Assembly: GCF_009914755.1 (NCBI RefSeq)
Contig: NC_060933.1
Length of the DNA stretch: 64,000 nucleotides
Reading direction: 5' to 3' (one strand)
Source of the DNA: the human T2T-CHM13v2.0 reference genome, Homo sapiens
In this document: piece by piece, positions 1-64,000 of the stretch
How positions within the stretch are numbered: the first letter of the stretch is position 1
Layout: each line of letters begins with the position of its first letter
Translations under genes and position numbers: made by a program
Notes under the pieces: model-generated
What the model saw: the letters and a program-made list of their open reading frames with translations, nothing else
What the model was told of the DNA's origin: nothing
The model's database searches: none

Positions 1-45
1 TGGAATGGAATGGAATGGAATGGAATGGAATGGAATGGAATCAAC

Positions 46-59
46 TCGATTGCAATCGA
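46..59. repeat. Recurrent perfect 14-bp palindrome TCGATTGCAATCGA (representative copy)
   Basis: Self-complementary; part of the CAACTCGATTGCAATCGAATGG module repeated on both arms. An 18-bp version lies at 22227-22244 and 46036-46053. Confidence 0.9.
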
Positions 60-266
60 ATGGAATGGAATGGATTTAACCCGAATAGAATTGAATGGAA
101 TGGAATGGAACGGAACGGAACAGAATGGAATGGAATGGAATGGAATGGAATGGAATGGAATGGAATGGAACGGAAAGGAATGGAATGGAATGGAATGGAA
201 TGTAATGGAATGGAATGGAATCAACGCGAGTGCAGGGGAATGGAATGGAATGGAATGCAATGGAAT

Positions 267-281
267 GGAATCTTCCGGAAT
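267..281 (+). promoter_or_regulatory. Perfect three-unit heat shock element (nGAAn nTTCn nGAAn); first of about 28 copies on the left arm
   Basis: gGAAt cTTCc gGAAt. Other starts read by eye: 1749, 3491, 4983, 5697, 7164, 8906, 10313, 10537, 13156, 17295, 18093, 18881, 19724, 22824, 24902, 27338, 27786, 28799, 29642, 32663, 34289, 34972, 36810, 38267, 39150, 40567, 40791. The motif match is direct; HSF1 occupancy is inferred. Confidence 0.7.
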
Positions 282-320
282 GGACTGGAATGGAATGGAA
301 TGGAATGGAATGGAATGGAA

Positions 321-612
321 TAAACCCGAGTGCAATGGAATGGAGTGGAATGGAATGGAATGGAATGGAACAGCCCGAATGGAAAGGAATGTAATGGAGA
401 GTAAGGGAGTTGAATAGAATCAATCCGAATGTAATGGAATGGAATGCAACGGAATGGAATTGAATGGAATGGAATGGAATGCAATGGAATGGAATCAACC
501 CGAGTGCAATGGAATGGAGAGGAATGGAATGGAATGGAATGGAAACTACCCGAATGGAATGGAATGGAATGGAGTGTAAGGGAATTGAATAGAATCAATC
601 CGAATGTAATGG
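321..612 (+). repeat. Ancient dimeric cassette of about 175 bp (GAGAGTAAGGGAGTTG / GAGTGTAAGGGAATTG variants), representative copy
   Basis: GTAAGGGA at 401 and 576, each followed by TTGAATAGAATCAATCCGAATGTAAT; the A-then-B pair recurs through the window. Confidence 0.8.
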
Positions 613-3600
613 AATGGAATGGAATGCAATGGAATGGAATGCAATGGAATGGAATCAACCCGAGTGCAATCGAATGGAATCGAATGGAATGGAATGCAAT
701 GGAATGGATTCAACTTGAATGGAATGGAAAGAATGGAATCAACACGAGTGGAAGGGCATGGATTACAATGCAATGGAATGGAATCAACCCGAGTACAGGG
801 GAATGGAATGGAATGGAATGCAATGGAATGGAATCAACACGATTGCAATCGAATGGAATGGAATGGAATTAACCCGAATAGAATGGAATGGAATGGAATG
901 GAACGGAACGGAATGGAATGCAATGGAATCAACCCGAGTGCAGGGGAATGGAATGGAATGGAATGCAATGGAATGGAATCATCCGGAATGGAATGGAATG
1001 GAATGGAATGCAAAGCAATGGAATCAACTCGATTGCAATGGAATGGAATGGAATGGAAAGGAATACATTGGAATCAACCCGAGTGGAATGGAATGGAAAG
1101 GACTGGAACGGAGTGGAATGTAATGGAATGGAATGGAATGGAATCAACTCGATTGGAATGGAATGGAATGGAATGGAATGGAATGGAATGGAATTAACCC
1201 GAATAGAATGGAATGGAATGGAATGGAACGGAACGGAACGGAATGGAATGGAATGGAATGGAATGGAATGGAATGGAATGGAATCAACCCGACTGCAGGG
1301 GAATGGAATGGAATGGAATGCAATGGAATGGATTCAACTTGAATGGAATGGAAAGAATGGAATCAACACGAGTGGAATGGCATGGATTGGAATGGAATGG
1401 AATGGAATCAACCCGAGTACAGGGGAATGGAATGGAATGGAATGCAATGGAATGGAATCATCCGTAATGGAATGGAAAGGAATGGAATGGAATGGAATGG
1501 AATGGAATGGAATGGAATCAATTCGATTGCAGTCGAATGGAATGGAATGGAATTAACCCGAATAGAATGGAATGGAATGGAATGGAACGGAACGGAACGG
1601 AACGGAACGGAATGGAATGGAATGGAATGGAATGGAATGGAATGGAACGGAAAGGAATGGAATGGAATGGAATGGAATGGAATGGAATGGAATGGAATGG
1701 AATCAACGCGAGTGCAGGGGAATGGAATGGAATGGAATGCAATGGAATGGAATCTTCCGGAATGGAATGGAATGGAATGGAATGGAATGGAATGGAATGG
1801 AATAAACCCGAGTGCAATGGAATGGAGTGGAATGGAATGGAATGGAATGGAACAACCCGAATGGAATGGAATGTAATGGAGAGTAAGGGAGTTGAATAGA
1901 ATCAATCCGAATGTAATGGAATGGAATGGAAAGGAATCGAGTTGAATGGAATGGAATGGAATGCAATGGAATGGAATCAACCCGAGTGCAATGGAATGGA
2001 GAGGAATGGAATGGAATGGAATGGAAACTACCCGAATGGAATCGAATGTAATGGAGTGTAAGGGAATTGAATAGAATCGATCCGAATGTAATGGAATGGA
2101 ATGGAACGGAACGGAATGGAATGGAATGGAATGGAATGGAATGGAATGGAATGGAATGCAATGGAATGGAATCAACCCGAGTGCAATCGAATGGAATCGA
2201 ATGGAATGGAATGCAATGGAATGGATTCAACTTGAATGGAATGGAAAGAATGGAATCAACACGAGTGGAAGGGCATGGATTGGAATGCAATGGAATGGAA
2301 TCAACCTGAGTACAGGGGAATGGAATGGAATGGAATGCAATGGAATGGAATCATCCGTAATGGAATGGAAAGGAATGGAATGGAATGGAATGGAATGGAA
2401 TGGAATGGAATGGAATCGTTCCGAGTGGAATAGGAGGGAATGTATTCGAGTGGAATGGAAAGGAATGGAATGAACCAGAGTGGAATGGAAGGGAATGGAA
2501 TGGAATGGAAACTAATAGAATGGAATCAACCCGAGTGGAATGGAATGGAAAGGACTGGAATGGAATGGAACGGAATGGAATCAACTCGATTGTAATGGAA
2601 TGGAATGGAATGGAATGGAATGGAATGGAATTAACCCGAATACAATGGAATGGAATGGAATGGAACGGAATGGAGTGGAATGGAATGGAATCAACCCGAG
2701 TGCAGGGGAATGGAATGGAATGGAATGCAATGGAATGGAATCATCCGGAATGGAATGGAATGGAATGGAATGCAAAGCAATGGAATCAACTCGATTGCAA
2801 TGGAATGGAATGGAATGGAAAGGAATACATTGGAATCAACCCGAGTGGAATGGAATGGAAAGGACTGGAATGGAGTGGAATGGAATGGAATGGAATGGAA
2901 TGGAATCAACTCGATTGGAATGGAATGGAATGGAATGGAATGGAATGGAATTAACCCGAATAGAATGGAATGGAATGGAATGGAACGGAACGGAATGGAA
3001 TGGAATGGAATGGAATGGAATGGAATGGAATGGAATGGAATGGAATCAACCCGACTGCAGGGGAATGGAATGGAATGGAATGCAATGGAATGGATTCAAC
3101 TTGAATGGAATGGAAAGAATGGAATCAACACGAGTGGAATGGCATGGATTGGAATGGAATGGAATGGAATGAACCCGAGGACAGGGGAATGGAATGGAAT
3201 GGAATGCAATGGAATGGAATCATCCGGAATGGAATGGAATGGAATGGAATGGAATGGAATGGAATGGAATGGAATCAACTCGATTGCAATCGAATGGAAT
3301 GGAATGGAATTAACCCGAATAGAATGGAATGGAATGGAATGGAACGGAACGGAACAGAATGGAATGGAATGGAATGGAATGGAATGGAATGGAATGGAAT
3401 GGAAAGGAATGGAATGGAATGGAATGGAATGGAATGGAATGGAATCAACGCGAGTGCAGGGGAATGGAATGGAATGGAATGCAATGGAATGGAATCTTCC
3501 GGAATGGAATGGAATGGAATGGAATGGAATGGAATGGAATGGAATGGAATGGAATAAACCCGAGTGCAATGGAATGGAGTGGAATGGAATGGAATGGAAT

Positions 3601-6600
3601 GGAACAGCCCGAATGGAATGGAATGTAATGGAGAGTAAGGGAGTTGAATAGAATCAATCCGAATGTAATGGAATGGAATGGAACGGAATGGAATTGAATG
3701 GAATGGAATGGAATGCAATGGAATGGAATCAACCCGAGTGCAATGGAATGGAGAGGAATGGAATGGAATGGAATGGAAACTACCCGAATGGAATGGAATG
3801 TAATGGAGTGTAAGGGAATTGAATAGAATCAATCCGAATGTAATGGAATGGAATGGAATGGAATGGAATGCAATGGAATGGAATCAACCCGAGTGCAATC
3901 GAATGGAATCGAATGGAATGGAATGCAATGGAATGGATTCAACTTGAATGGAATGGAATGAATGGAATCAACACGAGTGGAAGGGCATGGATTAGAATGC
4001 AATGGAATGGAATCAACCCGAGTACAGGGGAATGGAATGGAAAGGAATGCAATGGAATGGAATCAACACGATTGCAATCGAATGGAATGGAATGGAATTA
4101 ACCCGAATAGAATGGAATGGAATGGAATGGAACGGAACGGAATGGAATGGAATGGAATCAACCCGAGTGCAGGGGAATGGAATGGAATGGAATGCAATGG
4201 AATGGAATCATCCGGAATGGAATGGAATGGAATGGAATGCAAAGCAATGGAATCAACTCGATTGCAATGGAATGGAATGGAATGGAAAGGAATACATTGG
4301 AATCAACCCGAGTGGAATGGAATGGAAAGGACTGGAACGGAGTGGAATGTAATGGAATGGAATGGAATGGAATCAACTCGATTGGAATGGAATGGAATGG
4401 AATGGAATGGAATGGAATGGAATGGAATTAACCCGAATAGAATGGAATGGAATGGAATGGAACGGAACGGAACGGAATGGAATGGAATGGAATGGAATGG
4501 AATGGAATGGAATGGAATCAACCCGACTGCAGGGGAATGGAATGGAATGGAATGCAATGGAATGGATTCAACTTGAATGGAATGGAAAGAATGGAATCAA
4601 CACGAGTGGAATGGCATGGATTGGAATGGAATGGAATGGAATCACCCCGAGTACAGGGGAATGGAATGGAATGGAATGCAATGGAATGGTATCATCCGTA
4701 ATGGAATGGAAAGGAATGGAATGGAATAGAATGGAATGGAATGGAATGGAATCAACTCGATTTCAGTCGAATGGAATGGAATGGAACTAACCCGAGTAGA
4801 ATGGAATGGAATGGAATGGAACGGAACGGAACGGAACGGAACGGAATGGAATGGAATGGAATGGAATGGAATGGAATGGAACGGAAAGGAATGGAATGGA
4901 ATGGAATGGAATGGAATGGAATGGAATGGAATGGAATCAACGCGAGTGCAGGGGAATGGAATGGAATGGAATGCAATGGAATGGAATCTTCCGGAATGGA
5001 ATGGAATGGAATGGAATGGAATGGAATGGAATGGAATAAACCCGAGTGCAATGGAATGGAGTGGAATGGAATGGAATGGAATGGAACAACCCGAATGGAA
5101 TGGAATGTAATGGAGAGTAAGGGAGTTGAATAGAATCAATCCGAATGTAATGGAATGGAATGGAAAGGAATCGAGTTGAATGGAATGGAATGGAATGCAA
5201 TGGAATGGAATCAACCCGAGTGCAATGGAATGGAGAGGAATGGAATGGAATGGAATGGAAACTACCCGAATGGAATGGAATGTAATGGAGTGTAAGGGAA
5301 TTGAATAGAATCGATCCGAATGTAATGGAATGGAATGGAACGGAACGGAATGGAATGGAATGGAATGGAATACATTGGAATCAACCCGAGTGGAATGGAA
5401 TGGAAAGGACTGGAATGGAGTGGAATGGAATGGAATGGAATGGAATGGAATGGAATCAACTCGATTGGAATGGAATGGAATGGAATGGAATGGAATGGAA
5501 TTAACCCGAATAGAATGGAATGTAATGGAATGGAACGGAACGGAACAGAATGGAATGGAATGGAATGGAATGGAATGGAATGGAATGGAATGGAATGGAA
5601 CGGAAAGGAATGGAATGGAATGGAATGGAATGGAATGGAATGGAATGGAATCAACGCGAGTGCAGGGGAATGGAATGGAATGGAATGCAATGGAATGGAA
5701 TCTTCCGGAATGGAATGGAATGGAATGGAATGGAATGGAATGGAATGGAATAAACCCGAGTGCAATGGAATGGAGTGGAATGGAATGGAATGGAATGGAA
5801 CAGCCCGAATGGAAAGGAACGTAATGGAGAGTAAGGGAGTTGAATAGAATCAATCCGAATGTAATGGAATGGAATGGAACGGAATGGAATTGAATGGAAT
5901 GGAATGGAATGCAATGGAATGGAATCAACCCGAGTGCAATGGAATGGAGAGGAATGGAATGGAATGGAATGGAAACTACCCGAATGGAATGGAATGTTAG
6001 GGAGTGTAAGGGAATTGAATAGAATCAATCCGAATGTAATGGAATGGAATGGAATGGAATGGAATGGAATGCAATGGAATGGAATCAACCCGAGTGCAAT
6101 CGAATGGAATCGAATGGAATGGAATGCAATGGAATGGATTCAACTTGAATGGAATGGAAAGAATGGAATCAACACGAGTGGAAGGGCATGGATTAGAATG
6201 CAATGGAATGGAATCAACCCGAGTACAGGGGAATGGAATGGAATGGAATGCAATGGAATGGAATCAACACGATTGCAATCGAATGGAATGGAATGGAATT
6301 AACCCGAATAGAATGGAATGGAATGGAATGGAACGGAACGGAATGGAATGGAATGGAATCAACCCGAGTGCAGGGGAATAGAATGGAATGGAATGCAATG
6401 GAATGGAATCATCCGGAATGGAATGGAATGGAATGGAATGCAAAGCAATGGAATCAACTCGATTGCAATGGAATGGAATGGAATGGAAAGGAATACATTG
6501 GAATCAACCCGAGTGGAATGGAATGGAAAGGACTGGAACGGAGTGGAATGTAATGGAATGGAATGGAATGGAATCAACTCGATTGGAATGGAATGGAATG

Positions 6601-9600
6601 GAATGGAATGGAATGGAATGGAATTAACCCGAATAGAATGGAATGGAATGGAATGGAACGGAACGGAACGGAACGGAATGGAATGGAATGGAATGGAATG
6701 GAATGGAATCAACCCGACTGCAGGGGAATGGAATGGAATGGAATGCAATGGAATGGATTCAACTTGAATGGAATGGAAAGAATGGAATCAACACGAGTGG
6801 AATGGCATGGATTGGAATGGAATGGAATGGAATCAACCCGAGTACAGGGGAATGGAATGGAATGGAATGCAATGGAATGGAATCATCCGTAATGGAATGG
6901 AAAGGAATGGAATGGAATGGAATGGAATGGAATGGAATGGAATCAACTCGATTGCAGTCGAATGGAATGGAATGGAATTAACCCGAATAGAATGGAATGG
7001 AATGGAACGGAACGGAACGGAACGGAACGGAATGGAATGGAATGGAATGGAATGGAATGGAACGGAAAGGAATGGAATGGAATGGAATGGAATGGAATGG
7101 AATGGAATGGAATGGAATCAACGCGAGTGCAGGGGAATGGAATGGAATGGAATGCAATGGAATGGAATCTTCCGGAATGGAATGGAATGGAATGGAATGG
7201 AATGGAATGGAATGGAATAAACCCGAGTGCAATGGAATGGAGTGGAATGGAATGGAATGGAATGGAACAACCCGAATGGAATGGAATGTAATGGAGAGTA
7301 AGGGAGTTGAATAGAATCAATCCGAATGTAATGGAATGGAATGGAAAGGAATCGAGTTGAATGGAATGGAATGGAATGCAATGGAATGGAATCAACCCGA
7401 GTGCAATGGAATGGAGAGGAATGGAATGGAATGGAATGGAAACTACCCGAATGGAATGGAATGTAATGGAGTGTAAGGGAATTGAATAGAATCGATCCGA
7501 ATGTAATGGAATGGAATGGAACGGAACGGAACGGAATGGAATGGAATGGAATGGAATGGAATGGAATGGAATGGAATGCAATGGAATGGAATCAACCCGA
7601 GTGCAATCGAATGGAATCGAATGGAATGGAATGCAATGGAATGGATTCAACTTGAATGGAATGGAAAGAATGGAATCAACACGAGTGGAAGGGCATGGAT
7701 TGGAATGCAATGGAATGGAATCAACCTGAGTACAGGGGAATGGAATGGAATGGAATGCAATGGAATGGAATCATCCGTAATGGAATGGAAAGGAATGGAA
7801 TGGAATGGAATGGAATGGAATGGAATGGAATGGAATCATTCCGAGTGGAATAGGAGGGAATGTATTCGAGTGGAATGGAAAGGAATGGAATCAACCAGAG
7901 TGGAATGGAAGGGAATGGAATGGAATGGAAACTAATAGAATGGAATCAACCCGAGTGGAATGGAATGGAAAGGACTGGAATGGAATGGAACGGAATGGAA
8001 TCAACTCGATTGTAATGGAATGGAATGGAATGGAATGGAATGGAATGGAATTAACCCGAATACAATGGAATGGAATGGAATGGAACGGAATGGAGTGGAA
8101 TGGAATGGAATCAACCCGAGTGCAGGGGAATGGAATGGAATGGAATGCAATGGAATGGAATCATCCGGAATGGAATGGAATGGAATGGAATGCAAAGCAA
8201 TGGAATCAACTCGATTGCAATGGAATGGAATGGAATGGAAAGGAATACATTGGAATCAACCCGAGTGGAATGGAATGGAAAGGACTGGAATGGAGTGGAA
8301 TGGAATGGAATGGAATGGAATGGAATCAACTCGATTGGAATGGAATGGAATGGAATGGAATGGAATGGAATTAACCCGAATAGAATGGAATGGAATGGAA
8401 TGGAACGGAACGGAACGGAATGGAATGGAATGGAATGGAATGGAATGGAATGGAATGGAATCAACCCGACTGCAGGGGAATGGAATGGAATGGAATGCAA
8501 TGGAATGGATTCAACTTGAATGGAATGGAAAGAATGGAATCAACACGAGTGGAATGGCATGGATTGGAATGGAATGGAATGGAATGAACCCGAGTACAGG
8601 GGAATGGAATGGAATGGAATGCAATGGAATGGAATCATCCGGAATGGAATGGAATGGAATGGAATGGAATGGAATGGAATGGAATGGAATCAACTCGATT
8701 GCAATCGAATGGAATGGAATGGAATTAACCCGAATAGAATGGAATGGAATGGAATGGAACGGAACGGAACAGAATGGAATGGAATGGAATGGAATGGAAT
8801 GGAATGGAACGGAAAGGAATGGAATGGAATGGAATGGAATGGAATGGAATGGAATGGAATCAACGCGAGTGCAGGGGAATGGAATGGAATGGAATGCAAT
8901 GGAATGGAATCTTCCGGAATGGAATGGAATGGAATGGAATGGAATGGAATGGAATGGAATGGAATAAACCCGAGTGCAATGGAATGGAGTGGAATGGAAT
9001 GGAATGGAATGGAACAGCCCGAATGGAATGGAATGTAATGGAGAGTAAGGGAGTTGAATAGAATCAATCCGAATGTAATGGAATGGAATGGAACGGAATG
9101 GAATTGAATGGAATGGAATGGAATGCAATGGAATGGAATCAACCCGAGTGCAATGGAATGGAGAGGAATGGAATGGAATGGAATGGAAACTACCCGAATG
9201 GAATGGAATGTAATGGAGTGTAAGGGAATTGAATAGAATCAATCCGAATGTAATGGAATGGAATGGAATGGAATGGAATGCAATGGAATGGAATCACCCC
9301 GAGTGCAATCGAATGGAATCGAATGGAATGGAATGCAATGGAATGGATTCAACTTGAATGGAATGGAAAGAATGGAATCAACACGAGTGGAATGGCATGG
9401 ATTGGAATGGAATGGAATGGAATCAACCCGAGTACAGGGGAATGGAATGGAATGGAATGCAATGGAATGGAATCATCCGTAATGGAATGGAAAGGAATGG
9501 AATGGAATGGAATGGAATGGAATGGAATGGAATGGAATCAACCCGAGTGCAGGGGAATGGAATGGAATGCAATGGAATGGAATGGAATGGAATGGAGTGG

Positions 9601-12600
9601 AATGGAATGGAATCAACCCGAGTGCAGGGGAATGGAATGGAATGGAATGCAATGGAATGGAATCATCCGGAATGGAATGGAATGGAATGGAATGCAAAGC
9701 AATGGAATCAACTCGATTGCAATGGAATGGAATGGAATGGAAAGGAATACATTGGAATCAACCCGAGTTGAATGGAATGGATAGGACTGGAATGGAGTGG
9801 AATGGAATGGAATGCAATGGAATGGAATGGAATGGAATCAACTTGATTGGAATGGAATGGAATGGAATGGAATGGAATGGAATGGAATCAACCCGACTGC
9901 AGGGGAATGGAATGGAATGGAATGCAATGGAATGGATTCAACTTGAATGGAATGGAAAGAATGGAATCAACACGAGTGGAATGGCATGGATTGGAATGGA
10001 ATGGAATGGAATCAACCCGAGTACAGGGGAATGGAATGGAATGGAATGCAATGGAATGGAATCAACCGTAATGGAATGGAAAGGAATGGAATGGAATGGA
10101 ATGGAATGGAATGGAATCAACTCGATTGCAATCGAATGTAATGGAATGGAATTAACCCGAATAGAATGGAATGGAATGGAATGGAACGGAACGGAATGGA
10201 ATGGAATGGAATGGAATGGAATGGAACGGAACGGAATGGAATGGAATGGAATGGAATGGAATGGAATCAACGCGAGTGCAGGGGAATGGAATGGAATGGA
10301 ATGAAATGGAATGGAATCTTCCGGAATGGAATGGAATTGAATGGAATGGAATGCAATGGTATAGAATAAACCCGAGTGCAATGGAATGGAGTGGAATGGA
10401 ATGGAATGGAATGGAACAACCCGAATGGAATGGAATGTAATGGAGACTAAGGGAGTTGAATAGAATCAATCCAAATGTAATGGAATGGAATGGAACGGAA
10501 TGGAATTGAATGGAATGGAATGGAATGCAATGGAATGGAAACTTCCGGAATGGAATGGAATGGAATGGAATGGAATGAAATGCAATGGATTCAACTCGAT
10601 TGCAATGGAATGGAATAGAACGGAATGGAATGGAATGGAATGGAACTAATCCGAATAGAATGGAATGGAATGGAATGGGATTAACCTGAATAGAATGGAA
10701 TGGAATGGAATGGAACGGAATGGAACGGAATGGAATGGAATGCAATGGAATGGAATGGAACGGAATGGAATGGTATGGAATGGAATGGAATGGTACGGAA
10801 TAGAATGGAATGGAACGAATTGTAATGGAATGGAATTGAATGGAACGGAATGGAATGGAATGGAATCAACGTGAGCGCAGGGGAATGTAATGGAACGGAA
10901 TGCAATGGAATGGAATCATCCGGAATGGAATGGAATGGAATGGAATGGAATGGAATGGAATGGAATGGAACAACCCGAATGGAATGGAATATAATGGAGA
11001 GTAAGGGAGTTGAATAGAATCAATCGGAATGTAATGGAATGGAATGCAACGGAATGGAATGGAATGGAATGGAATGGAATGGAATGCAAAGGAATGGAAT
11101 CAACCCGAGTGGAATGGCATGGAATGGAATGCAATGGAATGGAATGGAATGGTATCAACTCGAGTAGAAAGGAATGGAATGGAATGGAAAGGAATGGAAT
11201 GAAATCAACTCGAGTGGAATGGAATGGAATGGATTGGAATGGATTGCAATGGAATGAAATGGAATGGAATGGAATGGAATCAATCATTCCGAGTGGAATG
11301 GAAGGGAATGTAAAGGAGTGGAAAGAAGGGAATGGAATCAACCCGATTGGAATGCAAGGCAATGGAATGGAATGGAAAGGAATGGAATGGAATCAACTCG
11401 ATTGCAATGGAATGGAATGGAATGGAATGGAATGGAATGGAATGGAATGGAATGGAATGGAATTAACCGGAATAGAATGGAATGCAATGGAATGGAACGG
11501 AATGGAATGGAATAGAAGGTAATGGAATCAACACGAGTGCAGGGGAATGGAATGGAATGGAATGCAATGGAATGAAATCATCCGGAATGGAATGGAATGG
11601 AATGGAATCAACTCCATTGCAATGGAATGGAATGGAATGGAATGGAATATAATGGAATGGAATTAACCCGAATAGAATGGAATGCAATAGAATGGAACGG
11701 AACGGAACCGAATGGAGTGGAATGGAATGGAATGGAATCAACCTGAGTGCAGGGGAATGGAATGGAATGGAATGCAATGGAATGGAATCATCCGGAAAGG
11801 AATGGAATGGAATGGAACGGAATGGAATCAAACCAAGTGCAATGGAATGGAGTGAAATGGATTGGAATGGAATGGAAACAACCAGAATGGATGGGAATAT
11901 AATGGAGTGTTAGGGAATTGAATAGAATCAATCTGAATGTAATGAAATGGAATGGAACGGAATGGAATGGAATGGAATGGAATGGAATGGAATGGAATGG
12001 AATGGAATCAACTGGAGTGGAATGGCATGGAATGGAATGCAATGGAATGGAATGGAATGGAATGGAATAGTTCGAAATAGAATGGATTGGAACAAAATGG
12101 AATGGAATGGAATGAAATGGAATGGAATCAAGTCGATTGCAGTGGAATAGAATGGAATGGAATGGAACGGATTGGAATGGAATGGAATGGAATGGAATGG
12201 AATTAAATGGAATGGAAAGGAATGGAATCAACCCGAGTGCAGGGGAAAGGAATGGAATGGATTGCAATGGAATGGAATGGAATGGAATGGAATGGAATGG
12301 AATCCACCCGAGTGGAATGGCATGGAATGGAATGCAAAGGAATGGAATGGAATGGAATCAACTCGAGTGGAAAGGAATGGAATGGAATGGAAAGGAATGG
12401 AATGAAATCAACTCGAGTGGAATGGAATATAATGGAATGGATTGGAATGGATTGCAATGGAATGAAATGGAATGGAATGGAATGGAATCAATCATTCCAA
12501 GTGGAATGGAAGGGAATGTAATGGAGTGGAAAGAAGGGAATGGAATCAACCCGAGTGGAATGCAGGGCAATGGAATGGAATGGAAAGGAATGGAATGGAA

Positions 12601-15600
12601 TAAACTCGATTGCAATCGAATGGAATGGAAAGGAATGGAAAGGAATGGAATGGAATGAAATGGGATGGAATGGAATGCAATGGAATGGAATCAACCTGAG
12701 TGCAATCGAATGGAATCGAATGGAATGGAATGCAATGGAATGGATTCAACTTGAATGGAATGGAAAGAATGGAATCAACACGAGTGGAATGGCATGGATT
12801 GGAATGGAATGGAATGGAATGAACCCGAGTACAGGGGAATGGAATGGAATGGAATGCAATGGAATGGAATCATCCGGAATGGAATGGAATAGAATGGAAT
12901 GGAATGGAATGGAATGGAATGGAATGGAATCAACTCGATTGCAATCGAATGGAATGGAATGGAATTAACCCGAATAGAATGGAATGGAATGGAATGGAAC
13001 GGAACGGAACAGAACGGAATGGAATGGAATGGAATGGAATGGAATGGAATGGAACGGAAAGGTATGGAATGGAATGGAATGGAATGGAATGGAATGGAAT
13101 GGAATGGAATCAACGCGAGTGCAGGGGAATGGAATGGAATGGAGTGCAATGGAATGGAATCTTCCGGAATGGAATGGAATGGAATGGAATGGAATGGAAT
13201 GGAATGGAATAAACCCGAGTGCAATGGAATGGAGTGGAATGGAATGGAATGGAATGGAACAGCCCGAATGGAATGGAATGTAATGGAGAGTAAGGGAGTT
13301 GAATAGAATCAATCCGAATGTAATGGAATGGAATGGAACGGAATGGAATTGAATGGAATGGAATGGAATGCAATGGAATGGAATCAACCCGAGTGCAATG
13401 GAATGGAGAGGAATGGAATGGAATGGAATGGAAACTACCCGAATGGAATGGAATGTAATGGAGTGTAAGGGAATTGAATAGAATCGATCCGAATGTAATG
13501 GAATGGAATGGAACGGAACGGAATGGAATGGAATGGAATGGAATGGAATGGAATGGAATGGAATGGATTGGATTCAACCCAAATGGAATGGAAAGCAATG
13601 GAATCAACCCGAGTGGAATGGCATGGAATGGAATGGAATGGAATGGAATGGAATGGAATGGTACAGAATAAAATGGAATGGAACGAAATGGAATGGAATG
13701 GAATGGAATGGAACGGAATGGAATGGAATCAACTCGATTGCAATGGAATGTAATGGAATGGAATGGAATGGAATTAACGCGAATAGAATGGAATGGAATG
13801 GAATGGAACGGAATGGAATGGAATGGGATGGAATGGAATCAATCTGAGTGCAGGTGAATGGAATGGAATGGAATGCAATGGAATGGAATGGAATGGAATG
13901 CAATGGAATCATCTAGATTGCAATGGGATGGAATGGAATGGAATGGAATGGAAGGGAATGGAATGGAATGGAATTAACCTGAACAGAATGGAATGGAATG
14001 GAATGGAACGGAATGGAATGGAATGGAATGCAATGGAATGGAATGCAATGCAATGGGATCAACCCGAGTGCAGGGGAATGGAATGGAATGGAATGCAATG
14101 GAATGGAATCAATCAACCCGAGTGCAATAGAATGAAGTGGAATGGAATGGAATGGAATGGAAAGTACCCGAATGGAAAGGAATATAATGGAGTGTAAGGG
14201 AATTAAAAAGAATCAATCCGAATGTAATGGAATGGAATGGAACGGAATGGAATGGAATGGAATGGAATGGAATGGAATGGAATGGAATGAAATGGAATGG
14301 CATGGAATGGAATGGAATCAACCCGAGTTCAATGGATTGGAATCAAATGGAATGGAATGGAATGGAATGGATTCAACCCGAATGGAATGGAAAGGAATGG
14401 AATAAACCCGAGTGAAATGGCATGGAAGGGAATGGAATGGAATGGAATGGTAAGGAATAGAATGGAATGGAACGAAATGGAATGGAATGGAATGGAATGG
14501 AATGGAATGGAATGGAATGAACACGTGTGCAATGGAATGGAATGGAATGGAATGGAATGGAATGGGTTCAACCAGAATGGAATGGAAAGGAATGGAATCA
14601 ACACGAGTGGAATGGCATGGAATGGAATGGAATGGAATGGAATGAAATGGAATGGTAGGGAATGGATTGAAATGGAATGGAATGGAATGGAATCAACCCG
14701 AGTGCAATGTAATGGAATTGAATGGAATGGAATAGAATGTAATGGAACGGAATGCAATGGAATGGAATCATCCGGAATGGAATGGAATGGAATGGAATGG
14801 AATGGAATCAACCCGAGTGCAATGGAATGGAGTGGAATGGAATGGAATGGAATGGAACAACTCGAATGGAACGGAATGTAATGGAGAGTAAGGGAGTTGA
14901 ATAGAATCAATCCGAATGTAATGGAATGAAATGCAACGGAATGGAATGGAATGGAATGGAATGGAATGCAATGGAATGGAATCAACCCGAGTACAATGGA
15001 ATGGAATGGAATGGAATGGAATGGAATGGAATGGAATGGAATGGAATGCCTTCAAACCGAATGGAATGGAAAGAATGGAATCAACACGAGTGGAAAAGCA
15101 TGGATTGGAATGGAATGGAATGGAATCAACCCGAGTACAGGGGAATGGAATGGAATGGAATGCAATGGAATGGATTCATCCGTAATGGAATGGAAAGGAA
15201 TGGAATGGAATGGAATGGAATGGAATGGAATGGAATGGAAAGGAATCAACTCGATTGCTATCGAATGGAATGGAATGGAATTAACCCGAATACAATGGAA
15301 TGGAATGGAATGGAACGGAACGGAACAGAATGGAATGGAATGGAATGGAATGGAATGGAATGGAATGGAATCAACCCGACTGCAGGGGAATGGAATGGAA
15401 TGGAATGCAATGGAATGCATTCAACTTGAATGGAATGGAAAGAATGGAATCAACAAGAGTGGAATGGCATGGATTGGAATGGAATGGAATGGAATCAACC
15501 CGAGTAGAGGCGAATGGAATGGAATGGAATGCAATGGAATGGAATCATCCGTATTGGAATGGAAAGGAATGGAATAGAATGGAATCAACCCGAATAGAAT

Positions 15601-18600
15601 GGAATGGAATGGAATGGAATGGAATGCAATGGAATGGAATCAACCCGAGTACAATGGAATGGAATGGAATGGAATGGAATGGAATGGAATGGAATGGAAT
15701 GGAATGAAATGGAATGATACGGAATAGAATGGAATGGAATGGAATGGAATGGAATGGAATGGAATGGAATCGTTCCGAGTGGAATAGGAGGGAATGTATT
15801 CGAGTGGAATGGAAAGGAATGGAATCAACCAGAGTGGAATGGAAGGGAATGGAATGGAATGGAAATTAATAGAATGGAATCAACACGAGTGGAATGGAAT
15901 GGAAAGGACTGGAATGGAATGGAATGGAATGGAATCAACTCGATTGTAATGGAATGGAATGGAATGGAATGGAATGGAATGGAATGGAATGGAGTGGCAT
16001 GGAATGGAATCAACCCGAATGCAGGGGAATGGAATGGAATGGAATGCAATGGAATGGAATCATCCGGAATGGAATGGAATGGAATGGAATGCAAAGCAAT
16101 GGAATCAACTCGATTGCAATGGAATGGAATGGAATGGAAAGGAATACATTGGAATCAACCCGACTGGAATGGAATGGAAAGGACTGGAATGGAGTGGAAT
16201 GGAATGGAATTGAATGGAATGGAATGGAATGAACTCGATTGGAATGGAATGGAATGGAATGGAATGGAATGGAATTAACCCGAATAGAATGGAATGGAAT
16301 GGAATGGAACGGAACGGAATGGAATGGAATGGAATGGAATGGAATGGAATGGAATGGAATCAACCCGACTGCAGGGGAATGGAATGGAATGGAATGCAAT
16401 GGAATGGATTCAACTTGAATGGAATGGAAAGAATGGAATCAACACGAGTGGAATGGCATGGATTGGAATGGAATGGAATGGAATCAACCCGAGTACAGGG
16501 GAATGGAATGGAATGGAATGCAATGGAATGGAATCATCCGTAATGGAATGGAAAGGAAAGGAATGGAATGGAATGGAATGGAATGGAATTGAATGGAATG
16601 GAATGGAATCAACTCGATTGCAATCGAATGGAATGGAATGGAATTAACCCGAATAGAATGGAATGCAATGGAATGGAACGGAACGGAATGGAATGGAATG
16701 GAATGGAATGGAATGGAATGGAATGGAATTAACCCGAATACAATGCAATGGAATGGAATGAAACGGAATGGAGTGGAATGGAATGGAATCAACCCGAGTG
16801 CAGGGGAATGGAATGGAATGGAATGCAATGGAATGGAATCATCCGGAATGGAATGGAATGGAATGGAATGCAAAGCAATGGAATCAACTCGATTACAATG
16901 GAATGGAATGGAATGGAAAGGAATACATTGGAATCAACCCGAGTGGAATGGAATGGAAAGGACTGGAATGGAGTGGAATGGAATGGAATGGAATCAACTC
17001 GATTGGAATGGAATGGAATGGAATGGAAAGGAAAGGAATGGAATGGAATGGAATGGAATGGAATGGAATGGAATGGAATCAACTCGATTGCAATCGAATG
17101 GAATGGAATGGAATTAACCCGAATAGAATGGAATGGAATGGAATGGAACGGAACGGAACGGAATGAAATGGATTTGAATGGAATGGAATGGAATGGAATG
17201 GAACGGAAAGGAATGGTATGGAATGGAATGGAATGGAATGGAATGGAATCAACGCGAGTGCAGGGGAATGGAATGGAATGGAATGCAATGGAATGGAATC
17301 TTCCGGAATGGAATGGAATGGAATGGAATGGAATAAACCCGAGTGCAATGGAATGGAGTGGAATGGAATGGAATGGAATTGAACAACCCAAATGGAATGG
17401 AATGTAATGGAGAGTAAGGGAGTTGAATAGAATCAATCCGAATGTAATGGAATGGAATGGAACGGAATGGAATTGAATGGAATGGAATGGAATGCAATGG
17501 AATGGAATCAACCCGAGTTCAATGGAATGGATAGGAATGGAATGGAATGGAATGGAAACTACCCGAATGGAATGGAATGTAATGGAGTGTAAGGGAATTG
17601 AATAGAATCAATCCGAATGTAATGGAATGGAATAGAACGGAATGGAATGGAATGGAATGGAATGGAATGGAATGGAATGGAATGCAATGGAATGGAATCA
17701 AACCGAGTGCAATCGAATGGAATCGAATGGAATGAAATGCAATGGAATGGATTCAACTTGAATGGAATGGAAAGAATGGAATCAACACGAGTGGAAGGGC
17801 ATGGATTGGAATGCAATGTAATGGAATCAACCCGAGTACAGGGGAATGGAATGGAATGGAATATAAAGGAATGGAATCATCCGTAATGGAATGGAAAGGA
17901 ATGGAATGGAATGGAATGGAATGGAATCAACTCGATTGCAATTGAATGGAATGGAATGGAATTAACCCGAATAGAATGGAATGGAATGGAATGGAATGGA
18001 ACGGAAAGGAAGGGAATGGAATGGAATAGAATGGAATGGAATGGAATCAACGCGAGTGCAGGGGAATGGAATGGAATGGAATGCAATGGAATGGAATCTT
18101 CCGGAATGGAATGGAATGGAATGGAATGGAATGGAATGGAATGGAATCAACCGGAGTGCAATGGAATGGAGTGGAATGGAATGGAATGGAATGGAACAAC
18201 CCGAATGGAATGGAATGTAATGGAGAGTAAGGGAGTTGAATAGAATCAATCCGAATGTAATGGAATGGAATGGAACGGAATGGAATTGAATGGAATGGAA
18301 TGGAATGCAATGGAATGGAATCAACCCGAGTTCAATGGAATGGAGAGGAATGGAATGGAATTGAATGGAAACTACCCGAATGGAATGGAATGTAATGGAG
18401 TGTAAGGGAATTGAATAGAATCAATCCGAATGTAATGGAATGGAATGGAACGGAATGGAATGGAATGGAATGGAATGGAATGGAATGGAATGCAATGGAA
18501 TGGATTCAACTTGAATGGAATGGAAAGAATGGAATCAACATGAGTGGAATGGCATGGATTGGAATGGAATGGAATGGAATCAACCCGAGTACAGGGGAAT

Positions 18601-21600
18601 GGAATGGAATGGAATGCAATGGAATGGAATCATCCGTAATGGAATGGAAAGGAATAGAATGGAATGGAATGGAATGGAATCAACTCGATTGCAATCGAAT
18701 GGAATGGAATGGAATTAACCCGAATAGAATGGAATTGAATGGAATGGAACGGAACGGAATGGAATGGAATGGAATGGAATGGAATGGAACGGAAAGGAAG
18801 GGAATGGAATGGAATAGAATGGAATGGAATGGAATCAACGCGAGTGCAGGGGAATGGAATGGAATGGAATGAAATGGAATGGAATCTTCCGGAACGGAAT
18901 GGAATGGAATGGAATGGAATGGAATGGAATGGAGTCAACCCGAATGCAATGGATTGGAGTGGAATGGAATGGAATGGAATGGAACAACCCGAATGGAATG
19001 GAATGTAATGGAGAGTAAGGGAGTTGAATAGAATCAATCCGAATGTAATGGAATGGAATGGAACGGAATGGAATTGAATGGAATGGAATGGAATGCAATG
19101 GAATGGAATCAACCCGAGTGCAATGGAATGGAGAGGAATGGAATAGAATGGAATGGAAACTACACGAATGGAATGGAAGGTAATGGAGTGTAAGGGAATT
19201 GAATAGAATCAATCCGAATGTAATGGAATGGAATGGAACGGAATGGAATGGAATCGAATGGAATGGAATGGAATGGAATGCAATGGAATGGAATCAACCC
19301 GAGTGCAATCAAATGGAATCGAATGGAATGGAATGCAATGGAATGGATTCAACTTGAATGGAATGGAAAGAATGGAATCAACACGAGTGGAATGGCATGG
19401 ATTGGAATGGAATGGAATGGAATCAACCCGAGTACAGGGGAATGGAATGGAATGGAATGCAATGGAATGTAATCATCCGTAATGGAATGGAAAGGAATGG
19501 AATGGAATGGAATGGAATGGAATGGAATGGAATGGAATCAACTCGTTTGCAATCGAATGGAATGGAATGGAATTAACCCGAATAGAATGGAATGGAATGG
19601 AATGGAACGGAACGGAATGGACTGGAATGGAATGGAATGGAACGGAACGGAATGGAATGGAATGGAATGGAATGGAATCAACGCGAGTGCAGGGGAATGG
19701 AATGGAATGGAATGCAATGGAATGGAATCTTCCGGAATGGAATGGAATGGAATGGAATGGAATGAAATGCAATGGATTCAACTCGATTCCAATGGAATGG
19801 AATAGAATGGAATGGAATGGAATGGAATGGAATTAATCCGAATAGAATGGAATGGAATGGAATGGAACGGAATGGAACGGAATGGAATGGAATGGAATGG
19901 AATGGAATGGAATGGAATGGTATAGAATGGAATGGAATGGAACGGAATAGAATGGAATGGAACGAATTGTAATGGAATGGAATGGAATGGAATGGAATGG
20001 AATGGAATGGAATCAAAGCGATTGCAGGGGAATGTAATGGAAAGGAATGCAATGGAATGGAATCATCCGGAATGTAATGGAATGGAATGGAGTGGAATGG
20101 AATCAACCCGAGTGCAATGGAATGGAGTGGAATGGAATGGAATGGAATGGAACAACCCGAATGGAATAGAATGTAATGGAGAGTAAGGGAGTTGAATAGA
20201 ATCAATCCGAATGTAATGGAATGGAGTGCAACGGAATGGAATGGAATGGAATGGAATGGAATGGAATGCAATGGAATTGAATCAACCCGAGTACAATGGA
20301 ATGGAATGGAATGGAATGGAATGGAATGGAATGGAATGGAATGGAATTAACCCGAATAAAATGGAATGGAATGGAATGGAACGGAATGGAGTGGAATGGA
20401 ATGGAAGCAACCCGAGTGCAGGGGAATGGATTGGAATGGAATGCAATGGAATGGAATCATCCGGAATGGAATGGAATGGAATGGAATGCAAAGCAATGGA
20501 ATCAACTCGATTGCAATGGAATGGAATGGAATGGAAAGGAGTACATTGGAATCAACCCGAGTGGAATGGAATGGAAAGGACTGGAATGGAGTGGAATGGA
20601 ATGGAATGGAATGGAATGGAATCAACTCGACTGGAATGGAATGGAATGCAATGGAATGGAATTAACCCGAATAAAATGGAATGGAATGGAATGGAACGGA
20701 ACGGAATGGAATGGAATGGAATGGAATGGAATGGAATCAACCCGACTGCAGGGGAATGGAATGGAATGGAAGGCAATGGAATGGATTCAACTTGAATGGA
20801 ATGGAAAGAATGGAATCAACACGAGTGGAATGGCATGGATTGGAATGGAATGGAATGGAATCAACCCGAGTACAGGGGAATGGAATGGAATGGAATGCAA
20901 TGGAATGGAATCATCCGTAATGGAATGGAAAGGAATGGAATGGAATGGAATGGAATGGAATGGAATGGAATGGAATCAACTCGTTTGCAATCGAATGGAA
21001 TGGAATGCAATTAACCCGAATAGAATGGAATGGAATGGAATGGAATGGAACGGAACGGAATGGAACGTAACGGAGTGCAATGGAATGGAATGGAATTGTA
21101 TGGAATGGAATGGCATGGTACGGAATAGAAAGGAATGGAAAGAATTGGAATGGAATGGAATCGAATGGAATGGAATGGAATGGAATGGAATCATCCCGAG
21201 TGCAGGGGAATGTAATGGAAAGGAATGCAATGGAATGGAATCATCCGGAATGGAATGGAATGGAATGGAATGGAATGGAATGGAATGGAATCAACCCGAG
21301 TGCAATGGAATGGAGTGGAATGGAATGGAATGGAATGGAACAACCCGAATGGAATGGAATGTAATGGAGAGTAAGGGAGTTGAATAGAATCAATCCGAAT
21401 GTAATGGAATGGAATGGAATGGAATGGAATGGAATGGAATGGAATGGAATGCAATGGAATGGAATCAACCCGAGTACAATGGAACGGAATGGAATGGAAT
21501 GTAATGGAATGGAATGGAATGGAATGGAATCAACCCGAGTGCAATGGAATGGAGAGGAATGGAACGGAATGGAATGGAAACTACCCGAATGGAATGGAAT

Positions 21601-24600
21601 GTAATGGAGCGTAAGGGAATTGAATAGAATCAATCCGAATGGAATGGAATGGAATGGAACGGAATGTAATGTAATGGAATGGAATGGAATCAACCCGAGT
21701 GCAGACGAATGGAATGGAATGGAATGCAATGGAATGGAATCATCCGGAATGGAATGGAATGGAATGCAATGGAGTGAAATGGAATGGAATCAACCCGAGT
21801 GCAATGGAATGGAGTGAAATGGAATGGAATGGAATGGAAACAACCAGAATGGATTGGAATATAATGGAGTGTAAGGGAATTGAATAGAATCAATCTGAAT
21901 ATAATGAAATGGAATGGAACGGAATGGAATGGAATGGAATGGAATGGAATGGAATGGAATGCAATGGAATGGAATCAACCCGAGTGAAATCGAATGGAAT
22001 CGAATGGAATGGAATGCAATGGAATGGATTCAACTTGAATGGAAAGGAAAGAATGGAATCAACACGAGTGGAATGGCATGGATTGGAATGGAATGGAATG
22101 GAATCAACCCGAGTACAGGGGAATGGAATGGAATGGAATGCAGTAGAATGGAATCATCAGTAATGGAATGGAAAGGAATGGAAAGGACTGGAATGGAATG
22201 GAATGTAATGGAATGGAATGGAATCAACTCGATTGCAATCGAGTGGAATGGAATGGAATGGAATCAACTCGATTGCAATCGAATGGAATGGAATGGAATT
22301 AACCCGAATAGAATGGAATGGAATGGAATGGAACGGAACGGAATGGAATGGAATGGAATGGAATGGAACGGAACGGAATGGAATGGAACGGAAAGGAATG
22401 GAATGGAATGGAATGGAATGGAATGGAATGGAATCAACGCGAGTGCAGGGGAATGGAATGGAATCGAATGGAATGGAACGGAATGGAATGGAATCAACCC
22501 GAGTGCAGGGGAATGTAATGGAACGGAATGCAATGGAATGGAATCATCCGGAATGGAATGGAATGGAATCAACCCGAGTGCAATGGAATGGAGTGGAATG
22601 GAATGGAATGGAATGGAACAACCCGAATGGAATGGAATGTAATGGAGAGTAAGGGAGTTGAAAAGAATCAATGCGAATGTAATGGAATGGAATGGAATGG
22701 AATGGAATGGAATGGAATGGAATGCAATGGAATGGAATCAACCCGACTACAATGGAATGGAATGGAATGGAATGGAATGGAATGGAATGGAATGGAATGG
22801 AATGGAATGGAATGCAATGGAATGGAATCTTCTGGAATGGAATGGAATGGAATGGAATGGAATGGAATTCAATGGATTCAACTCGATTGCAATGGAATGG
22901 AATAGAATGGAATGGAATGGAATGGAATGGAATGGAATTAAACCGAATAGAATGGAATGGAACGGAACAGAACCGAACGGAACGGAACGGAGTGGAATGG
23001 AATGGAATGGAATTGTATGGAATGGAATGGAATGGTACGGAATAGAATGGAATGGAAAGAATTGTAATGGAATGGAATGGAATGGAATGGAATGGAATGG
23101 AATGGAATCAACCCGAGTGCAGGGGAATGTAATGGAACGGAATGCAATGGAATGGAATCATCCGGAATGGAATGGAATGGAATGGAATGGAATGGAATGG
23201 AATGGAATCAACCCGAGTGCAATGGAATGGAGTGGAATGGAATGGAATGGAATGGAACAACCCGAATGGAATGGAATGTAATGGAGAGTAAGGGAGTTGA
23301 ATAGAATCAATCCGAATGTAATGGAATGAAACGGAATGGAATGGAATGGAATGGAATGGAATGGAATGGAATGCAATGGAATGGAATTAACCCGAGTACA
23401 ATGGAACGGAATTTAATGGAATGTAATGGAATGGAATGGAATGGAATGGAATGGAATGGAATGGAATGGAATCAACCCGAGTGCAATGGAATGGAGAGGA
23501 ATGGAATGGAATGGAATGCAATGGAATGGAATCATCCGGAATGGAATGGAATGGAATGGAATGCAAAGCAATGGAATCAACTCGATTGCAATGGAATGGA
23601 ATGGAATGGAATGGAAAGGAATACATTGGAATCAACCCGAGTGGAATGGAATGGAAAGGACTGGAATGGAGTGGAATGGAATGGAATGGAATGGAATGGA
23701 ATCAACTCGATTGGAATGGAATGGAATGGAATGGAATGGAATGGAATGGAATGGAATTAACCCGAATAGAATGGAATGGAATAGAATGGAACGGAACGGA
23801 ATGGAATGGAATGGAATGGAATGGAAGGGAATGGAATGGAATGGAAACAACCCGACTGCAGGGGAATGGAATGGAATGGAATGGAATGGAATGATACGGA
23901 ATAGAATGGAATGGAACGAAATGGAATGGAATGGAATGGAATGGAATGGATTGGAATGGAATGGAATCGTTCCGAGTGGAATAGGAGGGAATGTATTCGA
24001 GTGGAATGGAAAGGAATGGAATCAACCAGAGTGGAATGGAAGGGAATGGAATGGAATGGAAGCTAATAGAATGGAATCAACCCGAGTGGAATGGAATGGA
24101 AAGGACTGGAATGGAATGGAATGGAATGGAATCAACTCGATTGTAATGGAATGGAATGGAATGGAATGGAATGGAATCAACCCGAGTACAATGGAATGGA
24201 ATGGAATGGAATGGAATGGAATGGAATGGAATGATACGGAATAGAATGGAATGGAACGAAATGGAATGGAATGGAAGGGAATGGAATGGAATGGAATGGA
24301 ATGGAATGGAATGGCATCGTTCCGAGTGGAATAGGAGGGAATGTATTCGAGTGGAATGGAAAGGAATGGAATCAACCAGAGTGGAATGGAAGGGAATGGA
24401 ATGGAATGGAATGGAATGGAATGGAATGGAATGGAATGGAATGCAATGGAATGGAATCAAACCGAGTGCAATCGAATGGAATCAAATGGAATGGAATGCA
24501 GTGGAATGGATTCAACTTGAATGGAATGGAAAGAATGGAATCAACACGAGTGGAATGGCATGGATTGGAATGGAATGGAATGGAATCAACCCGAGTACAG

Positions 24601-25292
24601 GGGAATGGAATGGAATGGAATGCAATGGAATGGAATCATCCGTAATGGAATGGAAAGGAATGGAATGGAATGGAATGGAATGGAATGGAATCAACTCGAT
24701 TGCAATCGAATGGAATGGAATGGAATTAACCCGAATAGAATGGAATGGAATGGAATGGAACGGAACGGAATGGAATGGAATGGAATGGAATGGAATGGAA
24801 TGGAATGGAACGGAAAGGAAGGGAATGGAATGGAATAGAATGGAATGGAATGGAATCAACGCGAGTGCAGGGGAATGGAATGGAATGGAATGCAATGGAA
24901 TGGAATCTTCCGGAATGGAATGGAATGGAATGGAATGGAATGGAATCAACCCGAGTACAATGGAATGGAGTGGAATGGAATGGAATGGAATGGAACAACC
25001 CGAATGGAATGGAATGTAATGGAGAGTAAGGGAGTTGAATAGAATCAATCCGAATGTAATGGAATGGAATGGAACGGAATGGAATTGAATGGAATGGAAT
25101 GGAATGCAATGGAATGGAATCAACCCGAGTGCAATGGAATGGAGAGGAATGGAATGGAATGGAATGGAAACTACCCGAATGGAATGGAATGTAATGGAGT
25201 GTAAGGCAATTGAATAGAATCAATCCGAATGTAATGGAATGGAATGGAACGGAATGGAATGGAATGGAATGGAATGGAATGCAATGGAATGG

Positions 25293-25452
25293 AATCAACC
25301 CGAGTGCAATCGAATGGAATCGAATGGAATGGAATGCAATGGAATGGATTCAACTTGAATGGAATGGAAAGAATGGAATCAACACGAGTGGAACGGCATG
25401 GATTGGAATGGAATGGAATGGAATCAACCCGAGTACAGGGGAATGGAATGGA
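25293..25452 (+). repeat. pHuR98-like SatIII module of about 160 bp (representative copy)
   Basis: AATCAACCCGAGTGCAATCGAATGGAATCG...GGATTCAACTTGAATGGAATGGAAAGAATGGAATCAACACGAGTGG..GGCATGGATTGG...CAACCCGAGTACAGG. It recurs near 653, 2170, 3882, 6083, 9292, 19292, 29195, 34525 and on the minus arm. Identity with the chr9 probe is recalled, not checked. Confidence 0.65.
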
Positions 25453-28400
25453 ATGGAATGCAATGGAATGGAATCATCCGTAATGGAATGGAAAGGAATG
25501 GAATGGAATGGAATGGAATGGAATGGAATGGAATCAACTCGATTGCAATCGAATGGAATGGCATGGAATTAACCCGAATAGAATGGAATGGAATGGAATG
25601 GAACGGAACGGAATGGAATGGAATGGAATGGAACGGAACGGAATGTAATGGAATGGAATGGAATGGAATCAACGCGAGTGCAGGGGAATGGAATGGAATG
25701 GAATGCAATGGAATGCAAACTTCCGGAATGGAATGGAATGGAATGGAATGAAATGCAATGGATTCAACTCGATTGCAATGGAATGGAATAGAATGGAATG
25801 GAATGGAATGGAATGGAATTAATCCGAATAGAATGGAATGGTATGGAATGGAATGGAATGGTACGGAATAGAATGGAATGGAACGAATTGTAATGGAATG
25901 GAATTGAATGGAATGGAATGGAATGGAATGGAATCAACACGAGTGCAGGGGAATGTAATGAAACGGAATGCAATGGAATGGAATCATGCGGAATGGAATG
26001 GAATGGAATGGAATGGAATGGAATGGAATCAACCCGAGTGCAATGGAATGGAGTGGAATGGAATGGAATGGAATGGAACAACCCGAATGGAATGGAATGT
26101 AATGTAGAGTAAGGGAGTTGAAGAGAATCAATCCGAATGTAATGGAATGGAATGCAACGGAATGGAATGGAATGGAATGGAATGGAATGCAATGGAATGG
26201 AATCAACCCGAGTACAATGGAATGGAATGGAATGGAATGGAATGGAATGGAATGGAATGGAATGATACGGAATAGAATGGAATGGAACGAAATGGAATGG
26301 AATGGAATGGAATGGAATGGAATCGTTCCGAGTGGAATAAGAGGGAATGTATTCGAGTGGAATGGAAAGGAATGGAATCAACCAGAGTGGAATGGAAGGG
26401 AATGGAATGGAATGGAAACTAATAGAATGGAATCAACCCGAGTGGAATGGAATGGAAAGGACTGGAATGGAATGGAATGGAATGGAATCAACTCGATTGT
26501 AATGGATTGGAATGGAATGGAATGGAATGGAATTAACCCGAATACAATGGAACGGAATGGAATGGAATGGAATGGAGTGGAATGGAATGGAATCAACCCG
26601 AGTGCAGGGGAATGGAATGGAATGGAATGCAATGGAATGGAATCATCCGGAATGGAATGGAATGGAATGGAATGCAAAGCAATGGAATCAACTCGATTGC
26701 AATGGAATGGAATGGAATGGAAAGGAATACATTGGAATCAACCCGAGTGGAATGGAATGGAAAGGACTGGAATGGAGTGGAATGGAATGGAATGGAATGG
26801 AATGGAATCAACTTGATTGAAATGGAATGGAATGGAATGGAATGGAATGGAATGGAATGGAATCAACCCGACTGCAGGGGAATGGAATGGCATGGAATGC
26901 AATGGAATGGATTCAACTTGATTGGAATGGAAAGAATGGAATCAACACGAGTGGAATGGCATGGATTGGAATGGAATGGAATGGAATCAACCCGTGTACA
27001 GGGGAATGGAATGGAATGGAATGCAATGGAATGGAATCATCCGTAATGGAATGGAAAGGAAAGGAATGGAATGGAATGGAATGGAATGGAATGGAATGGA
27101 ATGGAATGGAATCAACTCGATTGCAATCGAATGGAATGGAATGGAATTAACCCGAATAGAATGGAATGGAATGGAATGGAACGGAACGGAACGGAATGGA
27201 ATGGAATGGAATGGAATGGAATGGAATGGAATGGAACGGAACGGAAAGGAAGGGAATGGAATGGCATGGATTGGAATGGAATGGAATGGAATCAACGCGA
27301 GTGCAGGGGAATGGAATGGAATGGAATGCAATGGAATGGAATCTTCCGGAATGGAATGGAATTGAATGGAATGGAATGGAATGGAATGGAATAAACCCGA
27401 GTGCAATGGAATGGAGTGGAATGGAATGGAATGGAATGGAACAACCCGAATGGAATGGAATGTAATGGAGACTAAGGGAGTTGAATAGAATCAATCCGAA
27501 TGTAATGGAATGGAATGGAACGGAATGGAATTGAATGGAATGGAATGGGATGCAATGGAATGGAATCAACCCGAGTACAATGGAATGGAATGGAATGGAA
27601 TGGAATGGAATGGAATGGAATCAACCCGAGTGCAATGGAATGGAGTGGAATGGAATGGAATGGAATGGAACAACCCGAATGAAATGGAATGTAATGGAGA
27701 GTAAGGGAGTTGAAAAGAATCAATCCGAATGGAATGGAATGGAATGGAACGGAACGGAAAGGAATGGAATGGAATGGAATGGAATGGAATCTTCCGGAAT
27801 GGAATGGAATGGAATGGAATGGAATGGAATGCAATGGATTCAACTCGATTGCAATGGAATGGAATAGAATGGAATGGAATGCAATGGAATGGAAAGGAAT
27901 TAAACCGAATAGAATGGAATGGAATGGAATGGAACGGAACAGAACGGAACGGAACGGAACGGAGTGGAATGGAATGGAATGGAATTGTATGGAATGGAAT
28001 GGAATTGTACGGAATAGAATGGAATGGAAAGAATTGGAATGGAATGGAATGGAATGGAATGGAATGGAATGGCATGGAATCAACCCGAGTGCAGGGGAAT
28101 GTAATGGAACGGAATGCAATGGAATGGAATCATCCGGAATGGAATGGAATGGAATGGAATGGAATGGAATGGAATCAATCTGAGCGCAATGGAATGGAGT
28201 GGAATGGAAGGGAATGGAATGGAACAACCCGAATGGAATGGAATGTAATGGAGAGTAAGGGAGTTGAATAGAATCAATCCGAATGTAATGGAATGGAACG
28301 GAATGTAATGGAATGGAATGGAATGGAATGGAATGGAATGCAATGGAATGGAATCAACCCGAGTGCAATTGAATGGAATCCAATGGAATGGAATGCAATG

Positions 28401-31400
28401 GAATGGATTCAACTTGAATGGAATGGAAAGAATGGAATCAACACGAGTGGAATGGCATGGATTGGAATGGAATGGAATGGAATCAACCCGAGTATAGGGG
28501 AATGGAATGGTATGGAATGCAATGGAGTGGAATCATCCGTAATGGAATGGAAAGGAATGGAATGGAATGGAATGGAATGGAATGGAATGGAATGGAATCC
28601 ACTCGATTGCAATCGAATGGAATGGAATGCAATTAACCCGAATAGAATGGAATGGAATGGAATGGAACGGAACGGAATGGAATGGAATGGGATGGAATGG
28701 AATGGAACGGAAAGGAAGGGAATGGAATGGAATAGAATGGAATGGAATGGAATCAACGCGAGTGCAGGGGAATGGAATGGAATGGAATGCAATGGGATGG
28801 AATCTTCCGGAATGGAATGGAATGGAATGGAATGGAATGGAATGGAATCCACCCGAGTGCAATGGAATGGAGTGGAATGGAATGGAATGGAATGGAACAA
28901 CCCGAATGGAATGGAATGTAATGGAGAGTAAGGGAGTTGAATAGAATCAATCCGAATGTAATGGAATGGAATGGAACGGAATGGAATTGAATGGAATGGA
29001 ATGGAATGCAATGGAATGGAATCAACCCGAGTGCAATGGAATGGAGAGGAATGGAATGGAATGGAATGGAAACTACCCGAATGGAATGGAATGTAATGGA
29101 GTGTAAGGGAATTGAATAGAATCAATCCGAATGTAATGGAATGGAATGGAACGGAATGGAATGGAATGGAATGGAATGGAATGCAATGGAATGGAATCAA
29201 CCCGAGTGCAATCGAATGGAATCCAATGGAATGGAATGCAATGGAATGGATTCAACTTGAATGGAATGGAAAGAATGGAATCAGCACGAGTGGAATGGCA
29301 TGGATTGGAATTGAATGGAATGGAATCAACCCGAGTACAGGGGAATGGAATGGAATGGAATGCAATGGAATGGAATCATCCGTAATGGAATGGAAAGGAA
29401 TGGAATGGAATGGAATGGAATGGAATGGAATGGAATCAACTCGATTGCAATCGAATGGAATGGAATGGAATTAACCCGAATAGAATGGAATGGAATGGAA
29501 TGGAACAGAACGGAATGGAATGGAATGGAATGGAATGGAATGGAATGGAACGGAACGGAATGGAATGGAATGGAATGGAATGGAATGGAATGGAATCAAC
29601 GCGAGTGCAGGGGAATGGAATGGAATGGAATGCAATGGAATGGAATCTTCCGGAATGGAATGGAACGGAATGGAATGGAATGAAATGCAATGGATTCAAC
29701 TCGATTGCAATGGAATGGAATAGAATGGAATGGAATGGAATGGAATGGAATTAATTCGAATAGAATGGAATGGAATGGAATGGAACGGAATGGAACGGAA
29801 TGGAATGGAATGGAATGGTATGGAATGGAATGGAATGGTACGGAATAGAATGGAATGGAACGAATTGTAATGGAATGGAATTGAATGGAATGGAATGGAG
29901 TGGAATCAACGCGAGTGCAGGGGAATGTAATGGAACGGAATGCAATGGAATGGAATCATCCGGAATGGAATGGAATGGAATGGAATGGAATGGAATCAAC
30001 CCGAGTGCAATGGAATGGAGTGGAATGGAATGGAATGGAATGGAACAACCCGAATGGAATGGAATGTAATGTAGAGAAAGGGAGTTGAATAGAATCAATC
30101 CGAATGTAATGGAATGGAATGCAACGGAATTGAATGGAATGGAATGGAATGGAATGCAATGGAATTGAATCAACCCGAGTACAATGGAATTGAATTGAAT
30201 GGAATGGAATGGAATGGAATGGAATGGAATGGAATGGAATGATACAGAATAGAATGGAATGGAATGAAATGGAATGGAATGGAATGGAATGGAGTGGAAT
30301 GGAATGGAATGGAATGGAATCGTTCCGAGTGGAATAGGAGGGAATGTATTCGAGTGGAATGGAAAGGAATGGAAAAAACCTGAGTGGAATGGAAGGGAAT
30401 GGAATGGAATGGAAACTAATAGAATGGAATCAACCCGAGAGGAATGGAATGGAAAGGACTGGAATGGAATGGAATGGAATGGAATCAACTCGATTGTAAT
30501 GGAATTGAATGGAATGGAATGGAATGGAATTAGCCCGAATACAATGCAATGGAATGGAATGGAACGGAATGGAGTGGAATGGAATGGAATCAACCCGAGT
30601 GCAGGGGAATGGAATGGAACGGAATGCAATGGAATGGAATCATCCGGAATGGAATGGAATGGAATGGAATGCAAAGCAATGGAATAAACTCGATTGCAAT
30701 GGAATGGAATGGAATGGAAAGGAATATATTGGAATCAACCCGAGTGGAATGGAATGGAAAGGACTGGAATGGAGTGGAATGGAATGGAATGGAATGGAAT
30801 GGAATCAACTCGATTGGAATGGAATGGAATGGAATGGAATGGAATGGAATCGTTCCGAGTGGAATAGGAGGGAATGTATTCGAGTGGAATGGAAAGGAAT
30901 GGTATCAACCAGAGTGGAATGGAAGGGAATGGAATGGAATGGAAACTAATAGAATGGAATCAACCTGAGTGGAATGGAATGGAAAGGACTGGAATGGAAT
31001 GGAATGGAATGGAATAAACTCGATTGTAATGGAATGGAATGGAATGCAATGGAATGGAATGGAATTAACACGAATACAATGGAATGGAATGGAATGGAAC
31101 GGAATGGAGTGGAATGGAATGGAATCAACCCGAGGGCAGGGGAATGGAATGGAGTGGAATGCAATGGAATGGAATCATCCGGAATGGAATGGAATGGAAT
31201 GGAATGCAAAGCAATGGAATCAACTCGATTGCAATGGAATGGAATGGAATGGAAAGGAATACATTGGAATCAACCCGAGTGGAATGGAATGGAAAGGACT
31301 GGAATGGAGTGGAATGGAATGGAATGGAATGGAATGGAATCAACTCTATTGGAATGGAATGGAATGGAATTAACCCGAATAGAATGGAATGGAATGGAAT

Positions 31401-34400
31401 GGAACGGAATGGAATGGAATGGAATGGAATGGAATGGAATGGAATCAACCTGACTGCAGGGGAATGGAATGGAATGGAATGCAATGGAATGGATTCAACT
31501 TGAATGTAATGGAAAGAATGGAATCAACACGAGTGGAATGGCATGGATTGGAATGGAATGGAATGGAATCAACCCGAGTACAGGGGAATGGAATGGAATG
31601 GGATGCAATGGAATGGAATCATCCGTAATGGAATGGAAAGGAAAGGAATGGAATGGAATGGAATGGAATGGAATGGAATGGAATGGAATCAACTCGATTG
31701 CAATCGAATGGAATGGAATGGAATTAACCCGAATAGAATGGAATGGAATGGAATGGAACGGAACGGAACGGAATGGAATGGAATGGAATGGAATGGAACG
31801 GAAAGGAATGGAATGGAATGGAATGGAATGGAATGGAATGGAATGGAATGGAATGGAATGGAATGGAATCAACGCGAGTGCAGGGGAATGGAATGGAATG
31901 GAATGCAATGGAATGGCATCTTCCGGAATGGAATGGAATTGAATGGAATGGAATGGAATAAACCCTAGTGCAATGGAATGGAGTGGAATGGAATGGAATG
32001 GAATGGAATAATCCGAATGGAATGGAATGTAATGGAGACTAAGGGAGTTGAATAGAATCAATCCGAATGTTATGGAATGGAATGGAACGGAATGGAATGG
32101 AATGGAATGGAATGGAATGGAATGCAATGGAATGGAATCAACCCGAGTGCAATCGAATGGACTCGAATGGAATGGATTGCAATGGAATGGAATCAACCCG
32201 AGTGCAATCGAATGGACTCGAATGGAATGGAATGCAATGGAATGGATTCAACTTGAATGGAATGGAAAGAATGGAATCAACACGAGTGGAAGGGCATGGA
32301 TTGGAATGCAATAGAATGGAATCAACCCGAGTACAGGGGAACGGAATGGAATGGAATGCAATGGAATGGAATCATCCGTAATGGAATGGAAAGGAATGGA
32401 ATGGAATGGAATGGAATGGAATGGAATGGAATGGAATGGAATCAACACGATTGCAATCGAATGGAATGGAATGGAATTAACCCGAATAGAATGGAATGGA
32501 ATGGAATGGAACAGAACGGAACGGAATGGAATGGAATAGACTGGAATGGAACGGAACGGAACGGAACGGAATGGAATGGAATGGAATGGAATGGAATGGA
32601 ATGGAATGGAATGGAATCAACGCGACTGCAGGGGAATGGAATGGAATGGAATGCAATGGAATGGAATCTTCCGGAATGGAATGGAATGGAATGGAATGGA
32701 ATGGAATGAAATGCAATGGATTCAACTCGATTGCAATGGAATGGAATAGAATGGAATGGAATGGAATGGAATTGAATTAACCCGAATAGAATGGAATGGA
32801 ATGGAATGGAACGGAATGGAACGGAATGGAATGGAATGGAATGGAATGGTATGGAATGGAATGGAATGGTATGGAATAGAATGGAGTGGAACGAATTGTA
32901 ATGGAATGGAATTGAATGGAATGGAATGGAATCAACGCGAGTGCAGGGGAATGTAATGGAACGGAATGCAATAGAATGGAATCATCCGGAATGGAATGGA
33001 ATGGAAAGGAATGGAATCAACCCGAGTGCAATGGAATAGAGTGGAATGGAATGGAATGGAATGGAACAACCCGAATGGAATGGAATGTAATGGAGAGTAA
33101 GGGAGTTGAATAGAATCAATACGAATGTAATGGAATGGAATGCAACGGAATGGAATGGAATGGAATGGAATGGAATGGAATGGAATGGAATGGAATGCAA
33201 AGGAATGGAATCAACCCGAGTGGAATGGCATGGAATGGAATGCAATGCAATGGAATGGAATGGAATCAACTCGAGTGGAAAGGAATGGAATGGAATGGAA
33301 AGGAATGGAATGAAATCAACTCGAGTGGAATGGAATGGAATGGAATAGATTGGAATGGATTGCAACGGAATGAAATGGAATGGAATGGAATGGAATCAAT
33401 CATTCCGAGTGGAATGGAAGGGAATGTAATGGAGTGGAAAGAAGGGAATGGAATCAACCCGATAGGAATGCAAGGCAATGGAATGGAATGGAAAGGAATG
33501 GAATGGAATCAACTCGATTGCAATGGAATGGAATGGAATGGAATGGAATTAACCGGAATAGAATGGAATGCAATGGAATGGAACGGAATGGAATGGAATG
33601 GAAGGTAATGGAATCAACACGAGTGCAGGGGAATGGAATGGAATGGAATGCAATGGAATGGAATCATCCGGAATGGAATGGAATGGAATGGAATCAACTC
33701 CATTGCAATGGAATGGAATGGAATGGAATGGAATGGAATCAACTCGATTGGAATGGAATGGAATGGAATGGAATGGAATTAACCCGAATAAAATGGAATG
33801 GAATGGAATGGAACGGAATGGAATTGAATGGAATGGAATGGAATGGAATCAACCCGACTGCAGGGGAATGGAATGGAATGGAATGCAATGGAATGGATTC
33901 AACTTGAATGGAATGGAAAGAATGGAATCAACACGAGTGGAATGGCATGGATTGGAATGGAATGGAATGGAATCAACCCGAGTACAGGGGAATGGAATGG
34001 AATGGAATGCAATGGAATGGAATCATCCGTAATGGAATGGAAAGGAATGGAATGGAATGGAATGGAATGGAATGGAATGGAATGGAATGGAATGGAATCA
34101 ACTCGATTGCAATCGAATGGAATGGAATGGAATTAACCCGAATAGAATGGAATGGAATGGAATGGAACGGAACGGAATGGAATGGAATGGAATGGAACGG
34201 AAAGGAAGGGAATGGAATGGAATAGAATGGAATGGAATGGAATCAACGCGAGTGCAGGGGAATGGAATGGAATGGAATGCAATGGAATGGAATCTTCCGG
34301 AATGGAAAGGAATGGAATGGAATGGAATGGAATGGAATGGAATCAACCCGAGTGCAATGGAATGGAGTGGAGTGGAATGGAATGGAATGGAACAACCCGA

Positions 34401-36543
34401 ATGGAATGGAATGTAATGGAGTGTAAGGGAATTGAATAGAATCAATCCGAATGGAATGGAATGGAATGGAACGGAATGGAATGGAATGGAATGGAATGGA
34501 ATGGAATGGAATGCAATGGAATGGAATCAACCCGAGTGCAATCGAATGGAATCGAATGGAATGGAATGCAATGGAATGGATTCAAATTGAATGGAATGGA
34601 AAGAATGGAATCAACACGAGTGGAATGGCATGGCTTGGAATGGAATGAAATGGAATCAACCCGAGTACAGGGGAATTTAATGGAATGGAATGCAATGGAA
34701 TGGAATCATCCGTAATGGAATGGAAAGGAATGGAATGGAATGGAATGGAATGGAATGGAATGGAATGGAATCAACTCGATTGCAATCGAATGGAATGGAA
34801 TGGAATTAACCCGAATAGAATGGAATGGAATGGAATGGAACGGAACGGAATGGAATGGAATGGAATGGAATGGAATGGAATGGAATGGAACGGAACGGAA
34901 TGGAATGGAATGGAATGGAATGGAATCAACGCGAGTGCAGGGGAATGGAATGGAATGGAATGCAATGGAATGGAATCTTCCGGAATGGAATGGAATGGAA
35001 TGGAATGGAATGGAATGAAATGCCATGGATTCAACTCGATTGCAATGGAATGGAATAGAATGGAATTGAATGGAATTAATTCGAATAGAATGGAATGGAA
35101 TGCAATGGAACGGAATGGAACGGAATGGAATGGAATGGAATGGAATGGAATGGTATGGAATGGAATGGAATGGTACGGAATATAATGGAATGTAACTAAT
35201 TGTAATTTAATGGAATTGAATGGAATGGAATGGAATCAACGCGAGTGCAGGGGAATGTAATGGAACGGAATGCAATGGAATGGAATCATCCGGAATGGAA
35301 TGGAATGGAATGGAATGGAATGGAAGGGAATGGAATCAACCCGAGTGCAATGGAATGGAGTGGAATGTTATGGAATGGAATGGAACAACCCGAATGGAAT
35401 GGAATGTAATGGAATGTAATTGAGTTGAATAGAATCAATCCGAATGTAATGGAATGGAATGCAACGGAATGGAATGGAATGGAATGCAATGGAATGCAAT
35501 CAACCAGAGTACAATGGAATGGAATGGAATGGAATGGAATGGAATGGAATGCCTTCAAACCGAATGGAATGGAAAGGAATGGAATCAACACGAGTGGAAT
35601 GGAATGGAATGGAATTGAATGGAAGGGAATGATACGGAATAGAATGGAATGGAACGAAATGGAATGGAATGGAATGGAATGGAATGGAATGGAATGGAAT
35701 GGAATCGTTCCGAGTGGAATAGGAGGGAATGTATTCGAGTGGAATGGAAAGGAATGGGATCAACCAGAGTGGAATGGAAGGGAATGGAATGGAATGGAAA
35801 CTAATAGAATGGAATCAACCCGAGTGGAATGGAATGGAAAGGACTGGAATGGAATGGAACGGAATGGAATCAACTCGATTGTAATGGAATGGAATGGAAT
35901 GGAATGGAATGGAATGGAATTAACCCGAATACAATGGAATGGAATGGAATGGAACGGAATGGAGTGGAATGGAATGGAATCAACCCGAGTGCAGGGGAAT
36001 GGAATGGAATGGAATGCAATGGAATGGAATCATCCGGAATGGAATGGAATGGAATGGAATGCAAAGCAATGGAATCAACTCGATTGCAATGGAATGGAAT
36101 GGAATGGAAAGGAATACATTGGAATCAACCCGAGTGGAATGGAATGGAAAGGACAGGAATGGAGTGGAATGGAATGGAATGGAATGGAATGGAATGGAAT
36201 CAACTCGATTGGAATGGAATGGAATGGAATGGAATGAAATGGAATTAACCCGAATAGAATGGAATGGAATGGAATGGAACGGAACGGAACGGAACGGAAC
36301 GGAATGGAATGGAATGGAATGGAATGGAATGGAATGGAATGGAATCAACCCGACTGCAGGGGAATGGAATGGAATGGAATGCAATGGAATGGATTCAACT
36401 TGAATGGAATGGAAAGAATGGAATCAACACGAGTGGAATGGCATGGATTGGAATGGAATGGAATGGAATCAACCCGAGTACAGGGGAATGGAATGGAATG
36501 GAATGCAATGGAATGGAAACATCCGGAATGGAATGGAATGGAA

Positions 36544-38930
36544 TGGAATGGAATGGAATGGAATGGAATGGAATGGAATGGAATCAACTCGATTGCAATC
36601 GAATGGAATGGAATGGATTTAACCCGAATAGAATTGAATGGAATGGAATGGAACGGAACGGAACAGAATGGAATGGAATGGAATGGAATGGAATGGAATG
36701 GAATGGAATGGAACGGAAAGGAATGGAATGGAATGGAATGGAATGTAATGGAATGGAATGGAATCAACGCGAGTGCAGGGGAATGGAATGGAATGGAATG
36801 CAATGGAATGGAATCTTCCGGAATGGAATGGAATGGAATGGAATGGAATGGAATGGAATGGAATAAACCCGAGTGCAATGGAATGGAGTGGAATGGAATG
36901 GAATGGAATGGAACAGCCCGAATGGAAAGGAATGTAATGGAGAGTAAGGGAGTTGAATAGAATCAATCCGAATGTAATGGAATGGAATGGAACGGAATGG
37001 AATTGAATGGAATGGAATGGAATGCAATGGAATGGAATCAACCCGAGTGCAATGGAATGGAGAGGAATGGAATGGAATGGAATGGAAACTACCCGAATGG
37101 AATGGAATGTAATGGAGTGTAAGGGAATTGAATAGAATCAATCCGAATGTAATGGAATGGAATGGAATGCAATGGAATGGAATGCAATGGAATGGAATCA
37201 ACCCGAGTGCAATCGAATGGAATCGAATGGAATGGAATGCAATGGAATGGATTCAACTTGAATGGAATGGAAAGAATGGAATCAACACGAGTGGAAGGGC
37301 ATGGATTACAATGCAATGGAATGGAATCAACCCGAGTACAGGGGAATGGAATGGAATGGAATGCAATGGAATGGAATCAACACGATTGCAATCGAATGGA
37401 ATGGAATGGAATTAACCCGAATAGAATGGAATGGAATGGAATGGAACGGAACGGAATGGAATGCAATGGAATCAACCCGAGTGCAGGGGAATGGAATGGA
37501 ATGGAATGCAATGGAATGGAATCATCCGGAATGGAATGGAATGGAATGGAATGCAAAGCAATGGAATCAACTCGATTGCAATGGAATGGAATGGAATGGA
37601 AAGGAATACATTGGAATCAACCCGAGTGGAATGGAATGGAAAGGACTGGAACGGAGTGGAATGTAATGGAATGGAATGGAATGGAATCAACTCGATTGGA
37701 ATGGAATGGAATGGAATGGAATGGAATTAACCCGAATAGAATTGAATGGAATGGAATGGAACGGAACGGAACGGAATGGAATGGAATGGAATGGAATGGA
37801 ATGGAATGGAATGGAATCAACCCGACTGCAGGGGAATGGAATGGAATGGAATGCAATGGAATGGATTCAACTTGAATGGAATGGAAAGAATGGAATCAAC
37901 ACGAGTGGAATGGCATGGATTGGAATGGAATGGAATGCAATCAACCCGAGTACAGGGGAATGGAATGGAATGGAATGCAATGGAATGGAATCATCCGTAA
38001 TGGAATGGAAAGGAATGGAATGGAATGGAATGGAATGGAATGGAATGGAATCAACTCGATTGCAGTCGAATGGAATGGAATGGAATTAACCCGAATAGAA
38101 TGGAATGGAATGGAATGGAACGGAACGGAACGGAACGGAACGGAACGGAATGGAATGGAATGGAATGGAACGGAAAGGAATGGAATGGAATGGAATGGAA
38201 TGGAATGGAATGGAATGGAATCAACGCGAGTGCAGGGGAATGGAATGGAATGGAATGCAATGGAATGGAATCTTCCGGAATGGAATGGAATGGAATGGAA
38301 TGGAATGGAATGGAATGGAATGGAATAAACCCGAGTGCAATGGAATGGAGTGGAATGGAATGGAATGGAATGGAACAACCCGAATGGAATGGAATGTAAT
38401 GGAGACTAAGGGAGTTGAATAGAATCAATCCGAATGTAATGGAATGGAATGGAAAGGAATCGAGTTGAATGGAATGGAATGGAATGGAATGCAATGGAAT
38501 GGAATCAACCCGAGTGCAATGGAATGGAGAGGAATGGAATGGAATGGAATGGAAACTACCCGAATGGAATGGAATGTAATGGAGTGTAAGGGAATTGAAT
38601 AGAATCAATCCGAATGTAATGGAATGGAATGGAACGGAATGGAATGGAATGGAATGGAATGGAATGGAATGGAATGGAATGCAATGGAATGGAATCAACC
38701 CGAGTGCAATCGAATGGAATCGAATGGAATGGAATGCAATGGAATGGATTCAACTTGAATGGAATGGAAAGAATGGAATCAACACGAGTGGAAGGGCATG
38801 GATTGGAATGCAATGGAATGGAATCAACCTGAGTACAGGGGAATGGAATGGAATGGAATGCAATGGAATGGAATCATCCGTAATGGAATGGAAAGGAATG
38901 GAATGGAATGGAATGGAATGGAATGGAATG
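36544..38930 (+). repeat. Near-identical paralog of positions 1 to about 2410 (offset about 36.54 kb)
   Basis: Private variants TGGATTTAACCCG (71/36614), GGATTACAATGC (about 760/37303) and CAGCCCGAATGGAAAGG; ORF pair 76..498 and 36619..37041 is offset by 36543. Confidence 0.9.
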
Positions 38931-39479
38931 GAATGGAATCAACTCGATTGCAATCGAATGGAATGGAATGGAATTAACCCAAATAGAATGGAATGGAATG
39001 GAATGGAATGGAACGGAATGGAATGGAATGCAATGGAATGGAATGGAATGGAACGGAACGGAACGGAATGGAATGGAATGGAATGGAATGGAATGGAATG
39101 GAATCAACGCGAGTGCAGGGGAATGGAATGGAATGGAATGCAATGGAATGGAATCTTCCGGAACGGAATGGAATGGAATGGAATGGAATGGAATGGAATG
39201 GAATCAACCCGAGTGCAATGGAATGGAGTGGAATGGAATGGAATGGAATGGAACAACCCGAATGGAATGGAATGTAATGGAGAGTAATGGAGTTGAATAG
39301 AATCAATCCGAATGTAATGGAATGGAATGGAACGGAATGGAATTGAATGGAATGGAATGGAATGCAATGGAATGGAATCAACCCGAGTTCAATGGAATGG
39401 AGAGGAATGGAATGGAATGGAATGGAAATTACCCGAATGGAATGTAATGTAATGGAGTGTAAGGGAATTGAATAGAATC

Positions 39480-41880
39480 AATCCGAATGTAATGGAATGG
39501 AATGGAACAGAATGGAATGGAATGGAATGGAATGGAATGGAATGGAATGCAATGGAATGGAATCACCCCGAGTGCAATCGAATGGAATCGAATGGAATGG
39601 AATGCAATGGAATGGATTCAACTTGAATGGAATGGAAAGAATGGAATCAACACGAGTGGAATGGCATGGATTGGAATGGAATGGAATGGAATCAACCCGA
39701 GTACAGGGGAATGGAATGGAATGGAATGCAATGGAATGGAATCATCCGTAATGGAATGGAAAGGAATGGAATGGAATGGAATGGAATGGAATGGAATGGA
39801 ATGGAATCAACCCGAGTGCAGGGGAATGGAATGGAATGCAATGGAATGGAATGGAATGGAATGGAGTGGAATGGAATGGAATCAACCCGAGTGCAGGGGA
39901 ATGGAATGGAATGGAATGCAATGGAATGGAATCATCCGGAATGGAATGGAATGGAATGGAATGCAAAGCAATGGAATCAACTCGATTGCAATGGAATGGA
40001 ATGGAATGGAAAGGAATACATTGGAATCAACCCGAGTTGAATGGAATGGAAAGGACTGGAATGGAGTGGAATGGAATGGAATGCAATGGAATGGAATGGA
40101 ATGGAATCAACTTGATTGGAATGGAATGGAATGGAATCAACCCGACTGCAGGGGAATGGAATGGAATGGAATGCAATGGAATGGATTCAACTTGAATGGA
40201 ATGGAAAGAATGGAATCAACACGAGTGGAATGGCATGGATTGGAATGGAATGGAATGGAATCAACCCGAGTACAGGGGAATGGAATGGAATGGAATGCAA
40301 TGGAATGGAATCATCCGTAATGGAATGGAAAGGAATGGAATGGAATGGAATGGAATGGAATGGAATCAACTCGATTGCAATCGAATGGAATGGAATGGAA
40401 TTAACCCGAATAGAATGGAATGGAATGGAATGGAACGGAACGGAATGGAATGGAATGGAATGGAATGGAATGGAATGGAACGGAACGGAATGGAATGGAA
40501 TGGAATGGAATGGAATGGAATCAACGCGAGTGCAGGGGAATGGAATGGAATGGAATGAAATGGAATGGAATCTTCCGGAATGGAATGGAATTGAATGGAA
40601 TGGAATGCAATGGTATAGAATAAACCCGAGTGCAATGGAATGGAGTGGAATGGAATGGAATGGAATGGAACAACCCGAATGGAATGGAATGTAATGGAGA
40701 CTAAGGGAGTTGAATAGAATCAATCCAAATGTAATGGAATGGAATGGAACGGAATGGAATTGAATGGAATGGAATGGAATGCAATGGAATGGAAACTTCC
40801 GGAATGGAATGGAATGGAATGGAATGGAATGAAATGCAATGGATTCAACTCGATTGCAATGGAATGGAATAGAACGGAATGGAATGGAATGGAATGGAAC
40901 TAATCCGAATAGAATGGAATGGAATTGAATGGGATTAACCTGAATAGAATGGAATGGAATGGAATGGAACGGAATGGAACGGAATGGAATGGAATGCAAT
41001 GGAATGGAATGGAACGGAATGGAATGGTATGGAATGGAATGGAATGGTACGGAATAGAATGGAATGGAACGAATTGTAATGGAATGGAATTGAATGGAAC
41101 GGAATGGAATGGAATGGAATCAACGTGAGCGCAGGGGAATGTAATGGAACGGAATGCAATGGAATGGAATCATCCGGAATGGAATGGAATGGAATGGAAT
41201 GGAATGGAATGGAATGGAACAACCCGAATGGAATGGAATATAATGGAGAGTAAGGGAGTTGAATAGAATCAATCGGAATGTAATGGAATGGAATGCAACG
41301 GAATGGAATGGAATGGAATGGAATGGAATGGAATGGAATGCAAAGGAATGGAATCAACCCGAGTGGAATGGCATGGAATGGAATGCAATGGAATGGAATG
41401 GAATGGTATCAACTCGAGTAGAAAGGAATGGAATGGAATGGAAAGGAATGGAATGAAATCAACTCGAGTGGAATGGAATGGAATGGATTGGAATGGATTG
41501 CAATGGAATGAAATGGAATGGAATGGAATGGAATCAATCATTCCGAGTGGAATGGAAGGGAATGTAAAGGAGTGGAAAGAAGGGAATGGAATCAACCCGA
41601 TTGGAATGCAAGGCAATGGAATGGAATGGAAAGGAATGGAATGGAATCAACTCGATTGCAATGGAATGGAATGGAATGGAATGGAATGGAATGGAATGGA
41701 ATGGAATGGAATTAACCGGAATAGAATGGAATGCAATGGAATGGAACGGAATGGAATGGAATAGAAGGTAATGGAATCAACACGAGTGCAGGGGAATGGA
41801 ATGGAATGGAATGCAATGGAATGAAATCATCCGGAATGGAATGGAATGGAATGGAATCAACTCCATTGCAATGGAATGGA
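39480..41880 (+). repeat. Near-identical paralog of about 9240-11630 (offset about 30.26 kb)
   Basis: Private variants CACCCCGAGTGC (9295/39564), GGTATAGAATAAACC, CAACGTGAGCGCAGG (10868/41121), CAATCGGAATG and ATGAAATCATCCGG occur in the same order in both. Confidence 0.9.
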
Positions 41881-42202
41881 GTGGAATGGAATGGAATGGA
41901 ATGGAACAACCTGAATGGAATCGAATGTAATGGAGAGTAAGGGAGTTGAATAGAATCAATCCGAATGTAATGGAATGGAATGGAACGGAATGGAATTGAA
42001 TGGAATGGAATGGAATGCAATGGAATGGAATCAACCCGAGTGCAATGGAATGGAGAGGAAGGGAATGGAATGGAGTGGAAACTACCCGAATGGAATGGAA
42101 TGTAATGGAGTGTAAGGGAATTGAATAGAATCAATCCGAATGTAATGGAATGGAATGGAACGGAATGGAATGGAATGGAATGGAATGGAATGGAAAGAAG
42201 GG

Positions 42203-42230
42203 AATGGAATCAACCCGAGTTGATTCCATT
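42203..42230. other. Intra-array inversion breakpoint; 12-bp inverted arms around a 4-nt centre
   Basis: AATGGAATCAAC-CCGA-GTTGATTCCATT; arms 42203-42214 and 42219-42230 are exact reverse complements, and strand polarity flips here. Confidence 0.95.
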
Positions 42231-45200
42231 GCTTTGCATTCCGTTCCATTCCATTCCTTTTCATTGTATTCGGGTTAATTCCATTGCATTCCATTCCATT
42301 CCTTTCCATTCCATTCCATTCCATTACAATGGAGTTGATTCCATTCCATTCCATTCCATTCCATTCCATTCCAGTCCTTTCCATTCCATTCCACTCGGGT
42401 TGATTCCATTCTATTAGTTTCCATTCCATTCCATTCCCTTCCATTCCACTCTGGTTGATTCCATTCCTTTCCATTTCACTCGAATACATTCCCTCCTATT
42501 CCACTCGGAACGATTCCATTCCATTCCATTCCATTCCATTCCATTCCATTCCATTCCATTTCGTTCCATTCCATTCTATTCCGTACCATTCCATTCCATT
42601 CCATTCCATTCCATTCCATTCTACTCGTGTTGATTACATTCCTTTCCATTGCATTCAGTTTGAAGGCATTCCATTCCATTCCATTCCATTCCATTCCATT
42701 CCATTCCATTCCATTACATTACATTCCATTCCATTGTACTCGGGTTGATTCCGTTCCATTGCATTCCATTCCATTCCATTCCATTCCATTCCATTCCATT
42801 CCATTCCATTCCATTCCATTCCGGATGATTCCATTCCATTGCATTCCATTCCATTCCATTCCCCAGCACTCGGGTTGATTACGTTCCATTCCCTTCCCTT
42901 CCATTCCTTTCCATTCCATTCCATTCCATTCTATTCGGGTGAATTCCATTCCATTCCATTCCATTCCATTCCATTCCTTTCCATTCCATTCCATTGCAAT
43001 CGAGTTGAATCCATTCCATTCCATTCCATTCCGTTCCGGATGATTCCATTCCATTGCATTCCATTCCATTCCATTCCCCTGCAGTCGGTTTGATTCCTTT
43101 CCACTCCATTCCATTCCATTCCATTTCATTCCATACCATTCCATTCCCCTGCAGTCGGTATGATTCCTTTCCATTCCATTCCATTCCGTTCCATTACATT
43201 CCATTCTGTTCCATTGCATTCCATTCCATTCTATTCGGGTTAATTCCATTCCATTCCTTTCCATTCCATTCCAATCGAGTTAATTCCATTCCATTGCATT
43301 CCATTCCACTCCATTCCAGTCCTTTCCATTCCATTCCACTCGGGTTGATTCCATTCTATTCCTTTCCATTCCATTCCATTGCAATCGAGTTGATTCCATT
43401 CCATTGCATTCCATTCCATTCCATTCCATTCCATTCCATTCCATTCCAATACTTTCGGATTGATTCTATTCAATTCCCTTACACTCCATTACATTCCATT
43501 CCATTCGGGTAGTTTCCATTCCATTCCATTCCATTCCTCTCCATTCCATTGCACTCGGGTTGATTCCATTCCATTCCATGCCATTCCATGCCATTCCATT
43601 CCATTCCATTCCATTCCATTCCGGATGATTCCATTCTATTGAATTCCATTCCATTCCATTCCCCTGCACTTGGGTTGACTCCATTCCATTCCATTCCATT
43701 ACTTTCAGTTCCATTCCATTCCTTTCCATTCCATTCCATTCCATTCCATTCCATTCTATTCGTGTTAATTCCATTCCATTCCATTGAAATCGAGTTGATT
43801 CCATTCCATTCCATTCCATTCCATTCCATTCCATTCCATTCCGGATGATTCCATTCCATTACATTCCAATCCATTCCATTCCCCTGCACTCGGGTTGAAT
43901 CCATTCCTTTCCATTCCATTACATTCCGTTCCATTCCATTCCATTCCATTCTATTCGGGTTAATTCCATTCCATTCCATTCCACTCCATTCCAGTCCTTT
44001 CAATTCCATTCCACTCGGGTTGATTCCATTCTATTCCTTTCCATTCCATTCCATTCCATTGCAATCGAGTTGATTCCATTCGAGTTGAATCCATTCCATT
44101 CCATTCCATTCCATTACATTGCACACGGGTTCATTCCATTCCATTCCATTCCATTCCATTCCATTCCATTTCATTCCATTCCATTCTATTCCGTACCATT
44201 CCATTCCATCCCATTCCATTCCATCCCATTCCATTCCATGCCATTACACTCGGGTTGATTCCATTCCTTTCCATTCCATTCTTGTTGAATCCATTCCATT
44301 CCATTCCATTCCATTCGTATCCATTCCATTGCACTCGGGTTGATTCCATTCCATTCCATTCCATTCCATTCCATTTCATTCCATTCCATTCCATTAAATT
44401 CGGATTGATTCTATTCAATTCCCTTACACTCCATTCCATTCCATTCCATTCGGGATGTTTCCATTCCTTTCCATTCCATTCCACTCCATTCCATTGCATT
44501 GGGTTGATTGCATTCCATTCCATTCCATTCCATTCAGGATGATTCCATTCCATTGCATTCCATTCCATTCCATTCCCCTGCACTCGGGTTGATTACATTC
44601 CACTCCATTCCCTTCCATTCCCTTCCATTCCATTCCATTGCTATCGAGTTGATTCCATACCATTCCATTCCATTCCATTCCATTCCATTCCATTCCATTC
44701 CGGATGATTCCATTCCATTGCATTCCATTCCATTCCATTCCCCTGCACTCGGGTTGATTCCATTCCATTTCATTCCATTACATTCCGTTCCATTCCATTC
44801 CATTCCATTCTATTCGGGTTAATTCCATTCCATTCCATTCCATTCCATTCCATTGTAATCGAGTTGATTCCATTCCATTCCATTCCATTGCAATCGATTT
44901 GATTCCATTCCATTCCATTCCATTCCAGTCCATTCCAGTCCTTTGCATTCCATTCCACTCGGGTTGATTCCATTCTATTCCATTCCATTCCATTTCATTC
45001 CATTCCATTCCATTACATTCGGACTGATTCTATTCAATTCCCTTACACTCCATTACATTCCATTCCATTCGGGATTTTTCCATTCCATTCCATTCCATTC
45101 CATTCCATTCCATTCCATTCCATTGCATCGGGTTCATTCCATTCCATTCCATTCCATTCCATTCCGGATGATTCCATTCCATTGCATTCAATTCCATTCC

Positions 45201-45836
45201 ATTCCCCTGCACTCGGGTTGAATCCACGCGATTCCATTCCATTCCATTCCATTCCATTCCATTCCATTGCAATCGAGTTGATTCCATTCCATTCCATTCC
45301 GTTCCGTTCCGGATGATTCCATTCCATTGCGTTCCATTACATTCCATTCCCGTGCAGTCGGGTTTATTCCATTCCATTCCATTCCATTCCATTCCGTTCC
45401 ATTCCATTCCATTCCATTCTATTCGGGTTAATTCCATTCCATTCCATTCCATTCCATTCAAATTCCATTCCACTCCATTCCATTCCATTCCATTCCATTC
45501 CATTCCATTCCATTCCGGATGATTCCATTCCATTGCATTCCCTTCCATTACATTCCCCAGCACTCGCGTTGATTCCATTCCATTCCATTCCATTCCATTC
45601 AATTCCATTCCATTACAATTCCTTCCATTCCATTCTATTCCGTACCATTCCATTCCATTCCATACCATTCCATTCCATTCCATTCCATTCCGTTCAATTC
45701 CGTTCCATTCCATTCCATTCCATTCTATTCGGGTTAATTCCATTCCATTCCATTCCATTCCATTCCATTCTATTCCATTCCATTGCAATCGAGTTGAATC
45801 CATTGCATTTCATTCCTTTCCATTCCATTCCATTCC

Positions 45837-45851
45837 ATTCCGGAAGATTCT
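45837..45851 (-). promoter_or_regulatory. Perfect three-unit heat shock element; first of about 16 copies on the inverted arm
   Basis: aTTCc gGAAg aTTCt. Others near 47274, 48324, 50944, 51204, 52803, 53357, 53642, 55460, 56727, 57595, 58285, 59729, 60607, 62444, 63102. Confidence 0.7.
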
Positions 45852-48800
45852 ATTCCATTGCATTCCATTCCATTCCATTCCCCTGCACTCGCTTTGTTTC
45901 CATTCCATTCCATTCCATTCCATTCCATACATTCCGTTCCGTTCCATTCCATTCCATTCCATTCCATTCCATTCCATTCCGTTCCGTCCCATTCCATTCC
46001 ATTCCATTCTATTCGGGTTAATTCCATTCCATTCCACTCGATTGCAATCGAGTTGATTCCATTCCATTCCATTCCATTCTATTCCATTCCATTCCTTTCC
46101 ATTCCATTCCTTTCCATTCCATTACGGATGATTCCATTCCATTCCCCTGTTCTCGGGTTGATTCCATTCCTTTCCATTCCAATCCATGCCATTCCACTCT
46201 TGTTGATTCCATTTTTTCCATTCCATTCAAGTTGAATCCATTCCATTGCATTCCATTCCATTCGATTCCATTCGATTGCACTCGGGTTGATTCCATTCCA
46301 TTGCATTCCATTCCATTCCATTCCATTCCATTCCATTCCGTTCCATTCCATTCCATTACATTCGGATTGATTCTATTCAATTCCCTTACACTCCATTACA
46401 TTCCTTTCCATTCGGGTAGTTTCCATTCCATTCCATTCCATTCCTCTCCATTCCATTGCACTCGGGTTGATTCCATTCCATTCCATTCCATTCCATACCA
46501 TTCCATTCCATTCCATTGTACTCGGGTTGATTCCATTCCATTGCATTCCATTCCATTCCATTCCATTCCATTCCTTTCCATTCCATTACGGATGATTCCA
46601 TTCCATTGCATTCCATTCCAATCCATTCCCCTGCACTCGCGTTGATTCCATTCCATTCCATTCCTTTCCGTTCCATTCCATTCCATTCCATTCCATTCCA
46701 TTCTATTCGGGTTAATTCCATTCCATTCCATTCGATTGCAATCGAGTTGATTGCATTCCATTCCATTCCAATCCATGCCCTTCCACTCGTGTTGATTCCA
46801 TTCTTTCCATTCCATTCAAGTTGAATCCATTCCATTGCATTCCATTCCATTCGATTCCATTCGATTGCACTCGGGTTGATTCCATTCCATTCCATTCCAT
46901 TCCATTCCGTTCCATTCCATTCCATTCCATTCCAGATGATTCCATTCCATTGCATTCCGTTCCATTTCATTCCCCTGCACTCGCGTTGGTTCCATTCCAT
47001 TCCATTCCATTCCATTCAATTCCATTCCATTACAATTCGTTCCACTCCATTCTATTCCGTACCATTCCATTCCATAACATACCATTCCATTCCATTCCAT
47101 TCCATTCCATTCCATTCCATTCCGTTGCATTCCGTTCCATTCCATTCCATTCCATTCCATTCTATTCGGGTTAATCCCATTCCATTCCATTCCATTCCAT
47201 TCTATTCCATTCCATTGCAATCGTGTTGAATCCATTGCATTTCATTCCATTCCATTCCATTCCATTCCATTCCATTCCGGAAGATTCCATTCCATTGCAT
47301 TCTATTCCATGCCATTCAACTGCACTCGCGTTGATTCCATTCCATTCCATTCCATTCCATTCCATTCCATTCAATTCCGTTCCGTTCCGTTCTGTTCCAT
47401 TCCATTCCATTCCATTCCATTCCATTCCGTTCCGTTCCATTCCATTCCATTCCATTCTATTCGGGTTAATTCCATTCCATTCCATTCGATTTCATTCGTG
47501 TTGATTCCATTCCATTCCATTCCATTCCATTCAATTCCATTCCATTCCATTTCATTCCTTTCCATTGCATTACGGATGATTCCATTCCATTGCATTCCAT
47601 TCCATTCCATTCCCCTGTACTCGAGTTGATTCCATTGCTTTGCATTCCATTCCATTCCATTCCATTCCGGATGATTCCATTCCATTGCATTCCATTCCAT
47701 TCCATTCCCCTGCAGTCGGGTTGATTCCATTCCATTCCATTCCATTCCATTCCATTCCATTCCATTCCGTTCCGTTCCGTTCCGTTCCATTCCATTCCTT
47801 TCCATTCTATTCGGGTTAATTCCATTCCATTCCATTCCATTCCATTCCATTCCATTACAGTCGAGTTGATTCCATTCCATTCCATTCCATTCCATTCCAT
47901 TACATTCCAGTCCTTTCCATTCCTTTCCACTCGGGTTGATTCCATTCTATTAGTTTCCATTCCATTCCATTCCCTTCCATTCCACTCTGGTTGATTCCAT
48001 TCCTTTCCATTCCACTCGAATACATTCCCTCCTATTCCACTCGGAACGATTCCATTCCATTCCATTCCATTCCATTCCATTCCATTCCATTCCAGTTCGT
48101 TTGATTCCATTCTATTCCATACCATTCCATTCCATTCCATTCCTTTCCATTCCATTCCTTTCCACTCGTGTTGATTCCATTCCATTCCATTCCATTCGGT
48201 TTGAAGGCATTCCATTCCATTCAATTCCATTCCATTCCACTCCATTCCATTCCATTCTATTCCATTCCATTGCAATCGAGTTGAATCCATTGCCTTTCAT
48301 TCCATTCCATTCCATTCCATTCCATTCCGGAAGATTCCATTCCATTGCATTCCATTCCATTCCATTCCCCTGCACTCGCGTTGATTCCATTCCATTCCAT
48401 TCCATTCCATTCCGTTCCGTTCCATTCCATTCCATTCCATTCCGTTCCGTTGCATTCCACTCCATTCCATGCTATTCGGGTTAATTCCATTCCATTCCAT
48501 TCGATTGCCATCGAGTTGATTCCATTCCATTCCATTGCATTCCATTCCATTCCATTCCATTCCATTCCACTCCATTCGGTTCCGTTGCATTCCATTCTAT
48601 TGCATTCCATTCTATTCGGGTTAATTCCATTCCATTCTATTCCATTCCATTCCATTCCATTCCATTGCAATGGAGTTGATTCCATTCCATTCCATTCCAT
48701 TCCGGATGATTCCATTACATTGCATTCCATTCCATTCCATTCCCCTGCATTCGTGATGATTCCATTCCCTTCCATTCCATTCCATTCCGTTCCATTCCAT

Positions 48801-49599
48801 TCCATTCCATTCTATTCCGGTTAATTCCATTCCATTCCATTCCATTCCATTGCAATCGAGTTGATTCCATGCCATTCCTTTCCATTCCATTCCATTGCCT
48901 TGCATTCCACTCGGGTTGATTCCATTCCCTTCTTTCCACTCTATTACATTCCCTTCCATTCCACTCGGAATGATTGATTCCATTCCATTCCATTCCATTT
49001 CATTCCATTGCAATCCATTCAAATCCATTCCATTCCATTCCATTCCACTCGAGTTGACTTCATTCCATTCCTTTCCATTCCATTCCATTCATTTCCACTC
49101 GAGTTGATTCCATTCCATTCCATTCCATTGCATTCCATTCCATGCCATTCCACTCGGGTTGATTCCATTCCTTTGCATTCCATTCCATTCCATTCCATTC
49201 CATTCCATTCCGTTGCATTCCATTCCATTACATTCGGATTGATTCTATTCAACTCCATTACTGTCCATTACATTCCATTCCATACGGGTTGTTCCATTCC
49301 ATTCCATTCCATTCCACTCCATTCCATTGCACTCGGGTTGATTCCATTCCATTCCATTCCTTTCCATTCCATTCCGGATGATTCCATTCCATTGCATTCC
49401 GTTCCATTACATTCCCCTGCACTCGCGTTGATTCCATTCCATTCCATTCCATTCCATTCAATTCCATTCCATTACAATTCGTTCCATTCCATTCTATTCC
49501 GTACCATTCCATTCCATTCCATACCATTCCATTCCATTCCATTCCATTCCATTCCGTTCCATTCCGTTCCATTCCATTCCATTCTATTCGGGTTAATTC

Positions 49600-52500
49600 C
49601 ATTCCATTCCATTCCATTCCGGATGATTCCATTCCATTGCATTCCATTCCATTCCATTCCCCTGCACTCGGGTTGATTCCATTCCATTCCACTCCATTCC
49701 ATTCCATTCCATTCCATTCCGTTGTATTCGGGTTAATTCCATTCCATTCCATTCCATTCCATTCCATTCCATTCCATTCCAATCCATTCCAATCGAGTTG
49801 ATTCCATTCCATTCCATTCCATTCCATTCCATTCCATTCCAGTCCTTTCCATTCCATTCCACTCGGGTTGATTCCATTCTATTAGTTTCCATTCCATTCC
49901 ATTCCCTTCCATTCCACTCTGGTTGATTCCATTCCTTTCCATTCCACTCGAATACATTCCCTCCTATTCCACTCGGAACGATTCCATTCCATTCCATTCC
50001 ATTCCATTCCATTCCATTCCATTTCATTCCATTCCATTCTATTCCGTACCATTCCATTCCATTCCATTCCTTTCCATTCCATTCCATTCCAATCGTGTTG
50101 ATTCCATTCCTTTCCATTCCATTCGGTTTGAAAGCATTCCATTCCATTCAATTCCACTCCATTCCATTCCATTCCATTCCATTCCATTCCATTGTACTCG
50201 GGTTGATTCCATTCCATTGCATTCCATTGCATTCCATTCCATTCCATTCCATTCCATTCCATTCCATTCCGTTGCATTCCATTCCATTACATTCGGATTG
50301 ATTCTATTCAAATCCCTTACTCTCCATTACATTCCATTCCATTCGGGTTGTTCCATTCCATTCCATTCCATTCCACTCCATTCCATTGCACTCGGGTTGA
50401 TTCCATTCCATTCCATTCCATTCCATTCCGGATGATTCCATTCCATTCCATTCCATTCCATTCCATTCCATTTCGTTCCATTCCATTCTATTCCGTATCA
50501 TTCCATTCCATTCCATTCCATTCCATTCCATTCCATTCCATTCCATTGTACTCGGGTTGATTCCATTCCATTGCATTCCATTCCATTCCATTCCATTCCA
50601 TTCCATTCCATTCCGTTCCATTCCATTCCATTACATTCGGATTGATTCTATTCAATTCCCTTACACTCCATTACATTCCATTCCATTCGGGTAGTTTCCA
50701 TTCGATTCCATTCCATTCCTCTCCATTCCATTGCACTCGGGTTGATTCCATTCCATTGCATTCCATTCCATTCCATTCAATTCCATTCCGTTCCATTCCA
50801 TTCCATTACATTCGGAATGATTCTATTCAACTCCCTTACTCTCCATTCCATTCCATTCCATTCGGGTTGTTCCATTCCATTCCATTCCATTCCACTCCAT
50901 TCCATTGCACTCGGGTTGATTCCATTCCATTCCATTCCATTCCATTCCGGAAGATTCCATTCCATTGCATTCCATTACGTTCCATTCCCCTGCAATCGCG
51001 TTGATTCCATTCCATTCCATTCCATTCCATTCCGTTCCATTCCTTTCCTTGCCGTTCCATTCCATTCCATTCCATTCCGTTCCGTTCCGTTCCGTTCCAT
51101 TCCATTCCATTCCATTCCATTCTATTCGGGTGAATTCCATTCCATTCCATTCGATTGCAATCGAGTTGATTCCATTCCATTCCATTCCATTCCATTCCAT
51201 TGCATTCCGGAAGATTCCATTCCATTGCATTCCATTCCATTCCATTCCCCTGCACTCGCTTTGATTCCATTCCATTCTATTCCATTCCATTGCATTCCAT
51301 TCCGTTCCGTTCCGTTCCATTCCATTCCGTTCCATTCCATTCCGTTCCGTTCCGTTCCATTCCATTCCATTCCATTCTATTCGGGTTAATTCCATTCCAT
51401 TCCATTCCATTTCAATCGAGTAGATTCCATTCCATTCCATTCCATTCCATTCCATTCCATTCCATTCTATTCGGGATAATTCCATTCCATTCCATTCCAT
51501 TCCATTCCAATCGAGTTGATTCCATTCCATTCCATTCCATTCCATTCCATTCCACTCCATTCCAGTCCTTTCCATTCCATTCCACTCGGGTTGATTCCAA
51601 TGTATTCCTTTCCATTCCATTCCATTCCATTGCAATCGAGTTGATTCCATTGCTTTGCATTCCATTCCATTCCATTCCATTCCGGATGATTCCATTCCAT
51701 TGCATTCCATTCCATTACATTCCCCTGCACTCGGGTTGATTCCATTCCATTCCACTCCATTCCATTCCATTCCATTCCATTCCGTTGTATTCGGGTTAAT
51801 TCCATTCCATTCCATTCCATTCCATTCCATTCCATTCCATTCCAATCCATTACAATCGAGTTGATTCCATTCCATTCCATTCCATTCCATTCCAGTCCTT
51901 TCCATTCCATTCCACTCGGGTTGATTCCATTCTATTAGTTTCCATTCCATTCCATTCCCTTCCATTCCACTCTGATTGATTCCATTCCTTTCCATTCCAC
52001 TCGAATACATTCCCTTCTATTCCACTCGGAACGATTCTATTCCATTCCATTCCATTCCATTCCATTCCGTTCCATTTCGTTCCATTCCATTCTATTCCGT
52101 ACCATGCCATTCCATTCCATTCCTTTCCATTCCATTCCATTCCACTCGTGTTGATTCCATTCCTTTCCATTCCATTCGGTTTGAAAGCATTCCATTCCAT
52201 TCAATTCCACTCCATTCCATTCCATTCCATTCCATTCCATTCCATTGAACTCGGGTTGATTCCATTCCATTGCATTCCATTCCATTTCATTCCATTCCAT
52301 TGCATTCCATTCCATTCCATTCCGTTGCATTCCATTCCATTACATTCGGATTGATTCTATTCAACTCCCTTACTCTCCATTACTTTCCATTCCATTCGGG
52401 TTGTTCCATTCCATTCCATTTCATTCCACTCCATTCCATTGCACTCGGGTTGATTCCATTCCATTCCATTCCATTCCATTCTGGATGATTCCATTCCATT

Positions 52501-55500
52501 GCATTCCGTTACATTACATTCCCTTGCACTCGCGTTGATTCCATTGCATTCCATTCCATTCCATTCAATTCCATTCCATTACAATTCGTTGCAATCCATT
52601 CTATTCCGTAACATTCCATTCCATTCCATACAATTCCATTCCATTCCATTCCATTCCATTCCATTCCGTTCCATTCCGTTCCATTCCATTCCATTCCATT
52701 CTATTCGGGTTAATTCCATTCCATTCTATTCCATTCCATACTATTCCATTCCATTGCAATCGAGTTGAATCCATTGCATTTCATTCCATTCCATTCCATT
52801 CCATTCCGGAAGATTCCATTCCATTGCATTCCATTCCATTCCATTCCCCTGCACACGCGTTGATTCCATTCCATTCCATTCCATTCCATTCCGTTCCGTT
52901 CCGTTCCGTTCCATTCTATTCCATTCCGTTCCGTTCCATTCCATTCCATTCCATTCTATTTGGGTTAATTCCATTCCATTCCATTCGATTGCAATCGAGT
53001 TGATTCCATTCCATTCCATTCCATTCCGTTCCATTCCATTCCATTACATTCGGATTGATTCTATTCAATTCCCTTACACTCCATTACATTCCATTCCATT
53101 CGGGTAGTTTCCATTCGATTCCATTCCATTCCTCTCCATTCCATTGCACTCGGGTTGATTCCATTCCATTGCATTCCATTCCATTCCATTCAATTCCATT
53201 CCATTCCATTCCATTCCATTACATTCGGAATGATTCTATTCAACTCCCTTACTCTCCATTACATTCCATTCCATTCGGGTTGTTCCATTCCATTCCATTC
53301 CATTCCACTCCATTCCATTGCACTCGGGTTGATTCCATTCCATTCCATTCCATTCCATTCCGGAAGATTCCATTCCATTGCATTCCATTACATTCCATTC
53401 CCCTGCACTCGCGTTGATTCCATTCCATTCCATTCCATTCCATTCCGTTCCATTCCATTCCTTTCCGTTCCATTCCATTCCATTCCATTCCATTCCATTC
53501 CGTTCCGTTCCGTTCCGTTCCGTTCCATTCCATTCCATTCCATTCTATTCGGGTTAATTCCATTCCATTCCCTTCGATTGCAATCGAGTTGATTCCATTC
53601 CATTCCATTCCATTCCATTCCATTCCATTCCATTCCATTGCATTCCGGAAGATTCCATTCCATTGCATTCCATTCCATTCCATTCCCCTGCACTCGCGTT
53701 GATTCCATTCCATTCCATTCCATTCCATTCCATTCCATTCCGTTCCGTTCCGTTCCATTCCGTTCCGTTCCATTCCATTCCCTTCCGTTCCGTTCCATTC
53801 CATTCCATTCCATTCTATTCGGGTTAATTCCATTCCATTCCATTCCATTGCAATCGAGTTGATTCCATTCCATTCCATTCCATTCCATTCCATTCCATTC
53901 CATTCCTTTGCATTCCATTACGGATGATTCCATTCCATTGCATTCCATTCCATTCCATTCCCCTGTACTCGGGTTGATTCCATTCCATTCCATTCCAATC
54001 CATGCCATTCCACTCGTGTTGATTCCATTCTTTCCATTCCATTCAAGTTGAATCCATTCCATTGCATTCCATTCCATTCCATTCCCCTTCAGTCGGGTTG
54101 ATTCCATTCCATTCCATTCCATTCCATTCCATTCCATTCCATTCCATTCCAATCGAGTTGATTCCATTCCATTCCATTCCATTCCATTCCATTCCATTCC
54201 ACTCCTTTCCAGTCCTTTCCATTCCATTCCACTCGGGTTGATTCCAATGTATTCCTTTCCATTCCATTCCATTCCATTGCAATCGAGTTGATTCCATTGC
54301 TTTGCATTCCATTCCATTCCATTCCATTCCGGATGATTCCATTCCATTGCATTCCATTCCATTCCATTCCCCTGCACTCGGGTTGATTCCATTCCATTCC
54401 ACTCCATTCCATTCCATTCCATTCCATTCCGTTGTATTCGGGTTAATTCCATTCCATTCCATTCCATTCCATTCCATTCCAATCCATTACAATCGAGTTG
54501 ATTCCATTCCATTCCATTCCATTCCATTCCATTCCATTCCATTCCATTCCAGTCCTTTCCATTCCATTCCACTCGGGTTGATTCCATTCTATTAGTTTCC
54601 ATTCCATTCCATTCCCTTCCATTCCACTCTGGTTGATTCCATTCCTTTCCATTCCTCTCGAATACATTCCCTCCTATTCCACTCGGAACGATTCTATTCC
54701 ATTCCATTCCATTCCATTTCGTTCCATTCCATTCTATTCCGTACCATTCCATTCCATTCCATTCCTTTCCATTCCATTCCATTCCACTCGTGTTGATTCC
54801 ATTCCTTTCCATTCCATTCGGTTTGAAAGCATTCCATTCCATTCAATTCCACTCCATTCCATTCCATTCCATTCCATTTCATTCCATTCCATTCCATTGA
54901 ACTCGTGTTGATTCCATTCCATTGCATTCCATTCCATTCCATTCCATTCCATTCCATTCCTTTCCATTCCATTCCGTTGCATTCCATTCCATTACACTCG
55001 GATTGATTCCATTCAACTCCCTTACTCTCCATTACATTCCATTCCATTCGGGTTGTTCCATTCCTTTCCATTCCATTCCACTCCATTCCATTGCACTCGG
55101 GTTGATTCCATTCCATTCCATTCCATTCCATTCCGGATGATTCCATTCCATTGCATTCCGTTCCATTACATTCCCTTGCACTCACGTTGATTCCATTCCA
55201 TTCCATTCCATTCCATTCCATTCCATTCCATTCCATTACAATTCGTTCCATTCCATTCTATTCCGTACCATTCCATTCCATTCCATACCATTCCATTCCA
55301 TTCCATTCCATTCCATTCCATTCCGTTCCATTCCGTTCCAATCCATTCCATTCCATTCTATTCGGGTTAATTCCATTCCATTCCATTCCATTCCATTCTA
55401 TTCCATTCCATTGCAATCGAGTTGAATCCATTGCATTTCATTCCATTCCATTCCATTCCATTCCGGAAGATTCCATTCCATTGCATTCCATTCCATTCCA

Positions 55501-55700
55501 TTCCCCTGCACTCGCGTTGATTCCATTCCATTCCATTCCATTCCATTCCGTTCCGTTCCGTTCCTTTCCATTCCATTCCATTCCATTCCATTCCATTCCG
55601 TTCCGTTCCATTCCATTCCATTCCATTCTATTTGGGTTAATTCCATTTCATTCCATTCGATTGCAATCGAGTTGATTCCATTCCATTCCATTCCATTCCA
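49600..55700 (-). repeat. Irregular tandem triplication (offsets about 2.05, 2.41 and 2.65 kb)
   Basis: TTTGAAAGCATT at about 50127, 52180, 54822; GTTGTATTCGGG at about 49721, 51784, 54431; TTCGGAATGATT at about 50811, 53224. Confidence 0.8.
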
Positions 55701-57779
55701 TTCCATTCCATTCCATTCCATTCCATTCCATTCCTTTCCATTCCATTACGGATGATTCCATTCCATTGCATTCCATTCCATTCCATTCCCCTGTACTCGG
55801 GTTGATTCCATTCCATTCCATTCCAATCCATGCCATTCCACTCGTGTTGATTCCATGCTTTCCATTCCATTCAAGTTGAATCCATTCCATTGCATTGCAT
55901 TCCATTTGATTCCATTCGATTGCACTCGGGTTGATTCCATTCCATTCCATTCCATTCCATTCCATCCTATTCCATTCCGTTCCGTTCCGTTCCATTCCAT
56001 TCCATTCCATTCCATTCCATTCCGTTCCGTTCCGTTCCATTCCATTCCATTCCATTCTATTCGGGTTAATTCCATTCCATTCCATTCGATTGCAATCGTG
56101 TTGATTCCATTCCATTCCATTCCATTCCATTCCATTCCATTCCTTTCCATTCCATTACGGATGATTCCATTCCATTGCATTCCATTCCATTCCATTCCCC
56201 TGTACTCGGGTTGATTCTATTCCATTGCATTCCAATCCATGCCCTTCCACTCGTGTTGATTCCATTCTTTCCATTCCATTCAAGTTGAATCCATTCCATT
56301 GCATTCCATTCCATTCGATTCCATTCGATTGCACTCGGGTTGATTCCATTCCATTGCATTCCAGTCCATTCCATTCCATTCCGTTCCATTCCATTCCATT
56401 ACATTCGGATTGATTCTATTCAATTCCCTTACTCTCCATTACATTCCATTCCATTCGGGTAGTTTCCATTCCATTCCATTCCATTCCTCTCCATTCCATT
56501 GCACTCGGGTTGATTCCATTCCATTGCATTCCATTCCATTCCATTCAATTCCATTCCGTTCCATTCCATTCCATTACATTCGGATTGATTCTATTCAACT
56601 CCCTTACTCTCTATTACATTCCATTCCATTCGGGCTGTTCCATTCCATTCCATTCCATTCCACTCCATTCCATTGCATTCGGGTTTATTCCATTCCATTC
56701 CATTCCATTCGATTCCATTCCATTCCATTCCGGAAGATTCCATTCCATTGCATTCCATTCCATTCCATTCCCCTGCACTCCCGTTGATTCCATTCCATTC
56801 CATTCCATTCCATTCCATTCCATTCCATTCCATTCCATTCCTTTCCGTTCCATTCCATTCCATTCCATTCCATTCCGTTCCGTTCCGTTCCATTCCATTC
56901 CATTCCTTTCTATTCGGGTTAATTCCATTCCATTTCATTCGATTGCAATCGAGTTGATTCCATTCCATTCCATTCCATTCCATTCCATTCCATTCCATTC
57001 CTTTCCATTCCATTACGGATGATTCCATTCCATTGCATTCCATTCCATTCCATTCCCCTGTACTCGGGTTGTTTCCATTCCATTGCATTCCAATCCATGC
57101 CCTTCCACTCGTGTTGATTCCATTCTTTCCATTCCATTCAAGTTGAATCCATTCCATTGCATTCCATTCACTTCGATTCCATTCGATTGCACTCGGGTTG
57201 ATTCCATTCCATTGCATTCCATTCCATTCCATTCCATTCCATTCCATTCCATTCCGTTCCATTCCATTCCATTACATTCGGATTGATTCTATTCAATTCC
57301 CTTGCACTCCATTACATTCCTTTCCATTCGGGCAGTTTCCATTCCATTCCATTCCATTCCTCTCCATTCCATTGCACTCGGGTTGATTCCATTCCATTGC
57401 ATTCCATTCCATTCCATTCAATCCCATTCCGTTCCATACCATTCCATTCCATTCGGATTGATTCTATTCAACTCCCTTACTCTCCATTACATTCCATTCC
57501 ATTCGGGTTGTTCCATACCATTCCATTCCATTCCACTCCATTCCATTGCACTCGGATTTATTCCATTCCATTCCATTCCATTCCATTCCATTCCATTCCG
57601 GAAGATTCCATTCCATTGCATTCCATTCCATTCCATTCCATTCCAATCGAGTTGATTCCATTCCATTGCATTCCATTCCATTCCACTCCATTCCAGTCCT
57701 TTCCATTCCATTACACTCGAGTTGATTCCATTCCATTCCACTCCATTCCGTTCCATTCCATTCCATTCCATTGTATTCG

Positions 57780-59620
57780 GGTTAATTCCATTCCATTCCA
57801 TTCCATTCCATTCCATTCCATTCCATTACAATCGAGTTGATTCCATTCCATTCCATTCCATTCCATTCCAGTCCTTTCCATTCCATTCCACTCGGGTTGA
57901 TTCCATTCTATTAGTTTCCATTCCATTCCATTCCCTTCCATTCCACTCTGGTTGATTCCATTCCTTTCCATTCCACTCGAATACATTCCCTCATATTCCA
58001 CTCGGAACGATTCCATTCCATTCCATTCCATTCCATTCCATTCCATTCCATTCCAGTTCGTTCCATTCCGTTCTATTCCGTACCATTCCATTCCATTCCA
58101 TTCCTTTCCATTCCATTCCTTTCCACTCGTGTTGATTCCATTGCTTTCCATTCCATTCGGTTTGAAGGCATTCCATTCCATTCAATTCCATTCCATTCCA
58201 TTCCATTCCCTTCCATTCTATTCCATTGCATTGCAATCGAGTTGAATCCATTGCCTTTCATTCCATTCCATTCCATTCCATTCCATTCCGGAAGATTCCA
58301 TTCCATTGCATTTCATTCCATTCCATTCCCCTGCACTCGCGTTGATTCCATTCCATTCCATTCCATTCCATTCCATTCCGTTCCATTCCTTTCCATTCCA
58401 TTCTATTCGGGTTAATTCCGTTCCATTCCATTCGATTGCCATCGAGTTGATTCCATTCCATTCCATTCCATTCCATTCCATTCCATTCCTTTCCGTTCCA
58501 TTACGGATGACTCCATTCCATTGCATTCCATTCCATTCCATTCCCCTGTACTCGGGTAGATTCCATTCCATTCCATTCCACTCCATTCGGTTCCGCTGCA
58601 TTCTATTCTATTGCATTCCATTCTATTCGGGTTAATTCCATTCCGTTCTATTCCATTCCATTCCATTCCATTCCATTGCAATGGAGTTGATTCCATTCCA
58701 TTCCATTCCATTCCAGATGATTCCATTCCATTGCATTCCATTCCATTCCATTCCCCTGCACTCGTGTTGATTCCATTCCCTTCCATTCCATTCCATTCCG
58801 TTCCATTCCATTCCATTCCATTCTATTCCGGTTAATTCCATTCCATTCCATTCCATTCCATTCCATTGCAATCGAGTTGATTCCATTCCATTCCTTTCAT
58901 TCCATTCCATTGCCTTGCATTCCACTCGGGTTGATTCCATTCCCTTCTTTCCACTCCATTACATTCCCTTCCATGATTGATTCCATTCCATTCCATTCCA
59001 TTTCATTCCATTGCAATCCATTCCAATCCATTCCATTCCATTCCATTCCACTCGAGGTGACTTCATTCCATTGCTTTCCATTCCATTCCATTCCTTTCCA
59101 CTCGAGTTGATTCCATTCCATTCCAATCCATTGCTTTCCATTCCATGCCATTCCACTCGGGTTGATTCCATTCCTTTGCATTCCATTCCATTCCATTCCA
59201 TTCCATTCCATTCCATTCCATTCCATTCCATTCCGTTGCATTCCATTCCATTACATTCGAATTGATTCTATTCAACTCCCTTACTCTCCATTACATTCCA
59301 TTCCATTCGGGTTGTTCCATTCCATTCCATTCCATTCCACTCCATTCCATTGCACTCGGGTTGATTCCATTCCATTCCATTCCATTCCATTCCATTCCAT
59401 TCCATTCCATTCCGGATGATTCCATTCCATTGCATTCCGTTCCATTACATTCCCCTGCACTCGCGTTGATTCCATTCCATTCCATTCCATTCCATTCAAT
59501 TCCATTCCATTACAATTCGTTCCATTCCATTCTATTCCATATCATTCCATTTCATTCCATTCCATTCCATTCCATTCCATTCCATTCCATTCCATTCCGT
59601 TCCGTTCCATTCCATTCCAT
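57780..59620 (-). repeat. Paralog of about 47800-49560 (offset about 9.96 kb)
   Basis: Private variants TCCAGTTCGT (48091/58052), GCCTTTCAT (48292/58253) and GATTGCCATCGAG (about 48503/58434). Confidence 0.8.
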
Positions 59621-62600
59621 TCCATTCTATTCGTGTTAATCCCATTCCATTCCATTCCTTTCCATTCTATTCCATTCCATTGCAATCGAGTGGAATCCAT
59701 TGCATTTCATTCCATTCCATTCCATTCCATTCCGGAAGATTCCATTCCATTGCATTCCAATCCATGCCATTCCCCTGCACTCGCGTTGATTCCATTCCAT
59801 TCCATTCCATTCCATTCCATTCCATTCCATTCCATTCCTTTCTGTTCCGTTCCATTCCATTCCATTCCATTCCATTCCATTCCATTCCATTCCATTCCAT
59901 TCCTTTTCATTCCATTCCATTCCATTCTATTCGGGTTAATTCCATTCCATTCCATTCGATTGCAATCGTGTTGATTCCATTCCATTCCATTCAATTCCAT
60001 TCCATTCCTTTCCATTCCATTACGGATGATTCCATTCCATTGCATTCCATTCCATTCCATTCCCCTGTACTCGGGTTGATTCCATTCCATTGCATTCCAA
60101 ACCATGCCCTTCCACTCGTGTTGATTCCATTCTTTCCATTCCATTCAAGTTGAATCCATTCCATTGTATTCCATTCCATTCGATTCCATGCGATTGCACT
60201 CGGGTTGATTCCATTCCATTGCATTCCATTCCATTCCATTCCATTACATTCCATTCCATTCCGTTCCATTCCATTCCATTACATTCGGATTCATTCTATT
60301 CAATTCCCTTACACTCCATTATATTCCATTCCATTCGGGTAGTTTCCATTCCATTCCATTCCATTCCATTCCTCTCCATTCCATTGCACTCGGGTTGATT
60401 CCATTCCATTGCATTCCATTCCATTCCATTCAATTCCATTCCGTTCCATTCCATTCCATTACATTCGGATTAACTCTATTCAACTCCCTTACTCTCCATT
60501 ACATTCCATTCCATTCGGGTTGTTCCATTCCATTCCATTCCATTCCACTCCATTCCATTGCACTCGGATTTATTCCATTCCATTCCATTCCATTCCATTC
60601 CATTCCATTCCGGAAGATTCCATTCCATTGCATTCCATTCCATTCCATTCCCCTGCACTCGCGTTGATTCCATTCCATTCCATTCCATTCCATTCCATTC
60701 CATTCCATTCCTTTCCGTTCCATTCCATTCGATTCCATTCCATTCCATTCCATTCCGTTCCGTTCCGTTCCGTTCCATTCCATTCCATTCCATTCTATTC
60801 GGGTTAATTCGATTCCATTCCATTCGATTGCAATCGAGTTGATTCCATTCCATTCCATTCCATTGCATTCCATTCCATTCCATTCCATTCCTTTCCATTC
60901 CATTACGGATGATTCCATTCCATTGCATTCCATTCCATTCCATTCCCCTGTACTCGGTTGATTCCATTCCATTCCATTCCAATCCATGCCATTCCACTCT
61001 TGTTGATTCCATTCTTTCCATTCCATTCAAGTTGAATCCATTCCATTGCATTCCATTCCATTCCATTCCCCTGCAGTCGGGTTGATTCCATTCCATTCCA
61101 TTCCATTCCATTCCATTCCATTCCGTTCCGTTCCGTTCCGTTCCGTTCCATTCCATTCCATTCTATTCGGGTTAATTCCATTCCATTCCATTCCATTCCA
61201 TTCCATTCCATTCCATTCCATTCCAATCGAGTTGATTCCATTCCATTCCATTCCATTCCATTCCACTCCATTCCAGTCCTTTCCATTCCATTCCACTCGG
61301 GTTGATTCCAATGTATTCCTTTCCATTCCATTCCATTCCATTGCAATCGAGTTGATTCCATTGCTTTGTATTCCATTCCATTCCATTCCATTCCGGATGA
61401 TTCTATTCCATTGCATTCCATTCCATTCCATTCCCCTGCACTCGGGTTGATTCCATTCCATTCCACTCCATTCCGTTCCATTCCATTCCATTCCATTGTA
61501 TTCGGGTTAATTCCATTCCATTCCATTCCATTCCTTTCCAGTCCTTTCCATTCCATTCCACTCGGGTTGATTCCATTCTATTAGTTTCCATTCCATTCCA
61601 TTCCCTTCCATTCCACTCTGGTTGATTAAATTCCTTTCCATTCCACTCGAATACATTCCCTCCTATTCCACTCGGAACGATTCCATTCCATTCCATTCCA
61701 TTCCATTCCATTCCATTCCATTCCATTCCGTTCCATTTCGTTCCATTCCATTCTATTCCGTATCATTCCATTCCATTCCATTCCATTCCATTCCATTCCA
61801 TTCCATTCCATTCCATTCCACTCGTGTTGATTCCATTCCTTTCCATTCCATTCCGTTTGAAGGCATTCCATTCCATTCCATTACATTCCATTGCATTCCA
61901 TTCCATTCCATTCCATTGTACTCGGGCTGATTCCATTCCATTGCATTCCGTTCCATTCCATTCCATTCCATTCCGTTGCATTCCATTCCATTACATTCGG
62001 ATTGATTCTATTCAACTCCCTTACTCTCCATTACATTCCATTCCATTCGGGTTGTTCCATTCCATTCCATTCCATTCCACTCTATTCCATTGCACTCGGG
62101 TTGATTCCATTCCATTCCATTCCATTCCATTCCGGATGATTCCATTCCATTGCATTCCGTTCCATTACATTCCCCTGCACTCGCGTTGATTCCATTCCAT
62201 TCCATTCAATTCCATTCCATTACAATTCGTTCCATTCCATTCTATTCCGTACCATTCCATTCCATTCCATACCATTCCTTTCCATTCCATTCCATTCCAT
62301 TCCGTTCCATTCCGTTCCATTGCATTCCATTCCATTCTATTCGGGTTAATTCCATTCCATTCAATTCCATTCCATTCTATTCCATTCCATTGCAATCGAG
62401 TTGAAACCATTGCATTTCATTCCATTCCATTCCATTCCATTCCATTCCGGAAGATTCCATTACATTGCATTCCATTCCATTCCATTCCCCTGCACTCGCA
62501 TTGATTCCATTCCATTCCATTCCATTCCATTCCATTCCGTTCCGTTCCATTCCATTCCATTCCATTCCATTCCATTCCTTTCCGTTCCATTCCATTCCAT

Positions 62601-64000
62601 TCCATTCTATTCGGGTTAATTCCATTCCATTCCATTCGATTGCAATCGAGTTGATTCCATTCCATTCCATTCCATTCCATTCCATTCCATTCCATTCCTT
62701 TCCATTCCATTACGGATGATTCCATTCCATTGCATTCCATTCCATTCCATTCCCCTGTACTCGGGTTGATTCCATTCCATTCCATTCCAATCCATGCCAT
62801 TCCACTCGTGTTGATTCCCTTCTTTCCATTCCATTCAAGTTGAATCCATTACATTGCATTCCATTCCATTCCATTCCATTCCATTCCGGATGTTTCCATT
62901 CCATTGCATTCCATTCCATTCCATTCCATTCCGTTCCATTCCATTCCATTACATTCGGATTGATTCTATTCAACTCCCTTAGTCTCCACTACATTCCATT
63001 CCATTCGGGTTGTTCCATTCCATTCCATTCCATTCCACCCCATTGCATTGCCCTCGGGTTTATTCCATACCATTCCATTCCATTCCATTCAATTCCATTC
63101 CATTCCGGAAGATTCCATTCCATTGCATTCCATTCCATTCCATTCCCCTGCACTCGCGTTGATTCCATTCCATTCCATTCCATTCCATTCCATTGCGTTC
63201 CGTTCCATTCCATTCCAATCCATTCCATTCCATTCCATTCCATTCCGATCCGTTCCATTCCATTCCATTCCATTCTATTCGGGTTAATTCCATTCCATTC
63301 CATTCGATTGCAATCGAGTTGATTCCATTCCATTCCATTCCATTCCATTCCATTCCGTTCCATTCCTTTCCATTCCATTACGGATGATTCCAATCCATTG
63401 CATTCCATTCCATTCCATTCCATTCCATTCCGTTCCATTCCTTTCCATTCCATTACGGATGATTCCATTCCATTGCATTCCATTCCATTCCATTCCCCTG
63501 TACTCGGGTTGATTCCATTCCATTCCATTCCAATCCATGCCATTCCACTCGTGTTGATTCCATTCTTTCCATTCCATTCAAGTTGAATCCATTCCATTGC
63601 ATTGCATTCCATTCCATTCCCCTGCAGTCGGGTTGATTCCATTCCATTCCATTCCATTCCATTCCATTCCATTCCAATCAAGTTGATTCCATTCCATTCC
63701 ATTCCATTGCATTCCATTCCATTCCACTCCATTCCAGTCCTTTCCATTCCATTCCACTCGGGTTGATTCCAATGTATTCCTTTCCATTCCATTCCATTCC
63801 ATTGCAATCGAGTTGATTCCATTGCTTTGCATTCCATTCCATTCGATTCCATTCCGGATGATTCCATTCCATTGCATTCCATTCCATTCCATTCCCCTGC
63901 ACTCGGGTTGATTCCATTCCATTCCACTCCATTCCATTCCATTCCATTCCATTCCATTGTATTCGGGTTAATTCCATTCCATTCCATTCCATTCCATTCC

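What the first reader, a model, noticed from the sequence alone, without database searches (positions are those of the whole stretch)
267..63116. About 44 perfect heat-shock elements built into one satellite module
Seen: plain GGAAT repeats give only head-to-tail nGAAn. The module GGAAT-CTTCC-GGAAT inserts an in-register inverted unit, making a textbook nGAAnnTTCnnGAAn roughly every 1.5 kb (28 on +, 16 on - by eye). Several variants change only n positions (GGAAACTTCCGGAAT at 10537 and 40791, GGAATCTTCTGGAAT at 22824, ...GGAAC at 18881); two copies lose a GAA (about 25715 and 31915). Flanking pentamers keep GAA at every second unit, the step-type HSE spacing. Known: HSF1 trimers bind three alternating nGAAn units, and HSF1 concentrates on 9q12 SatIII in nuclear stress bodies. 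Inference: this module could be the discrete seed that makes this subfamily the main HSF1 target, with cooperative spreading over the GGAAT lattice. I cannot confirm whether this exact module has been reported.
Basis: partly seen in the sequence, partly recalled or inferred. Interest (0 to 1): 0.8.

Follow-up and report, generated by a model that had tools for sequence, protein, structure and literature searches.

The report
Canonical heat-shock elements in chr9 satellite
One 15-base module repeated through the giant chromosome 9 satellite is a textbook binding site for the heat-shock factor HSF1, which probably helps explain why stress bodies form there, an idea already outlined in print.

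Summary
The window holds 44 perfect three-unit heat-shock elements (28 on +, 16 on -), against 2.8 expected from shuffles. All are copies of one module, GGAAT-CTTCC-GGAAT, about every 1.4 kb.

The module sits in the 10-bp "terminator" slot of one sub-block of an irregular higher-order repeat. It differs by one base (T/A) from a more abundant sibling, CATCC.

Genome-wide, the exact 15-mer occurs 12,700 times and appears confined to the chr9 HSat3 array. It was present in 17 of 18 HSat3 samples across 26 Mb.

A broader pattern for perfect elements embedded in the GGAAT lattice gives 24,116 hits. My estimates for chr9 plus the Y array, which carries three unrelated in-register modules, account for all of them. 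Samples of chr15 HSat3 (21 kb) and chr1/chr16 HSat2 (16 kb) had none. This fits 9q12 and Yq12 being the primary HSF1 targets.

The idea is largely in print: canonical elements at Yq12, "putative HSEs" at 9q12, and HSF1 ChIP-seq tracking motif density in T2T HSat3. Published motif-matrix enrichment does not single out chr9. I found no extra sequence constraint on the element. I did not find the exact module in print. Interest is moderate.

The parts
267..281 (+). perfect HSE module GGAATCTTCCGGAAT
1749..1763 (+). perfect HSE module, exact 15-mer
3491..3505 (+). perfect HSE module, exact 15-mer
4983..4997 (+). perfect HSE module, exact 15-mer
5697..5711 (+). perfect HSE module, exact 15-mer
7164..7178 (+). 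perfect HSE module, exact 15-mer
8906..8920 (+). perfect HSE module, exact 15-mer
10313..10327 (+). perfect HSE module, exact 15-mer
10537..10551 (+). perfect HSE, variant GGAAACTTCCGGAAT (n position changed)
13156..13170 (+). perfect HSE module, exact 15-mer
17295..17309 (+). perfect HSE module, exact 15-mer
18093..18107 (+). perfect HSE module, exact 15-mer
18881..18895 (+). perfect HSE, variant ...GGAAC
19724..19738 (+). perfect HSE module, exact 15-mer
22824..22838 (+). perfect HSE, variant GGAATCTTCTGGAAT (loses the CpG)
24902..24916 (+). perfect HSE module, exact 15-mer
25715..25729 (+). decayed copy GCAAACTTCCGGAAT (first GAA lost; TTCnnGAA dimer kept)
27338..27352 (+). perfect HSE module, exact 15-mer
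27786..27800 (+). perfect HSE module, exact 15-mer
28799..28813 (+). perfect HSE module, exact 15-mer
29642..29656 (+). perfect HSE module, exact 15-mer
31915..31929 (+). decayed copy GGCATCTTCCGGAAT (first GAA lost)
32663..32677 (+). perfect HSE module, exact 15-mer
34289..34303 (+). perfect HSE module, exact 15-mer
34972..34986 (+). perfect HSE module, exact 15-mer
36810..36824 (+). perfect HSE module, exact 15-mer
38267..38281 (+). perfect HSE module, exact 15-mer
39150..39164 (+). perfect HSE, variant ...GGAAC
40567..40581 (+). perfect HSE module, exact 15-mer
40791..40805 (+). perfect HSE, variant GGAAACTTCCGGAAT (30,254 bases from the copy at 10537)
42206..42227 (.). head-to-head inversion junction of the array: GGAATCAAC / CCGA / GTTGATTCC palindrome inside a terminator. 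The G-rich strand is + to the left and - to the right.
45837..45851 (-). perfect HSE, variant AGAATCTTCCGGAAT
47274..47288 (-). perfect HSE module, exact 15-mer
48324..48338 (-). perfect HSE module, exact 15-mer
50944..50958 (-). perfect HSE module, exact 15-mer
51204..51218 (-). perfect HSE module, exact 15-mer
52803..52817 (-). perfect HSE module, exact 15-mer
53357..53371 (-). perfect HSE module, exact 15-mer
53642..53656 (-). perfect HSE module, exact 15-mer
55460..55474 (-). perfect HSE module, exact 15-mer
56727..56741 (-). perfect HSE module, exact 15-mer
57595..57609 (-). perfect HSE module, exact 15-mer
58285..58299 (-). perfect HSE module, exact 15-mer
59729..59743 (-). perfect HSE module, exact 15-mer
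60607..60621 (-). perfect HSE module, exact 15-mer
62444..62458 (-). perfect HSE module, exact 15-mer
63102..63116 (-). perfect HSE module, exact 15-mer
1..64000 (.). HSat3 array context. It is a GGAAT lattice with 10-bp terminator slots and an irregular higher-order repeat (commonest k-mer distances 1467, 1482, 1742-1762 bp). The one-base sibling GGAATCATCCG occurs 87 times (56 on +, 31 on -). Of these, 49 are the full 15-mer GGAATCATCCGGAAT (32 on +, 17 on -).

Best explanation
GGAAT-CTTCC-GGAAT is a canonical continuous three-unit heat-shock element (nGAAnnTTCnnGAAn). It arose once, in the 10-bp 'terminator' slot of one sub-block of the chr9 HSat3 higher-order repeat. It is one base (T versus A) away from the commoner sibling CATCCGGAAT.

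Array expansion then copied it to about 12,700 exact copies. That corresponds to roughly 16,000 perfect HSEs, one per about 1.4-1.7 kb, over the ~27.6-Mb 9q12 array.

Inferred, not shown here: on heat shock these are the high-affinity docking sites for HSF1 trimers. The siblings (8 of 9 core bases) and the head-to-tail GGAAT lattice offer only weak sites. The very large number of strong sites in one place is what makes 9q12 a primary nucleation site for nuclear stress bodies and HSF1-driven satellite III transcription. Yq12 would do the same through its own, unrelated perfect HSEs.

The copy number reflects satellite amplification. No per-site selection is visible.
For: Motif and register:
- There are 44 perfect HSEs in the window, and all inverted dimers in the window lie in module copies.
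- The module occupies the terminator slot after GGAATGGAATC.
- It is tied to the sub-block with upstream CAACGCGAGTGCA: 33 of 40 copies there carry CTTCC. Two other sub-blocks carry CATCCGGAAT (24 of 29) and CATCCGTAAT (25 of 32).

Distribution on chr9:
- 17 of 18 HSat3 10-kb samples between 50.5 and 76.5 Mb hold 4-9 perfect HSEs, 107 in all 180 kb.
- The exact 15-mer occurs 12,700 times genome-wide (reversed-pattern control 3), with no hit on chr1-8 (listing order shown).
- The sample density of 0.456 per kb times 27.6 Mb gives about 12,600, which matches the genome-wide total.

Genome-wide contrast:
- GGAATGGAANNTTCNNGAA gives 24,116 hits, of which 23 lie on chr1-8.
- The estimates are 15,300-15,900 for chr9 plus about 9,580 for Y, which covers the total.
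- Y HSat3 samples hold 3 perfect in-register HSEs per 4 kb.
- I found 0 in 21 kb of chr15 HSat3 and 0 in 16 kb of chr1/chr16 HSat2.

Literature:
- 9q12 and Yq12 are the primary HSF1 targets, and there are four perfect HSEs in a 3,564-bp Y unit (passages).
- In gel-shift assays a consensus HSE competes with the chr9 satellite probe, and chr16 satellite II gives no shift (section read).
Against: - No binding data were analysed here.
- Published matrix-based enrichment of the HSF1 motif is about 10x for chr9 HSat3B5 blocks. It is ~16x for Y HSat3A6, 18.6x for chr15 HSat3A5 and 13-47x for HSat3A1 arrays. At matrix level chr9 is therefore not special.
- The 158-bp chr9 probe of Jolly 2002 bound HSF1 although its NGAAN arrangement was described as non-canonical. 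Weaker sites therefore bind too.
- HSEs with one imperfect unit are known to work. The roughly 20,600 siblings may therefore contribute.
- Only 105 of 165 copies of the sub-block carry a perfect HSE. The core T/A site is the most variable position in it.
- Core and n positions vary exactly as in ordinary flanking pentamers.
- The central CpG may be methylated in heterochromatin. This was not examined.
- The control arrays were sampled thinly, and no HSat3A1 or A2 array was sampled.
Confidence: 0.6

Rival explanations
1. HSF1 recruitment to 9q12 is set mainly by array size, chromatin state and the sum of many weak sites: the CATCC siblings, other near-HSEs and the GGAAT lattice. On this reading the perfect module is one contributor and not the discriminating seed.
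For: - A chr9 satellite probe described as non-canonical still bound HSF1 directly, needing about four times more protein than an HSE.
- HSF1 motif enrichment in the published table is equal or higher in other HSat3 subfamilies.
- Secondary stress bodies form on other chromosomes under stronger stress or HSF1 overexpression.
- Siblings outnumber modules, 20,563 against 12,700.
- Imperfect units are tolerated in active HSEs.
Against: - Near-HSE (8 of 9) density does not track target rank. chr1 HSat2 has 1.9 per kb, as much as chr9 at 1.3-1.5.
- Perfect HSEs do track target rank.
- chr16 satellite II gave no shift.
- HSF1 is reported to prefer canonical over discontinuous HSEs, and step-type elements activate weakly.
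Confidence: 0.25
2. The module is a neutral passenger variant amplified with its block. In vivo it is not preferentially bound, for example because the central CpG is methylated or the site is wrapped in heterochromatin.
For: - There is no extra conservation. Core positions show 1.4 changes per position and n positions 3.2, against 1.7 and 3.25 in ordinary flanking pentamers.
- The T/A state travels as a linked haplotype, G-T-T in 98 copies against T-C-A in 34.
- One origin plus amplification explains all the counts.
Against: - ChIP-seq signal follows HSF1 motif density inside HSat3 arrays.
- Unrelated in-register perfect HSEs occur in the only other primary target array, on Y.
- HSF1 binds the region through its DNA-binding domain.
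Confidence: 0.1
3. The same base creates an ETS-type site. The C-rich strand reads CCGGAAG, the class I ETS core (consensus recalled, not from a call). The relevant factor could therefore be an ELK/GABPA-type protein and not HSF1, or both.
For: - CCGGAAG occurs 45 times in the window, all in module copies.
- In the published table the ELK1 motif is enriched about 2-4x in chr9 HSat3B5 blocks and is 0 in nearly all other arrays.
Against: - The enrichment is modest, and GABPA shows about 1.1x or 0.
- The authors remark that ETS motifs are not heavily enriched in HSat3.
- No ETS factor is known to me to mark 9q12.
- This rival does not exclude HSF1 binding.
Confidence: 0.05

Closest known systems
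Canonical (perfect, continuous) heat-shock element of HSP gene promoters
   Same: It has three contiguous nGAAn units in alternating orientation in a 5-bp register, with the G of every unit intact.
   Different: It lies inside a satellite lattice and is copied about 12,700 times in one locus. Only three units are perfect. Neighbouring units are head-to-tail, so extension is of the gap or step type. No defined core promoter is known nearby.
Canonical HSEs of the Yq12 satellite III unit (Penin et al. 2021, PMC7889540; passages read)
   Same: Both are perfect HSEs interspersed in a GGAAT-type satellite that is a primary HSF1 target. The density is similar: 0.75 per kb in my samples, and 4 per 3,564 bp as published.
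   Different: The sequences are unrelated: GGAATGTTCTGGAAG, GGAAGGTTCTCGAAA and GGAAC[T/A]TTCTTGAAT. There are three to four different sites per 3.56-kb unit, not one module per about 1.4 kb.
HSF1 motif-dense sub-regions of T2T HSat3 arrays with matching HSF1 ChIP-seq (Franklin et al., bioRxiv 10.1101/2024.10.22.616524; passages, Methods section 13 and supplementary table rows read)
   Same: Same genome, same arrays and same claim that discrete HSF1 motifs inside HSat3 are what HSF1 occupies.
   Different: That work uses motif matrices on 50-bp pieces. In the parts I read it does not name the module, its sibling, its place in the repeat or its chromosome specificity. Its table ranks chr9 below several other subfamilies.
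Putative HSEs at 9q12, 'our unpublished observation' (Vourc'h et al. 2022, PMC9032817; passages), and 'HSE-like sequences scattered in HSat3' (Ninomiya and Hirose 2023, PMC10505914; passages)
   Same: Same locus and same idea.
   Different: The passages I read give no sequence, count or distribution. The review states that the number of HSF1 sites is unknown.
TEAD-motif platform in HSat3 (Franklin et al.)
   Same: A satellite acts as a megabase-scale array of transcription factor sites.
   Different: The TEAD motif is the lattice itself and is spread evenly. The HSE is a rare variant unit confined to particular arrays.

Membership tests
Canonical continuous heat-shock element | At least three contiguous 5-bp units nGAAn in alternating orientation (nGAAnnTTCnnGAAn) | tested here: met
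   44 exact matches in the window. In a further 180 kb of the chr9 array (18 HSat3 samples) there are 107.
Canonical continuous heat-shock element | The inverted unit is in register with its neighbours (2-bp spacers) | tested here: met
   Contexts read GGAAT GGAAT CTTCC GGAAT GGAAT on a 5-bp grid in the copies printed, 23 of 44 with the identical 45-base context.
Canonical continuous heat-shock element | Bound by the HSF1 trimer | not testable with these tools
   Indirect evidence only: ChIP-seq follows motif density in HSat3, and an HSE competes with the chr9 satellite probe in gel shift.
Canonical continuous heat-shock element | Confers heat-inducible transcription | not testable with these tools
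   Chr9 HSat3 transcripts rise on heat shock, but this is not tied to the module.
Canonical continuous heat-shock element | Core bases conserved above their surroundings (expected of a selected site) | tested here: not met
   Core 1.4 and n 3.2 changes per position, against 1.7 and 3.25 in flanking pentamers. The first T of TTC differs from T in 43 of 148 in-register copies. This is not a defining feature of an HSE, only of a site under selection.
Gap/step-type (discontinuous) HSE, for the flanks | nGAAn units repeated in the same orientation at 10-bp steps | tested here: met
   True of any GGAAT run, so it is uninformative. Step-type elements are reported to give low activation.
Human satellite 3, chr9 main array (labelled HSat3B5 in the published table) | GGAAT lattice with CAACCCGAGT-type terminators, located in the chr9 pericentromeric array | tested here: met
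   7,198 GGAAT/ATTCC pentamers in 64 kb and terminator 10-mers after GGAATGGAATC. The window is chr9:75.64 Mb. The same structure is found in samples from 50.5 to 76.5 Mb. The subfamily label is inferred from the column names of the published table, not from an annotation of this window.
ETS class I binding site | Core CCGGAAGT (consensus recalled, not from a call) | tested here: inconclusive
   The C-rich strand reads CCGGAAGA, which is 7 of 8. ELK1 matrix enrichment is 2-4x in chr9 blocks only.

The most novel reading that the evidence does not exclude
The number of perfect, lattice-embedded HSEs decides which human satellite arrays nucleate primary stress bodies. GGAAT content, matrix-level motif similarity and array size alone do not. 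Two unrelated arrays acquired such elements independently: chr9 by one T/A change in a terminator-derived slot, and Y by three different inverted pentamers. Each amplified them to roughly 15,000 copies, which hints at selection for a large HSF1-responsive scaffold or sink. The CTTCC/CATCC pair would then be a natural one-base on/off switch present about 12,700 and 20,600 times in the same array.
Probability: 0.3. Interest if true: 0.6.

Novelty: already known. Interest (0 to 1): 0.35.

Why it matters
In 2002 the field noted that the chr9 satellite's NGAAN units are not arranged like a canonical HSE, and it considered DNA secondary structure as an alternative. A 2022 review still called the number of HSF1 sites unknown.

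The complete sequence shows a plain answer. A textbook HSE occurs about every 1.4-1.7 kb, roughly 16,000 per chr9 array. A one-base sibling in the same array serves as a built-in negative control.

This makes 'why 9q12 and Yq12?' directly testable with existing ChIP reads. It also gives a count of strong sites for models of HSF1 titration and stress-body size. The concept itself is not new.

Tried and rejected
1. Shuffle significance. It is formally overwhelming but uninformative, because the 44 sites are copies of one block.

2. Conservation test. I anchored sub-block copies by an upstream 17-mer instead of by the motif, which gave 165 copies in 244 kb. The HSE core is no more conserved than ordinary pentamers, and CATCC in that sub-block is a linked block variant.

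3. A fuzzy 38-mer search also matched plain GGAAT runs. Only its rows with terminator-type upstream flanks were used.

4. A blastn census of the 130-bp block gave 313 near-full hits across paralogs. It was too unspecific and was not used.

5. Wider sampling of other arrays failed. Smaller samples followed.
   - One chr15 sample (14 Mb), two chr9 samples (47.5 and 49.0 Mb), two Y samples (AT-rich) and the chr1:127.75 Mb sample were not HSat2/3. They are excluded from the density figures.
   - No HSat3A1, A2 or B3 array and no acrocentric array other than chr15 was sampled.

6. I could not reproduce the published matrix scan, because no motif matrix is on hand. The 18.6x value for chr15 HSat3A5 against my 0 perfect HSEs in 21 kb therefore stays unreconciled. 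Probably the published score threshold admits imperfect sites such as TTCGAGCACATTC.

8. Literature for the exact module. A literal search for GAATCTTCCGGAA found one CRISPR preprint, which I saw only in the listing and did not open. Searches found no paper naming the module. Subscription-only papers are outside the library.

Full report
**What is there**

The window is human satellite 3 on chr9. GGAAT occurs 4,709 times and ATTCC 2,489 times. The G-rich strand is + up to about 42,215 and - beyond it.

GAANNTTCNNGAA matches 44 times, 28 on + and 16 on -. Dinucleotide shuffles gave 2.76 +/- 1.72, with a largest value of 9.

Thirty-eight matches are the exact 15-mer GGAATCTTCCGGAAT. The other six differ only at n positions.

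Every inverted pentamer pair in the window belongs to a module copy: TTCNNGAA occurs 46 times and GAANNTTC 44 times. Spacing has median 1412 bp and range 224-4139.

The 28/16 strand split simply follows the inversion of the array.

**Anatomy**

After GGAATGGAATC the array normally carries a 10-bp terminator such as CAACCCGAGT or CAACTCGATT. CTTCCGGAAT is one occupant of that slot, next to CATCCGGAAT and CATCCGTAAT.

The three are tied to three related sub-blocks, which can be told apart by the terminator about 45 bp upstream:
- CAACGCGAGTGCA goes with CTTCC in 33 of 40 copies.
- CAACCCGAGTGCA goes with CATCCGGAAT in 24 of 29.
- CAACCCGAGTACA goes with CATCCGTAAT in 25 of 32.

The perfect HSE is thus a diagnostic single-base variant of one sub-block of an irregular higher-order repeat. 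The commonest 40-mer distances in that repeat are 1467, 1482 and 1742-1762 bp.

The 44 sites are one event copied many times.

**Is the element under its own constraint?**

I collected sub-block copies by their upstream 17-mer instead of by the motif. The material was the window plus 18 chr9 samples, 244 kb in all.

Of 165 copies, 105 (64%) have a perfect HSE. Among 148 in-register copies, the first T of TTC differs from T in 43. That makes it the most variable position of the block, together with two upstream positions.

These three positions form two haplotypes: G-T-T in 98 copies and T-C-A in 34. CATCC in this sub-block is therefore a linked block variant and not random decay.

Leaving that site aside, core positions carry 1.4 changes per position and n positions 3.2. 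The four ordinary pentamers downstream show 1.7 and 3.25.

It also partly follows from finding copies by the motif.

**Distribution**

The assembly could be searched by pattern.

*The exact 15-mer.* It occurs 6,460 + 6,240 = 12,700 times, against 3 for the reversed-pattern control. The first place is chr9:49,755,937. Listings run in numeric chromosome order, so chr1-8 have none.

*Samples along chr9.* I took twenty 10-kb samples from 47.5 to 76.5 Mb, and 18 are HSat3. Seventeen of these hold 4-9 perfect HSEs. One, at 65.5 Mb, holds none. The total is 107 in 180 kb.

The 15-mer density in these samples is 82 per 180 kb. Multiplied by the published array length of 27.6 Mb, this gives about 12,600, which is essentially the whole genome-wide count. 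The module is therefore array-wide and practically chr9-specific.

The sibling behaves likewise. It has 20,563 copies, one of them on chr1-8.

*Other arrays.* Three of five 4-kb Y samples are HSat3. Each has three perfect HSEs built from different in-register inverted pentamers: GTTCT twice and [T/A]TTCT once. One of these modules occurs 4,836 times, 4,790 of them on Y at a ~3.55-kb period.

- chr15 HSat3: 0 perfect HSEs in six samples, 21 kb.
- chr1 and chr16 HSat2: 0 in four samples, 16 kb.

Near-HSEs with 8 of 9 core bases do not separate the arrays. The densities per kb are chr9 1.3-1.5, Y 2.5, chr1 HSat2 1.9, chr15 0.6 and chr16 0.1.

*A broader pattern.* GGAATGGAANNTTCNNGAA, a perfect HSE with lattice upstream, gives 24,116 hits genome-wide. 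Only 23 are on chr1-8, six of them in a small chr5 cluster.

Extrapolating from my samples gives 15,300-15,900 for chr9 and about 9,580 for Y. Together these cover the total, so little is left for all other chromosomes.

This pattern misses HSEs in more diverged lattices, such as the second Y module.

**How it most likely works**

*Shown.* The module is a perfect, in-register trimer site. It is present about once per 1.4-1.7 kb throughout the chr9 array. Such sites are nearly confined to the two arrays reported as primary HSF1 targets.

*Inferred.* HSF1 trimers dock on these sites at heat shock. The siblings and the lattice add weak binding. Roughly 16,000 strong sites per chr9 homologue concentrate HSF1 and its cofactors, and this starts G-strand transcription.

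On either side of the junction at about 42.2 kb, G-rich transcription would run towards the junction.

Support from print:
- HSF1 ChIP-seq follows motif density inside HSat3.
- HSF1 needs its DNA-binding and trimerisation domains.
- An HSE competes with the chr9 probe, and chr16 satellite II is not bound.

**Against the 'seed' claim**

The supplementary table of Franklin et al. gives the following matrix-based HSF1 enrichments:
- chr9 HSat3B5 blocks: about 10x
- Y HSat3A6: about 16x
- chr15 HSat3A5: 18.6x
- HSat3A1 arrays: 13-47x

I could not reconcile the chr15 value with my zero count. The method optimises its score threshold and probably admits imperfect sites.

The classic chr9 probe bound HSF1 despite a non-canonical arrangement. 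One-mismatch HSEs can also work.

Array size and chromatin state remain alternative or additional causes.

**What is known**

- Canonical HSEs in Y satellite III, and the suggestion that HSE number may set the chr9/Y hierarchy, are published.
- 'Putative HSEs' at 9q12 are mentioned as unpublished.
- 'HSE-like sequences scattered in HSat3' appears in a review.
- The T2T-based motif and ChIP correspondence is in a preprint.

I found no paper that names the module, its sibling or its chromosome specificity. The library lacks most subscription journals, and I read only passages of most papers.

**Verdict**

The finding is real and correctly read as a canonical HSE. It is plausibly the main HSF1 site of 9q12. 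Conceptually it is already known, and its claimed role as the deciding seed is unproven.

Noticed in passing
window 42206-42227: Head-to-head inversion junction of the satellite array. It lies inside a terminator and forms a 9-bp-arm palindrome, GGAATCAAC CCGA GTTGATTCC. G-rich-strand transcription on the two sides would converge here.
   Followed up: partly
window about 8900-10800 versus about 39150-41050, and more widely: A large internal duplication. 40-mers recur most often at a distance of 30,254 bases (501 cases). HSE copies at 10313/10537 recur at 40567/40791, including the rare GGAAA variant.
   Followed up: partly
all module copies, e.g. window 267-281: The same T that makes the HSE also makes CCGGAAG on the C-rich strand, an ETS-type core (45 in the window). 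In the published motif table ELK1 is enriched about 2-4x in chr9 HSat3B5 blocks and is 0 in nearly all other HSat3 arrays. The centre TTCCGGAA is an 8-bp palindrome holding a CpG.
   Followed up: partly
L021 (chr9:65,500,001-65,510,000): This is the only chr9 HSat3 sample of 18 with no module, no sibling and mixed strand (982 GGAAT, 139 ATTCC). It looks like a structurally different sub-block inside the array. That would fit the published remark that HSF1 motifs occupy sub-regions.
   Followed up: no
chr5:49,723,412-49,914,495 (places listed, not fetched): A sparse cluster of six related perfect HSEs: GGAATGGAATCTTCCCGAA five times and ...CTTCCAGAA once. The CTTCCCGAA form also occurs at chr9:49,776,442. 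It may be an intermediate between the CAACCCGA-type terminator and CTTCCGGAAT.
   Followed up: no
L029, L030, L032 (chrY 30.0, 38.0, 54.0 Mb): The Y satellite unit carries three different in-register inverted pentamers that give perfect HSEs. All are unrelated to the chr9 module. One of them repeats every ~3.55 kb, 4,790 times on Y.
   Followed up: yes
window, 22 copies, e.g. about 544-556: A second terminator variant, GAAACTACCCGAA, is an 8-of-9 near-HSE. It occurs 16 times on + and 6 times on - in the window.
   Followed up: no
sub-block copies across the window and L011-L028: The CAACGCGAGT sub-block exists in two linked forms. One has GGAAT...GGAAT...CTTCC (98 copies) and the other GTAAT...GGAAC...CATCC (34 copies). 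Both forms occur together in the window and in 14 of the 17 chr9 samples that carry this sub-block.
   Followed up: yes

What the first reader, a model, noticed from the sequence alone, without database searches (positions are those of the whole stretch)
42203..42230. Inversion junction made by fusing two quasi-palindromic modules at a 5-bp microhomology
Seen: the left side is the module AAAGAAGGGAATGGAATCAACCCGAGT (intact at about 12530-12556, where it continues GGAATGC). The right side is the reverse complement of GCAAAGCAATGGAATCAACTCG(ATTGC). The two share CGAGT (42216-42220) with no inserted bases, giving a 28-bp inverted repeat with one mismatched pair. Inference: in a strand-asymmetric array the CAAC(C/T)CGAGT decamer is among the few sequences with homology to the opposite strand, so it may act as a built-in strand-switch site. 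Known: T2T assemblies show many inversions in the chr9 HSat3 array.
Basis: partly seen in the sequence, partly recalled or inferred. Interest (0 to 1): 0.7.

Follow-up and report, generated by a model that had tools for sequence, protein, structure and literature searches.

The report
One satellite inversion copied 53 times
This strand flip in the large human chromosome 9 satellite array is real, but it is one of 53 near-identical copies of a single junction, likely made once by joining two broken ends at five shared bases and then copied as the array grew, and 14 such junction types cover all 228 flips mapped in the array.

Summary
Observation confirmed: one GGAAT-to-ATTCC strand switch at window 42216-42220 (CHM13 chr9:75,682,216-220), in the HSat3 array. 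Unrearranged alleles of both arms exist elsewhere in the array and overlap the junction by exactly CGAGT; random joins give 5 bases or more in 0.16% of cases. The 28-bp inverted repeat is a by-product (19% of random joins give one). The junction has 53 copies on chr9 with private flanks, and all 46 module-to-module fusions found genome-wide are these copies, so it most likely arose once. Extending the search gave 228 switch sites, alternating convergent/divergent in 225 of 227 neighbours, in 14 lineages; four lineages hold 191. Overlaps at the 14 are longer than chance (31 vs 7.4 bases summed); one passes through the TCGATTGCAAT palindrome, but CpG-module enrichment is not significant once overlap length is matched (P 0.21). 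The 200+ chr9 inversions are known; their reduction to a few amplified junctions I did not find in print, with two key papers unreadable.

The parts
42216..42220 (.). 5-bp microhomology CGAGT at the strand switch (junction lineage here called C1)
   Evidence: Both unrearranged donor alleles match the window up to and including these bases and differ beyond them
42203..42230 (.). 28-bp imperfect inverted repeat, by-product of the join
   Evidence: 13 of 14 pairs; 19% of random joins give as much
42025..42220 (+). Left arm: private HSat3 haplotype ending in the GGAAAGAAG..CAACCCGAGT module
   Evidence: Identical to unrearranged alleles at chr9:58,700,685 and 69,325,465; its 39-mer occurs at 35 places, 32 at C1 junctions
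42216..42302 (-). Right arm: private HSat3 haplotype ending in GCAAAGCAATGGAATCAACTCG
   Evidence: Identical to unrearranged alleles at chr9:59,571,559, 64,189,366, 70,200,441; its 35-mer occurs exactly at 43 places, 40 at C1 junctions
1..42220 (+). GGAAT-oriented HSat3 block; starts 121.6 kb before the junction at a D1 switch (chr9:75,560,621)
   Evidence: the HSat3B5 24-mer tabulated in PMC4022460 is read on the minus strand at 42087-42110 (by eye)
42216..64000 (-). ATTCC-oriented HSat3 block; ends 123.9 kb after the junction at a D1 switch (chr9:75,806,080)
12527..12556 (+). Intact sister copy of the left module (not the donor)
   Evidence: 30 bp identical to 42191-42220, different upstream context

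Best explanation
The site is a real strand switch in the chr9 HSat3 array with an exact 5-base overlap and 53 near-identical copies, and it likely arose once, by microhomology-guided end joining or a replication template switch between two oppositely oriented array positions, and was then likely multiplied by duplications of the array. Shown: switch, overlap, copy number, private flanks, surviving unrearranged alleles, strict alternation with divergent switches, repeated runs of junctions at fixed megabase offsets. Inferred: (1) the repair pathway, which sequence alone cannot separate; (2) that once one inversion existed, long inverted homologous tracts let ordinary homologous exchange flip whole segments without making new junction sequence, giving 34 forward and 19 reverse copies; (3) that unequal exchange or segmental duplication copied convergent and divergent junctions together, so switch number grows with array length. 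The inverted repeat is a consequence of the join, not its cause. No function is implied.
For: 53 copies, 38 exact, all on chr9 51.07-75.68 Mb; 20 of 20 fetched copies are true polarity switches. Private right-arm 35-mer beside 51 of 53 copies; 40 of 43 exact sites are at junctions; left 39-mer 32 of 35 sites at junctions. Median divergence among 20 fetched copies 0.7-1.0% within 300 bp, rising to 2% on the right and 11% on the left by 1-1.4 kb, as expected for common descent with flank exchange. 46 of 46 module-to-module fusions are C1. 228 sites, 113 convergent and 115 divergent, 225 of 227 neighbours alternate (about 103 same-class neighbours expected at random for the 209-site map). 31 of 32 junctions in 52.3-54.65 Mb recur at +8.7-8.8 Mb and 43 of 44 in 54.6-60.9 Mb at +10.6 Mb; a run of 10 recurs inverted. 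Switch number scales with array length across haplotypes, r = 0.90 (bioRxiv 10.64898/2026.07.22.740206, passages).
Against: No reciprocal divergent partner of C1 was found (0 hits), so the original event cannot be rebuilt as a clean two-ended inversion. The surviving 'donor' alleles could be later recombinants off a junction; one lies only 1 kb from a C1 copy, and by the 10.6-Mb duplication the five alleles are only three independent ones. Only 32 of 53 copies carry the left 39-mer exactly; of 6 of the other 21 that were fetched, 5 have the same arm with small changes and 1 (L073) has a different upstream context. The 20 copies used for divergence were the best matches to the window, so divergence is biased low. 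With 14 lineages, one overlap of 5 or more has about a 2% chance of being accidental. One haploid genome only; no reads examined.
Confidence: 0.85

Rival explanations
1. The CAAC(C/T)CGAGT decamer is a built-in strand-switch site that is used again and again, so the many copies are independent events.
For: Exact 5-bp overlap in the module; D5 passes through the related palindrome; 10 of 28 lineage ends lie within 4 bp of a donor CpG against 18.6% expected (P 0.025).
Against: 46 of 46 module-to-module fusions are one lineage with shared private flanks; D5 is a singleton (1 exact hit); by lineage the CpG excess is P 0.06, and 0.21 when matched for overlap length; D4 and D6 join at a plain 2-bp AT overlap and C6 is blunt. 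A weak bias towards such modules, as a consequence of needing microhomology, remains open.
Confidence: 0.06
2. One origin, but copies spread as short junction cassettes by gene conversion or local transposition rather than by large duplications and flips.
For: Identity among copies is highest within a few hundred bases and decays by 1 kb on the left.
Against: A single switch cannot be inserted alone without reversing everything beyond it; convergent and divergent sites alternate at a median 80 kb and recur in ordered megabase runs. Conversion can explain the flank decay, not the copy number.
Confidence: 0.05
3. Blunt end joining, with the 5-base overlap accidental.
For: C6 and probably C9 are blunt; C1 was singled out by a reader looking for a pattern.
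Against: P 0.0016 per join; 2 of 14 lineages have 5 or more (P 2e-4); the other 12 still sum to 15 against 6.3 (P 0.008).
Confidence: 0.03
4. Assembly artefact, or a fold-back (hairpin) chimera.
For: No reads were examined here; the junction strand folds strongly (-46.1 kcal/mol, z -10.5), as any switch in this satellite would.
Against: 53 copies with their own point differences in both orientations; the two arms come from different positions of the repeat unit, not mirror images; about 129 switches per haplotype in HPRC assemblies (10.64898/2026.09.03.749043, passages); 1,738 older reads matched both HSat2,3 strands (PMC4022460, passages).
Confidence: 0.01

Closest known systems
Inversion breakpoints (strand switches) of the chr9 HSat3B5 array, Altemose et al. 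(bioRxiv 10.1101/2021.07.12.452052, passages)
   Same: Same array; 'over 200 inversion breakpoints' reported, 228 mapped here.
   Different: The passages seen count breakpoints but give no junction sequences, overlaps or families.
Strand switches as by-products of array expansion (bioRxiv 10.64898/2026.07.22.740206, passages)
   Same: Number scales with HSat3 length; no hotspots; read as by-products of expansion.
   Different: Argued from counts and positions; 'microhomology' has 0 occurrences in the main text. Here the copies are traced to 14 lineages by sequence.
Palindrome-associated pericentromeric inversions (bioRxiv 10.64898/2026.09.03.749043, passages)
   Different: That statement concerns larger pericentromeric inversions; here the inverted repeat is a product of the join.
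Microhomology-mediated junctions (MMEJ / alternative end joining; FoSTeS / MMBIR template switching; recalled, no call)
   Same: Short exact overlap, no inserted bases, unrelated flanks.
   Different: Usually single-copy scars; this one has become a 53-copy element of the satellite. No templated insertion.
NAHR between inverted repeats (recalled, no call)
   Same: Would flip segments seamlessly once inverted tracts exist; fits copies in both orientations.
   Different: Cannot create the junction: only 5 bases of perfect homology.

Membership tests
chr9 HSat3B5 strand switch | Inside the chr9 HSat3 array with a change of pentamer polarity | tested here: met
   subfamily 24-mer read at 42087-42110
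Microhomology-mediated junction (MMEJ or template switch) | Short exact overlap shared by both donors | tested here: met
   5 bp with unrearranged alleles
Microhomology-mediated junction (MMEJ or template switch) | Overlap longer than chance | tested here: met
   P 0.0016 per join; 2 of 14 lineages at 5 or more, P 2e-4
Microhomology-mediated junction (MMEJ or template switch) | Templated insertion or several switches, which would point to one pathway | tested here: not met
   No inserted base; the apparent splice 30 bp upstream is already in the donor allele
Microhomology-mediated junction (MMEJ or template switch) | Dependence on polymerase theta or on fork restart | not testable with these tools
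   Ancient event; sequence only
Simple reciprocal inversion | A partner junction joining the two remaining ends | tested here: not met
   0 hits for the predicted partner pattern; none of D1, D2 maps next to a C1 arm beyond one chance-level hit
Recurrent rearrangement hotspot | Independent events at the same motif on different flanks | tested here: not met
   46 of 46 fusions are one lineage
NAHR / segmental duplication spread | Junctions recur in ordered direct and inverted blocks | tested here: met
   31 of 32 and 43 of 44 paired at fixed offsets; inverted run of 10
NAHR / segmental duplication spread | Base-level alignment of the duplicated blocks and crossover points | not testable with these tools
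   The genome is not available as a file; inferred from junction order and spacing only
Quasi-palindrome correction site | Copies with the central mismatch perfected or the centre flipped | tested here: not met
   0 of 53 copies (up to 2 mismatches allowed)

The most novel reading that the evidence does not exclude
A handful of ancient junctions, copied hundreds of times, are the engine of 9q12 heterochromatin variation: they turned a one-way satellite into about 230 alternating blocks that recombine as inverted repeats, every human haplotype carries the same few junction families in numbers that track array size, and convergent junctions such as this one form fold-back DNA or double-stranded HSat3 RNA.
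Probability: 0.3. Interest if true: 0.75.

Novelty: new member of a known kind. Interest (0 to 1): 0.5.

Why it matters
It changes the unit of counting: the 200+ inversions of the largest human satellite array are, in CHM13, 14 junction lineages (plus at least 2 unseen sites), four of which give 191 of 228 sites. That gives sequence-level support to the view that the switches are by-products of expansion, explains why this array has many switches (one early inversion is enough), and supplies short unique k-mers that can anchor, date and size the array in short reads, pedigrees and apes. It also warns that motif-enrichment tests on raw breakpoints would be pseudo-replicated.

Tried and rejected
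28-bp inverted repeat as a special feature: 19% of random joins give one. Hairpin energy: true by construction for any switch here. A second template switch 30 bp upstream (suggested): the same hybrid arm exists unrearranged. Reciprocal partner of C1: not found. Four rows first entered as junctions (C4, C5) were dropped: 2 of the 4 were fetched and are local variants without a polarity change; the other 2 share their motifs and were not fetched. Dropped before counting: 2-mismatch rows (C1 copies and unverified variants), two non-chr9 rows, reverse-strand and non-chr9 rows (one chr9 row later proved to be D7), 39 one-mismatch rows, chr7 rows. D3 (6 sites) was merged with D2 because it has the same two flanks. 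One search returned mostly D1/D2; one search's marker was not private (824 hits) and served only as a polarity check (47 of 47 tested rows agree with the map, 52.3-53.4 Mb). Reciprocal pairing among other families was inconclusive except C3b/D2a, which overlap by about 45 bp in 7 top hits. Literature: 9 searches gave no paper describing junction families; (passages) added nothing on this. The Science 2022 version of Altemose et al. and the 2022 HSat review could not be read, and bioRxiv supplements (Tables S6-7; Supplementary Fig. 10) were not seen; they may already list these breakpoints.

Full report
Observation. The window is uninterrupted GGAAT-type satellite with a single change of polarity near 42,220; it is CHM13 chr9:75,640,001-75,704,000. 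The inverted repeat 42203-42230 has 13 of 14 pairs. Among homologous modules in the window and fetched loci, the left one continues CGAGT|G in 20 of 23 cases and the right one ACTCG|A in 34 of 34. Better, unrearranged alleles of both arms survive on chr9: two are identical to window 42025-42220 and three to 42216-42302, so the overlap is exactly 42216-42220 with no insertion.

Chance. Random convergent joins made from the window's two arms overlap by 5 or more bases in 0.16-0.17% of cases, so the microhomology is unlikely to be accidental. The inverted repeat is not remarkable: 19% of 30,000 random joins give 28 bp or more with at most one mismatch, because both arms are made of the same pentamer. 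CGAGT/ACTCG makes up 267 of 3317 random overlaps of 5 or more, beside GAATC, TGCAAT and others.

The junction is not unique. A 141-bp query matched 40 of 40 scored places at 97-100% (702 candidates). The 31-mer, with up to 2 mismatches, occurs 53 times, 38 exact, 34 forward and 19 reverse, all on chr9 between 51.07 and 75.68 Mb, with 0 control hits. All 20 fetched copies are true polarity switches. Both arms are private haplotypes: the right 35-mer occurs exactly at 43 places, 40 of them at these junctions, and lies beside 51 of 53 copies when one mismatch is allowed; the left 39-mer occurs at 35 places, 32 at junctions. Six of the 21 copies without the exact left 39-mer were fetched: five carry the same arm with small changes, one has a different upstream context. 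Median divergence among the 20 best-matching copies is 0.7-1.0% within 300 bp and rises outward. A pattern for any head-to-head fusion of two GGAATCAAC modules with a 2-22 base centre found 46 sites in the genome, all in the list (compared by eye), against roughly 90,000 decamers extrapolated from the window. One origin followed by copying is the simplest reading.

The rest of the array. Generic patterns, family patterns and bisection of gaps by polarity probes gave 228 sites between 49.76 and 76.57 Mb: convergent C1 53, C2 31, C7 22, C3 2, C6 2, C8 1, C9 1, C10 1; divergent D1 85, D2 11 plus its derivative D3 6, D6 9, D4 2, D5 1, D7 1 (names are mine). 225 of 227 neighbours alternate, as real switches must; two convergent sites near 63.8-64.2 Mb remain unseen, and hidden pairs inside blocks cannot be excluded. 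At least one member of every lineage was read as a true switch, 55 sites; most other sites are motif hits supported by alternation and by 47 of 47 marker strands. The total agrees with the 'over 200' breakpoints in print. Junction order and spacing repeat: 31 of 32 sites in 52.3-54.65 Mb recur 8.7-8.8 Mb further on, 43 of 44 in 54.6-60.9 Mb recur 10.6 Mb on, and 10 recur inverted.

Lowest plausible overlaps, read by me from the closest donor contexts (exact donors only for C1 and the a-arm of D1): C1 5, D5 11, D2 3, C2, D1, D4, D6 2 each, C3, C7, C8, D7 1 each, C6, C9, C10 0. The sum is 31 against 7.4 expected (0 of 500,000 simulations); without C1 and D5, 15 against 6.3 (P 0.008). But a donor CpG within 4 bp is seen in 8 of 14 lineages (P 0.06; 0.21 matched for overlap length) and 10 of 28 ends (P 0.025, ends not independent, criterion chosen after seeing the first lineages). 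The modules supply microhomology; they are not shown to be a dedicated or recurrent switch. The null uses this window's composition for the whole array.

Mechanism. Step 1, inferred: a break or stalled fork joined two oppositely oriented positions through CGAGT; end joining and template switching cannot be told apart, and no reciprocal partner survives. Step 2, inferred from order and orientation: duplications copied convergent and divergent junctions together, and exchange between the now inverted tracts flipped segments without new scars. Step 3, inferred: flank exchange eroded shared sequence beyond about 0.3-1 kb. The centre is stable: 0 of 53 copies are perfected or flipped.

Comparison and novelty. 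The switches are known, vary among people (about 129 per haplotype) and have been read as by-products of expansion; I saw passages of these three preprints, not their supplements. Nine searches found no description of junction families, but the Science 2022 paper and the HSat review were not readable, so the claim of novelty is provisional. Verdict: real, an ordinary kind of junction, interpretation partly right; the useful result is the collapse of 228 switches to 14 lineages. Interest 0.5.

Noticed in passing
chr9 52.3-54.65 Mb vs 61.0-63.4 Mb; 54.6-60.9 Mb vs 65.2-71.5 Mb (CHM13): Junction order implies direct duplications of about 2.3 Mb and 6.3 Mb inside the HSat3 array, and an inverted copy of about 0.9 Mb (64.99-65.89 vs 71.57-72.44 Mb).
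   Followed up: partly
L074, L075 (chr9:54,755,09x; 58,656,88x): D3 has D2's two flanks, but both arms now carry the same GGAAA and (G/C)GTAT landmarks and the centre appears in both orientations: possibly palindrome correction at a divergent junction. Perfect arm lengths (29, 19) do not clearly exceed D2's (12-24).
   Followed up: partly
L135 (chr9:63,534,24x): Singleton switch through the TCGATTGCAAT palindrome, inferred 11-bp overlap.
   Followed up: yes
L080 (chr9:75,367,56x): C2 right arm on a different left arm, centre now a 12-bp perfect palindrome; counted as a C2 derivative.
   Followed up: partly
window 8641-11631 vs about 38.9-41.9 kb; 1-2417 vs about 36.5-38.9 kb: Near-identical internal duplications at offsets of about 30.25 kb and 36.5 kb in the left block.
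   Followed up: partly
window 42,000-46,000: Share of 21-mers repeated elsewhere in the window drops to 0.66-0.72 just right of the junction, against mostly 0.8-1.0 elsewhere (lowest 0.60 at 14 kb): a more diverged stretch carried with the junction.
   Followed up: no
chr9:59,571,559, 64,189,366, 70,200,441: All three unrearranged right-arm alleles lie 6.6-7.6 kb from a D6 junction, which may mark the ancestral locus.
   Followed up: no
chr7 58.7-59.06 Mb; chr2 89.36 and 90.39 Mb; chr9 48.706 Mb: Repeated candidate switch motifs in other satellite blocks; not checked for polarity. Rows beyond the first 100 (including chr10 onward) were not shown.
   Followed up: no
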